A stretch of 64,000 nucleotides of DNA from Lepidodermella squamata (taxonomy: Eukaryota > Animalia > Gastrotricha): assembly GCA_047495785.1 (NCBI GenBank), contig JBLDXI010000026.1, positions 62,001-126,000 on the forward strand, given 5' to 3'. The notes under the pieces are model-generated. The model was not told where the DNA came from. It saw only the letters and a list, made by a program, of their open reading frames with translations, and made no database searches. This document shows positions 1 to 64,000 of the stretch, piece by piece. Made by a program: the position numbers and the translations under genes. Position 1 is the first letter of the stretch, and every line of letters starts with the position of its first letter.

Positions 1-1196
1 ACACATTTTTGCACCGAGCGAGCGAGCGGCCGGCGCGTGTGCAGTTAATCAAGAGGCGGCGCGACATGATGCAGATATCTATTGAAAAATTCGATATATT
101 ACATATAATATAAAAGCGATGAGTTTCGAAAAAACCAAGCGCAATGAAGCCATATGCGAGAGAATGAGAGAAAGAGCAGGCGCGGCAAAACGTGTTAGCG
201 CCAGAGCTTTGTGACTGCGAACAAATTATTCGCGAGCGCGATCTACGCTCAGTATTATTAGATTGCTGGCTTTAGTTTTTTAGCGTGCTTCATACTACAG
301 TAATAACAAGAGAACCCGGGCGCGCGCGCTCGCGCTCACGGTGCAAAAATCGTCGTCGCTGATAAAAAGACACGCAAGTGCTCAACCGCGCGTGTATGTA
401 TTTTGTTATACAAGAGAGCAAATGTGAGCGATGTTTTTAGTTGTACTATCTAATAAATGAAGACAAGAAGAGACGGCGGCGCGATACACATATTACTATA
501 TACAGGGAAAAAACCACTTCGTATAATGGTTTAATGTGCGAAAAATTTATCGACCGTTCGGCTCTCTTTTTTGACAAAAGACTCGAGTAATAAATAGCGT
601 TTGGCGCCTCTTTTCTAGAGTTGCTCTCTCGCTTTAATATAATTACAAAAAACTTGTTTACCCTTCACTCACATGGGAATTCAGGGGGGCGCACAATGGA
701 AGTAGTGGTGGTCGCAGAAGGAGGCCGTAAAAAAACGCAAAAAATGTATACATTGGGGCGATCCATAGCGCAGAGCAAATAGTTGCAATAAAAAACCACT
801 AAGCCGTAAGTTGAAAAAACGTTCGCTCGGGGTAATACAGAATGAAATGATTTTGACCCCCAGGTATTTCCATTTGTAAAGCAAATAATGCTAATGCTCC
901 TATGAATTATTCACTAGAAAATCTGTTTTTTATTTCAATTATAATTAATTGAATTTGCTATCGTAGGTTTTCAATTGTAACCTCATTAAAGTCTTACCTA
1001 CTTTGTACAAGAAATATTCAGCTGCAAAAACCATCCGAAACTTCGTAAATATCTAAACGCTATACTAGAAAATATTTTACGATCTAAACTACACATTTTC
1101 TGCTAATTTAGGTGTTTTGATCTTTTTACTGTATTTGATTGCCCTTTCCACGGAAATTATGATGCAGTAATCGAAATGATGTGATGATTGACTTAC

Positions 1197-4100
1197 AGGC
1201 GAAAATGAACTCGGTGTTTTTGTTTGGTTCGAATTGAACGAAGAAGAGCTGAAGAAGCCGCTACTGTTGCTGGTTGCAGCCGGTAGGAGGCAGGTAGTCG
1301 AGAACGAAGTTGAGCCAATCAATGACTGATCGTGCTGTTGATGCGAATTGCTACCAGCAGGTGGTGGTGAATTATTCGTCGTAAAACCTCGCGCCGGATG
1401 AGTAGCTATTTCCACAACCGTAGTAGTAACGTGAACAGAGGCAGGCGAGCCACCAGGTAAGACTGCCGTAGATTTCACGGTAACTTGTTGTTGCTGCTGC
1501 TGCTGTTCACCAATCGACTTATTGCGGTCTCGCACCATTTGAGCAGCTGGATCTGCGGAGTTGATTAACGACTTGCGCGGCGGTTTTTCCGGAGGAACCG
1601 CCTTAACCGGCTTATCATTCGGCGTCGTCATCGTCGTCGGCGGCAAATTACCCGATGATGGAACGAGGTGCAGCGCCTGGCACGGCGCAACAGGCTGTAA
1701 ATAACGCGCAAGAATAAATAAACATCCACCTTAAAAAAGCAATAATAACAGAACAAAAAACCAAAAATATTATGTTCTTCTCTTGAACAGGTTCGATTTT
1801 AATAAGGGCGAATTTTTTGTTCACTAGCGGATAGGCATGCGCAAAGAAAATTTAAGTGCACATCAACTTGCGTTAGAGAGAAGAGAAAAAAGAATAAAAC
1901 CGCACCTATCTAGCACAGACGAAACAGATGAATAAATACGTAAAAAAATAAAACCGCGAAAAATTCGATGCGCCTCAAGGTGAGCTGACGCTGCTCTGTA
2001 ATAATAAACCGGTGGTATAGAAAAAACAAATGCTTTTTTGCCGGAAAAACTGAGCGGATTTTTTTATTATCATATCGAAACGCAAGACTAAGGCTAATTT
2101 TTCATCACTTTTAAGCTCGCGAGCTGCTGGAAAAAATATAATTGCTCACATACAGACGTGCGCCAATATGACGCCAGCTATTTTTTAGGTTTTTTGTTAT
2201 TAGCAACACACATCGCAAAAAACACTGCCGATTAATTTTATTACCGGTCGTTAATAGCCGTAAAATAATTTATGAAAATCACTGACGATAAATCATTCGA
2301 TAAGTTGACGCGAAATAAAATTCACAGACGACTAGCGGGGTTGAAAAAACACACACCCAATAATGCTTGAGTGTTATATTAAAAAGTTATTTGTGAAAGT
2401 GATCGATGAGTTTAAAGGTTGAGCAATGCGTCAATATGATTTCAAAATCCAATTTCATGACGAGCAATCAACTTACTGTTATCCAGAATTCGTTACAATT
2501 TTGGCTGCATTTCTGAGGGATCAATTAGTGGTTGATTAATATCTCAGTGAAGACATTCGCAAAATTGTTAATTTTAAAACCAGGCGGGGTTAGATCTAAG
2601 GAACAAGTCTTGCCTACCTTCTGTAATTACGGTGGAAAAAATCAATAGTAAAAATTAGCTTACACAAGGTTGCTTGCAGTGTTTAATGACAATTTCATAA
2701 CGGGTACAAGATTTTTTATGCATCGAGATAAGTATGCTAATTATTCCGCTGCGAAAAAAATTGCCAGTTGCTGAAAATGCAGCGTTGATTTTAGCGTAGC
2801 AGTCGTTTTATTGCCGAGATTTTAGCTAATGCTGGCAATAAAACTTCGAGTTAGGCGCCCTAGGGGGTCGAGCGCGGCGGCTTTATTACTAGGGGCCGCG
2901 GCTGGTCGTGCGCGAGGTCACGAAGAAGAGTAAGATTTTTCGAAAAACAAAATCTGATCGCGCGACGACGGCGGAAATGACAGAACGCGGCTGTAAATAA
3001 TAACAGCAACAACAATAAATATTATGCAAATAAATAGCCCATTTGTAAAACGATCACGACGTTTTGATGACAGCCAGCGCGCGCGCGGGATCGGTCACCA
3101 CTAATAACCCGCCGGCTACATAGGTATCACAAGGGCAGTAGAACAAAACAACTTCTATCGCGATACTATTTCTTGTTGCCATATTGTTTCGCGGCGCGTT
3201 TTGTTCGGCCGCGGCTCTTCCGGGCACTTGAATCACGGCCCAGCTTTGTATTATTCTATTTTTAACACGCGGCTGATCACGCGGGTTTTTAATAATGACC
3301 CGCGCAAAAGGAGTGTATATTGCACTAGGTAAACAGTACCTTGAGCCGATTGCGTATTCGAGCGAACAGCGAGGCGAACGACGATTTTTGTTTGCCCACA
3401 GCCGTCGTAGTTCTTGACGTATCCATTTTATTGCTGCTATTTGTATTGTTGCCACCTGTCGCTGTCGGCGGCGATAGCGGTGCTTGGTCGTTGTTCTTAG
3501 CCTTCTTATTACTGCTCTTACTCTTTTTCTTCTTCTTAGTCCGAGTCGGTGATGACGAGGGTGGTACTTCTATTGACTTTTCGGTTGTCACAACAGGTGG
3601 ATCGTTCATCACTCGTTGCTTTGCTTCGCCATTTTTGCTGATATCAGCATTAATTAATTGCTGATGATGATGTTGATGATGACCGCCAGACGCCACGGCG
3701 ACAGGTTCAAGAGTTGGGCTGTTATCATCGGTAACTACGCCATCGCTCGGCGTCTCATTCTACAATAAACAAAAAAATGGTTAGATGAGTATGAAAGGAG
3801 TTGGCGGTTTAAATAATATCCATAAATCCCAGCAATAGCTTGGCAAACTTTGAGCTTATCTATGGACTATAAAGGTAACCTTCATAACTGGTGAAAACGA
3901 ATTTCAGAATTTATTTCCATCAATTTTGAAGGTATACAATGCGAATAAAAAATCAAGGTAAATTAAATTAAATAAAAAATCATATAAACACTGAACCTAA
4001 TTCCACTGAAATTGATGACCAGGAAACTGAGGTAAATGACTAGTAAAAACCGAATTTTCACCTGATGGTAAAAGTATCGCAGAAATCGATCTCACAAAAG

Positions 4101-5541
4101 AGGAGGCCCTTTGTTGTAACGAAACAACCCAATCGAACAAGAAGGAGGCGCTGCTATTAGTTTCAAGGTGGATCACATTTTTATCTACCTTGGCTTGATC
4201 CTTATGCACACCAGCAACGAAACCGCGCAGCTAAATGGATTTTATCGACGTAGTTTCAGCCACAAAAGCAGGCTCTACCTCCCAACTACCGTCTGTTTAC
4301 TCAAAATTTAAAGCAAACAGATCACCTACGCGCACAAAAATAAATCCATTTTTTATCTACCTAATAGTTATGCATTTGTTATTATATAAAGCTTCACTTG
4401 GCCATTGTTTTTGTGGCGAGACATAAGGCTGGCAATACATCATAGATTCGCACTGCGGTGATTTCCTACGATTTTCTCTAAAATGAATCAATCGTTCGCT
4501 TTATTCAAGTGTAGTTGAAGGTTCTCGACATTAAAAGCACTGAAAAAAACAGGAAGGGAGGCTGTATTGATCTTCATTATATCGCTATGCCTTGCAAGTA
4601 TAAAAAACGGAAAGAACGAAGAAAAGGTGAATGAGACGTCAAGGTGGCCTTAAGCCCAATATCGGAAATCGCAAAAAAAACAAAGAAAACAAATAGAATA
4701 ATTCTTCAAGTTAGACGAGAGCCCTCTATTCGGGAAAAAGGTAGTTACAGAACCATAACCTTGGCCGTTTATTATGCAAAAAAGTGATCTAATTACATAA
4801 TCTGCATTAAGAAGCGTTTCCTCGTAGGCAAATATTGACATTGCTAGTAACGAAACAAATGGCTGAAGCCTTTTGACCGGCCATGGGGAAAAAATGCAGC
4901 TAATTTACCGATAAAATTCCGAGCCATAAAAAAACACAAGGTGGAATATAATCGTAAAATTTTTTATGATAATCGCCTTGGGTCACTATCGAGGGTGATG
5001 AAAAGTTGCCCGGTGGGAAAATATGCCCGCTATATCATAAATGTGCTAATATGGACGCGCAAAAAGGTGTCTAATAATCACTTTCATGTGTTTCATTTTT
5101 TCTTGGCGCCGCCATTGTTAAAATATACAGATTTTTTTACGACTATACAAGGGTGTATCAACCCCACGCACGCGTGCGCGATATCACTGCGCTGTCTATT
5201 ATCCAGCGGCACGAGTTTTTTATTACAGCTGGGGTATTACATGAGAGAGGTTCACAAGGCATTACAATTTATCTTCTCACCTTGCTCGAGCAACCTTATT
5301 ACACCGTGATAAACATCTTCCCTTGTTATTTGATGTTTCACCGCCAAGTAATAAAATACTACAACTTGGATTATGGAGCCCAAAAAAACCGAAAAATTTA
5401 GTGAAATCGGGAAATTACTTGATAACTGATTCCAGGGGCTGGTTCCAGTGCATCTTCGCTGTTATGGCGGCTTCGTATGACTAGCAAAACCGTTGTCGTC
5501 GTTGTTGTTGTTGTTGTTGCCGCAGCGATTTCGTCGGCCAT
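1197..5541 (-). CDS. Multi-exon low-complexity (S/T/P/Q/H-rich) protein, 5' part; exons 5541-5419, 3759-3340, 1694-1197; further exons expected to the left, not identified
   Basis: ATG at 5541; three phase-0 GT-AG junctions join ORFs 3325..3696 and 1089..1646 in one frame (MADEIAAATTT...SYQ|NETPSDG...RLK|PVAPC...SFSP|gtaagt). No recognisable domain. Confidence 0.7.
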
Positions 5542-8500
5542 TATTTGTTGAAATTTAATGGCCAAATTTGAGTTATTTTCCCACGCGAGTAACGTGAATC
5601 AGATACAGCTTGGTAGATGCTGCTTTTTCCTGGCCATATCTCCTAACAGGCCTCAATTTTATATAAAAATCTGTAATATGGCCTATATGAAGAATGAAAT
5701 TGAAGTTACTAATGGGGCGGAATTAGCCATAAATTATTAGGTAAATAACGATTTATAAGCTAATTCTCAAGTCATGAGAAGCCACGCCAAGTCAGCTTGA
5801 CCATATTATATTGTGAAACAACCCCCACTGGTGATTGTTATTGCCTTCAAATTTTCTACTCGTGTAACCATTGTTGATTCCGCGCTGTTTCTTTCAGCAG
5901 CAGCGCGATTCACAACGCAAATAATATCAAATCAGCAATGATTTTTGGTCTCATTCGAGGCCGAAAGGCCGCGCGCGGAATTCAGTGATGCGCGCGCATG
6001 AATCTTTTATAATGAACGTATTATATTATGGCCCCAAATTGTCGCAAAAATTTCACGTCGCGCGGGCCTTGTTGTCAGATTTATTTATTTACGCGATTGT
6101 TGGCCACGGGCGATGTCGCAAAATCATTGCTAATAGCAAAAATAAAACAACCAAAATTGGGGGAAGCCGGAATTCCACATTTTTTACGCGTTATCTCAAA
6201 TTAAACAGACCCAAGAGATACGTTTTTCTAAAAAAAACCGCAATTTAAGTGCGCATATTCTTTCCAAGATTTTATGCACATTGAGATGGCAGAACAAGTG
6301 GTATTTGAATCGAGGGTAAAAGCAAGCTGAGATGATCATTATGTTGCAAAAATATATTTATCAAGAGTGAAAACAAGCGTTTAAGAGGCGTGCGTGCCTC
6401 GTGTGTGCCTCGTCGCGCCCAAACAAGCGCAAAATAAAAACTTTTTGTCGCTTTCAATATTTCAATATATCGAATATTACTACGGCTAATAAATTTCGCG
6501 TTGACCAACACCATCGCGGCATTCAATCGCGAGGCACGCACAGATTTGCAACTGCTGGTGTTAGATTTTTTCCGCTTCAATAGGGTCGCATCAATGTATA
6601 GCTGTAATATATCGCCCCGCACCCGTCAAGTCTAAACAAATATGAAAAAGAATATCGCGCATCACAACATTAAGTGGGCCTCTTTACATAAGTCATTAAT
6701 AGGGCGCGGTTTTAATTCACCGAAAAATTTGTCCTCCGTAAACCTATACCAACTGACACGTAACTAAATATAACGCCTTTAATCGCATCAACTGGCTGCG
6801 CATGATATATGTATAATTAGCCGCGCGTCGGGTAATAAATTTTCTACAAATAATATAGAGCATACGTAATAGCATCCACCTTAAAAGTCGCGTGTCTGCG
6901 CTAAAAGAGCGTCTACAATTAGGAGGCAGGTGCGTCCTCAACTTTTTGGGTTCACGATGATAAACAACCTTGACACCCACCCCAAAAAGACGAATTTTTT
7001 TACAATGTTGTCAAAATAAGTCAAGCGTATCGAGCCAAACACTTGAGATTCCGCGCACGTGCTCAGCGTGTTGAATGTCTCACTTTGAGCACTGCTGATG
7101 GAAATATTTGTAGTAAACACGCACTGGAACTTCGGAAAAAATCAGTCAATCCACTTATATATTTATACGAGAGACTAATTGCACCTAAGATGGCAATTAA
7201 ACCTAAATTTTGAACGAAAAAGCTAAGGCAAGACTGAAGTAAATTTAAGCTGTGTCACAAACATTGCGCTATGAAATTTTAGCCACGTTTCCGGCTATTT
7301 CAATGCGAAAATAGCCTTTTCATAATTTTGTCACCTGATTTTCTATTTGCGCAACTGAAGGCGTTAAAATGGCTTTGAGGCTGTCAGATGAAAATAAATA
7401 AACAATTTTTCGACAATAATTAGTAATAATTAATGGCCGCGCGAAGAAATAAATATGACGCGGAAACGAAAATCGCGGCGCCAAAAACGTGTAAAATACT
7501 TGATAATAATTGCAGCTGCTACAAAAGCCTTTGTAAACTAAACATATTTTAATAATTTAACATGCGGTAGAGCGATTTTTGCGAGGTTTTTTTTTATATT
7601 TCTAGCCGGCTATTCTCGCACTCGATTTTTTGCCTGGAGACAATGAGCCCAGACACTATTGTCAAGCGCTAAAATTCGATTTCGAAGTGCGGTCAGCGGT
7701 TCATTATGGCCCTGTAATTCGATTGCCGGCTCAGTGCATATAGGAATCCTGCGCGCAATGAATCGGTGCAAAAAGTCAAAAAGTAGCGATTTGTATTAAT
7801 CCAGATTATAAATAATAACGTCTTTTGAACTTAACCACTTAATTAAAAAAAAATTGCGCAGGATACATGACTGATACCCCTGTCTGGAAATGATAAAATG
7901 ATATAAAAACTATATTATTGAAACCTCGCTAAATTGTCATTAGCCACGCGAAGCCTTAAAATGCGGCAGCTAAAAATAAAGCGCGCGTATTTTGTGTCTA
8001 ATAATTTCCGTTACGCATTGCTCAGGCCTGTTTTTCCGGCTCGCCCGTGCTCAGGCTGCCGAGACGCGATGATGACCACGCCCACTGAATGACCGACCGG
8101 GCGCGCTGAGCGGACGAATATAAATTCAGTAAGTATTTAAGTGAGCGCGCAATTTATTTAGTTTATAACATTTGTTGTCGCGAGCAGCACACTGTGCGGA
8201 TGCGGGCGCGGTCAGGAAAAACAATTAAACCGCAGAGAAATCGTCCAGAACCCAATTTATTGGCTAAAAAAGTTGTTTGTTCAGCAAAAAAAAAGTGAGA
8301 CGCCGGCTGTTTGGCACGGTCACAACGCGGAGCGCCCGGGTGCTCCCAGCGATCGATCGCCCGCTCAAGTGCACGCGCAAATTAGGCGCGCACGAATTAA
8401 CGCGCGATTGTTGTTATTATTTGCGCTCTAAAAGGCGGCCCTCCTCAAAAAATTATTATTGTATTTATTTATGCCGCAAATGTAAAAGAAAGTTGTTGAG

Positions 8501-10844
8501 AAGCCGCGGCATATGATCAATTGATCAGCCGGTGAACTACAGCAGGCGATCAACAACAATCATCTTGGATCAAATCCGCATAAAATAATAATAAAGCAAG
8601 AAAATATTAATCTTCGCCTATTAGCAGTAATGATTTCTCAAGTGAAAACAACAGGTGCATAATGTAAGCAAAACATTGAATACCGGAAATTCAAGCTAAA
8701 TTTTGCATTGCGTCCATTCGCCGATTTATGTCCCGAGAACAAGTGGATTATTATGAGCTGCGCAAAAAGAGTTGCTTTCCTTTTGTTGTTGCACCGCGCG
8801 ATTCGATACAGGTAGCAAACCGGCGATCAACAATATTTTGATGTGATAATTCCATTGTATTGCAACGCTATATTATGTTCTGAACACCGGGCGCCGGTCA
8901 GGGAGGCGAAAATAATGCGTATTAAGGTGGATATATTATATATCTCTGAAAAAAGAGAGCGGAATAATATCGTTACCGCCGAACAACAAAACATGATATC
9001 ATAATATTATTTTGCCGACTCGAGATGGACAGCGTAGTGATCGCCAGGGGCCAGAAAAAAGATGCGCCAATGCTGTTGTAACTTTGCGGGTAAGGATGAG
9101 GCAAAAAATAGCGGCGTATATAATATCATTCAATCCATGGCACGTGCATTCCGCTCGCCTGTCGTCCGCTAGGAAGCCGTGCTAGTTTTTTGGCCGTGTA
9201 TTAGAGTAGGAAAGGCTTCGCGTGCGATTTTATTATAACATAAGCGCGTATTATGCAATTTCTCTAATACAATAATGCATTGTACAAAGTTTTTACAAGG
9301 CACGTAGCAGAATCTCGTGTCGGTGGCGATTGTGGGGTTTTTTTCCGATCAGCAGCTTTTTCCTTCTCATCAGAGGCGCATTAAAGTGCGCTATGCCCAA
9401 TAATATAATGATGTGTGCGGGCACTCTTCGGCGCGCGCGGCTTATTATCCTATCAACGCGCTTGTTTTACGCGCGCGCAGAAAACAGGCACAACAACAAA
9501 CATGGCGCGTTTTATTATCCCTACAATAGCATCTCACTTTTTATTCCGCAACGCTGAACAACCGGCCGCTTTATAGCGATTATTCTATAAACATTGATTT
9601 TGTCGTCGAGCTGAATTGCGAAAGCTACTATTCCGAAGAATAAAAAATTAAGAAAACGCACTAGACGTTTTAAGAGCAGCACTCAATTTCGGAAAATGCG
9701 AAAAAAACGGAACAGCTGGAATAGGACAAAACAATAAATCATGGCCATATACCGCGCGTTGTTTTCGCATGCAAAACGCACTTGTTGCTAGGTCAAGCCC
9801 CGGCAGCTGGGCAAAAAATCTCGGAAGATAATGATCGCGAGGCATTCGATGAGAAATAGCAGACTTCATGCCCACCTATTATAGAAGGTTCAGAGGGCAT
9901 ATAAGCCTGGTATCTATTATTTTATTACCGCGAGTGTAAAATTATTACGCCGGGGAGCACTATTTATTACCTTGTTATTATGAGTCGATAACCGCAATAA
10001 CAGTATATATATAATAGCGGGCTCTAAAAACAATAATGTAAGTGCGGACTTAATGATGAGATGATCAGATGAAGAGACTCAATTGCTGAGACCCTCATTC
10101 GCGCAAATCACTTGGCGAGGTAATATCTGATCAAGACAGCAATATTAACGATATTATTCGAGAGGTATCTACCCCGGCCATCTGATTGCTATGTTTGGAC
10201 GTAACAAAATAAGTTCCATTTCGCTGTAGCGTATGATAGACGCGCCCATCTCGGCGCGCTTACACATACAACGAGGCGTTTTATATATGTATTATTGTTA
10301 TTGCAATATCATGTTAAAATGTTGTGTTCTTCTGTTTTACCGGCTCGGAATAATGATAATACTAGCCAAACACCGGTCGCTTTGCTTGCTGCTCTCGACG
10401 AGATCCGATTCGCTACGCCAAATAAAAGGCGCATCGCATTACTTTAAGGCGGATCTGTGTATCATCAACAGGTCTTCCCGGCCTTAGACGTCTAAGCAAA
10501 TAAGACAACAAACAAACGAAACACGCTTCATGTCGCCATTTTCTTCGATAATTTATTATCATTATTATTCATCACTTGGCTGTTTTTACAACACCAGAAG
10601 TAACGCCGCTGAGTGTTTTAATTAAAAAAGAAACAAAAACGAAAAAGCGCCGAGTTGTAGTAGACAAAAACACGCGGACGTTGCCACCTTAATAATGATG
10701 TAGACATTCTTACAATAAACAAATCGAGAGCATGCAGAAACATTTATTCAATTAGATTGACAGAAAATGATATAAAAACTCGCTCGTGATTTTCGCGGCG
10801 AAAATTAATTAAGGCGGCTCGTTGTTATCAAAGAAAAACAATCA

Positions 10845-11263
10845 TTACTCGATAGGAATAATAATGCTATCGGTGGTGACTAGCTTGTGATGGAGGACGA
10901 ACCGGGTGAATCGCCGGCACAGGCTAGTCTCGGCTTCGAATTCGTCAAACAGCAACCGGTGATTGAAAAACGCGTGCGAGAAAATGCGGTACACTCGGCG
11001 GCAGATCGAGCCAAGTTTCGACACGCTAGCCTCCTTAACGTTAACTCGGCTTGGGAAGTACTTTGAGCTATTCATTATGGCCGCAGCGCCATCAAGGGTG
11101 TGACGAATGTAGTCAATAGCCGAACACTGAAATTTTTAAAATATTAAGCTGGATTTCAAAAAAAACGAAATCTCACCTCTTTGGGCTGCTTGTGAGATGC
11201 GCATAAAAACTGCCACTGTTCGGTAGCCGACATTTGAGGGCATAATTGAGGATTGCATTCAGT
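10845..11263 (-). CDS. MOB4: MOB4/phocein, last two exons only (11263-11177, 11126-10845)
   Basis: Spliced translation [29 protein letters not shown]|[57 protein letters not shown] matches the conserved MOB4 C-terminal half. 5' exons not found. Confidence 0.9.
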
Positions 11264-11483
11264 CTGAAATGTCAAAAAATCATCGCACCATCGCACCATT
11301 TAACATCATCTCATAAGTAGGGAAGCTGTCGCGGTTTCTGCGATGGCAAAATTCAATGTCACCCAAAATTATCTCCCACAGCCGGAATATGGCAAGCCAC
11401 GTCCAGAGCAGGGTTGGTGTTGGGTGGTATTTTTAAATTTATTAAACTTGATATTATAGATTTTAAATATTTTGAATTTCCAG

Positions 11484-12229
11484 AAAAGTTCTTCCGGTTT
11501 ACTTCCCACGAAATAGCGTCGAAGCAAATTTATCCCTGTCATGCAACATCCCGGCAGATGACGGGTTCGGCGGTCCCCTCATCAAAGACCGCAACATTCC
11601 TATCAAAGTGTTAGTTCCTAATGTCGAGAACGAAGAATCAGGATCAGAAGATGAAGACGCTGAAGCGCAGAAACGACCAGCCATGGCTATGATCAATTTT
11701 TATGATCAATTTGATCAATTCGCCCTCAGAAATTTCACGACTTCAGAAAATTCGAAATAAACTCGCGCTAGGTGTTTTTGGCGGCAGTAGCCAAGCAGCT
11801 GGCAGCCCGCCGAAAAATAGCAGCAGCACCCGACCGCCGACCCCGAAATCTCGATCTTCAAACTCCTCCACGGCTAATTCGCCGCTGATGGATAAATCGC
11901 TGAAAACCGATTTAACGGCCCTTGTTGCGTCTGGGTTCCTATCAGTAGTCGGAACTGATCGGCTAGGCCGGCATGTTGTGTTGATGGTGGCGCGCCAGCT
12001 TGATTTGCAAAAATTCGACATCAACCAAGTGCTGCTGTACTTCGTCCGCGTGCTTGAGCCTGTTGTTTCAAGCTCATCTAACGGCTATATTTTCGCGTAT
12101 TTCCACACGTTGGCCGGCGATCGGGGCTTGACGCAGGAACAAGTCACTGCTCTGTTGAAAGCGCTGAACGACAACGACCCGCGCTATTTCGAAAAGTTGA
12201 GCTCGCTCTTTGTGCTTCATCTCGATTGA
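11484..12229 (+). pseudogene. GDAP2: GDAP2-like fragment (end of macro domain, linker, CRAL-TRIO/BCH domain), frameshifted and truncated
   Basis: KVLPVYFPRNSVEANLSLSCNIPADDGFGGPLIKDRNI resembles the GDAP2 LPLYFPR...PADIG...RQI segment; downstream GTDRLGRHVVLMVAR...LLYFVRVLEPVV...YFHT is CRAL-TRIO_2-like. A 22-nt duplication at 11698-11719 shifts the frame; stop after FVLHLD. Confidence 0.7.
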
Positions 12230-12479
12230 TTCTGGTGCTAATTTTATCAATCATTAATTTTACTAATTGAAGGATGATTTTTCAAAATAAATCAATTTTC
12301 TATTGCGCTGACTCATTTTATTTCGTCGTTTTTAAACCCGGTGTGGCGGTGAGCGGTGAATATTTTTTGCGTCCATATGACCTATATTGTAAAATGAGTT
12401 CAAACAGGGCTCGCAAAAAGTTCGCACGTTTCGCCTGAATTTTTCCCTTATATGGATATCCGAAATGAGGGAAAATATG

Positions 12480-12850
12480 TGACGGTTATCAAGTGAAAAG
12501 TGGGGTTTGGCGTATTTTCTGTAATTTCCGGCAAATTGCTAAGAGTGTGATGACTTGAAAAGGGACGATTCTCGAATTCTCAGATGATGTTCTTTCTCAA
12601 TTGTTTTTGATAATTTTGAATTGAAAAATTGCAGACCTCTAGGAGGATCCCATCTACCCCAAAAGACGAAAAGGACAAGTGTAGCCGAAAAGGCTTATCG
12701 ATTAAGTTGACGTGGAAGCACTAGTTTGATTGCATCAAATCTAGCAAGATTCCTCATCTCAGATTACCCCAAAGCTCGACTGTGCGTATGAAAATAACTT
12801 CAGAATTTATTGCGCAAACAAATATTAATTGATGCAATTAAAAACTAATT
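12480..12850 (+). repeat. Dispersed repeat; inverted copy at about 49000-49390
   Basis: Shared blocks AAGTGAAAAGTGGGGTTTGG, GATGACTTGAAA.GGAC, AAGTGTAGCC.AAAAGGCT.ATCGATT, GCACTAG.TTGATT.CATCAA are present in reverse complement at 49150-49380. Boundaries approximate. Confidence 0.65.
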
Positions 12851-12913
12851 TTTTTGAACGCCCATTTTTTGGAGATTAGCAATTTTTCACCCACTTTATC
12901 TTCAACTCCTTTC

Positions 12914-13533
12914 TATATCGTCGTTGGTGCGGCTGAAAGTCCCATCTCCATCAAAAATCGAATTTGGGTTTTTTCCAGTTTCTGCCTCAGTTTTTCACGC
13001 TGGTCAATAATATGAAAACCGCATTTCAAAATTCGCCAGGGATCAAAAGTTCTATCTCCACATTCGTGGATTTTTTTCCAGGTCATTCTTTTTCCATCAG
13101 AAGAAGTGCTATCTCCATAGCATGAGTTCGAATAGGGCACAAAAAGTGCTATGTGCATCACAAACATTAGGTATTCGATCACGACAAAAAATGGCGATGA
13201 CTCAGTGCGGTATGCCAAGTAAAAATAAGTCGGCAAAAATCGGCCAAAATGAATGCTTTCGCTAGGACCCGAACCACAACCTTAAAAAAACACGAACAAA
13301 ATAATGAAATAATCCACCAAAAAGTCCTAACTGCCGCAAATGTCCTTATTGTGCAATAACGATGCGTCACCGGTAAAAATGGTCGGCGCCATTCGATCCG
13401 CCGGGTTTAATTACCCCTATTTTTCACATCACTGACATTTTTTAGTGAAAATTTTGGAAATAAAGCTGTTTTTTCGATTTATCTCGAAATAAATTTTTTT
13501 GGAGATAGGACTTTTAGCCGCACCAACGATATA
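12914..13533. mobile_element. MITE-like element with ~40-bp imperfect terminal inverted repeats
   Basis: 12914-12958 TATATCGTCGTTGGTGCGGCTGAAAGTCCCATCTCC vs 13493-13533 GGAGATAGGACTTTTAGCCGCACCAACGATATA. Confidence 0.6.
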
Positions 13534-13898
13534 ATCGTTCGAGTCCGCTTTCATTGATCTTGAAAGCGGCACCTGTATATTTGTGACTCATCATAGAGCT
13601 TCACTTGCTCTATGAGAATCACATTCGATACTCGTTACTATTTTTGGACCATTTATGGCATAAATACATTGGAATAGCTAATGGAAATATGTGCACTTTC
13701 GATACCCCCTCATTTGGTCAAGATGAAAACTAGTCACCTGCAAAGATTAATTTGAATCATTTTACATTTCCCCTGAAATCGATTTGAGATATAAAAGATG
13801 GTAACAATACCATTATTCAGCAAGTGCGGTGTCACATAACTAAATTCGCTGAAGTGGAGGAAATTATCGTTCGAACTAAAAACATAAAGACTCATGTA

Positions 13899-14306
13899 AT
13901 GGCCCTAAGTGCATTAATTGCGGTGATTCTGTTCACCGCGGTAAGCAGCTAGGTCAAGGCAAACGAGGCGCTTCCGATTGCCAACAGAAGCGCACAGCCT
14001 CGTCCAGATCACCAACCGATAGATCGACGATTGCCACAGTTTCTTAGATCTGGAAACGAAGATCATCAACCGATGGATCGACGATTGCCACAGTTTCTTA
14101 GATCTGGAAACGAAGATCATCAACCGATGGATCGACGATTGCCACCGTTTCTTAGATCTGGAAACGAAGCTAAGCTATTACGATTCCAGGATTGTTTACT
14201 GTTCCGATGCAATGTGGGCAGAGTCGTTTCGTATCCGAAAGCATCATGCATCATCCGATGCTGGAAGCTCGCTAAGTTCATAGTAGACTATATATTTAGA
14301 TCATAG
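13899..14306 (+). pseudogene. 4-Cys secreted peptide precursor, subfamily I copy A; in-frame TAG in the signal peptide; pro-region has 3 x 54-bp tandem repeat
   Basis: MALSALIAVILFTAVSS*VKANEALPIA...(DHQP[IM]DRRLP[QP]FLRSGNE)x3 AKLLRFQDCLLFRCNVGRVVSYPKASCIIRCWK. TAG at 13950-13952 where paralogs have TAC/TTC. Confidence 0.85.
14007..14168 (+). repeat. 54-bp coding tandem repeat x3
   Basis: GATCA.CAACCGAT.GATCGACGATTGCCAC.GTTTCTTAGATCTGGAAACGAA at 14007, 14061, 14115. Confidence 0.95.
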
Positions 14307-15616
14307 ATCACATTCCAGGCATTATAGACATATTAGCAGTATAGATCTCGATGAATATTAATGCATCAAATGCTGTGATCTTTCAAACTATGTGATATGC
14401 CAAAGCTAGTCTCTCAATATTTTACCGTAATTTTTTATGATGAAGTGGCCCATTCGCTGGTAAAAGCCGTCGCTTTTGATGATCCCGAATAAATCACATG
14501 TCAAATGTAATTCATCTGAAAATTTTGAATGAAAACACCGGAATACAAAACAAGCATTATTCAATCGGAAAACGTGCTATACAGGGTTAGTCATTTCTTA
14601 TTTATGAGGTGTCGATCGGCCTACTTATCACTCGTTCGATTTATTGCTTTTACCTCGTCTCACCGCGATCAAGTGTGGAAAGCGCTCGAAGACCTAGGAG
14701 TTTCTTGCGATCTTCCCGATAACATTATATAGGGATTACATTGCCACTGTGCGAGTAAATGGCATCAGCGCGAAACCCTTCCGAGTGACCAAGGATATTT
14801 TCAGCTGTATTTAACGCAGTCTGCAAGCGATTAGGCCGAAACACACGTGTGTAGCATTTTCAAAAAATTCCAGAAACCAAACAGTGATAGCTGGAACTAA
14901 CTAGCTTCCCTATTCGCATACAAAATCGGAAAAAGCTGCATGGCTGCAATAAAAAAAATAAGAGTGCATCGAAAAAAAGTCGAAAGAATTGCGTTTTTTG
15001 CCATTTATTTTACTTCACAGTTGTTTTTTCGCCACGAAAATACAACATTGCAGAGCACAACATCTCTGGCCAGTTTTCGTTATGCTTACCATAAGCGGTA
15101 AAATAATTAGATATTCCATATTTTTTATAAGAAATTTCCAGCAAAAATGGGTTAAACATAACGAAAACAGCATAAAACAATGGCAGGCGGTGTTTCCACC
15201 TTAAGCTTTAACAACTTCTTTCACACTCGTCCTCGTCGTCATCATCACAACACACGGCGTAATTTGAACATAATAGATTTTTCCACGTGAAATATTCGTA
15301 ACTTTTTGCATGCTAGAGTAATCATCATTATCATCGTTTTTCTCATCGGGAAGCAGCGCGCACTTGCTTGGCAAGCTTGGCCACTGTCCCTCACGTAAAT
15401 AATAATTGCGAATAACGATAACAATAATAGAATTGAAACAATAATTGAAAGAACGTCGCGCAACACAAAGAAACTAAATTTTGATAAAGTATTTTCGTCG
15501 TCGTCGTAAATAAGCGATCAGCTCTCAGCTTTCAGCATAGGTTTGTATCACAACAATTTCAATAATGATAATAACGATTAATTGCGAAATGACTAAGGAA
15601 TTGCAAATCATCGCCT

Positions 15617-15919
15617 TCAGAAGTGCTTCTTCAGGCGAAGATTTTTCAGGCAGTCGTTGTAGCACTGCTTTTTCAGGTAGTTGGTTGGCTTCCAGAAACA
15701 CAGACCGGTGCAGCTGACGTACAGATCGTTGTAGACGCCCGACTGGCGGCGTTGGCGGCTGATGAGAGAGGCGACGAGGTCGCTCTCGACGGGCGTCAGT
15801 TTGAGGAAACCGGAAACCAGCTGGTTCGCAACTTGGTCATGAGGCAGGGCGGACATCACAGAAAATTGCAGAAGGCTGAGAACGACGGCGGCGCAGACGA
15901 ACTGATTCGATGAAAGCAT
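15617..15919 (-). CDS. Secreted 4-Cys peptide precursor (signal, pro-region, RQRR furin site, C-x3-C-x11-C-x3-C)
   Basis: Hydrophobic N-terminus; RQRR|QSGVYNDLYVSCTGLCFWKPTNYLKKQCYNDCLKNLRLKKHF; TATAAA about 150 nt upstream on the - strand. Confidence 0.85.
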   Translation of the reverse strand: MLSSNQFVCAAVVLSLLQFSVMSALPHDQVANQLVSGFLKLTPVESDLVASLISRQRRQSGVYNDLYVSCTGLCFWKPTNYLKKQCYNDCLKNLRLKKHF

Positions 15920-16775
15920 TTTTCGTTATTAAAGACTAAAACCGACTTATATTCACGGCAAAAATCAACTAGGTATCTCTTAACGCTCACTGGGTTGCGT
16001 GAATGCAGTGTAAGTTGCTGTCGGTAGCTGAAAATGTGTAGCCGGCAAGGTTTCTACGCCAGTATTTATACCGGCTCGGGACAGACACCGGTTCTGTTAG
16101 ATGCCTTGTATGTTAATTATTCTCTCAGTTTTCAACCACCCTGTGTGTAGGCATGTGCGCAGCGCGTATCATGTGCGCGGAAATACGACGTGTGCCCCTA
16201 TTAGACTTTGAACCCAACCGATACCAACAATGCGCCGTAATCAGAGTCATCAGCGCATGAGAAAAATTGCGCGCGCTCACGTCAGTATATATGTGAGCTG
16301 ACTAAAATTTCATTACTACTCCTCATATGACTTATTGGGCCGCGATACCCACACCTATATCATCATCAGCGCGCCGGTGTGTTCGCAGCAAGTGAACTGC
16401 TCCGCTAAAATGTGTGCTATAGCTCATTTATTCCGGCCTCAATTCGCTCCCACTACCCCCTGTAGAAATTTTACGAGTTAATAGCGTTTCTGTTAACATT
16501 TCCGGTGGTTTTGCGGTAAAAAATGTGGGAAATTTAGTCATTTTTTATGTCTCTATTACCGGCATTTTTTGCTCCTCAGATGCTCTCAACGTTTTTGTCG
16601 CAATCAAGTTTAGTTTGGATTTAGGACATGGTGCTATCTAGGACAAAACATCGAATAATTGAGCAACAATGTATCAGAATTTTTCAGCCAATATTCCCAA
16701 AAAATCCCGCCATTAATGTTGAGCGATTTTTTTGACCTCGAGAAAAGTGATTAATTAACTAATTTTATTGATAAC

Positions 16776-18345
16776 TCAGTTGAATATTGAAATCAGGTCA
16801 TCAATGTCATCAATGGGTGTTTCAATTTCATTTTTGGCTGCGTTAATCGCATCATTCCGAACGATAATTTCGCGGAAATAAGCGTCGTTATTTGAATAGG
16901 GCGGCCGTGATGCCAGCGCCTTCCATGCCGATATCCGTCTAGTTGCCGCTTCAGCCAACAGCGTCAGCATGCTTATCATCCGCTCAATCCTTGGCACCAT
17001 CGCATTTGGGTCGTTGTTGTAAATCTGGGCGAGGTAAGCCTTGAAATGCGTCTCGAGTTGTAGGTAAGCTTTAAGGACTGGGTCTTTGTGGCGAATTGGC
17101 GCGTCATTCCAGCCGGAGTAGAACAGGAACGCGAAGAGGAAACTCATTTCAACAGAAGATGGCTGCCATTCTCGAAATACGCCATTCAAAAAATTCGCCT
17201 CCGGGAGGGTGTACTGAAAAATAAACTGTTACGCAACGAAGATCATAATTTTGAAGCGGAAAATTTACCGCCATTTCGGGCGCAAATGGGACAAGTTTTT
17301 GAAAATGTTCCGGCAGGGTGTTCACAAGCACAATAGTATGCTCCGATCGAAAATAGTTCTCCGCGATTGATATTTTCGAGAAAGCAGTTTGAAATAATGT
17401 ACACCTATCCTCAAGAACTATGTCCTTGTAGCCTGAATAGAAATTTTGTGAGTTAAGGACAGAATGACCTGAAAAATTTACCTGGCAGGCAGCGGACATA
17501 TTGAGCCATAAGCTGGGCAGCCGTGTTGTATTGCTGTAAAATAGCTGGCCAGATTTCCTCCAGTGGTTTCGCTTGAAATTCAGGTTGTCTCGTGGGGAGC
17601 TATAAGGAAACATTTCATTTAAATCACAATTATTCGATTAGCTCATCAACATACTGTCTCGTATTGCAGCGTAATATCTTTTGCATTTTCAATTAAGGTG
17701 GCTATATTTTGATCATTAACCAAATTATAAAACAAGCTTTGATCAGGCGATGGTAATTTCGATTGCTGGCTGTACGGCTGCACTGATAGAGAGTCGCTGC
17801 TGACTTCGGTTGAACCTTCTGCGCTTCCATTTGAAGTTACAGGACAGGAGGAATCTGCCGCGTTACTTTGAGATTTAAATATATCCCGATATTTTACTGG
17901 CGATCTCATGCCGAGGGAGAAGCATTTCTGCAAGCGGCATAGTGGGCAGATGGCTCGCAAAACTGCCCCTGATTTAGACAATGGGTTCTTATCAGTGTTG
18001 TTGACTGTCTGAGCTCTCAGGCGCCACTTTTCGTCTGACAAACATTGGTTATCGCCCGAGCGACACGACAGCTTCCAGTAGTTTTCTCTATGGCGGAGGT
18101 AGAACCGCTGAATCATGTTAAAAAAAATTAGGAAAACAAATGTGGGAGGAATAATTATTATTAATTATTAATTACCCGACATGATTCACAGACGAAAGCT
18201 CTGTGACGGCTGATTTTCGACGTTAAAACAGCGCATACCTTATAAAAATTCCGAATAAAATTATTTTTGCTGTAAATTGGAGACAACAGAACCAAACCTG
18301 ACAATTGATGATTTCGATCTTGCCAGATTTAGGTTTTTTCGCCAT
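16776..18345 (-). CDS. Divergent nuclear hormone receptor (two C4 zinc fingers + LBD), 6 exons
   Basis: Spliced DBD MAKK...NCQ|VCAVLTSKISRHRAFVCESCR|RFYLR...CRSGDNQC...CPLCRLQKCFSLGM; LBD signature YVRCLP|GYKDIVLEDRCTLFQ; GT-AG introns restore the frame across ORFs 17646, 17149 and 16776. Confidence 0.9.
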
Positions 18346-19414
18346 TTTTTGCCCTCTTAGATTTTAGCGAGAAGTCGTGAGAAAATATACTTGTGAGATT
18401 TATAAGCACGTGGGTTTAAAATGCGATGAAAGTTTCGATTTTTCTTGTCACATGTCGCACTTAGATTTAATCGATATTTCTCGAAGATATCCATATAGCT
18501 GAATACGAACGGGTTAATATGATAAAATAGACGCGGTAACATCCTGCCTACAGTCCGAGCTTGCCAAAAGGTGCTGGACGCATCGATATTTCTACTAATA
18601 GAAGATGATCTCAGGCTACATTATCGGATAAGGCTCCTGTTACGAGTTGCGAATACACGGAGATTTGTTTATTATTTCATAGGTACTTATATGTCATAGT
18701 CTAAAATAAGCGATTGAGTTGGATTGGGATAAAACTCTTTTAATAAGCAAACGTCAAAAAAACTAGTTTGCAAGGAATCAGGCATAATTATTGAGCAAAA
18801 CATTACCTTCCTAGAGGCTTACCTACGTTTTGAATAACCAAAATTCGATTGATGCGTCAAAAAGTCTTAGAAATGCACTTTTTGGCATTAGAAGCATTAC
18901 CATTTGGGCAAGATGAAAGAAGCTCTGATCGGCCCAGAAAGCCACTCCGGAACTTTTTCAGGGTTGGGTTCTTAACATTTACGGTTAATTGCGTATATTT
19001 TTCCATTTATACCAAGCTAGTGGTATGGACCAGTTATTACAGAATATTAAACCAGGTTTTTCAGAAAATTGACAAAATATTAGTTGGATTCCCAATGTAA
19101 CTAAATTGCTTATTAGACAGCGACATGGACTTAATCACAAAGCAAATAAAAATGCCAGATAAAATTGAATCGAAGCTGAAATTGTCAGATTCTGCAAGTA
19201 TTTACCACGCCAAATTGTTATACCACGCCGAGGGTTGAAAGTGAATGTCTTATCTCGTGAAAAACGCCCACTCGAGCCACCCGGCAAAGATATGACTCGC
19301 TAGAAAGGCACTCACACACACAAAAACCGCGTGAGATACTAAAACAAAGAAACTACAGGCATTTAGCCGATGAAGCTCCGGTAGCAAATTATTATTTTCA
19401 AAACTAAAGCAAAC

Positions 19415-22400
19415 ATGTTTTTTTCATCCACCCAATTTCAACGTGAGAGGAAGTTGGGGAAGGGCAGCTTTGGCGAGGTTTACACGGTTCGAAGCTTACT
19501 GCCGAATGACAATGGCACTTATGCAATCAAAGTTGCTGACTTATCCCGAGTTATCAGCCAATCGACTAGCCTCATCGAAAGGGAGAGAATGAAAAATTCT
19601 TTACTGCAAGAGGCTGAAGTCATGAAGAGCCTCAATCTTCCACATGTCATTCGAGTATACAGCTGTTTCCTAGGTAAATTCAACGTAATTAAAAAAAAAT
19701 GGAATTTCATAAACTAAAATTTATAGAGAGGGACCTTTTCTTCATGTCTATGGAGTTTTGCGACGCCGGGACCTTAAAACGAGCCATCCAGTTGCAACGA
19801 GGCGAGCTCTTTGACGAGCCACAGATTCGTGAATGGGTGTCACAGCTGCTTCCTACTGTCAATACCCTACATTCCCGCAACATTCTGCATCGTGATATCA
19901 AAAGCGAAAATATTTTCTTAACCGTCACACGTCAAGGGATAAGTCTGAAGCTTGGAGACTTCGGAATGACTCGACTCTTGAAAACTTCCCCTGGTAAAAG
20001 CGTGGCTTCAAATCCGCATATTCCCCCGGAAATAGTTGAAGGCGGCCCCTTTGACTTCAAGGCAGACGTATGGGCGTTGGGGGTAGTCATTTACGAGATT
20101 ATAACCCTGTTCCTACCGGTGAGTGATTAAATTTCCATAACCGCATTGATTTCAGCCTTAAATTGTTCTAGTTCGAAGGCCAGAACGCTCGACTGAGTAA
20201 AAAGCCTCTCAAAGCTATTCCTGAACAGTTTAGCGTGGAGCTACGAGAGCTTGTAGAGCAACGTCTGTTGAACAAAGACCCGCATCGGCGGCCAATGTTA
20301 GCGGAAGTTGTTGCGCAATGGGCTGAAGCTACGCCTGTAAAGAAACCCACGCCAGCTAACTTATCACCAAGGCGGCAATCGGTTGTTCCGTCGTCACCTG
20401 CTAGACTGAGCGACGAAGAAATGGTGGAAAAGGAACTGAGGCGACTGGCGAAGCGGCAGAGCCAATCTTCCCTACCGAAAAACGAAGTTATACCCCAACG
20501 GTCGAGCCCGTCAAATCAACGCCGTCAGCCGGTTGAACCTCAGCCGCAACATAGGGAAAGCGCATCGCAGTTCGAAAGAGCTGAGCCTCGAACACCTGCC
20601 CCATATTCGCCTTCGTTCTCGCCCAGGCCAGCGTCGCCGAAAAACGACGAAGAAATGGTCGAAAAACAGTTTGCTCGCCTTGCTCAACGACGCTCTTCCG
20701 GTCTACCCGGGTCGCCACTACTTGCGAAGAAAGGAGAGGCAAGCCTACCCCCGCACCAATCGCCCTTACTTCCTATCAATCAGCCTTTGACGCAGTCGTT
20801 GCCCTCTTCGCCTGTGAAACGGCAGCCTATCGACGGAAAGTTTTCATCTCGGCCTCCAGCTAGCAACCCGCCAAGTTTATCAATGGTTCCGGAAAATGAG
20901 TTCAGGCCCGGCTTCGGTATCGTGGAGCTTGACGAAAAGATGGCCGATACTTTACTAGCCGCCGCCTCTTCCGGAAACGCCCAAGCCCTGAGTCAGCTTC
21001 TACATCGAGTTCAAGTTGAGCAGTTGGTGAAACCCGAAATCTGGCGCAAAAAACCAGGCGGCGACAACCCGTTGCATCGGGCCGCTCGTCAGGACCGTCT
21101 GGATGCCACGAAGTTGTTGATGAACAAGGCGAAACAGCTTGCCTATCTTGAAAACAGTAGCAAGCTGGCCCCGATTCACTGCGCAGTCCTAAGCGACGCC
21201 GCTAGGATTTGCAAATGCTTGTTAGATGCCGATAAAACGCTATTGGAGCTGAAGGAAAGCAAGTTCGGCCGAACCCCACTTCATCTTGCCGCAAGCATCA
21301 ACAGCCTCCAGGCCGCTAAAGTTCTAGTTCGAGAGGGAGCTGATTTGTTCGCAAGGAGCAATGTTTACGATTTCGGTTCCACGCCCGCTCATTTAGCTGC
21401 AAGTTTCGGCAAAATTCCTGTTCTCGAGTACCTGCTGTCATGCAATGAAGAGCTGATTCTGGCTGAAAACGCGCAAGGTTGCTGCCCGTTTCACAGCGCT
21501 GCTATACATGGAAGTGTAACGGGAGTTGAATACTTTATCAACCGGCCAAATTTCGACATCGAGCTAACCGATTCGGAATACGGCCGGACAGCTCTTCATG
21601 CTGCAGCTGATGCTGGGAAACTTGACGTTGTGAAGCTGCTAGTCGAGAACGGGGCTAATATGTTCGCCCAGAGTGCTCAGAACGATAACTCGTCATTACC
21701 GATCCATTTAGCAGCTAGATCAGGCCACACGAGCATCCTGGAATACTTCTGCGATACGAATCCAGAATTGATAACGGCTACGGATGGGGACGGCCGGCAA
21801 GCTATCCATAGGGCAGTTATGAACGACCGTGAAGCTGTCTTAGATTTCCTGCTATCACGGGGGGTTAGCATAGAAGCAACTACTGACTCTTTAGGGCGAA
21901 CCTGTCTCCACGAAGCCGCGTGTTTTGGGCAGCTGGAAATGGCTCGAAAGTTGATAGAAAGAGGGGCGGATTTGTTTGCGAAATCCGGTGAAGCAGACGG
22001 TTTCATGCTTGCTAGCCACATCGCGGTTAGTTTTGGTAAAGTCCCTGTCCTCGAGCTTTTGCTCAAAACTGAACCTGAGCTTATTGACACGAGTGACGGA
22101 GACGGCAATAAGCCGATTCATACAGCTGTAATACGGGGTAATACCGTTGCGATTGAGTTTCTGGTAAAAACCTACCCGCGAACTCTTGAACAGAAGGACG
22201 AGATTTATGGCAGAACACCCCTTCACAAAGCTGTGGTTAGTAGGAAACTCGCGATGGTGAAGTTCATGCTACATCTTGGCGCTGATCCTATGGCTCGCAG
22301 TAATCTAGAAGATCACGGCTCTACTGCCATTCACCTTGCAGCTTGTTTCGGCGACATCCAGATTTTAGAGGTTTTGGTAGCGAAGAACCCGAATTTGATC

Positions 22401-23453
22401 GAGGTTGCCGATGATCACGGCAGCTATCCGATTCATTGCGCTGCGTTGAACAATAGCACGGCTGCTGTGGACTTTTTCTTGTTAATCGGCGTTAAAATCG
22501 AGCAGAGGAGTAAGATTTACGGGCGAACCCCCCTGCATCAAGCTGCCGCGAATGGTTGCCTCGAAGTTGCGGAAAGATTGGCTGAAAACGGGGCTGACTT
22601 CTTCGCACGAAGTAACAGCGATGATGGAGAATCCTTACCCATTCACCTAGCCGCTGCGTTTGGCCAAGTGTCAGTCCTTAAATTCTTCCTAGACGTTAAA
22701 CCCGAACTTGCGAACGAAAAAGACGGCTACGGCAACTTGCCGATTCACCGAGCTGTTGGCAACTGTCAGCGGGAAGCAGTCATCTTTCAGATCGAGCGAT
22801 TTCCGAGAAGTCTCGAGGCACGTAATGACAAATTCGGCCGAACTCCGTTACATCACGCCGCGGCTAGTGGCGAGTTGGAAATGGTTCAGTTGCTAGTCGA
22901 GAGGGGTGCTGACATCTATGCAAGGTCTAACAGCTCTGACCATGAGTCCCTACCGATTCACCTTGCAGTTTGTTTCGGCCACGTGGCTGTCGTTGAGTAC
23001 CTGATAGACCACGATCCAGCTCTTTTCGAAACGACGGATGGACAGGGTTGTCATCCCTTCCACACTGCCGCGATAAATAATAACCTTACATCAGTGGAGT
23101 TTTTCTTAAGCCGGAAACTGAGTACTGAACAACGAGATGCAGCGTTCGGCCGGACGGTCCTTCATCACGCTGCGATGAAGGGTTACGTCGAAATCGTCGA
23201 TGCTTTAGCTGAAAATGGGGCGAATATCGAGGCGAGGTGCAACGCGGATGATAACGAATCAACGCCGCTTCACTTTGCAGCTTGGCAGGGTCATCTCGAA
23301 GTCGTTAAATGCTTGATTGAGAAGCATGGCGCTGATGATTCAGCACAAGATTCAAGCGGCAGGACTGCGTTGGACTATGCAAGGTTATGCGAATCAAACG
23401 GTGACGGCGAGCTTGTCGTAGATTACCTGTCTAATTTGCCTCAAAAGTCTTGA
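19415..23453 (+). CDS. NEK-like Ser/Thr kinase fused to a Pro/Ser linker and ~22 ankyrin repeats (exons 19415-19673, 19727-20118, 20172-23453; ~1310 aa)
   Basis: GKGSFG, YAIK, MEFCDAG, HRDIKSENIFL, KLGDFG, DVWALG; repeated GRTPLH.AA..G...V+.L+E.GA; in-frame GT-AG introns. Confidence 0.9.
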
Positions 23454-23540
23454 ATCAATACTTCATTCATTATTTGCTTGCAAATATTTAAGTTATATAA
23501 AAAAGGAAGTGGGGGAAGGTTATTTTTCGATGGAATTTGT

Positions 23541-24083
23541 CTATCCATCTAGTTTCAGTAAGCCTAGATGACGATTGAGGCAATGGACCAAGCATTGATT
23601 AGGCCAAACAGTAGTGGCTCCTCTCGGCGTACATTTCTTGCATCGGACCTCCATTTGCCTGTCGACAGGCAGCACCTTACTCGCCGCGCCGCCCTTGATC
23701 TGACCGATTATCGTGATGACATAATGGTCATCTGATTGTGCAGGATCGATCTTGACAATTATAATTTCAGAGCATGATGCTGATGAAACCAGTGGTGAAG
23801 TTAGTTGTTGGCCTGCTGTTGTGGCGGGTTGCAAATAAGGGTTATTCATCGTCGTATATCCACGGATAGAATCAACGATAGGCAAATTTCGCAGTCCTTG
23901 GACGAATGCCGCATCAAGTTTGACAGTCACAGTCTGGTCACTTTTCCTTACTAGATCCCCGCTAGGACCAACTCGTCTCAGGGCCAATGGAGGCGGTTCT
24001 GATGGTGCATTCACGACTTGATCAGCGAAAACTAAAGAATAAGTTAAATTGAGAAGAGCTGGCAGATAAAAAAGAAAATCCAT
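23541..24083 (-). CDS. Secreted protein with a long pro-like region and C-terminal 4-Cys motif (C-x2-C-x12-C-x3-C)
   Basis: MDFLFYLPALLNLTYSLVFA signal-like start; ...RCKKCTPRGATTVWPNQCLVHCLNRHLG; single exon. Confidence 0.65.
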   Translation of the reverse strand: MDFLFYLPALLNLTYSLVFADQVVNAPSEPPPLALRRVGPSGDLVRKSDQTVTVKLDAAFVQGLRNLPIVDSIRGYTTMNNPYLQPATTAGQQLTSPLVSSASCSEIIIVKIDPAQSDDHYVITIIGQIKGGAASKVLPVDRQMEVRCKKCTPRGATTVWPNQCLVHCLNRHLGLLKLDG

Positions 24084-24634
24084 CGTTAAGATGGGAAAGG
24101 TATGATTTCCCACTTCAGTCTTTGAGTTCTAAGAGGCCCAGCATTAATTTATCGCTCCATTAGAAAAAAGTTTGCAATACTTAAGTGTCACGCTAGATTA
24201 CCATCCCAATCACCCCTATCGGTATGTAACATTCTTCTTAAAGAATAAAAAATAAAACTAATGTACGTTATTTGTACCGAAACTACGAGAAGCCGATAAC
24301 ATCTTTATCGCCGATTTCTTTTTTTAACGAACAAAAGCAATTGAAGAAGTGGTTGCGCAACATGTACGATAAACGTATGATATGTATATATAAATGATAC
24401 AAAATGAGCTTGAGTTATTTGTCAGTTTCAACATATAGAAGTCACAGTCGATGCATTGCGCTGTTTTTATTGCATTTCAGCATTAATAGTTTGATAGTGT
24501 TATATAGTTAATCATAGTTTTGCAAGCAGATCGATCAGTTAATAGAATCATAGATTAAAGACCTTGACTGCAATTATTTGAAAATTAGTCTCCGAGATAG
24601 AAGAATCCCTCTTCTCATTTAATTTATTTCGCAA

Positions 24635-26291
24635 TCAATGCGGCTGAGGACAGGTGGCTGGTCCCTTTATCCCAGGGATGTAGCATCCGATCGTTTGACG
24701 AATCCAGTTGACGTAAGGACTAATCATAGTGAGAACAGCCGGATCGTCAAGTTCACACCCAGCCTTACGTCGAGAGAAGATAGCGATCTATGAAAAAATT
24801 AAATAAAAGGTGACAGTTTAATAATGAGAAGGTAGATTCAAACTTACAGTTTTCAAGAGATCGTTCTTGAGAATGTCCGTTGATGGGACCATAACCGGGC
24901 TTCCCTCGTCACCATCGCATGGAACATCCTTCATCGTCAGCAAAGTGCTTTGGAAGCAAGCGTTGTAAACATCGCTGTAAGACGCGCCCGCAGCTTTCTT
25001 GCAAGTCGCGTTTTGAAACACTCCACCCGCGGCATATCTCGGCGAGTTCGCGTTCACTGTAGGCGCGCGGCCATTGATACCCCAGCCGCAGAAGAAATGC
25101 ATCTCGTTAGCCTGGGTTTTGCGCAAAGTTGCTCGCGGACATGCTGAAATCTGGTATTAAAGCCGTATTGACGTATTTGTTATTATCAATGGCTATCGAC
25201 TCCTTAAGCTTTATAACCGCGATATCAGCGAATGTACTATTGTAAAGCGGATGCACATTGTACTCCAAAACGGGATAGTTATTTTCAATAGTAGTGTTGA
25301 AATAGCCCACTCGAACTTTCAGTCCTAAAAGAGCTTCACCCGAAACACAGCTGCCGGAAGTCAGAATGAAGAGAGGGTCGATGATCACACCAGCGCATTT
25401 AAAACCCTTGGAGTTGCTAATTGCCACTATCCATGGGAACTGACCGTTTTGCGGAACAGTTCCAGTTGCTTGCGGAATCGGCGGGTAAGGAATATAAGGT
25501 GCGCCACTGGGTGCAGTACCATGAGCGGCTCTGCAGGCCTCATAAGCCTCACGCACTTCGTTCGTCGCAAGAGCCGCATCGTAAACCATAACACAAGAAA
25601 GAGAGGTTCCAAGAAGAGATTTATCTGAAGGTAAAGCTGAGCCGACAACCAGTCGCCGGGCTTTTTCAAGATTGTCGCAAAATTTCGGCTTGTATGTGGC
25701 AGCGTACATTGGACCCCATGGTCCGTGGACGGCGACCATGCATGAAGACTGGTCGTTGTCAATGACCACCGCAAAAAACGACCAATCGTTACCACGGAAT
25801 ACTTCATATGTGCCAATCTCCCCGTTCTGACCACTGATTGCCAGCTGAGGGCGCAAGTCAGAAGTGACCTTCAAATCCAAGCTCAGATAGCTTTTGCTGT
25901 TGTCATCAGTTAGGTTAATGAAGTTGCCGCGTACGTTTGCATTATCAACCCCATGGACCCTCGCAAACATGCTCACAGTCATAGATCGGCGACTGCTGAC
26001 ATTTTGCGGCTGAAGTGTAACGCCAAAGATGCCGTCTGTGCCATCTTTCCTCCAGTGACTTGTCTCAACCTGGCCAAAAGGTCCGGCGAAGGCTGTGTTG
26101 CTGCCGCCGCCGCAAGAACGTTGACAGTTAGCATTACGACCGGATACGTCATTCAAACGAGAATAATAATCTAAAGGCCAGAATCCAAGCAGATCGGCTC
26201 GACGAGGCCAGGGAATAACTTGCCGAGTGGCTGCTGATGAGTACTGAACAGCCAAGCTAAGAAGCAAGGCACTCAGTAGAAGTTTAACCAT
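24635..26291 (-). pseudogene. Secreted LamG/pentraxin-like + trypsin-fold serine protease homolog, non-catalytic, frameshift near 25110
   Basis: Signal MVKLLLSALLL; LGFWPLD, MTVSMFAR, WSFFAVV, VMVYDAAL...EV (LamG-like); QFPWIVAI, CAGVII, ILTSGSC, DIAVIKL, GWG, CDGDEGSP; final exon 24787-24635 (YVNWIRQ). Frame break between ORFs 25107 and 24818 with no suitable intron. Confidence 0.75.
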
Positions 26292-27478
26292 TTTGGGTGA
26301 AAATTTGGCTCGCGGGCTGTGTCCATTAAATAATGAACTCAAAAGCGATACAGAACAAATAATACAGCATCTGTATGCCGTGGGAGAGCACGACTGGTAA
26401 ACACCGGTTTCCAATGGAATTTTCTCTCAGATAAAAACCGATTTTTTTATTTGAACTGATATTAATGACTTCTTAATGACGCGTGTGATAGAAAATTGAT
26501 AAATAGGTCATGCAGCTATATCGCATGAACCGCAGTCAAAAGTGCCGTTGTCGGACTACGCCTAGGCGCGTGCGAAAATGTCGGCACGTGATAATATCAC
26601 CTAGTACGCCGTAGTCGCCGTATATACAGTGCAGCCCAGAAGTTAGGAAGATTAGGCAAGATTAGGAATTCCCCTAGCTGACCTAGTTTCAGGTCCACGA
26701 TTGTGTCCGCGATTCAGGTCCATGAATAAGCGAGCTTCAATTTGAGAATTCATTAGAAGCGTCGCAGCGCAGAGACATACCTTTAATATAGACGTAAATC
26801 TGGGGAGGCAACAGCGCTGCTTCCCCGCACAGATATGCGCCCGTTCATCGAGGCAAACGATCAGGATTGCCCGAAGACAACTGATCTGAAGCACATCAAG
26901 GAGAAAAACAAGTTGATTTTTTAGCAGGGATGTAAACTTAATCGAAGGAAGCAACAAAGCGACTTCTCAAATAAGGTCGCCTCGCTAAGAACACGGCATC
27001 GGCTTTCCAAATCTGAATTCTTCGTCCTTGCGCCGCACGCTCGGCTCGTCCCCAGGCCAGAGCAGGTCATTTTGTAAGACAATAAAATTAACCATCCCCG
27101 CCATGCCTTTCATCTTTTGATGATATGTATGTTTTTCTCATCAAGCTGTTGTGATGAAGTGCACATTTTCCAGTTTTTATTTGCTGGAATTTTCCGCTCG
27201 CCTTTTATTTTTCTATTATTTTCTCGCCGATCTGGTAGGATGTTGTTTTGTCTTTTTTGAACCAGTCGCCCTACCGAGCTCAGGGGTAAGGGCTAGCTGG
27301 AGCTTCTCACGTGATTCACGTGATATGGCGCATCGGGCATATTTACTCAATGAATGGCAGAGTGCTTTTCGAGCTGCCGAATCGAGCTCAAGTCATTATT
27401 CCTATTTCATACTTCGAAAGAAAGTCGATCATTTAATCCATTTAATCGATTTTATCCATTTAACATTTGCAGTTTAAT

Positions 27479-27632
27479 ATGGCCAAGCTCGTTGTAATTC
27501 TTGCGATTGTGGTAAGGTTTTTCTGCAATCATCATGTATCAGCGAAATAACTTATTTTTCCTTAAGGCCGCTGCACTACCTGCTCAACGGCTCATAAAAT
27601 CCACGCAAACATCGGGAACGTTAAACCAATGA
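27479..27632 (+). CDS. Possible tiny secreted peptide, 2 exons (27479-27511, 27567-27632)
   Basis: MAKLVVILAIV|AAALPAQRLIKSTQTSGTLNQ* with GTAAGG donor and pyrimidine-rich AG acceptor; very short. Confidence 0.35.
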
Positions 27633-27789
27633 TTTCATCAGGATATTGGAGTATGAATGATGATTGATAATAACTGAAATCCACTGCGAGAAGCTGCCCG
27701 TTTTCAGAAGGCAAGGGCCTCAGGGCACGTGCCCCGTGCACCTGATGCCAATGCAGAAGTTATACAAGTCTAAAAATGAAAGTTGCTTT

Positions 27790-27973
27790 GTTTACAGTTC
27801 TAAGAATTAAACTGCGGCAATCGTCGATCTATCGGTTGGTGATCTGGGCTATGCTGCGCGCGTGTGCTGACAATCGCAAGTGCCGCGCCTCGTATGACTT
27901 AGCTTAATGGGTTTAACAGAATTAAGGCAAATTATGAACCATAATAGGAGTCTTCATGTTTTTAGTTCGAACG
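27790..27973 (-). pseudogene. Degenerate subfamily I peptide copy E (signal/pro-region only)
   Basis: CCATAATAGGAGTCTTCATGTTTTTAGTTCGAACG, GCTGACAATCG and GGCAATCGTCGATCTATCGGTTGGTGATCTGG match copies A/C/D; Cys domain absent. Confidence 0.75.
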
Positions 27974-28659
27974 CTGAATTCATCCACTGCTCACGGTTGA
28001 TGCGGCTTTTTAGCTCATCCAGTCGACGAAGGAGCGTTTCGGCAGCGTCGAAAAAATGCGAAGAACCTAAAAGTACCGATTGAGCGCACGAAGGATAGTG
28101 GATAGGCGCAGCTCGGCGCCATATCGCAAAAACAGGGCGACGTACCACCACATGAAATAATGTGCCATTTCACCCACAACTACTGAGGTCGTTATCAAAA
28201 ATTGTTTCTCGTTGAAGGAGATGCCGAGGAAGCGCGGTATAGCCGTGTAATGCTGCGAAATGACAACCCGTGATTACTATACATTTTCAAATTACAAATC
28301 TTAAAAGCTGAGAAACCTTGAGATATAATCAATTTGTTATTATTTGATATTTTTATTAGTCAATATTTTCCATTGAAGCGACGGCATTTGAATTAGCGAA
28401 TGGGCACTAAACTATAAATATTTGAGAGACTAGCGCTGGCAAATCACATAGTTTGAAAGATCACAGAATTTGATGTATCAATTCATCGAGATCATAATTA
28501 AATTCATAGAGATCTACATTCATTCTATATTTTTACATTCTATACTTATGTCTATATTCAATTCATAGAGATCTACAATGTATAATCCATAAATGTATAT
28601 CCATATATCCATATCCATCCATATCCATTTATGTATATCCGTAAGTCTACAGTGTAGAG

Positions 28660-28974
28660 TTAAGTATTGGCGGACTTCCAGCATTCGATTAAGCATGATT
28701 TTATCGATTTCAAAACGACTCTGCCAAAATTGCATTGAAACAGTAAACAATTCGGAAATCGCAATTGCTTCGATTCGTTTCCAGATCTAAGAGGCTGTGG
28801 CTCCGCGGCATTAACCGTCGGTTGAGCTGGACTAGGCTGTGTGATTGTGCTTACAATAGGAAGCGTCTCGTCTAGACTAGGCTGTGAGCTGACAATCGGG
28901 AGCGCCTCGTTTGACGTGAAGTAGCTGCTTAACACGGTGAAAAGAATTGCTGCAAAAGATGCACTGAGAGCCAT
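28660..28974 (-). CDS. 4-Cys secreted peptide precursor, subfamily I copy B
   Basis: MALSASFAAILFTVLSSYFTSNEALPIVSSQPS...LRSGNESKQLRFPNCLLFQCNFGRVVLKSIKSCLIECWKSANT. Confidence 0.85.
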   Translation of the reverse strand: MALSASFAAILFTVLSSYFTSNEALPIVSSQPSLDETLPIVSTITQPSPAQPTVNAAEPQPLRSGNESKQLRFPNCLLFQCNFGRVVLKSIKSCLIECWKSANT

Positions 28975-29535
28975 AACAGGATTCTTTATGTTTTAGTGCA
29001 AACGATAATATATTCCACATCAACGAATTTAGATATGTGACACCGCACTTGCTGAATGCTGGTATATATGGTACCATTTTATCTCTCAGATCGATTTGAG
29101 GGAAATGTAAAATGATTCAAATTAATCTTTGCAGGTGACTAGTTTTCATCTTGACCAAATGAGAGGGTGTGGCTAGTTCACATGCTTTCATTCGCTATTC
29201 CAATATATTTATGCCATCAATGACGCAAAACCAGTAATGAATATCTAATGTGATTCTTTGATCTATGATAGATCTAATCTATGAATATCTTATCTATGAA
29301 TATTTAACAATAGAGCAAGTGAGGCTCTATGGTGAGCCGCAAAATTACTCATACGAAGCATGATTCATGACCCTCCAGATTGTCCGGGATAAGGTTTACA
29401 GTTTATTGAGAACCTGCTCTTTTCGAATAGAACCTGAAACAAGTCAATAGTATGGATCAACCATCAATCGATGAAAATGGTCACATTCAGCAGCAATACA
29501 TTCAATTTCGAATAGTTGCCTTATTGGGTTGGTTT
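28975..29535 (-). repeat. Duplicated upstream block of the subfamily I genes (also about 13600-13898 on +, 35197-35728, 44865-45340)
   Basis: Shared segments GACACCGCACTT, GACTAGTTTTCATCTT.ACC, TTTATTGAGAACCTGCTCTTT, GTATGGATCAACCAT.AATCGATGAAAATGGT, GCAATACATTCAATTTC (the last three only in B, C, D). Confidence 0.9.
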
Positions 29536-29650
29536 CATTGCGCAACCATTTCATTGCGGAATTATTTATCTGCGGAGAAAAGCTATTTGATGGCAGTTCT
29601 AGGGGCTTTCGAATACCCTGATCACGATTTTAAACGCCGTGTTTGTCTTT

Positions 29651-32600
29651 CAGGGCTGCAAAATCTGCAGAACTTCCCGCGCAGTGAAAATGATTTCCCA
29701 TAAAACCCGCTCGCTCGCTGCGCTCGCTCGCGGAATCCTCTACTTCCCTGGAGTATTTTTTGCATTTACGTTCATTCACTCTTTTTTCCTTTTTCTCTCT
29801 CTCTCTCTTTTTGTTTTTTCTTCGGGCTTATTTTTCCGTTACATTATTCATTCAGTTATTTCTTGGATTTTTAATATCGAATGGTTACGCCTCGTAGAGA
29901 AAAAGAAGTCTTTGACTCGAAAGCTCAGGTTGCATGCGGCGTCTGCAAGAACAGCATTCGGAATGACCGACTACAACAGCATTTCGACTCGCAGCATCCA
30001 GGCTTAGCTGCCCATACAGTGTTACCTTCGGGTCAAAAATTCCTACCTTATGCATCGCCGCCTAATTATAAGTCGCCAGCTTCAGTCAACAAGGACAACA
30101 AAGCCTCTAAGCGATTGGCTTTCGACTCTCCAGGTGCCAAGCAGATCCAACCTAAGAAGACTCGTGTTGAAGAAACAGCTGGTTCTTCTCAAGCGTCATT
30201 GGCTCCTGTAGCCGCGGGATCGAGAAGTCATTCGGTTGATCCGGCGATTGGGCAGCGTGCTGTTACTGCAGCTGATGAGCGAAGTCAAAGCACAATTGGA
30301 TATCGTTCAACAGTGCATTGCGAAGATATACGTGGTACTTCGTCTCTATCTGGTGCCACAGAATTCAGGTTGGACTCGATTGATAACCGTTTAACGGATC
30401 TGCAGAAGGATTTGAAGCTCATAATTTCGTTGAGTAATAAGGCTGATGTGACTTCACCTGAAGACGAAGACGAAGAAAAATCAGTCAAAGAAGCAATGAT
30501 GGCGTTGATCCACTGCTCGAAATCTTTGGATCGAATTTTGCAAGTCTGTCCGTCATTCAAACTTCTCACCGATGATCGAGTTGAATGCTTAACATGTCAT
30601 GCAGAATTTAGTCGACTTCAAGAGTTTTATACGTTGCGGCGTAATCTCAAGTTACATCTTATGACTAATCAACACGTCATTCAAGAAAATAAACTGAAAG
30701 CCGAAGAACAAGGCCGGGCAAAACAAATGAGTCGCAATGAGCAAGCCGGAATGAACGTGGGCCGCGTCGCTTACTACCTGCTTAAACATGGTCGACCGTA
30801 TGTTGATTTTGAAATCTTGCTATTTCTGATGTGGAAAAATGGGAGCTACGTTGGCGAGATCAACCATTCTCGTGACTTGATACCAAATTTGAGGCCATTA
30901 TTTCATACTTTGATAATGGCAAAGGTACATGCCTATCTTCTTTCGCCTTTGGAGGCAACCCAAGAGCGGCCATTAGTATCAATTCTTGCGGATAAAATGT
31001 CCCCTAAGAAGCGCACTGGTCACATGTTCGGAGCGACGGTTTTTACCCCAGAGAGCGCCAACCTTCTCACGACATTTTCTCTGAATATTCTGCCGGTGAA
31101 AAATCACACCGGAGATGGATTGGCTCTTCAAGTAATCGACGTTTGTCGCCAAAATAGCATTGAGATCTCGCAGATTGCGAGCTGTGGATTTGACGGACAA
31201 TATTTTAAACTGGGTGTCGATGAAAAGCTGAAAGCCCACGGACTTGAAGCCCATTGCGAGTGGGATATGCCTCATCGTGTCCAGCTTGCCGAAAAGGATT
31301 TTCGGGAGGCAGTCAAATGGGTTCGTGACTCACTCTCACTGGTTGCAAACTTCGTCTCTGAATTGAATTTCGGAAAATCTTTGGAAGTTCTGCTAGATAT
31401 CGTTGAAGAAGAAAAGGCTGACTACACATCGCTCAAATCCTATTCCTCAACTCGGTGAGTAAATGTGATTTGTTTTTTGTTCAATTTTCCAAAATAATAA
31501 GGCCATTGAATTGCTCTACTTGGAAAATCAATTGAGTATTATCTGACTAACGATTGCTCCTATGACAAAATCAACGTCATTTTCGAAATCAGCATGAAAT
31601 TCTGAGTAGATCTATATGAAACAACACTAGTCTATCAATTTCCTATCAATAGGTGCAATAAAGCAATAAAAACACTAATTACCCCTAATTATCTCAGGAA
31701 CGGTGATGAATACGAAAATTCTGAAAAAACAGCCGTGCTCAGCGTGTAAAACTTACCCCTTCGGGATTTCTAAGGGGGAAATTGACATGAAAGGAGCCGA
31801 TTTACCGACTTTTCTTTCATCTGTTAGTTCAAAGGCGGTATTTTATTAATTAGCGGAAGTAAATAACCGCAAAAGTCTATGCAGTAAAATTCAACGCAAA
31901 ATCCCGTTAACGGCTTTTCTGAGTCACTTCTAGGGTAATTTTTCGCGAGGATTTCGAATTTTCGACGCTCCAATCACCCAGATGCATCAATCTATCGGAA
32001 TTCGATTATCGATTATCGATTTTTTTCTAATCGATTTTTTTCTTCCTTAGATTTGCGTCTTATGTTCATCAGGCGCTAAAAGCGGTATGGGATGATCTGA
32101 AGGTTATGATTTTAGCTCTGGCGGATATATCCGAATCACCGAGCACGGAAGTGAAGAAGAAAGCGCGATGTTCGGCGATTCTCAAGGAAGTTAAAACGGC
32201 CAGATTCATCGCTGACCTTGGTCTGCTTATCGATTTCTATGAATTACTTGGCAGAGTCTCGATGAGAGTGCAGACTGTTAACTTGCTTCCACGTCAGCGC
32301 ACAGGCGCAATCAAATCGATGATTGACGATCTCTCTAAAATGGAGGCTGATATGACAAAGGTATTGTCTTGCCACACTTATGTCGAGGCTTCCTGCGAAC
32401 CGACCGACGCTTGGTCGATATTCTCTAGAACTCGCGTTCACATCGCAACTAACAATTTTGCCGGCATCGCCCTCGTTAGCGAATTTTCGACGAGATTCAA
32501 AGCTAACGCGCATGAAGATCGTAGAGAGCTGCTGCTGGGCTCTTGCAAGCGCGGAGTGGAAATTTGTCGAGTGATGAAAAAATTTCTGAAAACGCGAGTA

Positions 32601-33403
32601 CCAGAAATAGGGAATAAGGACAATTGGATTGCGGAGTTTATTGACGCTGCGGCAGCCACTTGTGGCCGAAAAGGATGCATCAAGGAACTGATCGGAGTGC
32701 CGAGCGAATTCAGCCAGACAGTGTCTGATTTGTTATCCGAGCTTCAAGCTGTGAAACGATCCGATTTTATTTCAGAAAATTCCCGCAACCCCGAAATCGA
32801 CGTCGTCAAGACTATATTCAGGTCATTTTTCAAAAATCGATCTGAATTCCTGCGCGTTTTAGCTCGCTATGTTATGTCTAAGCCGATTGAATCGGTTGTC
32901 GAATCGATCGGATCTATCATCCGATTTAGGACAGAAGCCCATCAAATTGGCGGTTTGATGAACTTGGCAGCGCTTAATGAAGAAGTCGCGATCCATTGGA
33001 ATGGTCCAACCATTAACAACGCCGACGGATTGGTGCGAAAGGTTCTGGAAGAGAAATTTGGCGGCGGACCCGACAAATGGCACTTCACCACGGTCGACGA
33101 CAGGGCCAAATATAAACAAACGAGCAAGGTTATCACTCGCATTTCCAATGAAAATAATGACGTTTCATTCATGAAATGGTGATTATTGATGAGTTGAATT
33201 GAATCGAATCGATTATTTGATGAAGTAAACGTGAGAAAAAAGTATGAATTTTTGGGTCAATTTCCCGTTGTTTTTCCGGATTTCCCGGTGATTTAAGACG
33301 ATTTCCAGGCACATTTCAAGCGAAATTTCCCAAAAAATTTCCCGCTGCGCTGAAAAATTTCCCGCGCAGCCACTGCGCCATTTTTGCAGATTTTGCATCC
33401 CTG
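29651..33403 (+). mobile_element. hAT-superfamily DNA transposon, apparently complete
   Basis: TIRs CAGGGCTGCAAAATCTGCA / TGCAGATTTTGCATCCCTG; perfect 8-bp TSD TTGTCTTT at 29643-29650 and 33404-33411; subterminal TTCCCGC repeats. Confidence 0.95.
29881..33182 (+). CDS. hAT transposase, 2 exons (29881-31454, 32051-33182), ~901 aa
   Basis: N-terminal C2H2 (CGVC...HFDSQH), ILAD, GFDG, WDMPH (CxxH position), ST|RF (TRW position), ESVVESIGS; the GTGAGT...TCCTTAG intron joins both ORFs in frame. Confidence 0.9.
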
Positions 33404-34908
33404 TTGTCTTTATCTATCACCGTTACGGCTGTACAAAAACTGGCCCAAATCGTCCTATCCGGTGTCCTGGTCTCGCAATCATGTAGCCAACATCGAAAAG
33501 CAATATTCGTCCTCAAATCAAGAAGTCATCAAATTCAATTTTCTGCAAATTTTCTAAGTCGAAATTCCGAAATCGTCCTTCCCGCCGTGAAAGGGTTAAA
33601 CAGCTTTATTACTTCAATAACTATTCAAGGTCAGTAGTTATGCGCCGTGACAGTTTGTACCTATAATCATGTCACCACTGTTGTTCGCGAACAAGAGGCA
33701 TAACATAGAATAACAAAGAATAAAGAATTACCGACCGGTTTTTTTCGCAAATAAGTTTCATTTTGGAATTAAAAAATATTGGCCCATATATAGTCGTCAA
33801 ACTTTGGCGCGTAATTTTTCTGCCATATTTTCAGATTTTCTCCGCTTCAGTAAAAAGTGTACATGGCTGCGCTATGAACTATATTCAATCTATATTCTAT
33901 ATTCTATATATCTATATTCTAACTATAGATATCTATAATGTAAATTACCGGGTTCGTACCAACATATGCGGACATATGGACATCTGTATGTCCGCATATG
34001 TCTGCAGACATTGCAGTATACAAGTAGGCTCTATTAAATATCGGTTTCAATTAAAGTTTAAAGTTAAGTATAATATAACATACTGGCTGATAGGCGAGGA
34101 CCTTCTGATCAGCAGCTAGTCGTAATTGTGATACTGTAATAATCCTAAGATCCGAATATTCACATTTTAACTGCAGTTTTCAAGTTGAAAGGCATGGAGC
34201 ATTAGAGGCTTGTTCTGCCGCGTTGCCAACGATAAGATTGTAACGGTGACAGGTATTCAAAGTCAAAGGTTCTTGACCGATCGACCCGACTTGTATGATA
34301 TTAAATGAAGTTTAGCAAAAACACGTTCGAATGTACGAAACTAAAAGGCTTTTTATTTACGGCTGAACCTAGCTACACTTGTTGATCTCCAAAGCGGAAG
34401 ATGATATAAAAGTATAAAATTTGGCCTGTTTATAGGCATATAGGCGGAATGGCATCAGGTTATTGCTAGCACGCACTAGACAGGAATAACAATTCGTGGC
34501 GCGACACGTGCTATTTATTAAAGGTGTCACCGCCACACTCGTCCGTGCTTCGGTAAATCCGAAACCGGGTGGAACTAGCCAGAAAATAATGACGAAGTTT
34601 TCATGGAATTATGTAATCATGATCACAAGACAGCTGTTGTTCAGATCATTGACATTTTAACCTGAGTCGGAACGTTGAACGGTGAATCGGAACGGTGAAT
34701 AGCACAGACGGTCGGAGGGTTAGATGTTAGATGTGCGGAGGCCATTAGAAACGAATCGAACGAAACGTGTTGATGCCAAGGATGCTACCACGCGGGATTA
34801 TAGGTATGGTTCGCAGGCGCGGACCAAGTTGCCGGAATATTGCCGGGCGAGAGTCGGCGGTCGAGTGCACACATCGAGGAAGGTCGGGAAGGCACATATC
34901 TATGAAGT

Positions 34909-35196
34909 CTACGGTGAACTATTTAGCTTGGCGAGCTTCCAGCATTGTTTCATGCATGGTGCGCTCGCAAACGGACCGACACTGCCCATATTGCATAGGA
35001 ACTGTAAGCAATCCTTAATTAGCTTCGCTTTGTTTCCAGATCTAAGAAACTGTGAAAATCGCCAATCCATTGGTTGATCAGGACTAGGCTGTGAGCTGAC
35101 AATCGGAAGCGCCTCGTTTGACGTGACGTAGCTGCTTAACACTGTGAACAGAATTGCTGCAACGGAAGCGCTTAGGGCCATAACAGGAGTCTTCAT
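34909..35196 (-). CDS. 4-Cys secreted peptide precursor, subfamily I copy C
   Basis: MKTPVMALSASVAAILFTVLSSYVTSNEALPIVSSQPSPDQPMDWRFSQFLRSGNKAKLIKDCLQFLCNMGSVGPFASAPCMKQCWK. Confidence 0.85.
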   Translation of the reverse strand: MKTPVMALSASVAAILFTVLSSYVTSNEALPIVSSQPSPDQPMDWRFSQFLRSGNKAKLIKDCLQFLCNMGSVGPFASAPCMKQCWKLAKLNSSP

Positions 35197-36927
35197 GTTT
35201 TTAGTTTAAACGATAATATCCTCCACTTGAGCGAATTTAGCTATCTGACACCGCACTTGCTGAATGCTCATTTTTATATCTATTATCTATATCTATATCT
35301 ATATATCTATATCTATTATTTCTTTTATATCTCATTTCGATTTCAGGGAAATAAAAGATGAGTCAATTTCATCTTTGAAATGACTAGTTTTCATCTTCAC
35401 CAATAATGAGACTGGGAAATGAGAGCGCGGTAAATGCAGTAACTTTCAATAGCTATTTTGATGTTATTACGCCAACAATAGTAACGAATATCTAATTAAA
35501 TTCTCATAGAGCAGGTGAAAGCAAGCTCAATGGCGAGTCGCAAAAGTACTCATACAACGCAATGATTCACCGTAAAGTTATTTTCTGTTTTTTTAAGGGA
35601 TGAGGTTTACAATTTATTGAGAACCTGCTCTTTGCAAATAATAGAACCTCAAACAAGTCAACAGTATGGATCAACCATTAATCGATGAAAATGGTTAAAT
35701 TTAGTAGCAATACATTCAATTTCCAAGATTGATCATGCTAAATAAAGAGCCCCCTAATTACTTCGCGCGTTTCCCCTAAATAGGGTGGCTCAAGTACCTT
35801 GTTTAAGGGGAAGCTTCACTGTACCCTGAGCCCCTTAGTTAACGTCTAATTAGAGTGATTTGTTTTCTGGTGCACCCCTATCGGTATGTAACATTCTTCT
35901 GAAAGAATAAAACTGATGCACGTTATTCGTACTGAGCAGCGGATAAGTTGAACATCTTCAGTCTTGATACCATAAAAATAAATGAATCCATAGTGAAAAC
36001 GAGGTTTTTGTATCGTAACAACGGTTGGGTTGCCCAACTCATATCTGATACCACGTGAATGAGCAGCTCGCATTCTATTGGTATTAAGCAGAGATGAGAA
36101 TGGGTCGGGTCATTTGGGTCTTTTTTGGGAAGCCAGTCCGGAGAACCCGTACTGGGTGTAGTGGGTTTTCCCGCTACAAGCAATCTCATCTGAGCCCTAT
36201 ACGACAGGCACACAGACATCTGGCACCGGTATTGAGGGCTGGGGTAGCACACCACGCATTTCTAGGTAGCGTGGCAGGATACAATGGGAGACAGTAAGTT
36301 TTCCCAAACCGGTAGTCTAACCGGTAGATGCACTGGTATTAGGCAACTGATGGCTCGGAGTATCCCACAAAGTTTGCTGGGGCAGCCACCAAGTCAAGCG
36401 GTACCACCACGTCAAGGTTCCAGTGCTTCGGCCCGTTTTTTTATTTGGGAAAATTATTCCCAAGGGCTAGGGCCCAGTGGACCCATCTAGAGACCAGTGG
36501 TCCCGATGCCCTTAAAGCTGCTTTCTTTCAAGTTGAAAAAAAGCAGACTGAGCTCCCAAGGAGCCTGCCAGGTACTTTTATAGGCAGTGGTGTGCGCCCA
36601 GTCCGCGCACTCCCTATTGCTGGACGTTCCCATGGTGATGGCGTTCATCTTGCGGGCTAGTGGAGCCCGAAAGGTAGCCTGCAGACAGTGCCGTGGGCCG
36701 TATGGCCGCTAAGGCCAGCTTAGTGCCTCGGAGTGACAAATGGTCGCTGGGCAAGTGACCTGCCATCATGGGACCCGTGTCCTAGAGGAGCGGTAGTGCC
36801 TCCATAGGGTGCGGAGTAGTGTCGTCGAAATAAAAAGTGGGTGCCACTCATCTAAGAGTACTATGTCGCTAACAATGTTTTATTAACAAACGCCAGAGCA
36901 CCCAGTTGATGCAAGCACAGTTAGTGT

Positions 36928-37400
36928 TCAGTCGCTAGAATTGTCCGGGTCACCCCGTCGGGCTAGGCGTTTTGCTTCGTAGCCATAGATGACGGCGCAC
37001 CAGCATTCCGGCCAGGGGACTGTATCTGGGGTGTTCTGAGACTTCTTCCGCCACGTCTGTTGTACAATAATGTTCCAGAAATTGCGCAGTACGCAACAAG
37101 CCTTGCGATGCTTGGCCACATAGTGTAGGTAGATGCCGTAGATCCGTCGAGCAGTAAAGCTGCATTGACGGAAACCGCAGATGAGCTTTTCTGGTTCGAG
37201 GCGGAAAAAGGGAACCCTCCGTTTTTCCGACCAGATGGTCAGCCACCAGCTGTGTTGACCGGTAGCACGGCCGCCCTCGGACTCGGGGTCGACTGGCCGG
37301 GGGAAGCCGGCAAACTGGCTGGGAACACCCGATTCCGGAAGTTCCCATTCTCTGTTAGAACAGCGAACTGCGCTTCTGCCCAAAGGCAGGGTGACTCTAC
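36928..37400 (-). CDS. ATG-less 3' exon of PLE unit 1 encoding a C2H2 zinc-finger module
   Basis: C-x4-C-x12-H-x4-H (CGFRQC...HYVAKH); preceded by a pyrimidine tract + CAG; homolog conserved in unit 2; AATAAA follows the stop. Confidence 0.8.
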
Positions 37401-37581
37401 CTGTCAACGTGGCAAGAGGCAGTAACGAACGATATTACTTTTATTCAACTCCACAAAATGTTTCATAAAAATAGAGATGAGCCAATAGTAGTTCAATAGT
37501 CTGTCGTGCCGTACACGTCCAGCCCAAACGGGTTGGCCACTACTGGCGTCCAGCAGTCCCACCTGAAAGTAAAACAAGTGG

Positions 37582-40500
37582 TTATAGTCGGAAATTCGAG
37601 CGTCTGTAACGCTGGCTTATGGTCCTATCCAGTCTGTACGTCAGGGGGATTCGCTGCCCGATGTGTCGCAGGATTGGAAGTAATGTCCTGCTAAAGGTGA
37701 CCACGCATGTGTCCCGGAGGGGCCTGTATGGGCGGCGTGGTCTCGTGAAAGGCCATGCAAGAGCGCTCCGCTCCCTGCATACTTGACGCAGTGCCACAAC
37801 AAACTCCTGCCAGCTGTAGCCCCGCTGACGTAAGCGCAGGCCTAGCTGCAGGCAGGCCGTCATGAAGGCCTGGTGTGTCTGACAGATCCGCAGAAACCGC
37901 AGAATCTGCCCGCGCATAATGCCCGTGAAAACGTGCACCGGGTGGTTTGAATCGCCATGGAGTAGCGCAAGGTTATCAGTGGGTTTAACATGCAGTGCAG
38001 TGAGAAACCTGTCGCCGGAACGGCGAACCGCCACGTCCAAGTAGTGTTGGGAGTCGACGGCAATGTCAGCCGTGATCCGTATGTTGGGGTGACTACTCTC
38101 ATAGGAATCCAGGTAGTGCTGTAGACCCTCGCGCATGTGGGAGATGGAGAAAATGTCATCAAGAAACCGCGTTGTGAACAATGCCCCAGTGCCAAGGGAA
38201 AGCCAGCGCTCCTTGTAGTAGAGCCAGCAGATGGCGACTGGCGGGGATATATTACCCCCCATAGCGAGACCGCGTATTTGTTTATAGAATTTCCCGTTGA
38301 AGGACACTGTATTGTGCCTCAGGACGAGTTCAGTCAGTTGGCTCACTGGGAGAATAGCTTCCCCTGGTAGCCTGTGAAACTCATCAAGGTACCATCGGAC
38401 CGCCACGACAGCCTCGTCAAGTGGAACCTGATTATACATGTCGTTTATGTCGGCCGACATCAGGAAGGTCTCGCGGTCGGGGTCACGTAGGTGAACAGAC
38501 CTGAGACGTGCAATAAACTGGATGGTATCCTTTGCAACGGTATTTAGGTTATTCCATATTGGAGTACGGTTCGCTATTAGGTGGCGCAAGTGGTGTTCAC
38601 CCTGCCGAAAGCGGGTGCCACCAATCAGCAAGCTCAGTACACGGTCGAGGCCGGAGGTGTAAGTCTTAAGGCCATCCGTGATAGGCCTCACCTTTGGCCA
38701 GCCGTGGGCATTCAGCGGCTTGTGGGTTTTGTAGTTGAAGTACATGCATTTAAGTCGAGGGTTAGTGATAGCTGGAACCACCTGTTCATGGTGAAGGCGG
38801 AACCAGCTGTTAGTCCGGTACAACTCACTACATAGGTCTTGCAGGTCGGAAATGAAAGAGTCGTAACCGTCGTCAGAGACGGGCTGCCACATGTTCCGGT
38901 CGCTAAGGAAGTCCTCGCCAATGGCTGCGTACCGAGCGGCGCTGTCTACTATGAGAATATTACTTTTGTCACTCCTGGTGAGCACCACGCCCCGCGGAAG
39001 GCGGGGTGGCGGGGTTTCCCTGCCCAGTGCGGATATACGGGAGAAGGCGATGCGACGCAAGCGCTGGGGAACATGGACACCATTGGTCGCCGCAACACCA
39101 AGTAGCTGGTGATAGCGGCGTAGTTGTTCAGCCCTCACTCGAGGGACAAACTTAAGGCCTTTTCCTAGTAATCGTAGTAGCGATGGTCTGACGGAGTCAG
39201 TCAGATCAATGATCCCGAACTGGCGTAGAAGCCGCTGATTTTTAGCCGAAAGGTTGAAGTTAACCCCCGCTGCGGCGTCACGCTCTTGGTAGAAGCTGGG
39301 TATCAGCTCCCCAGGATAGAACGCGGCCCATATGTTATCAAACGAGAATTCCAACTCCCACAAGTGACCGGGGTGGCGGTCTGAGAGGTGGCGTGTCAAG
39401 GCCGAGTATGTGTTTGCAAAGGGCGTAGGGCCACACCCACACAGTAATTCAGTCTTCAGCCGACTACAGACTATAGTGTTTCTGCCGTCAGGCGGCGCCA
39501 TGTAAGGCACGACCTCCCAAGCCCAGTACCTGTTAGGGGTGGACAGTAAGTAGCTAAGACTATTCACGACAGAAGTGTTACCACTATGGGTGTGATATTG
39601 AACGAGGTCAGTCCAAGTGAGAGTAGACCTACCTTTGCCGTTGCCTGTTGGTGGCGGTGCCGTGACGTTCTTCAGTGGAGTGAACGCGAAGGTACGCAAG
39701 GGAGCCGGTGGGGTGGCTGCAGTCTTGTCGGGCTGAGCGCGGGGTCGCTGGATAGGCTGTGCCGGTGCAGCAGGGCCGATCCCCGGTACGGTCAAATCCT
39801 GTCCGGGGTGGTCAAGCGTGACCTGTTGTTGTTGACCAGGCGGGGGGTGCGGAGGGGCCGGCGCAGTTGAGCCAGTGCCAGGCGCGGGATAGTCCTGCGC
39901 GGTTTGTGCAGTACGCGGGTTCTGACCAGGTGACAAGTCGCGAGAGAGCTCCAACGATGATTCCATAGTGTCATGGAGAGCTGCAGCATCAGCAGCCTTC
40001 ATAAGCAAGGCGTCGTGGATAACGCGGTCAACATGCTCGACGAACAGCTGGAGGATCTCGGACTCTGCCGTCGGTTTGGCAGCACGGAACTGCCCAATTG
40101 GCAGACCGAGGTCGAGGCCGAAAATCTCCTCCGGCGACAAGCCAGGTAAATCAGGTCTCGCGCTGGTGGGCCAGTGCCCAGCTGCAAAGTGGATTCCAGA
40201 CATCGGCCATTTAGCGGCGCCCTTTTTGTCATGTAGCCAAGTGTAAGCACGCAGGACCACGTCGTCCGGTCTAGCGACAAGCTTCAAGGCATTCCGGAAG
40301 TCCTCAAATTCAGTCATAGCTTTGTAGACATCTGCATCGTCATGCAGCTGCTGGAGTTCAGTGAAAGCCCGGTGGGCCGCAGCTGCAATGCGGGGACGAA
40401 AAACCTCCGTACAAGCGGCATCATTCAGGCTGAACGACTTGGCGACCTCTTTCATGGTAGCATCATCTCTTTCCGACCGGCGCCCCATAGCCCGGAATGC

Positions 40501-40731
40501 AAGTTTGTAGGAGCAGTGCTTTGCAGAAACCAAGAATTTCCCGCATAGTATCTGCGCTTCTTGGTCGGACTTAGCCGGAGCGGGGGTGAGCTCGTCGCCT
40601 GGCGGGGTTTCGTGGAGCCTCTTCATATCTGCCAGCAAACTGGTGAGGGCATCGTTTTTGCTCAGTTTAGCTGGGGGCTGATCCCTAGGGTGTTGTTGAC
40701 CCATTCGTTTTTTCTGGTGGAAATTGCTCAT
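37582..40731 (-). CDS. Penelope-like reverse transcriptase, 1049 aa, with N-terminal extension and C2H2-like finger, no GIY-YIG
   Basis: KGLKFVP, SDKSN, YKTHK, VRPI, SADINDMYNQVP (motif A), YKQIRGLAMGGNISP (B), RFLDDIF (C), YLDV (E), KPTD...DSNHP...GQILRFLRIC...RGY thumb typical of PLEs. Confidence 0.93.
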   Translation of the reverse strand: MSNFHQKKRMGQQHPRDQPPAKLSKNDALTSLLADMKRLHETPPGDELTPAPAKSDQEAQILCGKFLVSAKHCSYKLAFRAMGRRSERDDATMKEVAKSFSLNDAACTEVFRPRIAAAAHRAFTELQQLHDDADVYKAMTEFEDFRNALKLVARPDDVVLRAYTWLHDKKGAAKWPMSGIHFAAGHWPTSARPDLPGLSPEEIFGLDLGLPIGQFRAAKPTAESEILQLFVEHVDRVIHDALLMKAADAAALHDTMESSLELSRDLSPGQNPRTAQTAQDYPAPGTGSTAPAPPHPPPGQQQQVTLDHPGQDLTVPGIGPAAPAQPIQRPRAQPDKTAATPPAPLRTFAFTPLKNVTAPPPTGNGKGRSTLTWTDLVQYHTHSGNTSVVNSLSYLLSTPNRYWAWEVVPYMAPPDGRNTIVCSRLKTELLCGCGPTPFANTYSALTRHLSDRHPGHLWELEFSFDNIWAAFYPGELIPSFYQERDAAAGVNFNLSAKNQRLLRQFGIIDLTDSVRPSLLRLLGKGLKFVPRVRAEQLRRYHQLLGVAATNGVHVPQRLRRIAFSRISALGRETPPPRLPRGVVLTRSDKSNILIVDSAARYAAIGEDFLSDRNMWQPVSDDGYDSFISDLQDLCSELYRTNSWFRLHHEQVVPAITNPRLKCMYFNYKTHKPLNAHGWPKVRPITDGLKTYTSGLDRVLSLLIGGTRFRQGEHHLRHLIANRTPIWNNLNTVAKDTIQFIARLRSVHLRDPDRETFLMSADINDMYNQVPLDEAVVAVRWYLDEFHRLPGEAILPVSQLTELVLRHNTVSFNGKFYKQIRGLAMGGNISPPVAICWLYYKERWLSLGTGALFTTRFLDDIFSISHMREGLQHYLDSYESSHPNIRITADIAVDSQHYLDVAVRRSGDRFLTALHVKPTDNLALLHGDSNHPVHVFTGIMRGQILRFLRICQTHQAFMTACLQLGLRLRQRGYSWQEFVVALRQVCRERSALAWPFTRPRRPYRPLRDTCVVTFSRTLLPILRHIGQRIPLTYRLDRTISQRYRRSNFRL

Positions 40732-41348
40732 CGTTACAAAGTAAAGTCTAGAAATGCAAAGTCAAGCATTTGTAGGAAGCATTTGTCGTAAGCATTGTAG
40801 GAGAGCACGTCATGGAGATCGCGTGATCATGGGTCGTTTTGGGGTCGATGGGTCATTTGGGTCGTTTTCAGTCGCCAACATGGAATGGAAGGCCGAATGG
40901 TCCGCAGCCCCAAAATTCCGCTTTCTTTCAAATTGAAAAAAGGCAGAATGACCAAGTCCGTTCCCGTGACGCCGATTGGCGAGAGGTGTGCACCCGGAGC
41001 GCGCACTAAAGCGCGCACTCCAAGCAATGCGCCAGGAATGTGCCCCCGTGGTCCCGCAATAGCGGTCGCGGGCAGCTATGGCTCTCGACTCACGTGGCTC
41101 TGGTTCTGGCTCACGTGACAGGTACCCCCAGGAAAAGTCATGTCCAACACGAAGTGGACCGCCTGTGCGTCTCTAGTCCCCAGAGATGTGGTTGCAGTGC
41201 ACCACATTAGGCTACAGGCCAGAGCCAAGTGCAGCAAGTGACTTACTGGGGCATCACGGCGGGTGTGGTTGGTGATGTCAAAGAACAGACGTTTGATAGG
41301 TGAAAGGGCACACTTTTATTATGGAGCCAAGTCACAAAACAGTGATAG

Positions 41349-41824
41349 TCACGATGATGCTTCGCCATGTTCCGGAAGTTGGCGGCGGGTCAGCTTATCT
41401 TCATAGCCGTAAATCACCTCACACCAGCACTCCGGCCAAGGAACTGTGTAGGGCGAGTGGGAAGTCTTCTTTTTCCACGGCTGACCTACAATCAGCTTCC
41501 AGAAATTGCGGAAAATGCACCCTGCCTTCCTGTGGCGCTGCATGAAATGGGTGTACATGCCATATATGGTGCGGGTGGTGGCGCCACAACTACGGAACAG
41601 GCAGAGGAGTTCTTCGGGATGTGTCCGAAAGAACGGAACCTTGCGCTTTTCTTCCCACATGCGTAACCAGAATGCGTGTTGGCCTACGGCACGATCCCCC
41701 TCGGAGGCAGGATCCACCGGGCGCTTCAAGTTGGCAAACTGGCTGGAGCAGCCAGAGTCCGGCAGCTCCCACGCGCGGTTGGTGCATGTGTTTCCTCGGC
41801 GACTCAGAGGTAGCTGAATTCTGC
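41349..41824 (-). CDS. ATG-less C2H2 3' exon of PLE unit 2
   Basis: TTCACTTTCCTCTTGCCTTATCACAG|GC AGA ATT gives GRIQLPLSRRGNTCTNRAWELPDSG...CLFRSC-x12-HFMQRH...VPWPECWCEVIYGYE, aligning with unit 1. Confidence 0.8.
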
Positions 41825-41970
41825 CTGTGATAAGGCAAGAGGAAAGTGAAAAACACCGCTAGAGTAAGCATGGCATAAATGTTTATTCAACAAAATGCGT
41901 GACTCATATGTATGAAACAGTCATATAGAGGCAGTCCTTGCCTGGCATTGTTGTCCACATCGGCCGGTGA

Positions 41971-43094
41971 TCAGCGCGGCGCCACACCTGTAAATACAGA
42001 AGTGGGGGTTAGTGAGAACTTTGAACGCCTATAGCGCTGCCCGATGGAGCTCTCAAGCGTGTAGGCCAGTGGTACCTTACTCTTCAAAAATCCCAAGAGG
42101 GGGTTCAACGCCTTGCTGTAAGGCAAGGTGTGCGACGATGCATATGCCCTGCTAGGGCGGCGTGCTTTGGCGAAGGGCCACTTGAGTCCCTTGCGCTCAG
42201 CACTTACCCGGTGTAGCTGGGTAACAAAGCTGTGCCAACTGTACCCCCGTTTACTAAGGTGAGTGCCAAGTTGGACGCATGCTGACATAAAGGCGCTGTG
42301 TGTCTGACAGATGCGGAGAAATCGCAAGATCTGCCCGCGCATAATTCCCGTGAAAATATGGCGAGGGTGATTCGAGCTACCATGGAGGAGAGCTAAGTTG
42401 TCTGTCGGCTTGACGTACAGCGATGTCAGCAGTTTATCGCCAGAACGCTGAACGTTTATGTCGAGGAAGTGCTAACTATCCACCGCAATATCCGCGGTTA
42501 TCTTTATGTTAGGGTGACTGCCCTCGTAGGCATCAACAAAGTGCTCCAGTCCCTCCCGCATGTGGGAGATGGAGAACATGTCGTCAAGGAAACGCGTCGT
42601 GTATAGCGCCCCCGAGCCTACTGAAAGCCAACGTTCCTTATAGAACAGCCAGCAAATGGCCACTGGGGGCGAGATGTTTCCGCCCATGGCAAGGCCGCGC
42701 GTCTGCCGGTAGAACTTATCATTGAAGGAAACAGTGTTGTGCCGCAAGACCAGCTCCGTCAGGTCGCACACCGGCGCAATAGCATCATCGGGCAACCTAC
42801 GGAATTCTTCTAGATACCACCGTACTGCAGTGACAGCCTCAGAGAGGGGCACTTGGTTGTACATGTCATTGACATCAGCGGACATCATGTATGTTACACG
42901 TTCTGCGTCCCGAAGCGTGATAGCCCGTAGTCGCCTCACGACTTGAAGAGTATCCTTGGCGGTGGTATGCAAATTCCCCCAAATGGGTGTGTGATCCTGG
43001 ATTAACTTGCGGAGGTGTCCCTCACCAGGACGAAAATGCGTCCCACCAATGAGTAAGCTCAATATCCGGTCGAGACGCGATGTGTACGTCTTAA
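41971..43094 (-). pseudogene. 5'-truncated RT of PLE unit 2 with nonsense codon at 42472-42474
   Basis: SADVNDMYNQVP, GLAMGGNISP, RFLDDMF; DS*HFLDI vs DSQHYLDV in unit 1. Confidence 0.9.
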
Positions 43095-43657
43095 CAGTTT
43101 TTCTGTTTTTATTTCTTTCACGTCCTTCGGTTAGCGATATTAAGAACTGAAACACTGATTGAGTTAGAAGTTGAAAATTATCACAGAAGTTCAGCGCGAG
43201 CAAGCGTAAAGCGACGAAGTTTGATGTTCAATGTGGACAGGTCGCCAACGTCAATCGCGTACCGTCTTGCCAAAGTTCAACTGCAAAAATAGCCCAAACT
43301 TTAGGTATTTCTTAAACACCCAGTATCCCAGTCGAACGCGGGTCATATGAAAGTTATATAATTTTCAGCGATTCCATCATATTACTAGTCACATGTGATT
43401 GCAATATAGGAAATGTCGTTCTTTGTAGCTAACTTTTGAAGAAAATGTCACATCGATGGTTATATAACCGGCATATGATCTTCATATGACTTTGACTCAG
43501 AAGCTCATTAGCATATGCAAATATTTATAACCCAATTAACAATAATTAAAATGATAATTACTCAGCCCCCTGAGGTCTCAGGCGCCGGTAACCATTGCAG
43601 ATCCCCTCCAAACATTGTTTGAAAGAATCGAAAGACAAATGGGTCGAAGTTGACTTG

Positions 43658-43729
43658 TGTCGTCGGTTGGAGTCGAACCCGGGTCGCCTTGCCTTAGAGG
43701 TGGACGCGTTACCACTAGACCAGCTGGCC
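43658..43729 (-). ncRNA. tRNA-derived sequence (SINE head or pseudo-tRNA)
   Basis: Pol III A box TGGTCTAGTGG and B box GGTTCGACTCC at tRNA spacing; acceptor and anticodon stems do not pair. Confidence 0.6.
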
Positions 43730-44570
43730 ACTCTTATACCGTGATGGTTAATAGGGGCATATAAGTTTCCAGTCGGTTTTTTTCAATTTTTTTGATGCGA
43801 GTGTGAAGGCAAGTAAGGTGGGTTTGTCTGCTCATAGAGCAGTTGGAGGGAGGTCCATGAACACCCATGTCACTCAGGGTACACACAGAGGGTGCCTTGT
43901 TCGCGATATCGGTCATTTTGTATACCTATGCTTTATTTTTATTTTTTTTTGAAAATGTTTCCTACTGTAGTTTTTCGTGTGGATTCTAATGGTGAAATCG
44001 GTTTCCACGTAGGACACATAGTCATTATGATATAGCCGAATGAGGTATAGCCTATTTGTATCTCTACTGAACAGCCAACATTTGTATCTCATTACTTAGC
44101 TTCTTTAAATTCAATTTTAAATTCATCTTATTTCCCCTACCTCTTCCCGGCTTCGAATGCTCTTATTACCCTTGCTCTTATTCAGGTGTGAGAAATTGTT
44201 AGATTCCTGACCGTGCTAACTTTTGATTTTCACTATAGGACCCTAACCTAGGCCTACAGGATTTTGACTTTGATGTATAGCATTCATATTTCTGGCGTGT
44301 AACTAATGTCATGCTCACTTAGTACGAAAATCATATCAAAAGTATGCTGCAAATCACTGTGACATGAAGGTAATATGAAAATGGCATTACGCAAAAGTTG
44401 TTACGTAGTCGGCATACGACATGTTATATGAAAATGGCATAACAAAAAAGTTGTCATGTGACTGGCATATGACATTTATATAACTTCTTCGTTTCGAAAT
44501 GTGACCCGCGTTCGTCTGGGTATAATGTCTGCAAGATGATCTATGATCTATATCTATAGTCTGCAATGAA

Positions 44571-44864
44571 TTATTCAGATTTGGCGAGCTTCCATTGGAC
44601 GAAGCATTGGACGATGCATGATGGTATGGGATACAGGCCGACTCTGCTAATATTGCATCGAAACCGTAAACAATCCTCGAATCGCGATAGCTTCGCTTTG
44701 CTTCCAGGTCTAAGAAGTTGTGGCAATCGCCGATCGATCGGTTGATCTGGACTAGGCTGTGAGCTGACAATCGGAAGCGCCTCGTTAGACGTGACGAAGC
44801 TGATTAACACTGTGAACAGAATTGCTGCAACGGAAGCGCTTAGGGCCATAACAGGAGTCTTCAT
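44571..44864 (-). CDS. 4-Cys secreted peptide precursor, subfamily I copy D
   Basis: MKTPVMALSASVAAILFTVLISFVTSNEALPIVSSQPSPDQPIDRRLPQLLRPGSKAKLSRFEDCLRFRCNISRVGLYPIPSCIVQCFVQWK. Confidence 0.85.
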   Translation of the reverse strand: MKTPVMALSASVAAILFTVLISFVTSNEALPIVSSQPSPDQPIDRRLPQLLRPGSKAKLSRFEDCLRFRCNISRVGLYPIPSCIVQCFVQWKLAKSE

Positions 44865-45298
44865 GTTTTTAGTTCAAACGATAATTTCCTCCACTTCAGC
44901 AAATTTAGTTATGTGACACCGCACTTTTTATATCTCTTTTATATCTCAACTCGATTTCAGGGGAAATAGAAGATGATTCAATTTAATCATTCCATTGACT
45001 AGTTAATCTTCACCAAATGAGAGCGCGGTAACTTTCATTAGCTATTTTGATGTTGTTACGTCAACTATAGTGACGAATATCAATTAAATTCTAATAGAGC
45101 AGGCGAAGCTCTATGGCGAGTCGCAAAATTACTCATACAACGCAATGATTCACGATAAAGTTATTTTCCGTTTTTTTAAGGGATGAGGTTTACAATTTAT
45201 TGAGAACCTGCTCTTTGCAAATAATAGAACCTCAAACAAGTCAACAGTATGGATCAACCATTAATCGATGAAAATGGTTAAATTTAGCAGCAATACAT

Positions 45299-45780
45299 TC
45301 AATTTCCAAGAGTTGCCGTATTGTTTGTCCGGGTTGGTTTCGGAGGCCTCAATTTGTCGAAATCGATATTGCCGCCATCCATTCCCGATTCTGTCATAGG
45401 ACTCCGGCAGGCGTAGCCACAACCGGTGAAGCAGCAAATTTGAGAAGTCGATTCACAGTTGAAGCACAGATCTCCGCAGGTTCGCATAGACCCATAACGG
45501 ACGGGTGGACATTTTAGGACAGGCTTTACAGCTGCCGGTCGATTCGTCCCGCAATTCACCTTCTTGCCATCTAAGAAAAACTCAGCGTCGCAGTAACCCT
45601 GGCACGTCTGAGAGACGCATTTCGCATTAGGGTGGGCTGAATGATGAAAGCTGATTTTTACAAAAATTAATAGCAATAATGGACTTTGATTAACCTGAGC
45701 AGTTGGAAACTCGACACGGGTCAACAAAACATTGAACAGGTTTGGGACAAGGAATTGCGTTACCTCCGCAAATGTCTGCA
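45299..45780 (-). CDS. Cys-rich protein with WAP-like domain (exons 45780-45695, 45636-45299; 5' exon unresolved)
   Basis: CPKPVQCFVDPCRVSNCS|AHPNAKCVSQTCQGYCDAEFFLDGKKVNC module, then KPVLKCPP...CGDLCFNC...CCFTGCGYACRSP (WAP-like). Confidence 0.7.
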
Positions 45781-46936
45781 CTTGAAATAACCGTGAAAAA
45801 CACAATAATTAAGAACCTTATCAAGGTCATATTTTTTTATTGAAAAATGCACCTTACAACAAGCTAATCAGTTAGAACAGTCACGCTTGAGTTGCCAAGC
45901 GGCTCATCTGCTGTCCCTGAACAATGGGTAATGAGTAAATATTGCTCAAACGATGATTAAACGGACGGTTGATGAAGCGTTAAAGACGGTCCTGATTTAG
46001 AGCCAATGTCCAAAAATCATTGTCATGGTTTATTAGCTGACATGCGGCTCAACGTCTCCTGCAATAGGGTTGATTTGAAGGTTGAATAACTGGGGTGGAG
46101 CTAAGCGCGTCGAACAAGCGTTCGATGCACTTGAATGGCTGGATTATTTGATTATAGTTCAATCGTTCAAGCGCTTCGAACGTTCCACGAGTTCGTTTTT
46201 GTCAACGCTAATATTTGTCAGAGTTCGACTGTATAGGAAGAAACTTGGGCGCCATACACCTACTGTAACTAGTACTGAACTGACGAAATATGAACTATTT
46301 TTTAATATTTTTAGCACACGTCGAATTTTGTTTTCGCTTGTCAAGTCGTCATGCTTTTGTCTTGCTGGGACATACTCACCTAGTGGAAAATGAGCTATCA
46401 TACGAGATTATCTGGCGTTTCATAATCGCTTGTCAGAATGTGTCCTCATTTTATTAGGTTAATCTAATTTACTCAATTTTCCAATTTTCCACTGCAATAA
46501 TCTAGGGCAAATTTCATTTTAGTGCAAGTTCGCTCGGGTTATCCGCGATGCCTGACTGGTTCCAACTATGCACCCTGTCTCAGGATTAGCATCGCACTAC
46601 AAGAACGAAGAACTGAAAGAATGGAATCATAAGGTGTAACGGTAGTCACATGGAGGTCTCGTTAAGAGGAAACTGAGATCTAACCATGCGGAAAATTATC
46701 GCGACTAACTAAGCGTGAAATTCGAAAATTAACCTCCAGAATTTGAGCAAGATAAATACTTGTCTAAATACTCTACGCTATTCGCTATTTATCAAGGTGA
46801 CTCCAGCTTGGTGAATGGCGATTTCTCTTTACACAACCTTGAGAAACTTCTCATTCGGGGCATCAAACTAATCATTGAAAGTTGTGTTATAGGCCAGCAC
46901 TAACATCGGCCCGGATTATGCCGAGTCAAATAGATT

Positions 46937-47040
46937 TCATCGTCGGTGCGGCCAAAAGTTAAATTCTGAGCCCGGAACTGTAAAAATCTCATTTTCGATT
47001 TTGTATGGACATAATTCTTTTGGCCGCACCGACGACGACG
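46937..47040. repeat. Short inverted repeat related to the TIRs of the 12914-13533 element
   Basis: TCGTCGGTGCGGCCAAAAG ... CTTTTGGCCGCACCGACGA. Confidence 0.7.
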
Positions 47041-47846
47041 ATTTGTAACCGACATCAGTATATTAGGTTGTTGCTGATAAACGCATTTTATTGATTATAG
47101 AGAGCGCTAGAGTTTTTCCATACCCTAATTCTTAGGAAAATCAAATTAATGCTAGGAAGATCATATGTCGGTGCCGTTTTTAAATTCCCCTGAAAAACTG
47201 CGTAACCCGGACTTCACGGACTGCAAATCAAGCTTTAAAACTTCGGAATATGCGCCTGTTTAGACAATAAATTTATTGTATAAGGTACGAGCAATCCAAA
47301 TTGGTTCGTATTGCACCTATCAGTTCCGATTTTACAGCTTTCCATGGAATATTGGCAATGAAGGGTACATATAATTCTTAAATTGGCCGCGTTCTCCCGT
47401 AAATTCGACGAGCCCCGAATCTATACGGATGTAAGGGCAATATAAGCAATACAACTTCCTTAATTATTTAGCACCTGGTAACCTCAGCTAAAATATCCAG
47501 GCGTTATCAGCAGCCGGAAGCGCACTATATTAACCTTCAGTTATCTTTACAGCCCAAAATAAAACGACCAATTAGTCGGAAGGGAGAATTCTTTTATTCG
47601 TTTCCGATGTGGGTTGCTTTTTCACTTATGCACAAATATGTGAATTAATGAAGAATTTATGCCAATTATATTAGCACAAATTATTCACCGGGGTTCATGA
47701 AAGAGCTTCTAGTAGTCTCCTCTACGGTAGAAAGTCTTTTTTATGGCATTGAATGCCGAAAATATCGATGAACGAAAACAACGAGATCGTGATGATGAAA
47801 AGAAAAACAGTAGTGATGAAGGCCCTTGGTTCTGCAATGTCAGCTT

Positions 47847-48098
47847 TCAGCTCATGTACTGCGAGAAGCACCGGTCGATGCAGAGCTCGCGCTTGCTCGC
47901 TGTCGTGTGTTCAGTATTGCCGCTGCAGTCCGTTACGCAGTAGGTCAGCCGGCCGTAGTCGCCGAAAGCTAGGCCTGTTGCACGTTTCGCCCGAAGAAGT
48001 TCGACGCCGTTGCGATGACTTGCCGGAGCAGGCGTGCTTGAATGAACGAAGATCATGAGGGCAATCGCGATTGAGCTGTAGTAGTACCAGGAAGGCAT
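47847..48098 (-). CDS. Secreted 4-Cys peptide precursor (RAKR site; C-x3-C-x14-C-x3-C)
   Basis: MPSWYYYSSIAIALMIFVHSS...LLRAKR|ATGLAFGDYGRLTYCVTDCSGNTEHTTASKRELCIDRCFSQYMS; TATA-like site near 48160. Confidence 0.85.
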   Translation of the reverse strand: MPSWYYYSSIAIALMIFVHSSTPAPASHRNGVELLRAKRATGLAFGDYGRLTYCVTDCSGNTEHTTASKRELCIDRCFSQYMS

Positions 48099-49654
48099 GT
48101 TTTTTTTGATAATGTTTTTAATCCCGAATGTTGAGCGTCTAAAAAAAAATTGAAAGTTTATAAATAGATTCACGGCACCAAAACAAGGAGAAAAACAAGT
48201 TTGTTCAAAAGCCGCAGTTACCCGCACGTTTATAGAACAAAAATAATGCCGGCTTATACTTTCAGCTTGAGTGAAAATTAATTCGCAATAAACACACCCT
48301 AGTCGTCGCTCATTTTTCCGTGACAGGTGATGTCTAACTAGGTATCATCACCTCTCCGGCTTCACGTGAATTTAGGGGATCAGGAAGATATGTAGGCTTC
48401 GCGAATTCAATTACTTAGCGAAATGTCAAGGTGTTGAAAAAAACGCCGGCCGGCAAATTAATCTGATAATACGCGTAGTGATAGAGATACAGCCTGTTAG
48501 CGGCAGGAAGTCTCCTACACGATGAACATTAATTTAGCTAACTGTACACGTTCAGCTATAGTTGACACGGGGGCTTATAGGAAGGCGACCGCAAAATATG
48601 ATCATTATAATCTCGGATTTTGAACCGCCGCGAAAAGAAAAACGTAAAACTGAACGGCTAATAAGGAAACTTTATCTCTTCTTCGTTGCGGTTGTTATGA
48701 TCGGGTTCGAAACGTGATAAAGCAGATAAAAAGATCAAAGACCAAAAACCTCCGCGTGATGATGAGCAAGAAATGCCGCCGTCTTATGACAATACAAATG
48801 TCATATCTCACCTACAAATTTATACTACGCAGTATATTTACTTTTAGCCGGTATATCGTCGTTTCTAGTTATATTCGACCGTTGACAAGTGAAAAGGGGG
48901 GTGTGGCGAAATTGTTGACATCGTGAGATTTTGATGCCGCTTTCAAGATCAATGAACGAGGAGTCGAGGAGGATTGCTGAGAAAGTTCACTGGTAAAAAT
49001 TGCTAATTTCGCGAAAAAGCGCGCTTAAAAAGTTTAGTTTTTTTTGTTGCATCAGTCAATAATTTGTCGCGCGATAAATTCTGACAATATTTTTTTATGC
49101 GCACTCGAGGTTATTTCTGAGGTGAGGAATCTTGTTAGATATTGAAAAAGTTGATGGAATCAAGCTAGTGCTAAATCGATTAGCCTTTTTTGGCTACACT
49201 TTGAGGTCTCTCGTCTTTTGACGTGGATTAATTGAGCTTCCTACAGGTTACAGGTATGAATTTTGAAAATTCAAAATCCCCAAGAAAAACTGAGTAAGGA
49301 CATGTAGGATCTAAGTCCTATTTCAAGTCATCAAGCTTCATGCCATTTGCTGGAAACCCCAAACCCCACTTTTCACTTTTTAACGGACATTTTTATTCAC
49401 CCGACAAAACTTATTCGTCTCCTGGTTAAATTGATGTTTATTAGCGCATGAAAATAGACTCATCAAAAACTTTATTAGCGTGACAAAATATTATAGAATT
49501 CGAACAAACTATGAGATAAAACATTGTAACTAGACGATTGCGGCCTCATTTGACGTAGAATAATTTGTCCAATAACGGAATAGCTAAATCCGGATAATAT
49601 GTCATCCGTGTGGCACTATTTCTAGGATTTCTTTCTTAATTTAGGAAGCCATCA

Positions 49655-49945
49655 TCATCCTAGCAATAAACTGCCGCTTGTCCTGCTGCACTCGTCTTCG
49701 AAACAGGTCATCAGCGCCTGGGTGCCTTCGTCGTGATTGCTCCGGCAAGCTAGCAAGCACATATTCCATTGAAAGAACTCGTTTAACGAAAAGCGCTTCA
49801 CTCGCGCTACCGCCGAAGAACTAGAAGCACCGGCGTGTCGGAAGCTTTGTCTGTCTGAGATTTTGATTGATCGGCTTTCTGAAGAACTGACAAGCAAGGC
49901 CGATAATAGAATCGCAAGACCAAGGATAGCGTAGAAAGACGACAT
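49655..49945 (-). CDS. Secreted 4-Cys peptide precursor (RVKR site; C-x3-C-x13-C-x4-C)
   Basis: MSSFYAILGLAILLSALLVSSSES...ARVKR|FSLNEFFQWNMCLLACRSNHDEGTQALMTCFEDECSRTSGSLLLG. Confidence 0.85.
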   Translation of the reverse strand: MSSFYAILGLAILLSALLVSSSESRSIKISDRQSFRHAGASSSSAVARVKRFSLNEFFQWNMCLLACRSNHDEGTQALMTCFEDECSRTSGSLLLG

Positions 49946-50713
49946 TGTATATGATTGATTTTAAATACTAGAAAATAAAGTATTTTGGTCGGATATGTAA
50001 CTGAAATTATATCCTGATAAGGCTAAATTAAATTAAAAAGCGTCACGAAAAATTAGTTTGCCAGAGGCAAAGGTCGCATTCCTTTATTCATTTTAGTCTA
50101 ATAATATGACTCAAGATACGGCGGCGGCGGTGTGAACCCCGCGAAACATGCTGTATATCGATGACTAATACCATTATACGTTTTTTATTTATTAAAAGAT
50201 GAATAAACGGCACTTATTTGACCCTACCGGCAGCGCATGCTAGCTCACGTGAAGAAGGATGCGTGCTTTTGTTCTTTTTACGTTACCTGATGCAATTATT
50301 TCACCCACCACGTAAGTAATCGTAAACAAAGGCGGATATTTTACTCCGCATTCAATGTCAGCGAATGAGTGAATGGCCTTTTGTTTACACGAAGATGCAT
50401 GACAAAAGAATTCGATGAATTGAAGCTCTGTATTCTGGTAAAAAACTAAATAATCGTGCGGTTAATTATTATCGTGACCAAATATATGCTTTAAATCCGT
50501 CAAAAAAATGACCAAATTTTTTTTTCTTGCCTGACGACTAAAACTGGTTATAAATCAAGTTTGATCTATTTTCGGTCACGAGATTGGCCCACTCGTCTGA
50601 AAAAAACGGCAAAGACAATAATAATTTGTTGACTATTTATTTTAAAATACTAAAGATCGTATTCGTCATAAGATCAGGTAAAACAGATGTTAAACGTTAA
50701 AATTATGTCTTTA

Positions 50714-50944
50714 TCACAAAAATATGAAACACGCGAGGCAAGTTCTCCTTCCAGGAAAAGGCAGGTTTATGTTGCAACTTCTCAAGCAATCCTCAAAAAT
50801 TTTTAAAAAGGCCGGGCGATTGTCTGATTTTGGTCGATCCGTGACTGATTCCGATTGCGCGAAAGCGACAGTTGTAGAGATCCATAATATACAGACTATA
50901 GCCAGTATCGAAAGCGATGATGGAGATAGATATTGGTGTTTCAT
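50714..50944 (-). CDS. Secreted 4-Cys peptide precursor (C-x3-C-x11-C-x2-C)
   Basis: MKHQYLSPSSLSILAIVCILWISTTVAFA|QSES...FEDCLRSCNINLPFPGRRTCLACFIFL; TATATATA at about 51003-51010. Confidence 0.8.
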   Translation of the reverse strand: MKHQYLSPSSLSILAIVCILWISTTVAFAQSESVTDRPKSDNRPAFLKIFEDCLRSCNINLPFPGRRTCLACFIFL

Positions 50945-51318
50945 CGTAGGCAATAGGGTTAAAACTTCTAAAAGTAGAAACGCATCCTGTGAAATGACGT
51001 CATATATATAGTCGAAAGCGCCTAATTTGAAATTCTAATAAATTATTCTGTCGATGAAGGTAAAAATGACAAATAATGAGCGAAAAAAATGCAAGATTTT
51101 TGCTGATAATTTTTCACGTCTCTGATTGGGGAAAAATCCGCCCGCGACCAAAACAACAAAAGAATTTCCTTGGAAGTGCATGCCGCGTATTTATCAACGG
51201 TAGTGCGTGAATTTGATTCATCTACAGATGTTTAAAGTGATTCATCTTGCGTAAAAAACACCAGCGCTGAGAAAATGATGAAATTAAGGACACTCGACAC
51301 ACCAGTTTTTTTATATTT

Positions 51319-51915
51319 TTATTTCAACGTAAGCTTTTGTTCAACTGCATACCACCTCTCATCATGGCCGGGTCCTTTTATCAATTTTCTAAAGCCTAGA
51401 TTCAGGTAGGTTTTAATCGCCGCCAGCCGGTAGTCTTGCGTCGATAGCATAGCTGAATTTTTGTCAGTTTTCTCGACGAAAAATCGCAGTAATTCAGCCG
51501 TTATCTCACGGCCAAGCTTGCGACCCTGATGAGCAGTTGCGATTGCTACCCAGCTGATGTAACCCGTTAAGGGCCGATCCCTCAACAAAGCTGCTACTTC
51601 AGGCCGACATCGTGATTCACCCGGTACAACACATAGGCGGCCAAAAGCTATCCCAACAATGCGATTTTCATGTTTTATCGCAATTCTCGCCCCGATTCCT
51701 GGGTCTGTTGCGATATCGACTACCCTTCGCCTGTTCCATTCGCCGAGACTTGTGCCGTAGGCGTCGGAGAATAATTCAACCAATTGCTCAATTTCAGTGT
51801 CGATGAATTTGTCGTAGTAAATCATCGTATAGCCATCGGGGAGATTGATTTCAGGCAGGTCATTCAAATTTTCCCGAATCATGCCGAGATTGTCATTTAC
51901 CTCAATGGGATCCAT
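51319..51915 (-). CDS. GNAT-family N-acetyltransferase, intronless
   Basis: GYISWVAIATAHQGRKLGREI (acetyl-CoA motif A, QGxxxG); LSTQDYRLAAIKTYLNLGF (motif B). Confidence 0.9.
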   Translation of the reverse strand: MDPIEVNDNLGMIRENLNDLPEINLPDGYTMIYYDKFIDTEIEQLVELFSDAYGTSLGEWNRRRVVDIATDPGIGARIAIKHENRIVGIAFGRLCVVPGESRCRPEVAALLRDRPLTGYISWVAIATAHQGRKLGREITAELLRFFVEKTDKNSAMLSTQDYRLAAIKTYLNLGFRKLIKGPGHDERWYAVEQKLTLK

Positions 51916-52457
51916 TGTAGCGTATGTAGCGTATAGTATATGCCGGCTTATAGTAATATTACTATACGTTTTTTACGCTCCCTGATAACAATGGCCGCTC
52001 AGATAAAAAATAGATATCACGCTAATTAAATCTCTTCGCATTCATTAGCTTAAATCAAATTGTTGTAATAAAAATTTCGTCGTTTAAAAATTCGTGCGTT
52101 TTTGGTAATTAATTTATACAGGAAGTTGATAACCGGTCCGAAAATATTAGCCTGGTATGTTTTGAATCTACTGAACCAGTTAAAACGCGTTTTGAAGGAA
52201 GGAATTTTCCGAACATTTCGACGACCTTCAGGAATGTTGAAAAGTAACCAGAATTTGATTTTAATTTTTGCTGAATTTTCCTGTGTTTAAAACCTCGAAA
52301 AATCATGATTTGAAGCTCGATAAAAGCACGGCCAATTATCAATTATCAATCTGACAAGCATCATTTTATTACCAAGAAATTAGTTATTCGAAAATGTATC
52401 AACGAGGTCACTTTTTAAAGGAGCAATAATTGTAATTAAGCGTTGAAAGTAGGTCAC

Positions 52458-53034
52458 TCAGCCGTGCTTGGCGACACCAATAACGCCGCAAGCTGAGCGA
52501 GCGCCTGAGCTGCCGGTTTTCTTGCTGTCCTCCGTGCCACCGCGGCCGAGGTCGTCTTCCTTCTCGTGGACAACCATCGAACGGCCGATGACTGAGTACT
52601 GGCCGTTGAGGGTGAACAGCTTGTCGGTGATGTCGAAACGAGCAGTGCCGCTGTCGTCAGCCTCCAAGTTGCCCAGATCGCCGATGTGACTGAAAAAAAT
52701 TATTATTATTATGAAGATCTACCTTTAATAATTAATTTTCGTACCGATTGTCGTAATCTTCTCGGCCGCCGTGGGATTTATTTGTCGGGTTATAGTGGTC
52801 ACCCGCAGTGGTACAGCCGTTGCTCAAATCGCCGAATTCGTGGACATGGAAACCGTGTTTTCCCTTGGTCAAACCACTGATTTCGCCGTGGATGCGAGTA
52901 GGGCCATCTTCCTTCTGGAAACAAAAATTGGGAGATAATGTGAAGCCTTGAGAAAAATAAGTTACCTCTTGAACGAAATGGACGATGCCGCAAGCTTTAT
53001 CGCCTTTCAAAACACAAATAGCTTTTTTGATCAT
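52458..53034 (-). CDS. SOD1: Cu/Zn superoxide dismutase (exons 53034-52966, 52914-52745, 52689-52458)
   Basis: [28 protein letters not shown]|[34 protein letters not shown]. Confidence 0.97.
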
Positions 53035-54017
53035 CTTACTAAGTTTTAATCGAATATGAAATGCTGATTAGTCCTTACTGAATCAGCTTTAAATAGGATT
53101 AATTCGAATTCAATCTGCGAACTGAATACGCCGCATTTATTTCGAAACATAACTTGTATCGTCAATTAAATAAACTAATGATGCTGACGGCCAAGTGGGA
53201 AACAAATTTTGTTGTATTTATTATGAGCCTAATAAGGCCTTGAACTTTCAGAGGTAAAATGTTTGCCCAATGTTATCCTGTCGGATTACGACAACCTTTG
53301 CCGAAGGAATTTGAAAAAAAATCCAGGAACCTTTCAGGCGAAACGGCAAAGTTTCAAAAGTTTCAAATACCAACGGAGTGGTTTTGAGATACAATCATAA
53401 TAATGTCCAAGTGCGGAATGACCTTTGAATCGCAGAAATTGATGGACTGGGATACAGCTGGGCTCATGATTATAATTATTGAATTTTCCGTTGATTTTCA
53501 GTCTTCAATCTTGATTTCCGGCGAATTTTTAAAGCATTCACCCAAATGAGCTTCGCCCTACATTGATATTATTACCGGAAGCCTTTGGCGAAGTTGAAGT
53601 ATTTTTATGACGAAATTAGCTCATATAGCTCAGGTTAAGGGCTTTCTATTGCTTTTGAAATACCTGAAGTTACTGATTTTTTAATTTTTCTAGATAACAC
53701 CCTTTCCCACACAGAATTGTATTTGTGGGGTTTGTTGAGAAAAACAACAGCTGGCTCTTGTTTGTTATTACGCAATACCCTGTCATCTAATAAGCTTGGC
53801 TCGAAATCAATTTTTTGCCGCCAATTTTTTTTCCCACGTTATTCCTTATCATCTTAACTGGTGCGCCTTGATGATTCAGACTGCCGTGGCGCATGATTCA
53901 TACCACACTCAATACATTGATTTTTTACGGCATATAAAAGTAAAAGCTCGTAACTGCCGTCACTGCTATTTTACCTTTTTTACGCTGTAATTCATAACTC
54001 AGGGTTCAACACACGTA

Positions 54018-55621
54018 ATGTTAGACCCAAAGCCCACGAAAAAGAACAATTTGGCGAAAGATGGCCACTCAAATCCCTTCTCACATTTCGATGACGATCT
54101 CTTTTTGAGAAATTCGAATAACAAAGTCGAACTTCGGCACGAATGCTTTACCGAGGAAAACGACCCATGCTTTGGCTTGTTGACTGAAAAAGGCGCTCGC
54201 CACTCTTGCTGCACCTTCAGCTCTTTCGCTCGACTTCCTCGCGACAAAGCCATTATTCGGGAAAAGTACTACACTGGTTTTGGTAAAAAGTTCTACGAAA
54301 TGCCTAATCCATCGAACATTCAACCACTTCTTTCGGCTCTGGGTTCTGACTACATAACTGTAGAAATGGCTCATTGCTATTTTTCAAACTATCACTTCAT
54401 CGATGCTAATGAAGTGGAGTGGCGATTCGAAGAATGTTCAGTCTGTTCCGCGCCTTGCCGCTTCGTCCGGAAGCCGCCATGCTGCCGTCAAGGCATCTGT
54501 CAAATCTGCTGGGAGCAATACGTCACAACCAAGGCTCAGAACTCCCTGTCAGTACATCTAACTGGAATGTACGAACTTCGCTGCTTTTCTTGCTCCAAAA
54601 TGGTCCCATTCATCGAAGCTGCGAGTTCATTGAGTGAGAAACAACTCGAGCTGATCAGGCCGCCAGGTCACTCGTCTTGCGTCCTATTCGACTGCCCTGT
54701 CTGTCTAACATCTCCCCCGCCCTATCTCGTCCCTGGAAACAAAACTGCTGATCAAATCACGAAAAAGTTGAGAAAAACCAGAGGCGGTCGACCGCATAAG
54801 TGTGAACGGTGTGAAACCACCTTTTGCAGTGCTTGTGGCCAAACGGAACACCCTGACGTTACCTGCAAAAGTCTAGCATCTTCTGATGTAGGCTTGTCGA
54901 AATGGTCCAAACAACAAAATTCAGAGCGGCCTGACTTCAAAGTAAATTTCTAATACATAATTTTTTGGATTTTTTTTCAATTAATATAAATGTTATTAAA
55001 TTAAAAAAAATGAATTACCTTCACTTGCGTATCTAAGATCCAAGCCAAAGTCAAACCCCAAACCTAACCGTAACCTAAAACCTAACCCTTGGCTTGGATA
55101 CGCCAGTAAGGTACACCCTTAAAAATATTATTTAATATAATTTTTCAATCAAGTTTAATCGAATTTTTTTTAAGATTTTTATTGAATTTATTAAAATTTA
55201 GTACCTAATTAATTAATTAAATAATTTACTTTTTTAAATATTATTTATTCTGAGTATTTTTCATTCAATTTTTAATTTTCTTTATATTTTTTCATAGAAT
55301 GCAAGACGTTGCCCAAGCTGTCACATTATCGCAAGCCATAACGGTGGCTGCCCTCATATGACGTGCCCATGCGGTAAGGATTGGTGTTTCGCATGCGGAA
55401 GGCGATACCTGAAATTCCACGGCAAAACCCGATATTTGCCGATTCTTTCGTGCCCGAAAGATTGGAGATCAAAAACAGAGCGTCTAGCTGTTCATTCTGC
55501 TGTCAGTCTCGGCCTGATATCAGCTGCTCCATTAGCACTAGCTTTAGCTGTACTCGCTGCTCCGGTGGCTGGGTCGATCTACTTGGCTCTGAAAATTAAG
55601 CGTAGAGTTCGCGGTTATTAA
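54018..55621 (+). CDS. RBR E3 ubiquitin ligase, RNF217-like, C-terminal TM (exons 54018-54941, 55298-55621)
   Basis: RING1 CSVC...CC...CQIC...CFSC; IBR CPVC...CERC...FCSAC..H...C; RING2 CPSC...GGCPHMTCPCG..WCFAC; hydrophobic tail. Confidence 0.88.
55016..55113. repeat. Small intronic MITE-like hairpin with a telomere-like (AACCCT-like) core
   Basis: TACCTTCACTTGCGTATC...CCAAGCCAA / TTGGCTTGGATACGCCAGTAAGGTA flank AAACCCCAAACCTAACCGTAACCTAAAACCTAACCC. Confidence 0.65.
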
Positions 55622-55725
55622 TAGCTCATATTTCTGTGATAAAACGAAGCATATTCAACGGACATTTTTCATCATTTAATATCACCACCGGTTTCAAGCA
55701 AAAAATTCTAAAATAAAATCTATAA

Positions 55726-56885
55726 TCATAGAGCGCCGAATTTTTTGTTCTCTCTGCCAGATCCAGCCATAAGTAGCGGGTTGTACTCGTCGTTTCTTTG
55801 CTGTGTTGGCGCTTCAGCAGCTTGCATCGCTCGTCGAGCTTGAAGCATCGGGCTAATCAAGCGATGCAGAATCAGGATGATTGGAAAAGCCACGACTGCT
55901 GCTGCAACAGCAATTAGAGCGATTGATAGCGTCGACAAGGCGCAATCTTTCGCATCCGGATCACCGGGAGGCTGGAGAAAAGCCGTTGGACCTTAAGAAA
56001 AATGTTCAAATATTTCTAATTATTCAAATGTTTTCTTATACAGTAGATGTAATGAGAAGTTCCTGGAGGACATTGTGAGGGAATGATGCAAGGTTCAGGT
56101 GGACAAATCGGGCACTGAAAATGAAAAAAATTAATTAGGAACTCGAATTTTTCGTTTCCTTACTTGGCAATAATAACCGTAAGGACAAATCGTGCAGGTA
56201 TGAGATGCAGTTTCGTTACGTAATGTATACTGGCCCCTCGGGCATGGAAGGCATCGACCAATGCCCGCTATTCCTTTGTAAGTTCCTGGTTCGCAAGCCT
56301 GGCATTCACTGTTGCCCACGCCAATCGCTTGATAGCCCCACGAACATAACGTACAGGTTGTACAAGCGTTTCTGGAGCAGTAAGTACCGTCGCCACAAGG
56401 TTCGCAGGAGAAAGTGCCGTTATGAGGGGCGGCATAGCCAGGTTGGCAAATCGAGCATTCCAACTGCCCCGATAGGGGTTGAGCGTGGCCTGGTCCGCAT
56501 TCTTCACACTCTGTCACTCCCGTGTTGTTCGAGGCGGTCCCGGGTCGGCAGGGCGTACAATCTGTTTCATTAAGGCAGAATCCCGCGAATCCTGCAGCTT
56601 TACACGCTTGACAAGAGGGGTTGTCTGAAAACAATTTTTGCGATAAAAACAAAGGCAATCCTGAATCCTGATCTTCTACCTGTAGAGGCAAAGGTTCCAG
56701 TTGGGCATGCAGTGCAGTTTTTTTCATCTAGGTCATCTGTAAAAAATAGGTTTCAGCTATCAAGTGACTGAAGTTGAGCAATTTATACCAGCGAACACCC
56801 CAAAATTAGATCTGCCATCCAGATGAAGAAATAAAACGAAAATAAAGGCAATAGATACTTTAAGGTGGCTACTAGTGATAATCAT
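55726..56885 (-). CDS. Type I membrane protein with GCC2/GCC3 (ephrin-receptor-like) Cys-rich repeats, 5 exons
   Basis: Signal MIITSSHLKVSIAFIFVLFL; repeats C..C.PG.......G...C..C.PG; TM IALIAVAAAVVAFPIILIL; short tail with YNPL. Confidence 0.8.
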
Positions 56886-57267
56886 GATATAGCTTCTTCT
56901 TTTAACAATGGGTGTAAAGGGACTGTCATCTCAGTTGAAACAGCGCAAAAATGTAGGAGAAGATAACGGTCATTTTATCAGACAGGAGAGATAGGCTATT
57001 CGGTTACTAAAACAGTGATAAGACGAGTGGCGAATTCAAACGAATATCGACAAAAAGATTATTGGCTCCCGTCCAAGAGAGGTGCGAAATTCATGGGACA
57101 AGCGTTTTAGAGTGGGGTGACTGTTCTTCATTGTTCATTCGCTCGCATTTCAATGACTCATCGTTTGCGATGACTCATCGCTACGTGAGAATAACAAATT
57201 GAGTCTAAAACACGTTTTTTACCCTATAACAGTTTTAGCTGGAATGACAGTGTTCCTTATAAAAAAA

Positions 57268-58448
57268 ATGTCTTTTAGTAAATGCCGTAATTGTCCAACT
57301 GAGGATGAGGATCCTTTTATCGGGTTACTAAACGAAAAAGGTTCCAGCCTAAAATGTTGCGACTTGCGAGCTTATCTTGAAGCTGGTCATATCGACGAAA
57401 TCAGGTCAATTTTCGGCCGAAAGCTCCGCCGGTTTATCGCAGATAGCGGCAAAGACCAGTTGACAGATGATTTGTATCAAAAATCAAGCCTGAGGGGTCT
57501 AACTCAGGTTTTGAAGGTCAACTACCAATTCAAAGACGATGATGGGGTGAAATGGGGCTTCGACGCCTGCTCCGTCTGTCTCGCTGATTGCCGATTTGTT
57601 CGAAAGCCGCCTTGCTGCCGCAAAGCTATCTGCCAAATCTGCTGGGATAATTACGTGAAAATATCGGTAATTATGTCGGTGACGAATGGCTTTTACAACC
57701 TTCGCTGCTTTGGTTGTAAGAAGATGGTTCCTTTTAGCGAAGCTCTAAGCTCAGTTGGCAACAGTGAGCTTCAAGCTTTTCGGCGTTGTAGCCCAGCGAA
57801 CGCTACAAACATACGTTGCCCAATTTGTCTGACTTATCCGCCGGCTGGATCTGCTTCAAAGAGGTCGAGCTTTCAGAGGATTCTTTCAAAGCTGAAGCTG
57901 CGAAAAGGCGGCAGGCCTGAATTGTGCCAAAGATGTTATCATACGTTCTGCAACGTTTGCGGCCAGTTGGATCATCCAACCATGTCGTGTTCTGATTTAA
58001 CTGCTTCGGATAAAGCTTTCGTCAAGTGGACTAAAACCCAAAATCCTCTGAAACCAGATGTTCCAGTAAGTTCAAGTTTAATTTCGAATCCTCCTTAAAA
58101 TATTATTTCCTTAATAAGAACGCGCGAAACTGTCCGAGTTGCGGCATTCCTGTGTCTGTTGATGGAGGGTGTGTCCAAGTGACCTGCCCCTGTGGCCAAG
58201 ATTTCTGCTTCGCATGTGGCCGAAGATACATCGATGAATCCACGTTTTCATCTCTTCACACTGGTACAAAATATTTGCCACTTGTTTCGTGCCCGCAACA
58301 GTGGAAATCAACTTGGAAACGGCTTGTTGTTCATTCCGCGGTGAGTCTGGGACTCATCTTCGGTGCTGTGGTGGTTCTAGCGGCAAGCCCGATTGTTATA
58401 CCAGCTGCGGCAATTTTCGCAGTCAAAAGACGCAGAGGTTCTTGTTAG
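57268..58448 (+). CDS. RBR E3 ubiquitin ligase, RNF217-like paralog 2 (exons 57268-58065, 58119-58448)
   Basis: Same architecture and intron position as the 54018 gene; CRFVRKPPCCR shared; RING2 GGCVQVTCPCG. Confidence 0.88.
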
Positions 58449-58683
58449 GATCTTGAAACTATAATACTATGCAATTTTGAAAATTTCATTCGGCTCTGAT
58501 ATACCTGCATTTTACTGCAGATATTATTGTTTCCTTATACATTAATGCTGAGCATTAATTTGATTAATTAGGCGACTATGCAAGCCAACATTTGGCAATA
58601 TTATATTGACAATTAGAGAATGATCTACATTAAAGTTTCTGGAATAATTCGAATTTAATAAAAAGGATAAGCTAATTTGGTTC

Positions 58684-59298
58684 TACGACTAAGCCGCAGC
58701 GTCAATGCAGTTAACGACGTCTCCGCTCTGACAAGTCCGCAAAAGCCGATAAAAATTAATTTTTGAATATTTTTACCAGCGACAACTCCGCAAAATCCAA
58801 AAATAAATAAAACATTCAAAAATTCAAACATTTTCATCGGCGACAACTCCGCAAAATTGATTACTTTGAAATTATTTAATTAAATTATCGTTTATCTAAT
58901 TATCCAACTCAGCAAAGGCCGAAATGCGTTAACGACAACTCCGCAACTGAACTAAATTAAATAAGATTTTGAATTTTGAAATGAATAACTGTATGGCCAT
59001 GCCAAATAACCGATGATATAGATGTTACAAATTAATATTTTATCTTTGCGGAGTTGTCGTTAACGCATATCGGCCTTTGCTGAGTTGGATAATTAGATAA
59101 ATGATAATTAAATTAAATAATTTCAAAGTGATCAATTTTGCGGAGTTGTCGCCGATGAAAATTGGAATTTTTTATTTATTTTTGGATTTTGCGGAGTTGT
59201 CGATGGTAAACATATTTAAAAATTAATTTTAATCGGCTTTTGCGGACTTGTCAGAGCGGAGACGTCGCGACTGGACTGTCAAGGGCGGCTTAGTCGTA
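58684..59298. mobile_element. Foldback/MITE with ~260-bp inverted arms and internal CGACAACTCCGCA sub-repeats
   Basis: TACGACTAAGCCGC...GCGGCTTAGTCGTA termini (possible TA TSD); arms about 58684-58945 and 59046-59298 are near-perfect reverse complements. Confidence 0.9.
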
Positions 59299-60177
59299 AG
59301 GCGGCTAATTTTTCGTTAATTAAATTTAACATTTAAATTCAAGTTTTAAACTGAACATTTTTATTTAAAAATTCATCATATTTAATGAAACAACGCTTGC
59401 GAATCGTTTATGTCAGAACTGCGCCAGTCCAGATGGTAACAAATCGGAACGAGGCGAAGAAGAGTGGAGAGTATGAGTAAATCGAGTACGGCGATTTTAT
59501 TTTTATTTTAGCCAGCATTTTACAGTCCAAACTTCAGTTGGCTCTAGTTACCTCTAACAGATTACTAAGCTGGCTGACTTTATTAATATAACCAAAACCA
59601 AATTTATTGCCGGTACAAGCCTCGACCGGCCGCACGTAATGCTGTTGAGCTCCAACAAAGTAGAGACATTAAAATTGGGTTTGCGCACATATATTTTCTA
59701 ACGGGTCTGTGAGCAGACCTTATTTTCTCAGTCAGGTATCTTCAAGCAAAAAATTAGGCGGCTAGAACACCCCGAATTTTCTAATGTTTTATCACATTTT
59801 CTGCTGAAAAAATGACAATAAACAAGCGTGAAGCGGAAAAAATACACTTTTCGAGAAACTTTGCCGCTGCGTTCGAGCAAGGGAATGACAAAAGCAGGAA
59901 AAAATCATTGGATTAGCGTTTTGACTAGCGGCAACCCAACAGTTTTCTGTCAACAACATAATATGCTTTCCTTGCTGTTAGAAAAAAAATAATTAAAATT
60001 ATAGAACACAGTGCCTGGAAAAGAGCATTGTGGTGCATTTTTTCACCGGCGTGCGCCAAGGGTCCAAGGGTTGATTGATGGGTGAGGGTATAAAAGATCA
60101 GACTACAGGTGAAAAGCAACCATTTTCAAGCTTCATTTCTCAAGAACCGCTTATTATCCGTCAACATAATTTTAAAA

Positions 60178-60444
60178 ATGAAATCTCTCATTTTGCTTCT
60201 CGCTATTGGCATGGCTGTAATTCTCATGGTCGATTGTGATGTGGTCCGTGGGGTGTCAGGTGCTCGAGGCGAAGATCAAGCGCGCCTTCGTAGAGATGCG
60301 GTCAGGACTGGAGAGTCAGGCCCTCGAGGTAATGACCAAGCGCGCCTTCGTAGAGATGCGGCCAAGACTGGAGAGTCAGGTCCTGTAGGCGATGATCAAT
60401 TGCGCCTTCGCCTTCGTCGGGCTGCTTCCGGTCCTAAAAAATAA
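60178..60444 (+). CDS. Secreted repeat-peptide precursor with RLRR cleavage sites
   Basis: MKSLILLLAIGMAVILMVDC|DVVRGVSGARGEDQARLRR|DAVRTGESGPRGNDQARLRR|DAAKTGESGPVGDDQLRLRLRR|AASGPKK; TATAAAA at about 60089. Confidence 0.85.
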   Translation: MKSLILLLAIGMAVILMVDCDVVRGVSGARGEDQARLRRDAVRTGESGPRGNDQARLRRDAAKTGESGPVGDDQLRLRLRRAASGPKK

Positions 60445-60880
60445 CAAAACTGGAGCGATCCCTGACGGAATTGACCCGCAAAAGATACATGTAATTTTAA
60501 GACCCCCGAATGTTTCTGGTTCATTCATTGAATCATCATTATATTTATTCACTCGCAAGTGCGATTCCGATTTGCGCGGGTGCACAGCGCTTTTGTTATT
60601 TCGTTATAAGGTTATCAAGGCAATTGCTGTCGAGACACTATTTTTTAACGATATCATTCAACTAATAAAATTGATATGAAATGTTGTCGAGGATTCGTAC
60701 GGCGGAATCAAACCAGCTGTGTGTCGCCTCCATATTGGTGTTAGTAGATTCGAGGGATCGGAGGGACCTAAAACGGATTGGCGAGCACGGCGAGCAGCTA
60801 ACAGATGATGAAAAGTTTCCAAGAAACGATACCGTCAACTGGGGTGACTTTGCCATGCGAAAATGGGGTGACTTTAGCAC

Positions 60881-61162
60881 AGCAATTCTCGAAGGTAGCC
60901 TCGCTGATACCCTTCGAGTGGGGTACCGTTGAATAGCACGCATAGAAGGCAGCCCAAATATGACGGAATACGAGCATTTTGATCCTGCTTTACTGCGCTT
61001 TACTGCGGAGTCATCAAAATTTTGCCAAAAAGCAAAATGTTTCATAAACTTCACCTGTCTTTAATCCTCAGGTAAGTATAGACATAAATGCTTGCCTTTT
61101 CTAGGGCTATCCAACGGTACCCCACTCGAAGGGTATCAGCCTGGCTACCTTCGAGAATTGCT
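60881..61162. repeat. ~57-bp inverted repeat with ~170-bp spacer
   Basis: AGCAATTCTCGAAGGTAGCC..GCTGATACCCTTCGAGTGGGGTACCGTTG vs reverse complement at 61106-61162. Confidence 0.85.
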
Positions 61163-61939
61163 TTGTATTGATATCGCAGATGACCAGCTAAGACAACCGT
61201 TTGATTAGAACCACCTTTTTGATTAGGATATCCGAAACACAAAAATCAGGTCTCCATAGCCACAAAAATGAAAGTAGTTCTGCCATTTTTAATAATGTGG
61301 AACATTTCATTTAATCGATACATGTATAAGGTTTGAGATGGATTTCTTGTGAGAACAATTGTCGGTTAAATATCAATCTGAACCCATGCTTCGTTGCCGC
61401 ATTGTTACCCAATGTTCATGCAACATGCGGTCAATGAAAGCTCGTAGGTAAAGCTTGTCGAGACGAATCCAACGATACCCAACCCAAGGTAGTAGCGAAC
61501 CTGCATGAGTTGGCCGAATTTAGGGCATTCGGTTCTTAATTCTGGGCGGAGGCCTAGGTGACCTTCAAACTAGCCATAAATCAAGGTAAAATCTTCCGGA
61601 CTTGAAGAAACCGGCATTCGATAGACCAACAACTCCTCTATAATTCAGTTTTTTCTTATTTTTTTCCTAAAAGTTCGCCTGGCTGGGAAAAAGCCCAAAA
61701 ATCACTGCTTTGAAGTCAGCAGCGAAATTTAGCAGCTGAGAAAACTATCACTGTTATAGAGTTGCCGCTTTGTAACAAAGTTGTTATGGACCTCCGCAAT
61801 CGATTGACATCAAATTTGCCCATATAACACTCACCTGTCGCTCACCTGCGAATATCGCTGCTGAATTCACGTTTCAGGGTGTCCACATCGTGTTTTTCTT
61901 AGCAGCTGTGCTTGACATGCACTATTCGAGTGCCGTGAT

Positions 61940-64000
61940 AATTGTTATGGGTGTTATCGACCCTGCTGAGTCTGATTTTGACTTCAATTTTCTGATCCGA
62001 GTCATCCCTGACCTAGTTTCGGACAATTATCTGCTAAAAAGGGTGTCTAAATCGCTTTGAACGTCGCAGCTGAGCTCGATGTGGGTGTTATGGCTTTCGG
62101 AATACCGTAGACTACCGTAATCGACCCCGCTGAACATTGTTATGACATTTTTTTCACGATGGGATTCATCCTTGACCTAGTTTCAGACAATTATCTGATG
62201 ATGATCTCGGAATTTCGCGTCAAACTCACCTTGACGATGGCAGCTGAGCTCAATTTATGTGTTATGGCCGTCGGTATATCTTAAACTACCGTAATCGACC
62301 CTGCTGGACATTGTTATGACATTTGTTTCATGATTGGATTCATCCCTGACCTAGTTTCGGACATTATTCTGTTCTTAGGTTGGGAATTTCGCGTCAAACC
62401 CACTTTGAACGTCGCAGCTGAGCTCGATGTGGGTGTTATGGCTTTCGGAATACCGTAGACTACCGTAATCGACCCCGCTGAACATTGTTATGACATTTGT
62501 TTCATGATTGGATTCATCCCTGACCTAGTTTCGGACATTATTCTGTTCTTAGGTTGGGAATTTCGCGTCAAACCCACTTTGAACGTCGCAGCTGAGCTCG
62601 ATTTGGGTGTTATGGCCGCCGCGATGCCGTGAAATACCGTAATCGACCCTGCTGAAGATTGTTATGACATTTGTTTCATGATTGGATTCATCCCTGACCT
62701 AGTTTCGGACATTATTCTGTTCTTAGGTTGGGAATTTCGCGTCAAACCCACTTTGAACGTCGCAGCTGAGCTCGATGTGGGTGTTATGGCTTTCGGAATA
62801 CCGTAGACTACCGTAATCGACCCTGCTGAAGATTGTTATGACATTTGTTTCATGATTGGATTCATCCCTGACCTAGTTTCGGACATTATTCTGTTCTTAG
62901 GTTGGGAATTTCGCGTCAAACCCACTTTGAACGTCGCAGCTGAGCTCGATGTGGGTGTTATGGCTTTCGGAATACCGTAGACTACCGTAATCGACCCTGC
63001 TGAAGATTGTTATGACATTTGTTTCATGATTGGATTCATCCCTGACCTAGTTTCGGACATTATTCTGTTCTTAGGTTGGGAATTTCGCGTCAAACCCACT
63101 TTGAACGTCGCAGCTGAGCTCGATGTGGGTGTTATGGCTTTCGGAATACCGTAGACTACCGTAATCGACCCCGCTGAACATTGTTATGACATTTGTTTCA
63201 TGATTGGATTCATCCCTGACCTAGTTTCGGACATTATTCTGTTCTTAGGTTGGGAATTTCGCGTCAAACCCACTTTGAACGTCGCAGCTGAGCTCGATGT
63301 GGGTGTTATGGCTTTCGGAATACCGTAGACTACCGTAATCGACCCCGCTGAACATTGTTATGACATTTGTTTCATGATTGGATTCATCCCTGACCTAGTT
63401 TCGGACATTATTCTGTTCTTAGGTTGGGAATTTCGCGTCAAACCCACTTTGAACGTCGCAGCTGAGCTCGATGTGGGTGTTATGGCTTTCGGAATACCGT
63501 AGACTACCGTAATCGACCCTGCTGAAGATTGTTATGACATTTGTTTCATGATTGGATTCATCCCTGACCTAGTTTCGGACATTATTCTGTTCTTAGGTTG
63601 GGAATTTCGCGTCAAACCCACTTTGAACGTCGCAGCTGAGCTCGATGTGGGTGTTATGGCTTTCGGAATACCGTAGACTACCGTAATCGACCCCGCTGAA
63701 CATTGTTATGACATTTGTTTCATGATTGGATTCATCCCTGACCTAGTTTCGGACATTATTCTGTTCTTAGGTTGGGAATTTCGCGTCAAACCCACTTTGA
63801 ACGTCGCAGCTGAGCTCGATGTGGGTGTTATGGCTTTCGGAATACCGTAGACTACCGTAATCGACCCCGCTGAACATTGTTATGACATTTGTTTCATGAT
63901 TGGATTCATCCCTGACCTAGTTTCGGACATTATTCTGTTCTTAGGTTGGGAATTTCGCGTCAAACCCACTTTGAACGTCGCAGCTGAGCTCGATTTGGGT
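61940..64000. repeat. 174-bp tandem satellite, ~12 units, running off the window end
   Basis: GTCGCAGCTGAGCTCGAT recurs at 62411, 62585, 62759, 62933, 63107, 63281, 63455, 63629, 63803, 63977; the first two units are diverged. Confidence 0.97.

Follow-up and report, generated by a model that had tools for sequence, protein, structure and literature searches.

Nine ORFs with a C-terminal four-cysteine frame

In the 64-kb window (the whole stretch of Lepidodermella squamata DNA that was analysed), nine ORFs lie between positions 13899 and 50944 (37 kb), each with one frame of four cysteines, C-x(2-4)-C-x(11-14)-C-x(2-4)-C, that ends 4-14 residues before the stop codon. All nine had been proposed in a first-pass annotation of this DNA and all were found, with one frame each, at the positions by which they are designated here, namely the low end of the ORF (the stop codon side) for genes on the - strand and the ATG for 13899. 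As also proposed, all but one are on the same strand: eight of the nine are on the - strand, and 13899 alone is on the + strand. The frame C-x4-C-x12-C-x3-C is common to 13899, 28660, 34909 and 44571, hereafter referred to as group A. The spacings are x3/x11/x3 in 15617, x2/x12/x3 in 23541, x3/x14/x3 in 47847, x3/x13/x4 in 49655 and x3/x11/x2 in 50714.

When the window was simulated 200 times with a first-order Markov model, at least 50 upstream codons being required, the mean number of ORF-terminal frames was 0.1 and the maximum 1, against the nine observed. A hydrophobic N-terminus is found in 20 of the 144 ATG-initiated ORFs of at least 50 aa in the window, and seven of the eight intact frame-bearing ORFs are among these 20 (hypergeometric estimate of the enrichment, ~3e-6). 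The assignment of a signal peptide to every gene agrees with the N-termini of these seven, but the N-terminus of 23541 is only weakly signal-like and the corresponding part of 13899 is interrupted by a stop codon. The three furin sites announced by the first-pass annotation were recovered: 15617, 47847 and 49655, and no other ORF of the nine, carry RX[K/R]R, in each case 11-14 residues N-terminal to the first cysteine, and a site so placed is estimated from residue frequencies to occur in ~0.4% of proteins. Across the cluster, the C-terminal domains measure about 36-49 residues, and proline and glycine account for 17% of the loops between the second and third cysteines versus 2.6% of the flanking arms. 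The net charge is +3.4 to +5.7 in group A, +4.8 in 15617, -1.2 in 47847 and -4.2 in 49655.

With these features, the intact ORFs have the appearance of genuine single-exon genes for secreted-peptide precursors that annotation has missed, and the 37 kb would hold eight or nine genes of this kind, all small. Could some or all of the singleton ORFs, above all 23541, be non-coding chance ORFs, only group A being a real family? ORFs of ~100 codons are common at this base composition (an estimated tens per window), and the PDB and exact-sequence searches gave the singletons no homologues. The 180-aa ORF 23541 (23541-24083, - strand) combines its weak N-terminus with the lack of a furin site, has its C-x2-C-x12-C-x3-C frame near the stop, and could itself be a chance ORF. 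However, the simulated expectation is far from nine frames, in the three furin-site ORFs the frame is accompanied by a hydrophobic N-terminus and by RX[K/R]R at the appropriate place, and the domain of 15617 is confidently folded as a hairpin by AlphaFold2 in the absence of an alignment. We therefore regard the chance explanation as very improbable.

Other features were noted in the window. A Cys-rich two-exon secreted-protein gene (45299-45830) and a gene for a secreted protein with LamG and trypsin-like regions sit among the cluster genes; a similarity search with the LamG-trypsin ORF gave no protein relative. The window also contains metazoan nuclear-receptor exons, a SOD exon whose nearest relatives are environmental metatranscriptome contigs (54-71% identity), and a GNAT that was not on record when looked up by exact sequence. 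No RNA genes were found with Rfam.

Group A paralogues and their kin

Judged by their sequences, the four group A copies, a remnant and the distant relative 50714 are true paralogues. Three copies are intact and on the - strand: 28660 (28660-28974, 104 aa), 34909 (34909-35196, 95 aa) and 44571 (44571-44864, 97 aa). The fourth, 13899 (13899-14306, + strand), is a pseudogene whose signal-peptide part is interrupted by a single in-frame stop, so that no intact precursor is encoded; its pro-region includes a 54-bp sequence tandemly repeated three times. The remnant, announced near 27790, is real and extends over 27761-27928 (- strand), where only the signal and pro parts are still similar; several stops break the frame and the Cys domain is missing. 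The 50714 gene (50714-50944, - strand) encodes 76 aa when counted from the first ATG; its N-terminus is strongly signal-like, and the protein matches 44571 with a Smith-Waterman z of 8.7. The first-pass statement that most members share little sequence is accurate for the four singletons, but it understated the relatedness of these five ORFs and the remnant, which are demonstrable paralogues.

Conservation extends upstream of the coding sequences. The 5' flank of 13899 (13700-13898, + strand) has a TATAAAA box at -109 and is homologous to the other group A 5' flanks; the conserved flank of 44571 (44865-45021, - strand) bears such boxes at -79 and -68, and 34909 has them at -133 and -82. The 5' flanks of 28660 (28975-29512, - strand) and 34909 (35197-35726, - strand) are homologous over ~540 bp, and the duplication unit therefore exceeds the gene. 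Within group A, identity is 80-89% in the TATA box-containing 5' flank and 67-81% in the Cys domain, the 3' flank being unalignable, and all indels keep the reading frame. The dN/dS values range from 0.06 to 0.7 in the signal part and from 0.46 to 1.5 in the Cys domain; computed on few sites (~30 codons per region), they would also be compatible with relaxed constraint. No cleavage site is conserved in group A, which leaves the N-terminus of its mature peptides undefined.

Recent duplication, inversion, a pseudogene and a remnant together indicate birth-and-death evolution that is still expanding the subgroup. The description of the locus as lineage-specific and still expanding hence agrees with group A and with the lack of relatives reported below, expansion being indicated for this subgroup. 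A transposon-borne origin of the group A ORFs was rejected, the shared block being a promoter-bearing gene unit of at least about 1.1 kb; the repeat search listed no inverted repeats at the ends of any single group A unit. A further candidate remnant at 4534-4614 (- strand) was dismissed as a chance match (tblastn E = 0.05, stops present).

Furin-site genes unrelated in sequence

The three furin-site genes share a precursor plan. In 15617 (15617-15919, - strand, 100 aa), a signal-like N-terminus is followed by RQRR 11 residues before the first cysteine and by a basic C-terminal domain of 42 aa, C-x3-C-x11-C-x3-C. In 47847 (47847-48098, - strand, 83 aa from the first ATG), the N-terminus is likewise signal-like, RAKR lies 14 residues before the first cysteine, and the 44-aa domain, C-x3-C-x14-C-x3-C, is slightly acidic. 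The 49655 gene (49655-49945, - strand, 96 aa) has a strong signal-like N-terminus, RVKR 11 residues before the first cysteine, and an acidic 45-aa domain, C-x3-C-x13-C-x4-C, whose final residue is glycine.

No similarity was detected between group A and any of these three genes or 23541, nor among the four themselves (Smith-Waterman z below 3 for every pair), and hhalign comparisons of group A with each furin-site gene gave probabilities of about 1% at most. No upstream 7-mers or 8-mers are common to the independent lineages. MAFFT applied to all nine ORFs left the Cys columns out of register, and for this reason no all-member profile was used. The claim of a single family is consequently sustained for group A and 50714, which are paralogous, but common ancestry of all nine is supported neither by similarity nor by upstream motifs.

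These results bear on whether the locus holds one family at all. Group A and 50714 may be a young family beside which the furin-site genes, convergent or too old to trace, lie by chance or through shared regulation; we give this possibility a little less than an even chance. Besides the failed alignments, the differences in spacing, charge and processing speak for it, as does the recurrence of the scaffold in plants, scorpions, cone snails, nemerteans and sea anemones (PMC11722136). On the other hand, the 37 kb contain at least four sequence-unrelated genes with one precursor plan (signal, pro-region, C-terminal frame), eight of the nine ORFs are on one strand, for which ancient tandem duplication is the easier explanation, and short, fast-evolving peptides quickly lose detectable similarity. 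Taken to its full extent, the argument from common descent would make all nine ORFs products of one ancestral gene, that is, an animal superfamily, hitherto undescribed, of secreted effectors of the CS-alpha/alpha (alpha-hairpinin-like) type, long diversifying in place. Its young branch would be expanding, while older branches, presumably with different targets, would have passed beyond sequence recognition and differ in charge and processing; this animal counterpart of the plant alpha-hairpinins would have escaped notice through the shortness of its genes and their lack of introns. We hold this extended version to be unlikely.

A predicted helical hairpin

Two of the nine members, 44571 and 15617, were folded with AlphaFold2, and the helix-loop-helix that the first-pass annotation had led us to expect was obtained for both. 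The 44571 model comprises a signal helix (residues 10-28), a disordered pro-region and two Cys-bearing helices (55-68 and 81-96) with pLDDT values of about 78-81. For 15617, the query was the C-terminal 44 residues, i.e., the mature domain and two furin-site residues; folded without an alignment, it gave a helix-loop-helix with a mean pLDDT of 79.9 and 20 residues at or above 90. The predicted hairpins agree with the proposed likeness to the CS-alpha/alpha fold, but the strict CxxxC...CxxxC pattern is limited to two members, and the Cx4C of the first group A helix would not be ideal for placing both cysteines on one helical face.

The top small structures retrieved by Foldseek were VBP-8, luffin P1, the Jug r 2 leader (TMq 0.64), nigellin, BWI-2c and Tk-hefu, together with small Tims. 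All E-values were above 1 and none was significant, as expected for queries of only ~40 residues. The best small matches to both models are plant alpha-hairpinins, including vicilin-buried and vicilin leader peptides. Alpha-hairpinins (VBP-8, luffin P1, the Jug r 2 leader, nigellin-1.1, BWI-2c, EcAMP1) are secreted peptides of ~30-50 residues in which two antiparallel helices with paired CxxxC-type motifs are held by two nested disulfides, and the likeness of the cluster to them lies in the predicted hairpin. They have roles in defence, some of their genes are intron-less, and their modules are buried in vicilin N-termini or arranged in cassettes of 5-12 (PMC7191063). By contrast, the present genes belong to an animal genome and encode a single C-terminal module behind a pro-region, with a furin site in three. 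Strict x3/x3 spacing is found only in 15617 and 47847, whereas it is x4/x3 in group A, x3/x4 in 49655, x3/x2 in 50714 and x2/x3 in 23541. A sequence relationship was not detected in Pfam or in the PDB, although the latter holds several alpha-hairpinin structures.

Scorpion kappa-KTx (kappa-hefutoxins, OmTx, HelaTx1, LaIT5), whose CS-alpha/alpha fold class has been described (PMC11722136, PMC7262511), are likewise animal secreted peptides with a two-disulfide helix-loop-helix, as predicted here, and the hefutoxin-patterned Tk-hefu structures are among the matches to the 15617 model. The cluster domains are longer (36-49 versus about 22-30 residues), and the PDB searches gave no sequence match to any solved chain. 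The same scaffold is known from independent animal toxins, the conotoxin vil14a (framework XIV, deposited as 6EFE), the nemertean neurotoxin B-IV and the sea-anemone acrorhagin I (PMC11722136), the last two differing from the cluster in having four disulfides. All three are absent from the PDB sequence matches and from the Foldseek matches listed, and no similarity to conotoxin framework XIV was found in the PDB or in the profile search of 1.84 billion proteins.

The small Tims (Tim8/9/10/13) also present C-x3-C...C-x3-C on a helical hairpin with nested disulfides, and Tim9/Tim10 and Tim8/Tim13 are among the structures that Foldseek retrieved with the 15617 model (TMq 0.65-0.74). Scanned against Pfam, the eight ORFs other than the interrupted 13899 gave a single, sub-threshold match, that of 47847 to zf-Tim10_DDP (E = 0.008; 16.1 bits, under the gathering cut-off of 22.3 bits). 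Small Tims reside in the mitochondrial intermembrane space and lack the signal peptide, pro-region and furin sites seen or predicted in these ORFs; in addition, the motif is here at the extreme C-terminus and both spacings equal 3 in only two members. On these grounds we rejected the interpretation as twin-Cx3C chaperones of the small Tim type, which we consider scarcely credible.

Searches for relatives

No relatives were found in the collections searched. No match to 44571 was returned from 5.8 billion proteins searched through a word index, and a profile search of 1.84 billion representative proteins with the group A alignment returned none at E <= 0.001. In the PDB, neither the group A profile nor any of the three furin-site precursors had a meaningful sequence match, and exact-sequence look-ups of four intact cluster peptides found none on record. 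In metagenome contigs, a single-protein query produced 349 pattern matches, none of which was confirmed. The lack of relatives in protein collections fits a lineage-specific set; it is also explained in part by the genome, and perhaps those of its relatives, standing in these collections without gene calls. The GNAT, absent as an exact sequence, and the LamG-trypsin ORF, for which no similar protein was returned, point the same way.

A putative cluster of defence or toxin peptides

Taken together, these data are best read as a new sequence family built on a known scaffold. We consider it probable, if only just, that the locus is a cluster restricted to one lineage and shaped by gene birth and death, whose products are secreted helical hairpins stapled by disulfides and serve, most likely, in defence or as toxins. 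As their hydrophobic N-termini suggest, the precursors would be sent into the secretory pathway by an N-terminal signal peptide. A variable pro-region follows, and in three genes its RX[K/R]R end would, given the motif, be cut by a furin-type convertase. The C-terminal domain of ~36-49 residues would thus be released, with two Cys pairs on two predicted antiparallel helices separated by a Pro/Gly-rich loop, and the symmetry of the frame suggests that nested disulfides (C1-C4 and C2-C3) staple the hairpin. One subgroup, with its four copies, remnant and distant relative, would evolve by tandem duplication, inversion, decay and divergence, with conservation of the 5' flank and its promoter, of the signal peptide and of the Cys scaffold but fast change in the remainder of the mature peptide. 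The three furin-site genes would have the same architecture, perhaps with an independent origin.

Mature domains that are for the most part basic, together with turnover by birth and death, are more in keeping with toxin-like or host-defence (antimicrobial) effectors acting outside the cell than with conserved hormones, although the acidic domains of 47847 and 49655 would be untypical of membrane-active antimicrobial peptides. These two domains are among the reasons for envisaging signalling peptides instead, whether neuropeptides, hormones or pheromones (water-borne or for mating), whose precursors prohormone convertases would cut and whose stapled hairpin would bind a receptor. The RX[K/R]R sites of the three genes at a fixed distance from the first cysteine would suit such a role, as would the terminal glycine of the 49655 product, the usual amide donor; an otherwise unrelated neuropeptide-like multi-copy precursor (60178-60444) is present in the same window. 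Yet furin-type sites are also present in many toxin and antimicrobial precursors, and hormones are usually conserved and low-copy, whereas here the mature parts of paralogues diverge fast, a pseudogene and a remnant are present, and no relatives in other organisms emerged from the protein collections and metagenome contigs. A signalling function is accordingly, in our estimate, somewhat unlikely.

If expressed, the peptides of this cluster would constitute a sequence family new to the disulfide-stapled helical hairpin, with an unusual organisation of single-module, intron-less precursors, some of them furin-processed, in a birth-and-death array. The locus also illustrates how genes for short secreted peptides escape annotation: the four peptides looked up were off record and 44571 had no relatives by similarity search of the protein collections. 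Expression of the cluster would add another animal case of a scaffold at which plant defence peptides and venoms have arrived repeatedly, and its divergent sequences, all on one frame, would be natural material for studying how such scaffolds diversify.

Nine ORFs in the window end in a four-Cys frame

A six-frame scan of the window for the pattern C-x(2-4)-C-x(9-16)-C-x(2-4)-C returned 17 matches. Nine correspond to the ORFs, named here by their low coordinates (13899, 15617, 23541, 28660, 34909, 44571, 47847, 49655 and 50714), on which the first-pass annotation had based its proposal of about ten related, secreted helical-hairpin peptides; the remaining eight lie beyond 55 kb, in zinc-finger and ephrin-receptor-like repeats. 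In each of the nine ORFs the frame is located 4–14 residues ahead of the stop codon. Across 200 Markov-simulated versions of the window, ORF-terminal frames preceded by at least 50 codons numbered 0.1 on average and 1 at most, compared with nine in the real sequence. A hydrophobic N-terminal stretch was found in 20 of the 144 ATG-initiated ORFs of at least 50 aa; of the eight intact ORFs that carry the frame, seven are in this set. Furin-type RX[K/R]R motifs are present, as proposed, in three ORFs (RQRR in 15617, RAKR in 47847 and RVKR in 49655), each 11–14 residues before Cys1, and all ORFs but 13899 are on the minus strand. Together with the comparisons below, these data show how the genes are built, that some are paralogues, and that the combination of a signal-like N-terminus, a furin motif and the Cys frame is non-random.

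Two members are less secure. The 13899 ORF, which was searched as separate pieces, retains the Cys frame but is a pseudogene because a single in-frame stop interrupts the signal-peptide part. The 23541 ORF also carries the frame, with x2 spacing, but its signal-like segment is poor, it lacks a furin site, and its body runs to 180 aa, a length that by our own estimate would not be unexpected by chance.

Four ORFs form a family with a birth-and-death pattern

All members had been proposed to belong to one family. Smith-Waterman comparisons with shuffling supported this for 13899, 28660, 34909 and 44571, which constitute one clear family (z = 28–56; hereafter group A), and, as a more remote member, for 50714 (z = 8.7 with 44571), whereas all other pairs gave z < 3. 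Moreover, hhalign comparison of the group A profile with 15617, 47847 and 49655 yielded probabilities of about 1% or less, MAFFT failed to bring the Cys columns of the nine ORFs into register, and no upstream 7- or 8-mers were common to the independent lineages. Given these results, common descent of all nine ORFs is possible and goes no further than that on sequence comparison.

The duplicated unit of group A extends from at least ~190 bp 5' of the ATG to just beyond the stop codon, and begins ~540 bp 5' of the ATG in 28660 and 34909. DNA identity between copies is 80–89% in the 5' flank, 79–97% in the signal peptide part, 67–87% in the pro-region and 67–81% in the Cys domain, and the 3' flanks are not alignable. 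A TATAAAA box is conserved in the 5' flank of three copies, 68–133 bp ahead of the ATG. The three intact copies have kept a single open reading frame despite several indels, and a few positions adjoining Cys1, Cys2 and Cys4 are conserved in addition to the Cys themselves. The dN/dS values, 0.06–0.7 for the signal part and 0.46–1.5 for the Cys domain, are only indicative, as each region comprises ~30 codons. The 13899 copy is inverted, and its pro-region contains a tandem repeat of three 54-bp units (14006–14169, plus strand; 97% match), in which an 18-residue piece is present in triplicate with an RR dibasic pair in every unit. The remnant noted by the first-pass annotation was recovered at 27761–27928 (minus strand), where the signal and pro parts, and nothing else, are retained; tblastn identified no further copies. 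A weak tblastn similarity to the 44571 Cys domain (4534–4614, minus strand; E = 0.05), interrupted by stops, may be due to chance or may mark a very ancient remnant beyond the cluster. With promoter and signal conserved, the mature part diverging, a pseudogene and a remnant, the sequences of group A point to a birth-and-death pattern, as is commonly seen in genes for defence, venom and reproductive peptides.

A predicted helical hairpin without a known sequence family

AlphaFold2 modelling of 44571, from a five-sequence alignment with this ORF as first row, predicted a signal helix (residues 10–28), a disordered pro-region and two helices (55–68 and 81–96; block pLDDT ~78–81), with the four Cys on or abutting the latter. 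When the last 44 residues of 15617 were modelled by themselves, two helices again resulted (4–17 and 24–41; mean pLDDT 79.9, 20 residues at or above 90). The helix-loop-helix fold anticipated for the family is therefore predicted in both members modelled. Over all nine ORFs, Pro and Gly make up 17% of the C2-C3 loop versus 2.6% of the Cys-bearing arms. Because the mid-point of C1 and C4 coincides with that of C2 and C3 in each member, nested C1-C4 and C2-C3 bonds would fit the frame.

With queries this short, significant Foldseek E-values against the PDB were not to be expected, and none was obtained. Among small structures, the top-ranking hits, though not significant, were disulfide-stapled helical hairpins: VBP-8, luffin P1, nigellin-1.1, BWI-2c and Tk-hefu, the leader of Jug r 2 (TMq 0.64, rmsd 2.3 Å), the leaders of Ara h 1, Ana o 1 and Pis v 3, and Tim9/10 and Tim8/13. 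A small Tim identity was rejected: the one Pfam score, that of 47847, is under threshold, and signal-like N-termini and pro-regions are present. The hairpin scaffold is already known in plant alpha-hairpinins (PMC7191063) and in scorpion kappa-KTx, conotoxin vil14a, nemertean B-IV and acrorhagin I (PMC11722136). Pfam, PDB and protein-profile searches gave no sequence basis for placing the cluster in one of these families, and the plant alpha-hairpinins differ also in precursor type and kingdom. Exact-sequence look-ups with four cluster peptides and a neighbouring GNAT protein found no record in the protein collections, but such blank searches weigh less than database size suggests, since the L. 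squamata genome itself appears to be without gene calls there. We therefore class the cluster as one putative new sequence family, or more than one, built on a scaffold that is already known.

The genomic neighbourhood

The window is animal nuclear DNA, and nothing in it points to a human origin. Nuclear-receptor exons (16776–18116, minus strand) and a protein-kinase and ankyrin-repeat gene (19415–23453, plus strand) are followed, between cluster members, by a secreted protein gene with a LamG/ConA-like then a trypsin-like protease domain (24818–26414, minus strand), for which a word-indexed protein search found no relatives. Two long plus-strand ORFs of 525 and 358 aa without Pfam match (29881–31458 and 32106–33182), also between cluster members, may together make up a single gene or one derived from a transposase. 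A GC-rich block at ~36.9–43.2 kb (52–56% GC versus ~40% around) holds two adjacent minus-strand reverse-transcriptase retroelements. In copy 1 (36928–40731) a 1049-aa ORF without interruption, which matches RVT_1 weakly, is followed by a separate 159-aa ORF; copy 2 (outer bounds 41367–43203), 60–70% identical, is 5'-truncated to the final third of the RT ORF and the small ORF, with a single in-frame stop within the aligned RT part.

Inside the cluster, a likely two-exon Cys-rich gene (45299–45830, minus strand) encodes a signal peptide together with the beginning of a Cys-rich domain in exon 1 (~45696–45830) and, after a short intron, a Cys-rich ORF whose Cys pattern is WAP-like by eye; this second exon, searched by itself, matched nothing in Pfam or PDB sequences. 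Further on, an intron-less 198-aa GNAT acetyltransferase ORF (51319–51915, minus strand) lies directly downstream of a gene for Cu/Zn superoxide dismutase (~52.4–53.0 kb, also minus strand), an exon of which has environmental metatranscriptome contigs as closest relatives (54–71% identity). Two paralogous IBR/RBR-type zinc-finger genes in tandem (54018–55621 and 57199–58448, plus strand) enclose an ephrin-receptor-like Cys-repeat exon (56131–56727, minus strand). Finally, an 88-aa ORF (60178–60444, plus strand) without Pfam match has a strong signal peptide and three similar acidic/Gly-rich repeats parted by RLRR-type dibasic sites, and looks like a multi-copy neuropeptide precursor.

Putative function of the cluster peptides

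The precursors would be secreted, those with furin motifs would be cleaved by a convertase, and the peptides, as hairpins stapled by nested disulfides, would act extracellularly. Net charge is +3.4 to +5.7 across group A and 15617; 47847 and 49655 are acidic. The chief competing explanation is a role in signalling, above all for these two acidic, predicted furin-processed products, that of 49655 terminating in Gly. We favour the cluster peptides as candidate defence or toxin-type effectors because the genes turn over, because group A and 15617 are basic and because other genes for secreted proteins lie close by.

Follow-up and report, generated by a model that had tools for sequence, protein, structure and literature searches.

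An endonuclease-free Penelope-like element whose reverse transcriptase may lie in an optional intron ahead of a zinc-finger exon

The 64,000-nucleotide stretch of Lepidodermella squamata DNA analyzed here (the window) contains a Penelope-like element (PLE) without an endonuclease, in which a choice between splicing and polyadenylation probably gives rise to two proteins: one made of an N-terminal region, a finger and the reverse transcriptase (RT), and one made of the same N-terminal region and a different finger. The primary transcript would have a single start codon but could end at either of two places. With the donor at 39633/39632 left unused, reading on would yield a 1049-aa protein (N-terminal region, C2H2-like finger and RT) from an RNA cleaved at the first poly(A) signal (37445). 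If the donor is used, a 2232-nt intron holding the whole RT and this first poly(A) signal would be spliced out, the 366-aa N-terminal region would be joined in frame to a 157-codon finger exon (37400-36931), and the second poly(A) signal (36884) would set the end of the RNA. Competition between cleavage and splicing is to be expected because the first poly(A) signal lies just 31-57 nt before the acceptor (one AATAAA at this distance from the exon-2 start in all five elements compared), and its outcome would determine how much RT fusion is made relative to a partner that lacks the RT and presumably binds nucleic acid, a logic like that of Gag versus Gag-Pol in other retroelements. The features of the element (unit 1) are as follows, with a slash marking splice boundaries.

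40748-40760, minus strand: acceptor-like site tttgcatttctag/A; it precedes the ORF1 ATG by 16 nt, and the exon would begin at 40747
40731-37582, minus strand: ORF1, 1049 aa, stop codon TAA at 37584-37582
39633-40731, minus strand: coding part of predicted exon 1, 366 codons from the ATG at 40731, followed by 1 nt
39627-39636, minus strand: candidate 5' splice donor AAAG/GTAGGT, last exon base 39633, GT at 39632-39631
37401-39632, minus strand: candidate optional intron, 2232 nt (3 x 744), from the donor and acceptor coordinates
37582-39632, minus strand: read-on coding part of ORF1, with internal finger, PLE motifs, RT core, thumb and stop TAA; endonuclease absent
39441-39373, minus strand: C2H2-like finger internal to ORF1, within the read-on part
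39171-39142, minus strand: PLE motif LLGKGLKFVP in ORF1
38973-38959, minus strand: PLE motif SDKSN in ORF1
38499-38098, minus strand: RT core, FLDD at 38166-38155
37563-37580, minus strand: further acceptor-like site (A1), cacttgttttactttcag/G, immediately past the RT stop
37440-37445, minus strand: poly(A) signal 1 (AATAAA), within the candidate optional intron, 39 nt upstream of the exon-2 start
37401-37422, minus strand: candidate 3' splice acceptor (A2), cctcttgccacgttgacag/G, pyrimidine tract plus CAG, AG at 37402-37401
36928-37400, minus strand: coding part of exon 2, 157 codons without ATG, stop codon at 36930-36928
37179-37108, minus strand: exon-2 zinc-finger motif C-x4-C-x12-H-x4-H
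37014-36997, minus strand: exon-2 motif WPECWC
36879-36884, minus strand: poly(A) signal 2 (AATAAA), 44 nt past the exon-2 stop

PLEs form the sister group of telomerase, and most descriptions treat them as single-ORF elements. Judged by its motifs and relatives, the locus belongs to this class; it lacks the GIY-YIG endonuclease and is thus not canonical. The motifs LLGKGLKFVP, SDKSN and ILRFLRIC of ORF1, compared by eye, match three of its database relatives (P0001-P0003) and a second full-length element, L003; motifs of this kind outside the RT core (L..G..F.P, DKG-like and the ILRFLRIC thumb) we take to be PLE-defining. The best relatives of ORF1 (E 2.7e-28 to 1e-5) are proteins of 610-847 aa with precomputed PF28514/PF26215 domains, and three of them carry a C-terminal GIY-YIG match, one above the Pfam cut-off and two weaker. 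The closest RT relatives with named domains are likewise RT plus GIY-YIG proteins, while RVT_1 itself matches ORF1 weakly (E 1.5e-4, below cut-off). These similarities place the RT with those of PLEs rather than with LINE or LTR RTs and bear out its original identification as Penelope-like, although the endonuclease itself is missing here: Pfam searches for GIY-YIG gave no match at E up to 1 in ORF1 or the downstream frame, and none was found in the proteins of the relatives L001 and L003. ORF1 ends exactly at the RT/EN linker, where canonical relatives begin their endonuclease. A database search with ORF1 matched only distant canonical PLEs, an exact sequence look-up matched no record, and metagenome and viral scans returned two distant RTs and none, respectively. 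A profile search with the RT lineage led to one unrelated tandem PLE contig (L007), which has no finger exon.

The N-terminal 366 aa, predicted to be common to both proteins, gave no match in homology searches and cannot be aligned to the N-terminus of L003, the only other full-length relative (32% identical). The last 100 or so residues are rich in Pro and Gln, with a 24%-proline stretch before the donor, and a single-sequence AlphaFold2 model of the region is all-alpha with a pLDDT of 44, too poor for structure search. The donor interrupts Gly codon 367 (GGT) in phase 1, and a simple 5' splice-site matrix run over all 182 GT sites of the element places it second. The homologous boundary of L003 carries CCAG/GTCAGT at 1127/1128, also in phase 1 and in a GGT codon, and this is the best donor of 119 sites. 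Both donors sit between an unalignable N-terminus and the conserved finger-RT part, a conservation that spans two full-length lineages (n = 2: the window and L003). Thus AAG/GTAGGT (GT at 39632) is found in the phase and place originally predicted for it, after the Pro-rich linker and before the ORF1 finger, and the conservation of the donor, which had been named as a check for other genomic copies, is seen in the relative L003. The top-scoring donor of the element, at 38691, is in phase 0 and missing in L001 and L003; it was taken as chance. If the intron is retained, translation would read on in frame into finger and RT; the equivalent intron of L003 (1128-3377, 2250 nt) is also a multiple of 3. 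The predicted junction peptides, GKG-RSTL on reading on and GKG-RVTL after splicing, are as claimed, and the resemblance of GRSTL to GRVTL, which is not conserved in L003, is probably chance. The acceptor-like site before the ORF1 ATG could be the acceptor of a 5'-UTR intron or a trans-splice site; L003 has ttttag/ 15 nt before its own ATG.

Unit 1 is accompanied by a second unit, which stands head-to-tail upstream of it and shares its 3' tail.

41349-43095, minus strand: unit 2, a dead copy from a diverged subfamily, truncated at its 5' end
36498-36611, minus strand: conserved 3' tail, 70% identical to 41007-40898 behind unit 2; the element extends further downstream

The RT of unit 2 (residues 688-1049 at 43095-42010) is interrupted by a stop at 42474 and is followed by an AATAAA at 41887-41882, an acceptor AG at 41826-41825, an intact finger exon at 41824-41352 (stop codon at 41351-41349) and an AATAAA behind the exon at 41320-41315. 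Because synonymous divergence between the units is saturated, they are, by this measure, not one insertion. The copy in the window is internal, lying between host gene copies, and no TTAGGG dimer occurs on either strand of the whole window. A search for a hammerhead ribozyme with Rfam found no match in 34000-46000 or in L001-L003, nor was the CTGANGA hammerhead core found in the element tails; the sequence of L003 breaks off at the contig end in CTGATGAG...GACGA.

Exon 2 starts at 37400 in codon position 2, which makes the intron phase 1, and both AATAAA signals (about 37440 and 36880) and the CAG acceptor between them have the coordinates first reported. The open frame, which runs from 37434 to the stop at 36930-36928, has an in-frame ATG in none of its 168 codons. 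Exon 2 of unit 1 therefore has no AUG of its own at which to start. Between units 1 and 2, pN and pS are 0.28 and 0.79 (saturated) in exon 2, as compared with 0.20 and 0.80 in the RT; in the two off-frames of exon 2 pN exceeds pS, and identity by codon position is 0.65, 0.77 and 0.36. Constraint begins at the first codon after the AG, and the first 51 codons are as constrained as the remainder. Upstream of the AG the two units share just a 9-nt pyrimidine run, in a different frame. The listed exon-2 differences between near-identical copies comprise six synonymous and one nonsynonymous change. The first in-frame ATG is at codon 154 in L001, 66 in unit 2, 29 in L002 and 47 in L003. In the 40 codons from the acceptor to the first ATG, a comparison of L003 with L009 gives a pN/pS of 0.25, versus 1.47 and 0.78 in the other frames, which contain stops. 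These patterns show that the downstream frame codes for protein, with purifying selection acting on it from the AG onward. The frame of about 157 codons lacking ATG was thus confirmed, with selection now measured against unit 2, and so was the claim that finger spacing and conservation from the AG extend to that unit, which has the same acceptor, the same phase and 60% amino acid identity from the first codon.

Six homologues all keep the spacing C-x4-C-x12-H-x4-H unchanged, and exon 2 also holds the motif C.N..WELP. Pfam C2H2 families match the exon only below threshold. An AlphaFold2 model has a pLDDT of 67 overall, and at the finger (pLDDT 80-90) it has a helix and two strands. Foldseek aligns it locally with the fingers 2drp and 1ncs at an rmsd of 1.6-1.9 A over about 34 columns (E > 1), and searches of the model by Foldseek on PDB, wide VIA-align and the ESM Atlas returned nothing significant. 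Weak rows of ARS2/SERRATE-type fingers recur in the structure searches. Taken as a possible paralogue of the internal finger of ORF1, exon 2 aligns with it collinearly in hhalign, but with an E of 0.021 and a probability of 2%. The strings VIYGYE and KRLARR hint at a degenerate GIY-YIG domain, a reading that was ruled out by homologues ending at WP.C.C without the motif and by the lack of any GIY-YIG match. The original prediction had listed a degenerate endonuclease as an alternative; no GIY-YIG similarity was seen in exon 2 or in the L001 and L003 proteins.

Among 1.84 billion protein representatives exon 2 has four homologues, 24-59% identical and with the motifs conserved. All four are short (165-226 aa), and none joins the N-terminal region to the finger. 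Every homologue with a readable contig lies behind an RT of the same lineage or in the same AATAAA-acceptor layout, which is found in L001, L002, L003 and L009/L010; the order RT stop, AATAAA, phase-1 acceptor and finger exon holds in five elements, with at least four other data sets represented. The A2 acceptor is kept in the same phase in unit 2, L001, L002 and L003. In all five elements the exon-2 frame opens 4-12 codons before the YAG, and the G of the AG is codon position 1. The A1 site is also an island of conservation between units 1 and 2. In L003, L009 and L010 it is followed by a conserved 16-codon tail, and in the window by tails of 7 and 5 codons that are not conserved; A1 may serve a short-tail isoform. 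The only public run holding the sequence (contigs, library type unstated) contains the unspliced genomic form only, with no 39633-to-37400 joint. From the arrangement of the sites we infer that splicing occurs and is alternative, and that the finger protein would be a 'Gag-like' partner in retrotransposition.

Other explanations of the downstream frame have to be weighed against this reading. The combination of an AATAAA and a nearby acceptor is the look of intercistronic regions in trans-splicing animals, and exon 2 could be a separate cistron of an operon-like unit, in which the RT message would end at the first AATAAA, a spliced leader would be trans-spliced at 37400 and the finger protein would be translated from that RNA. 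The 31-57-nt spacing in all five elements fits this idea, as do the similar acceptors that precede the ORF1 ATG by 15-16 nt in both the window and L003, and the in-frame ATGs of L002 and L003 make independent initiation conceivable there. However, unit 1 has no in-frame ATG and L001 none before codon 154, and in the L003 lineage the constrained stretch already begins at the AG, ahead of the ATG, so the leader would have to supply an in-register AUG for an exon starting at codon position 2. Nor would trans-splicing account for the top-ranked phase-1 donors that both full-length elements carry at corresponding positions, and we regard a trans-spliced cistron as improbable. We regard as very unlikely that exon 2 is translated alone from unspliced RNA, by non-AUG initiation, reinitiation, or stop-codon readthrough or frameshifting after the RT. 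The exon-2 frame does equal the ORF1 frame in unit 1 and L003 (2232 and 2250 being multiples of 3), and the protein P0006 was called with a GTG start; yet at least two in-frame stops separate RT and exon 2 in unit 1, the two frames differ in L001 and unit 2, the frame opens just 4-12 codons before the conserved YAG, and DNA conservation upstream of it is out of frame.

A short intron from CAG/GTGGGA (GT 37562-37561) to 37400 would instead join exon 2 to the RT, the finger having replaced the lost endonuclease as C-terminal domain. In keeping with this, ORF1 ends at the exact point where the endonuclease of canonical relatives starts, the RT frame of unit 2 has no stop before ACAG/GTGTGG, a donor in phase with the acceptor, and a CAGGTG island is kept between both units. 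A TAA, however, stands 7 codons before the GT in unit 1 and in a second copy in run X1, there is no GT donor at this place in L001 or L003, the L003 motif being an acceptor (ttttccag/A) rather than a donor, and frame arithmetic sets the RT and exon-2 frames apart in L001 and unit 2. By the TAA, the missing donors and the frame mismatch, a short intron from just after the RT stop was ruled out, which leaves a fusion of RT and finger very unlikely. That the frame is a decaying relic, such as an endonuclease linker without function today, is barely credible: its position does match the endonuclease of canonical PLEs and it has no Pfam match, but purifying selection is strong in two independent lineage pairs, every copy has an intact frame, including unit 2, which is otherwise dead, the motifs are conserved across homologues 24-59% identical, and GIY-YIG similarity is lacking.

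The original proposal of two alternative C-termini is supported by selection on the frame, the missing AUG, the phase-1 donors and the shared layout, all of them properties of the DNA sequence. If the choice between splicing and polyadenylation is real, some PLEs encode an overlooked second protein, made of the N-terminal region and a novel C2H2-type domain, and the dosage of PLE RT is controlled by the competition between the two processes. The intron would then have to stay in the copied RNA, which matters for the question, still open, of why introns persist in PLEs. Annotation pipelines built around a single ORF would overlook the finger exon, since it lacks a start codon. Ordinary RNA methods suffice for a direct test of the proposal. 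With about even chances, an entire endonuclease-free PLE lineage uses a conserved switch of this kind, with the RT in an optional intron and up to three 3' ends (RT read-on, a short-tail exon after the RT stop and the zinc-finger exon). Such a switch would be the first Gag/Gag-Pol-like dosage device in the PLE class and would give a functional reason for the long-noted retention of introns through transposition.

In Drosophila copia and related LTR elements, Gag is made from a spliced subgenomic RNA from which the polymerase region is removed, so that one promoter and one start codon give the structural protein in excess. Copia belongs to a different retroelement class, and its splice ends gag soon past the junction, whereas in the window element the junction would lead into a conserved exon of 157 codons that has a poly(A) signal of its own, and a poly(A) site within the intron would compete with the acceptor. 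The secreted and membrane forms of immunoglobulin mu arise from a choice between splicing and polyadenylation at a composite terminal exon. There, as predicted here, the donor is internal to a coding terminal exon, and a poly(A) site in the optional intron precedes the acceptor; mu is a host gene and not a mobile element, and the likeness to the predicted scheme is one of logic alone. Canonical endonuclease-bearing PLEs (Penelope/Poseidon, Neptune and Nematis), with a single ORF in which the RT is followed by GIY-YIG, have the architecture found in P0001-P0003. Their RT core, N-terminal motifs and thumb can be aligned with the window element, and they have no counterpart to its N-terminal 366 aa or its second finger exon. 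The organization accordingly differs, as had been supposed, from that of canonical single-ORF PLEs, in an ORF1 without endonuclease and a finger exon without canonical counterpart.

A full-text literature search, with the primary Athena/Terminon papers of 2007 and 2017 lying beyond its reach, found no description of the layout, and the PLE architectures in PMC8557442 include no finger exon behind the RT that is reached by splicing the RT out. PLEs do retain spliceosomal introns (PMC8557442, PMC3846280), and the legend to figure 1 of PMC8557442 mentions introns that are conserved and an ORF1 set apart by a frameshift. The endonuclease-deficient Athena and Coprina elements (Gladyshev and Arkhipova 2007, as cited in PMC8557442 and PMC3846280) likewise have a PLE-type RT, no GIY-YIG and a long N-terminal extension. 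They also resemble the window element in the head-to-tail arrangement with a truncated unit, the comparison being one of architecture. Unlike them, the copy in the window is internal, with no telomeric repeat in the window and no hammerhead match. The PLE Chlamys-3_cRei uses alternative splicing that alters the protein N-terminus, as seen in long RNA reads (PMC8557442). Both of its isoforms keep the endonuclease and the RT, whereas in the window element the RT would be the removable part.

The element under study (unit 1) carries an RT reading frame, ORF1, followed on the same strand by a finger-bearing frame, here called exon 2. The positions originally given all proved correct on re-examination. 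The features lie as follows (window coordinates):

40731 to 37584-37582 (-), ORF1, from ATG to TAA, 1049 aa
39633 (-), last exon base of the donor AAAG/GTAGGT, at position 1 of Gly codon 367
39441-39373 (-), internal finger of ORF1
37445-37440 (-), first AATAAA
37402-37401 (-), AG of the acceptor (pyrimidine tract plus CAG)
37400 to 36930-36928 (-), exon 2 frame up to its stop
37179-37108 (-), exon 2 finger, C-x4-C-x12-H-x4-H
37014-36997 (-), WPECWC of exon 2
36884-36879 (-), second AATAAA

The closest database relatives of ORF1 are proteins of 610-847 aa, three of which have a C-terminal GIY-YIG match. The RVT_1 match of ORF1 is weak, and the L..G..F.P, DKG-like and ILRFLRIC motifs are common to ORF1 and its best database relatives. 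ORF1 ends exactly at the linker at which the endonuclease of the relatives starts. Because the motifs match those of GIY-YIG-bearing relatives, ORF1 stops at this linker and no GIY-YIG match occurs anywhere in the element, unit 1 is classed on sequence as a Penelope-like element (PLE) without endonuclease. The original assignment to the PLEs is thus upheld by relatives and motifs, but the endonuclease is absent; nor does a GIY-YIG match favor the objection, raised with that assignment, that the downstream frame is a degenerate endonuclease. In this copy, searches for a telomeric repeat and for a hammerhead motif gave nothing. Its 5' UTR contains a 13-nt unit (CCTACAAATGCTT, minus strand) repeated 3.4 times at 40764-40807.

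Exon 2 is open from 37434 only and, as had been claimed, contains no ATG (0 of 168 codons). Against unit 2, a diverged copy upstream, it shows a pN of 0.28 and a pS of 0.79 over 156 codons, with identities of 0.65, 0.77 and 0.36 at codon positions 1, 2 and 3, while pN exceeds pS in the two other frames. The onset of conservation at the AG, as originally observed, is borne out, since the first 51 codons past it have the same pN and pS as exon 2 overall; the 180-nt spacer upstream can be aligned only with many gaps, and a 9-nt pyrimidine run before the AG is common to both units, but the frames differ. In near-identical copies from a single public run, differences from the window are mostly in third positions, and among the listed differences the ratio of synonymous to non-synonymous is 6:1 for exon 2 and 16:5 for the RT part. 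Comparative evidence therefore identifies exon 2 as a coding sequence without a start codon of its own.

Unit 2 lacks the part of the element before ORF1 residue 688, and a stop interrupts it at 42474; its downstream finger frame is intact. Divergence of the two units at synonymous sites has reached saturation (pS about 0.8), so they belong to different old subfamilies and are not a single duplicated insertion. Their 3' tails are alike (36611-36498 in unit 1 with 41007-40898 in unit 2). On each side of the pair lies a copy of a host gene that encodes a small secreted peptide (34909-35728 and 44571-45311, about 9.6 kb apart); the two copies have the signal and pro-region in common, with DNA blocks of 86-97% identity between them. 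Immediately 5' of the point at which unit 2 is truncated lies a tRNA-like stretch (gtggccagctggtctagtggtaacgcg...ggttcgactcc, ~43660-43735, minus strand), which ARAGORN does not call as a tRNA and which may be a tRNA-derived SINE fragment.

A search of exon 2 against 1.84 billion representatives returned four homologous proteins of 165-226 aa, whose contigs are independent views of the layout. The relatives examined are:

L001, 2056 bp, RT C-terminus with 39% identity to ORF1
L002, 1232 bp, finger exon with AATAAA and an acceptor before it
L003/L004, 4.6 kb, full element with 32% identity to ORF1, starting at residue 355
L008-L010, 1.0-3.0 kb, of which L008 nearly matches L003, and L009 and L010 have 80% identity to L003

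In every relative a single AATAAA lies downstream of the RT stop and 31-57 nt upstream of the YAG, the G of the acceptor AG falls on codon position 1 of the finger frame, and that frame opens just 4-12 codons upstream of the YAG. In L001 the finger frame reaches codon 154 before any ATG occurs. That of L003 has one at codon 47; the 40 codons preceding it show a pN/pS of 0.25 between L003 and L009, and the other frames of these codons give 1.47 and 0.78, with stops. Because these codons are constrained, coding in L003 starts at the acceptor too. The contig terminus of L003 (4561-4589, CTGATGAG...GACGA) looks like the beginning of a hammerhead-like core that breaks off where the contig stops, and it has no Rfam match. 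An ENA metagenome contig (L007, 1-17822) is made up of a different PLE with DUF8422 and HTH_animal ORFs, repeated in tandem at least five times with a unit of ~3.46 kb; the finger exon is absent from it.

The phase-1 donor predicted at the end of a proline-rich linker ranks second among the 182 GT sites of the element under a simple splice-site matrix; it is preceded by a 24%-proline stretch and followed by the internal finger of ORF1. Its conservation could be followed in L003, the sole other full-length relative. The N-terminal 335 aa of L003 cannot be aligned with the 366 aa of the window, and exactly where similarity to ORF1 starts there is a donor (CCAG/GTCAGT, between 1127 and 1128) that ranks first among the 119 GT sites of L003 and likewise lies in phase 1, within a GGT codon. 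The arrangement is alike in both elements: the predicted splicing would join the N-terminal region and exon 2 in frame, removing 2232 nt in the window and 2250 nt in L003, a stretch that contains the RT in full together with the first poly(A) signal. Both also have an acceptor-like pyrimidine tract plus AG 15-16 nt before the start codon of ORF1 (window 40748-40760, minus strand; L003 ~100-106), which could belong to an intron in the 5' UTR, such as Penelope and Chlamys-3 have, or could serve trans-splicing.

These features suggest that the transcript would choose between splicing and polyadenylation. Reading on, with cleavage at the first AATAAA, would give an N-terminal-finger-RT protein; splicing from the donor to the distal acceptor would give the N-terminal region with the exon 2 finger, the RNA ending at the second AATAAA. 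The first poly(A) signal lies close to the acceptor, which suggests that the two compete directly. The exon 2 finger has invariant spacing among homologues and is modeled as beta-beta-alpha (pLDDT 80-90) with weak local structural matches to classical fingers; from its C2H2 type, we infer that the RT-less protein may be a nucleic-acid-binding partner. A collinear profile alignment of the internal finger of ORF1 with that of exon 2 (E 0.021, probability 2%) hints that both continuations might begin with paralogous modules. The one public sequencing run containing the sequence has no RNA on record and is kept as contigs, in which the 39633-to-37400 joint does not occur.

Operon-like trans-splicing, in which a spliced leader is added at the exon 2 acceptor, fits the AATAAA-acceptor spacing, but the leader would have to bring an AUG in register with an exon whose first base is codon position 2, and the conserved donors would go unaccounted for. 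In unit 2, a short intron from a GT just after the RT stop would link the RT to the finger; a TAA stands in the way in unit 1 as well as in a second copy, and L001 and L003 lack the corresponding donor. Readthrough or non-AUG initiation is disfavored by intervening stops and differing frames. Independent initiation, which the original prediction had named as counting against it, is opposed by the lack of an ATG in unit 1 and by the constrained pre-ATG codons of L003, and selection tests rule out exon 2 as a dead relic. Alternative splicing and polyadenylation is probably the right reading of the locus, and the original proposal of one N-terminal region with two alternative C-termini, which has comparative support as predicted splicing, is likewise likely to be correct.

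There may be a third isoform, in which a short tail ends the N-terminal region. Immediately 3' of the RT stop is a second acceptor-like site (window 37563-37580, minus strand; L003 3158-3220), with equivalents in L009/L010. The 15-16 codons that follow this site are conserved in phase-1 register between L003 and L009/L010 (pN/pS 0.31) and end in ...ADGL at the same stop position; a 1-nt indel in L009 sets them outside the RT frame, and conservation persists. The window's tails are 7 and 5 codons long and not conserved.

Intron retention is known in PLEs, an alternative isoform of the PLE Chlamys-3 has been shown by Iso-Seq, and among the published architectures are conserved introns and an ORF1 set apart by a frameshift (PMC8557442; PMC3846280). 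None of these has the layout predicted here, in which an optional intron holds the RT and a finger exon follows. No account of such a layout was found in a full-text literature search, whose reach stopped short of the primary Athena and Terminon papers, and an earlier description is conceivable. Endonuclease-free PLEs are a known kind; what this one adds is a potentially important expression strategy through predicted splicing. Its closest functional analogues are the spliced gag RNA of copia and the poly(A)/splice switch of immunoglobulin mu.
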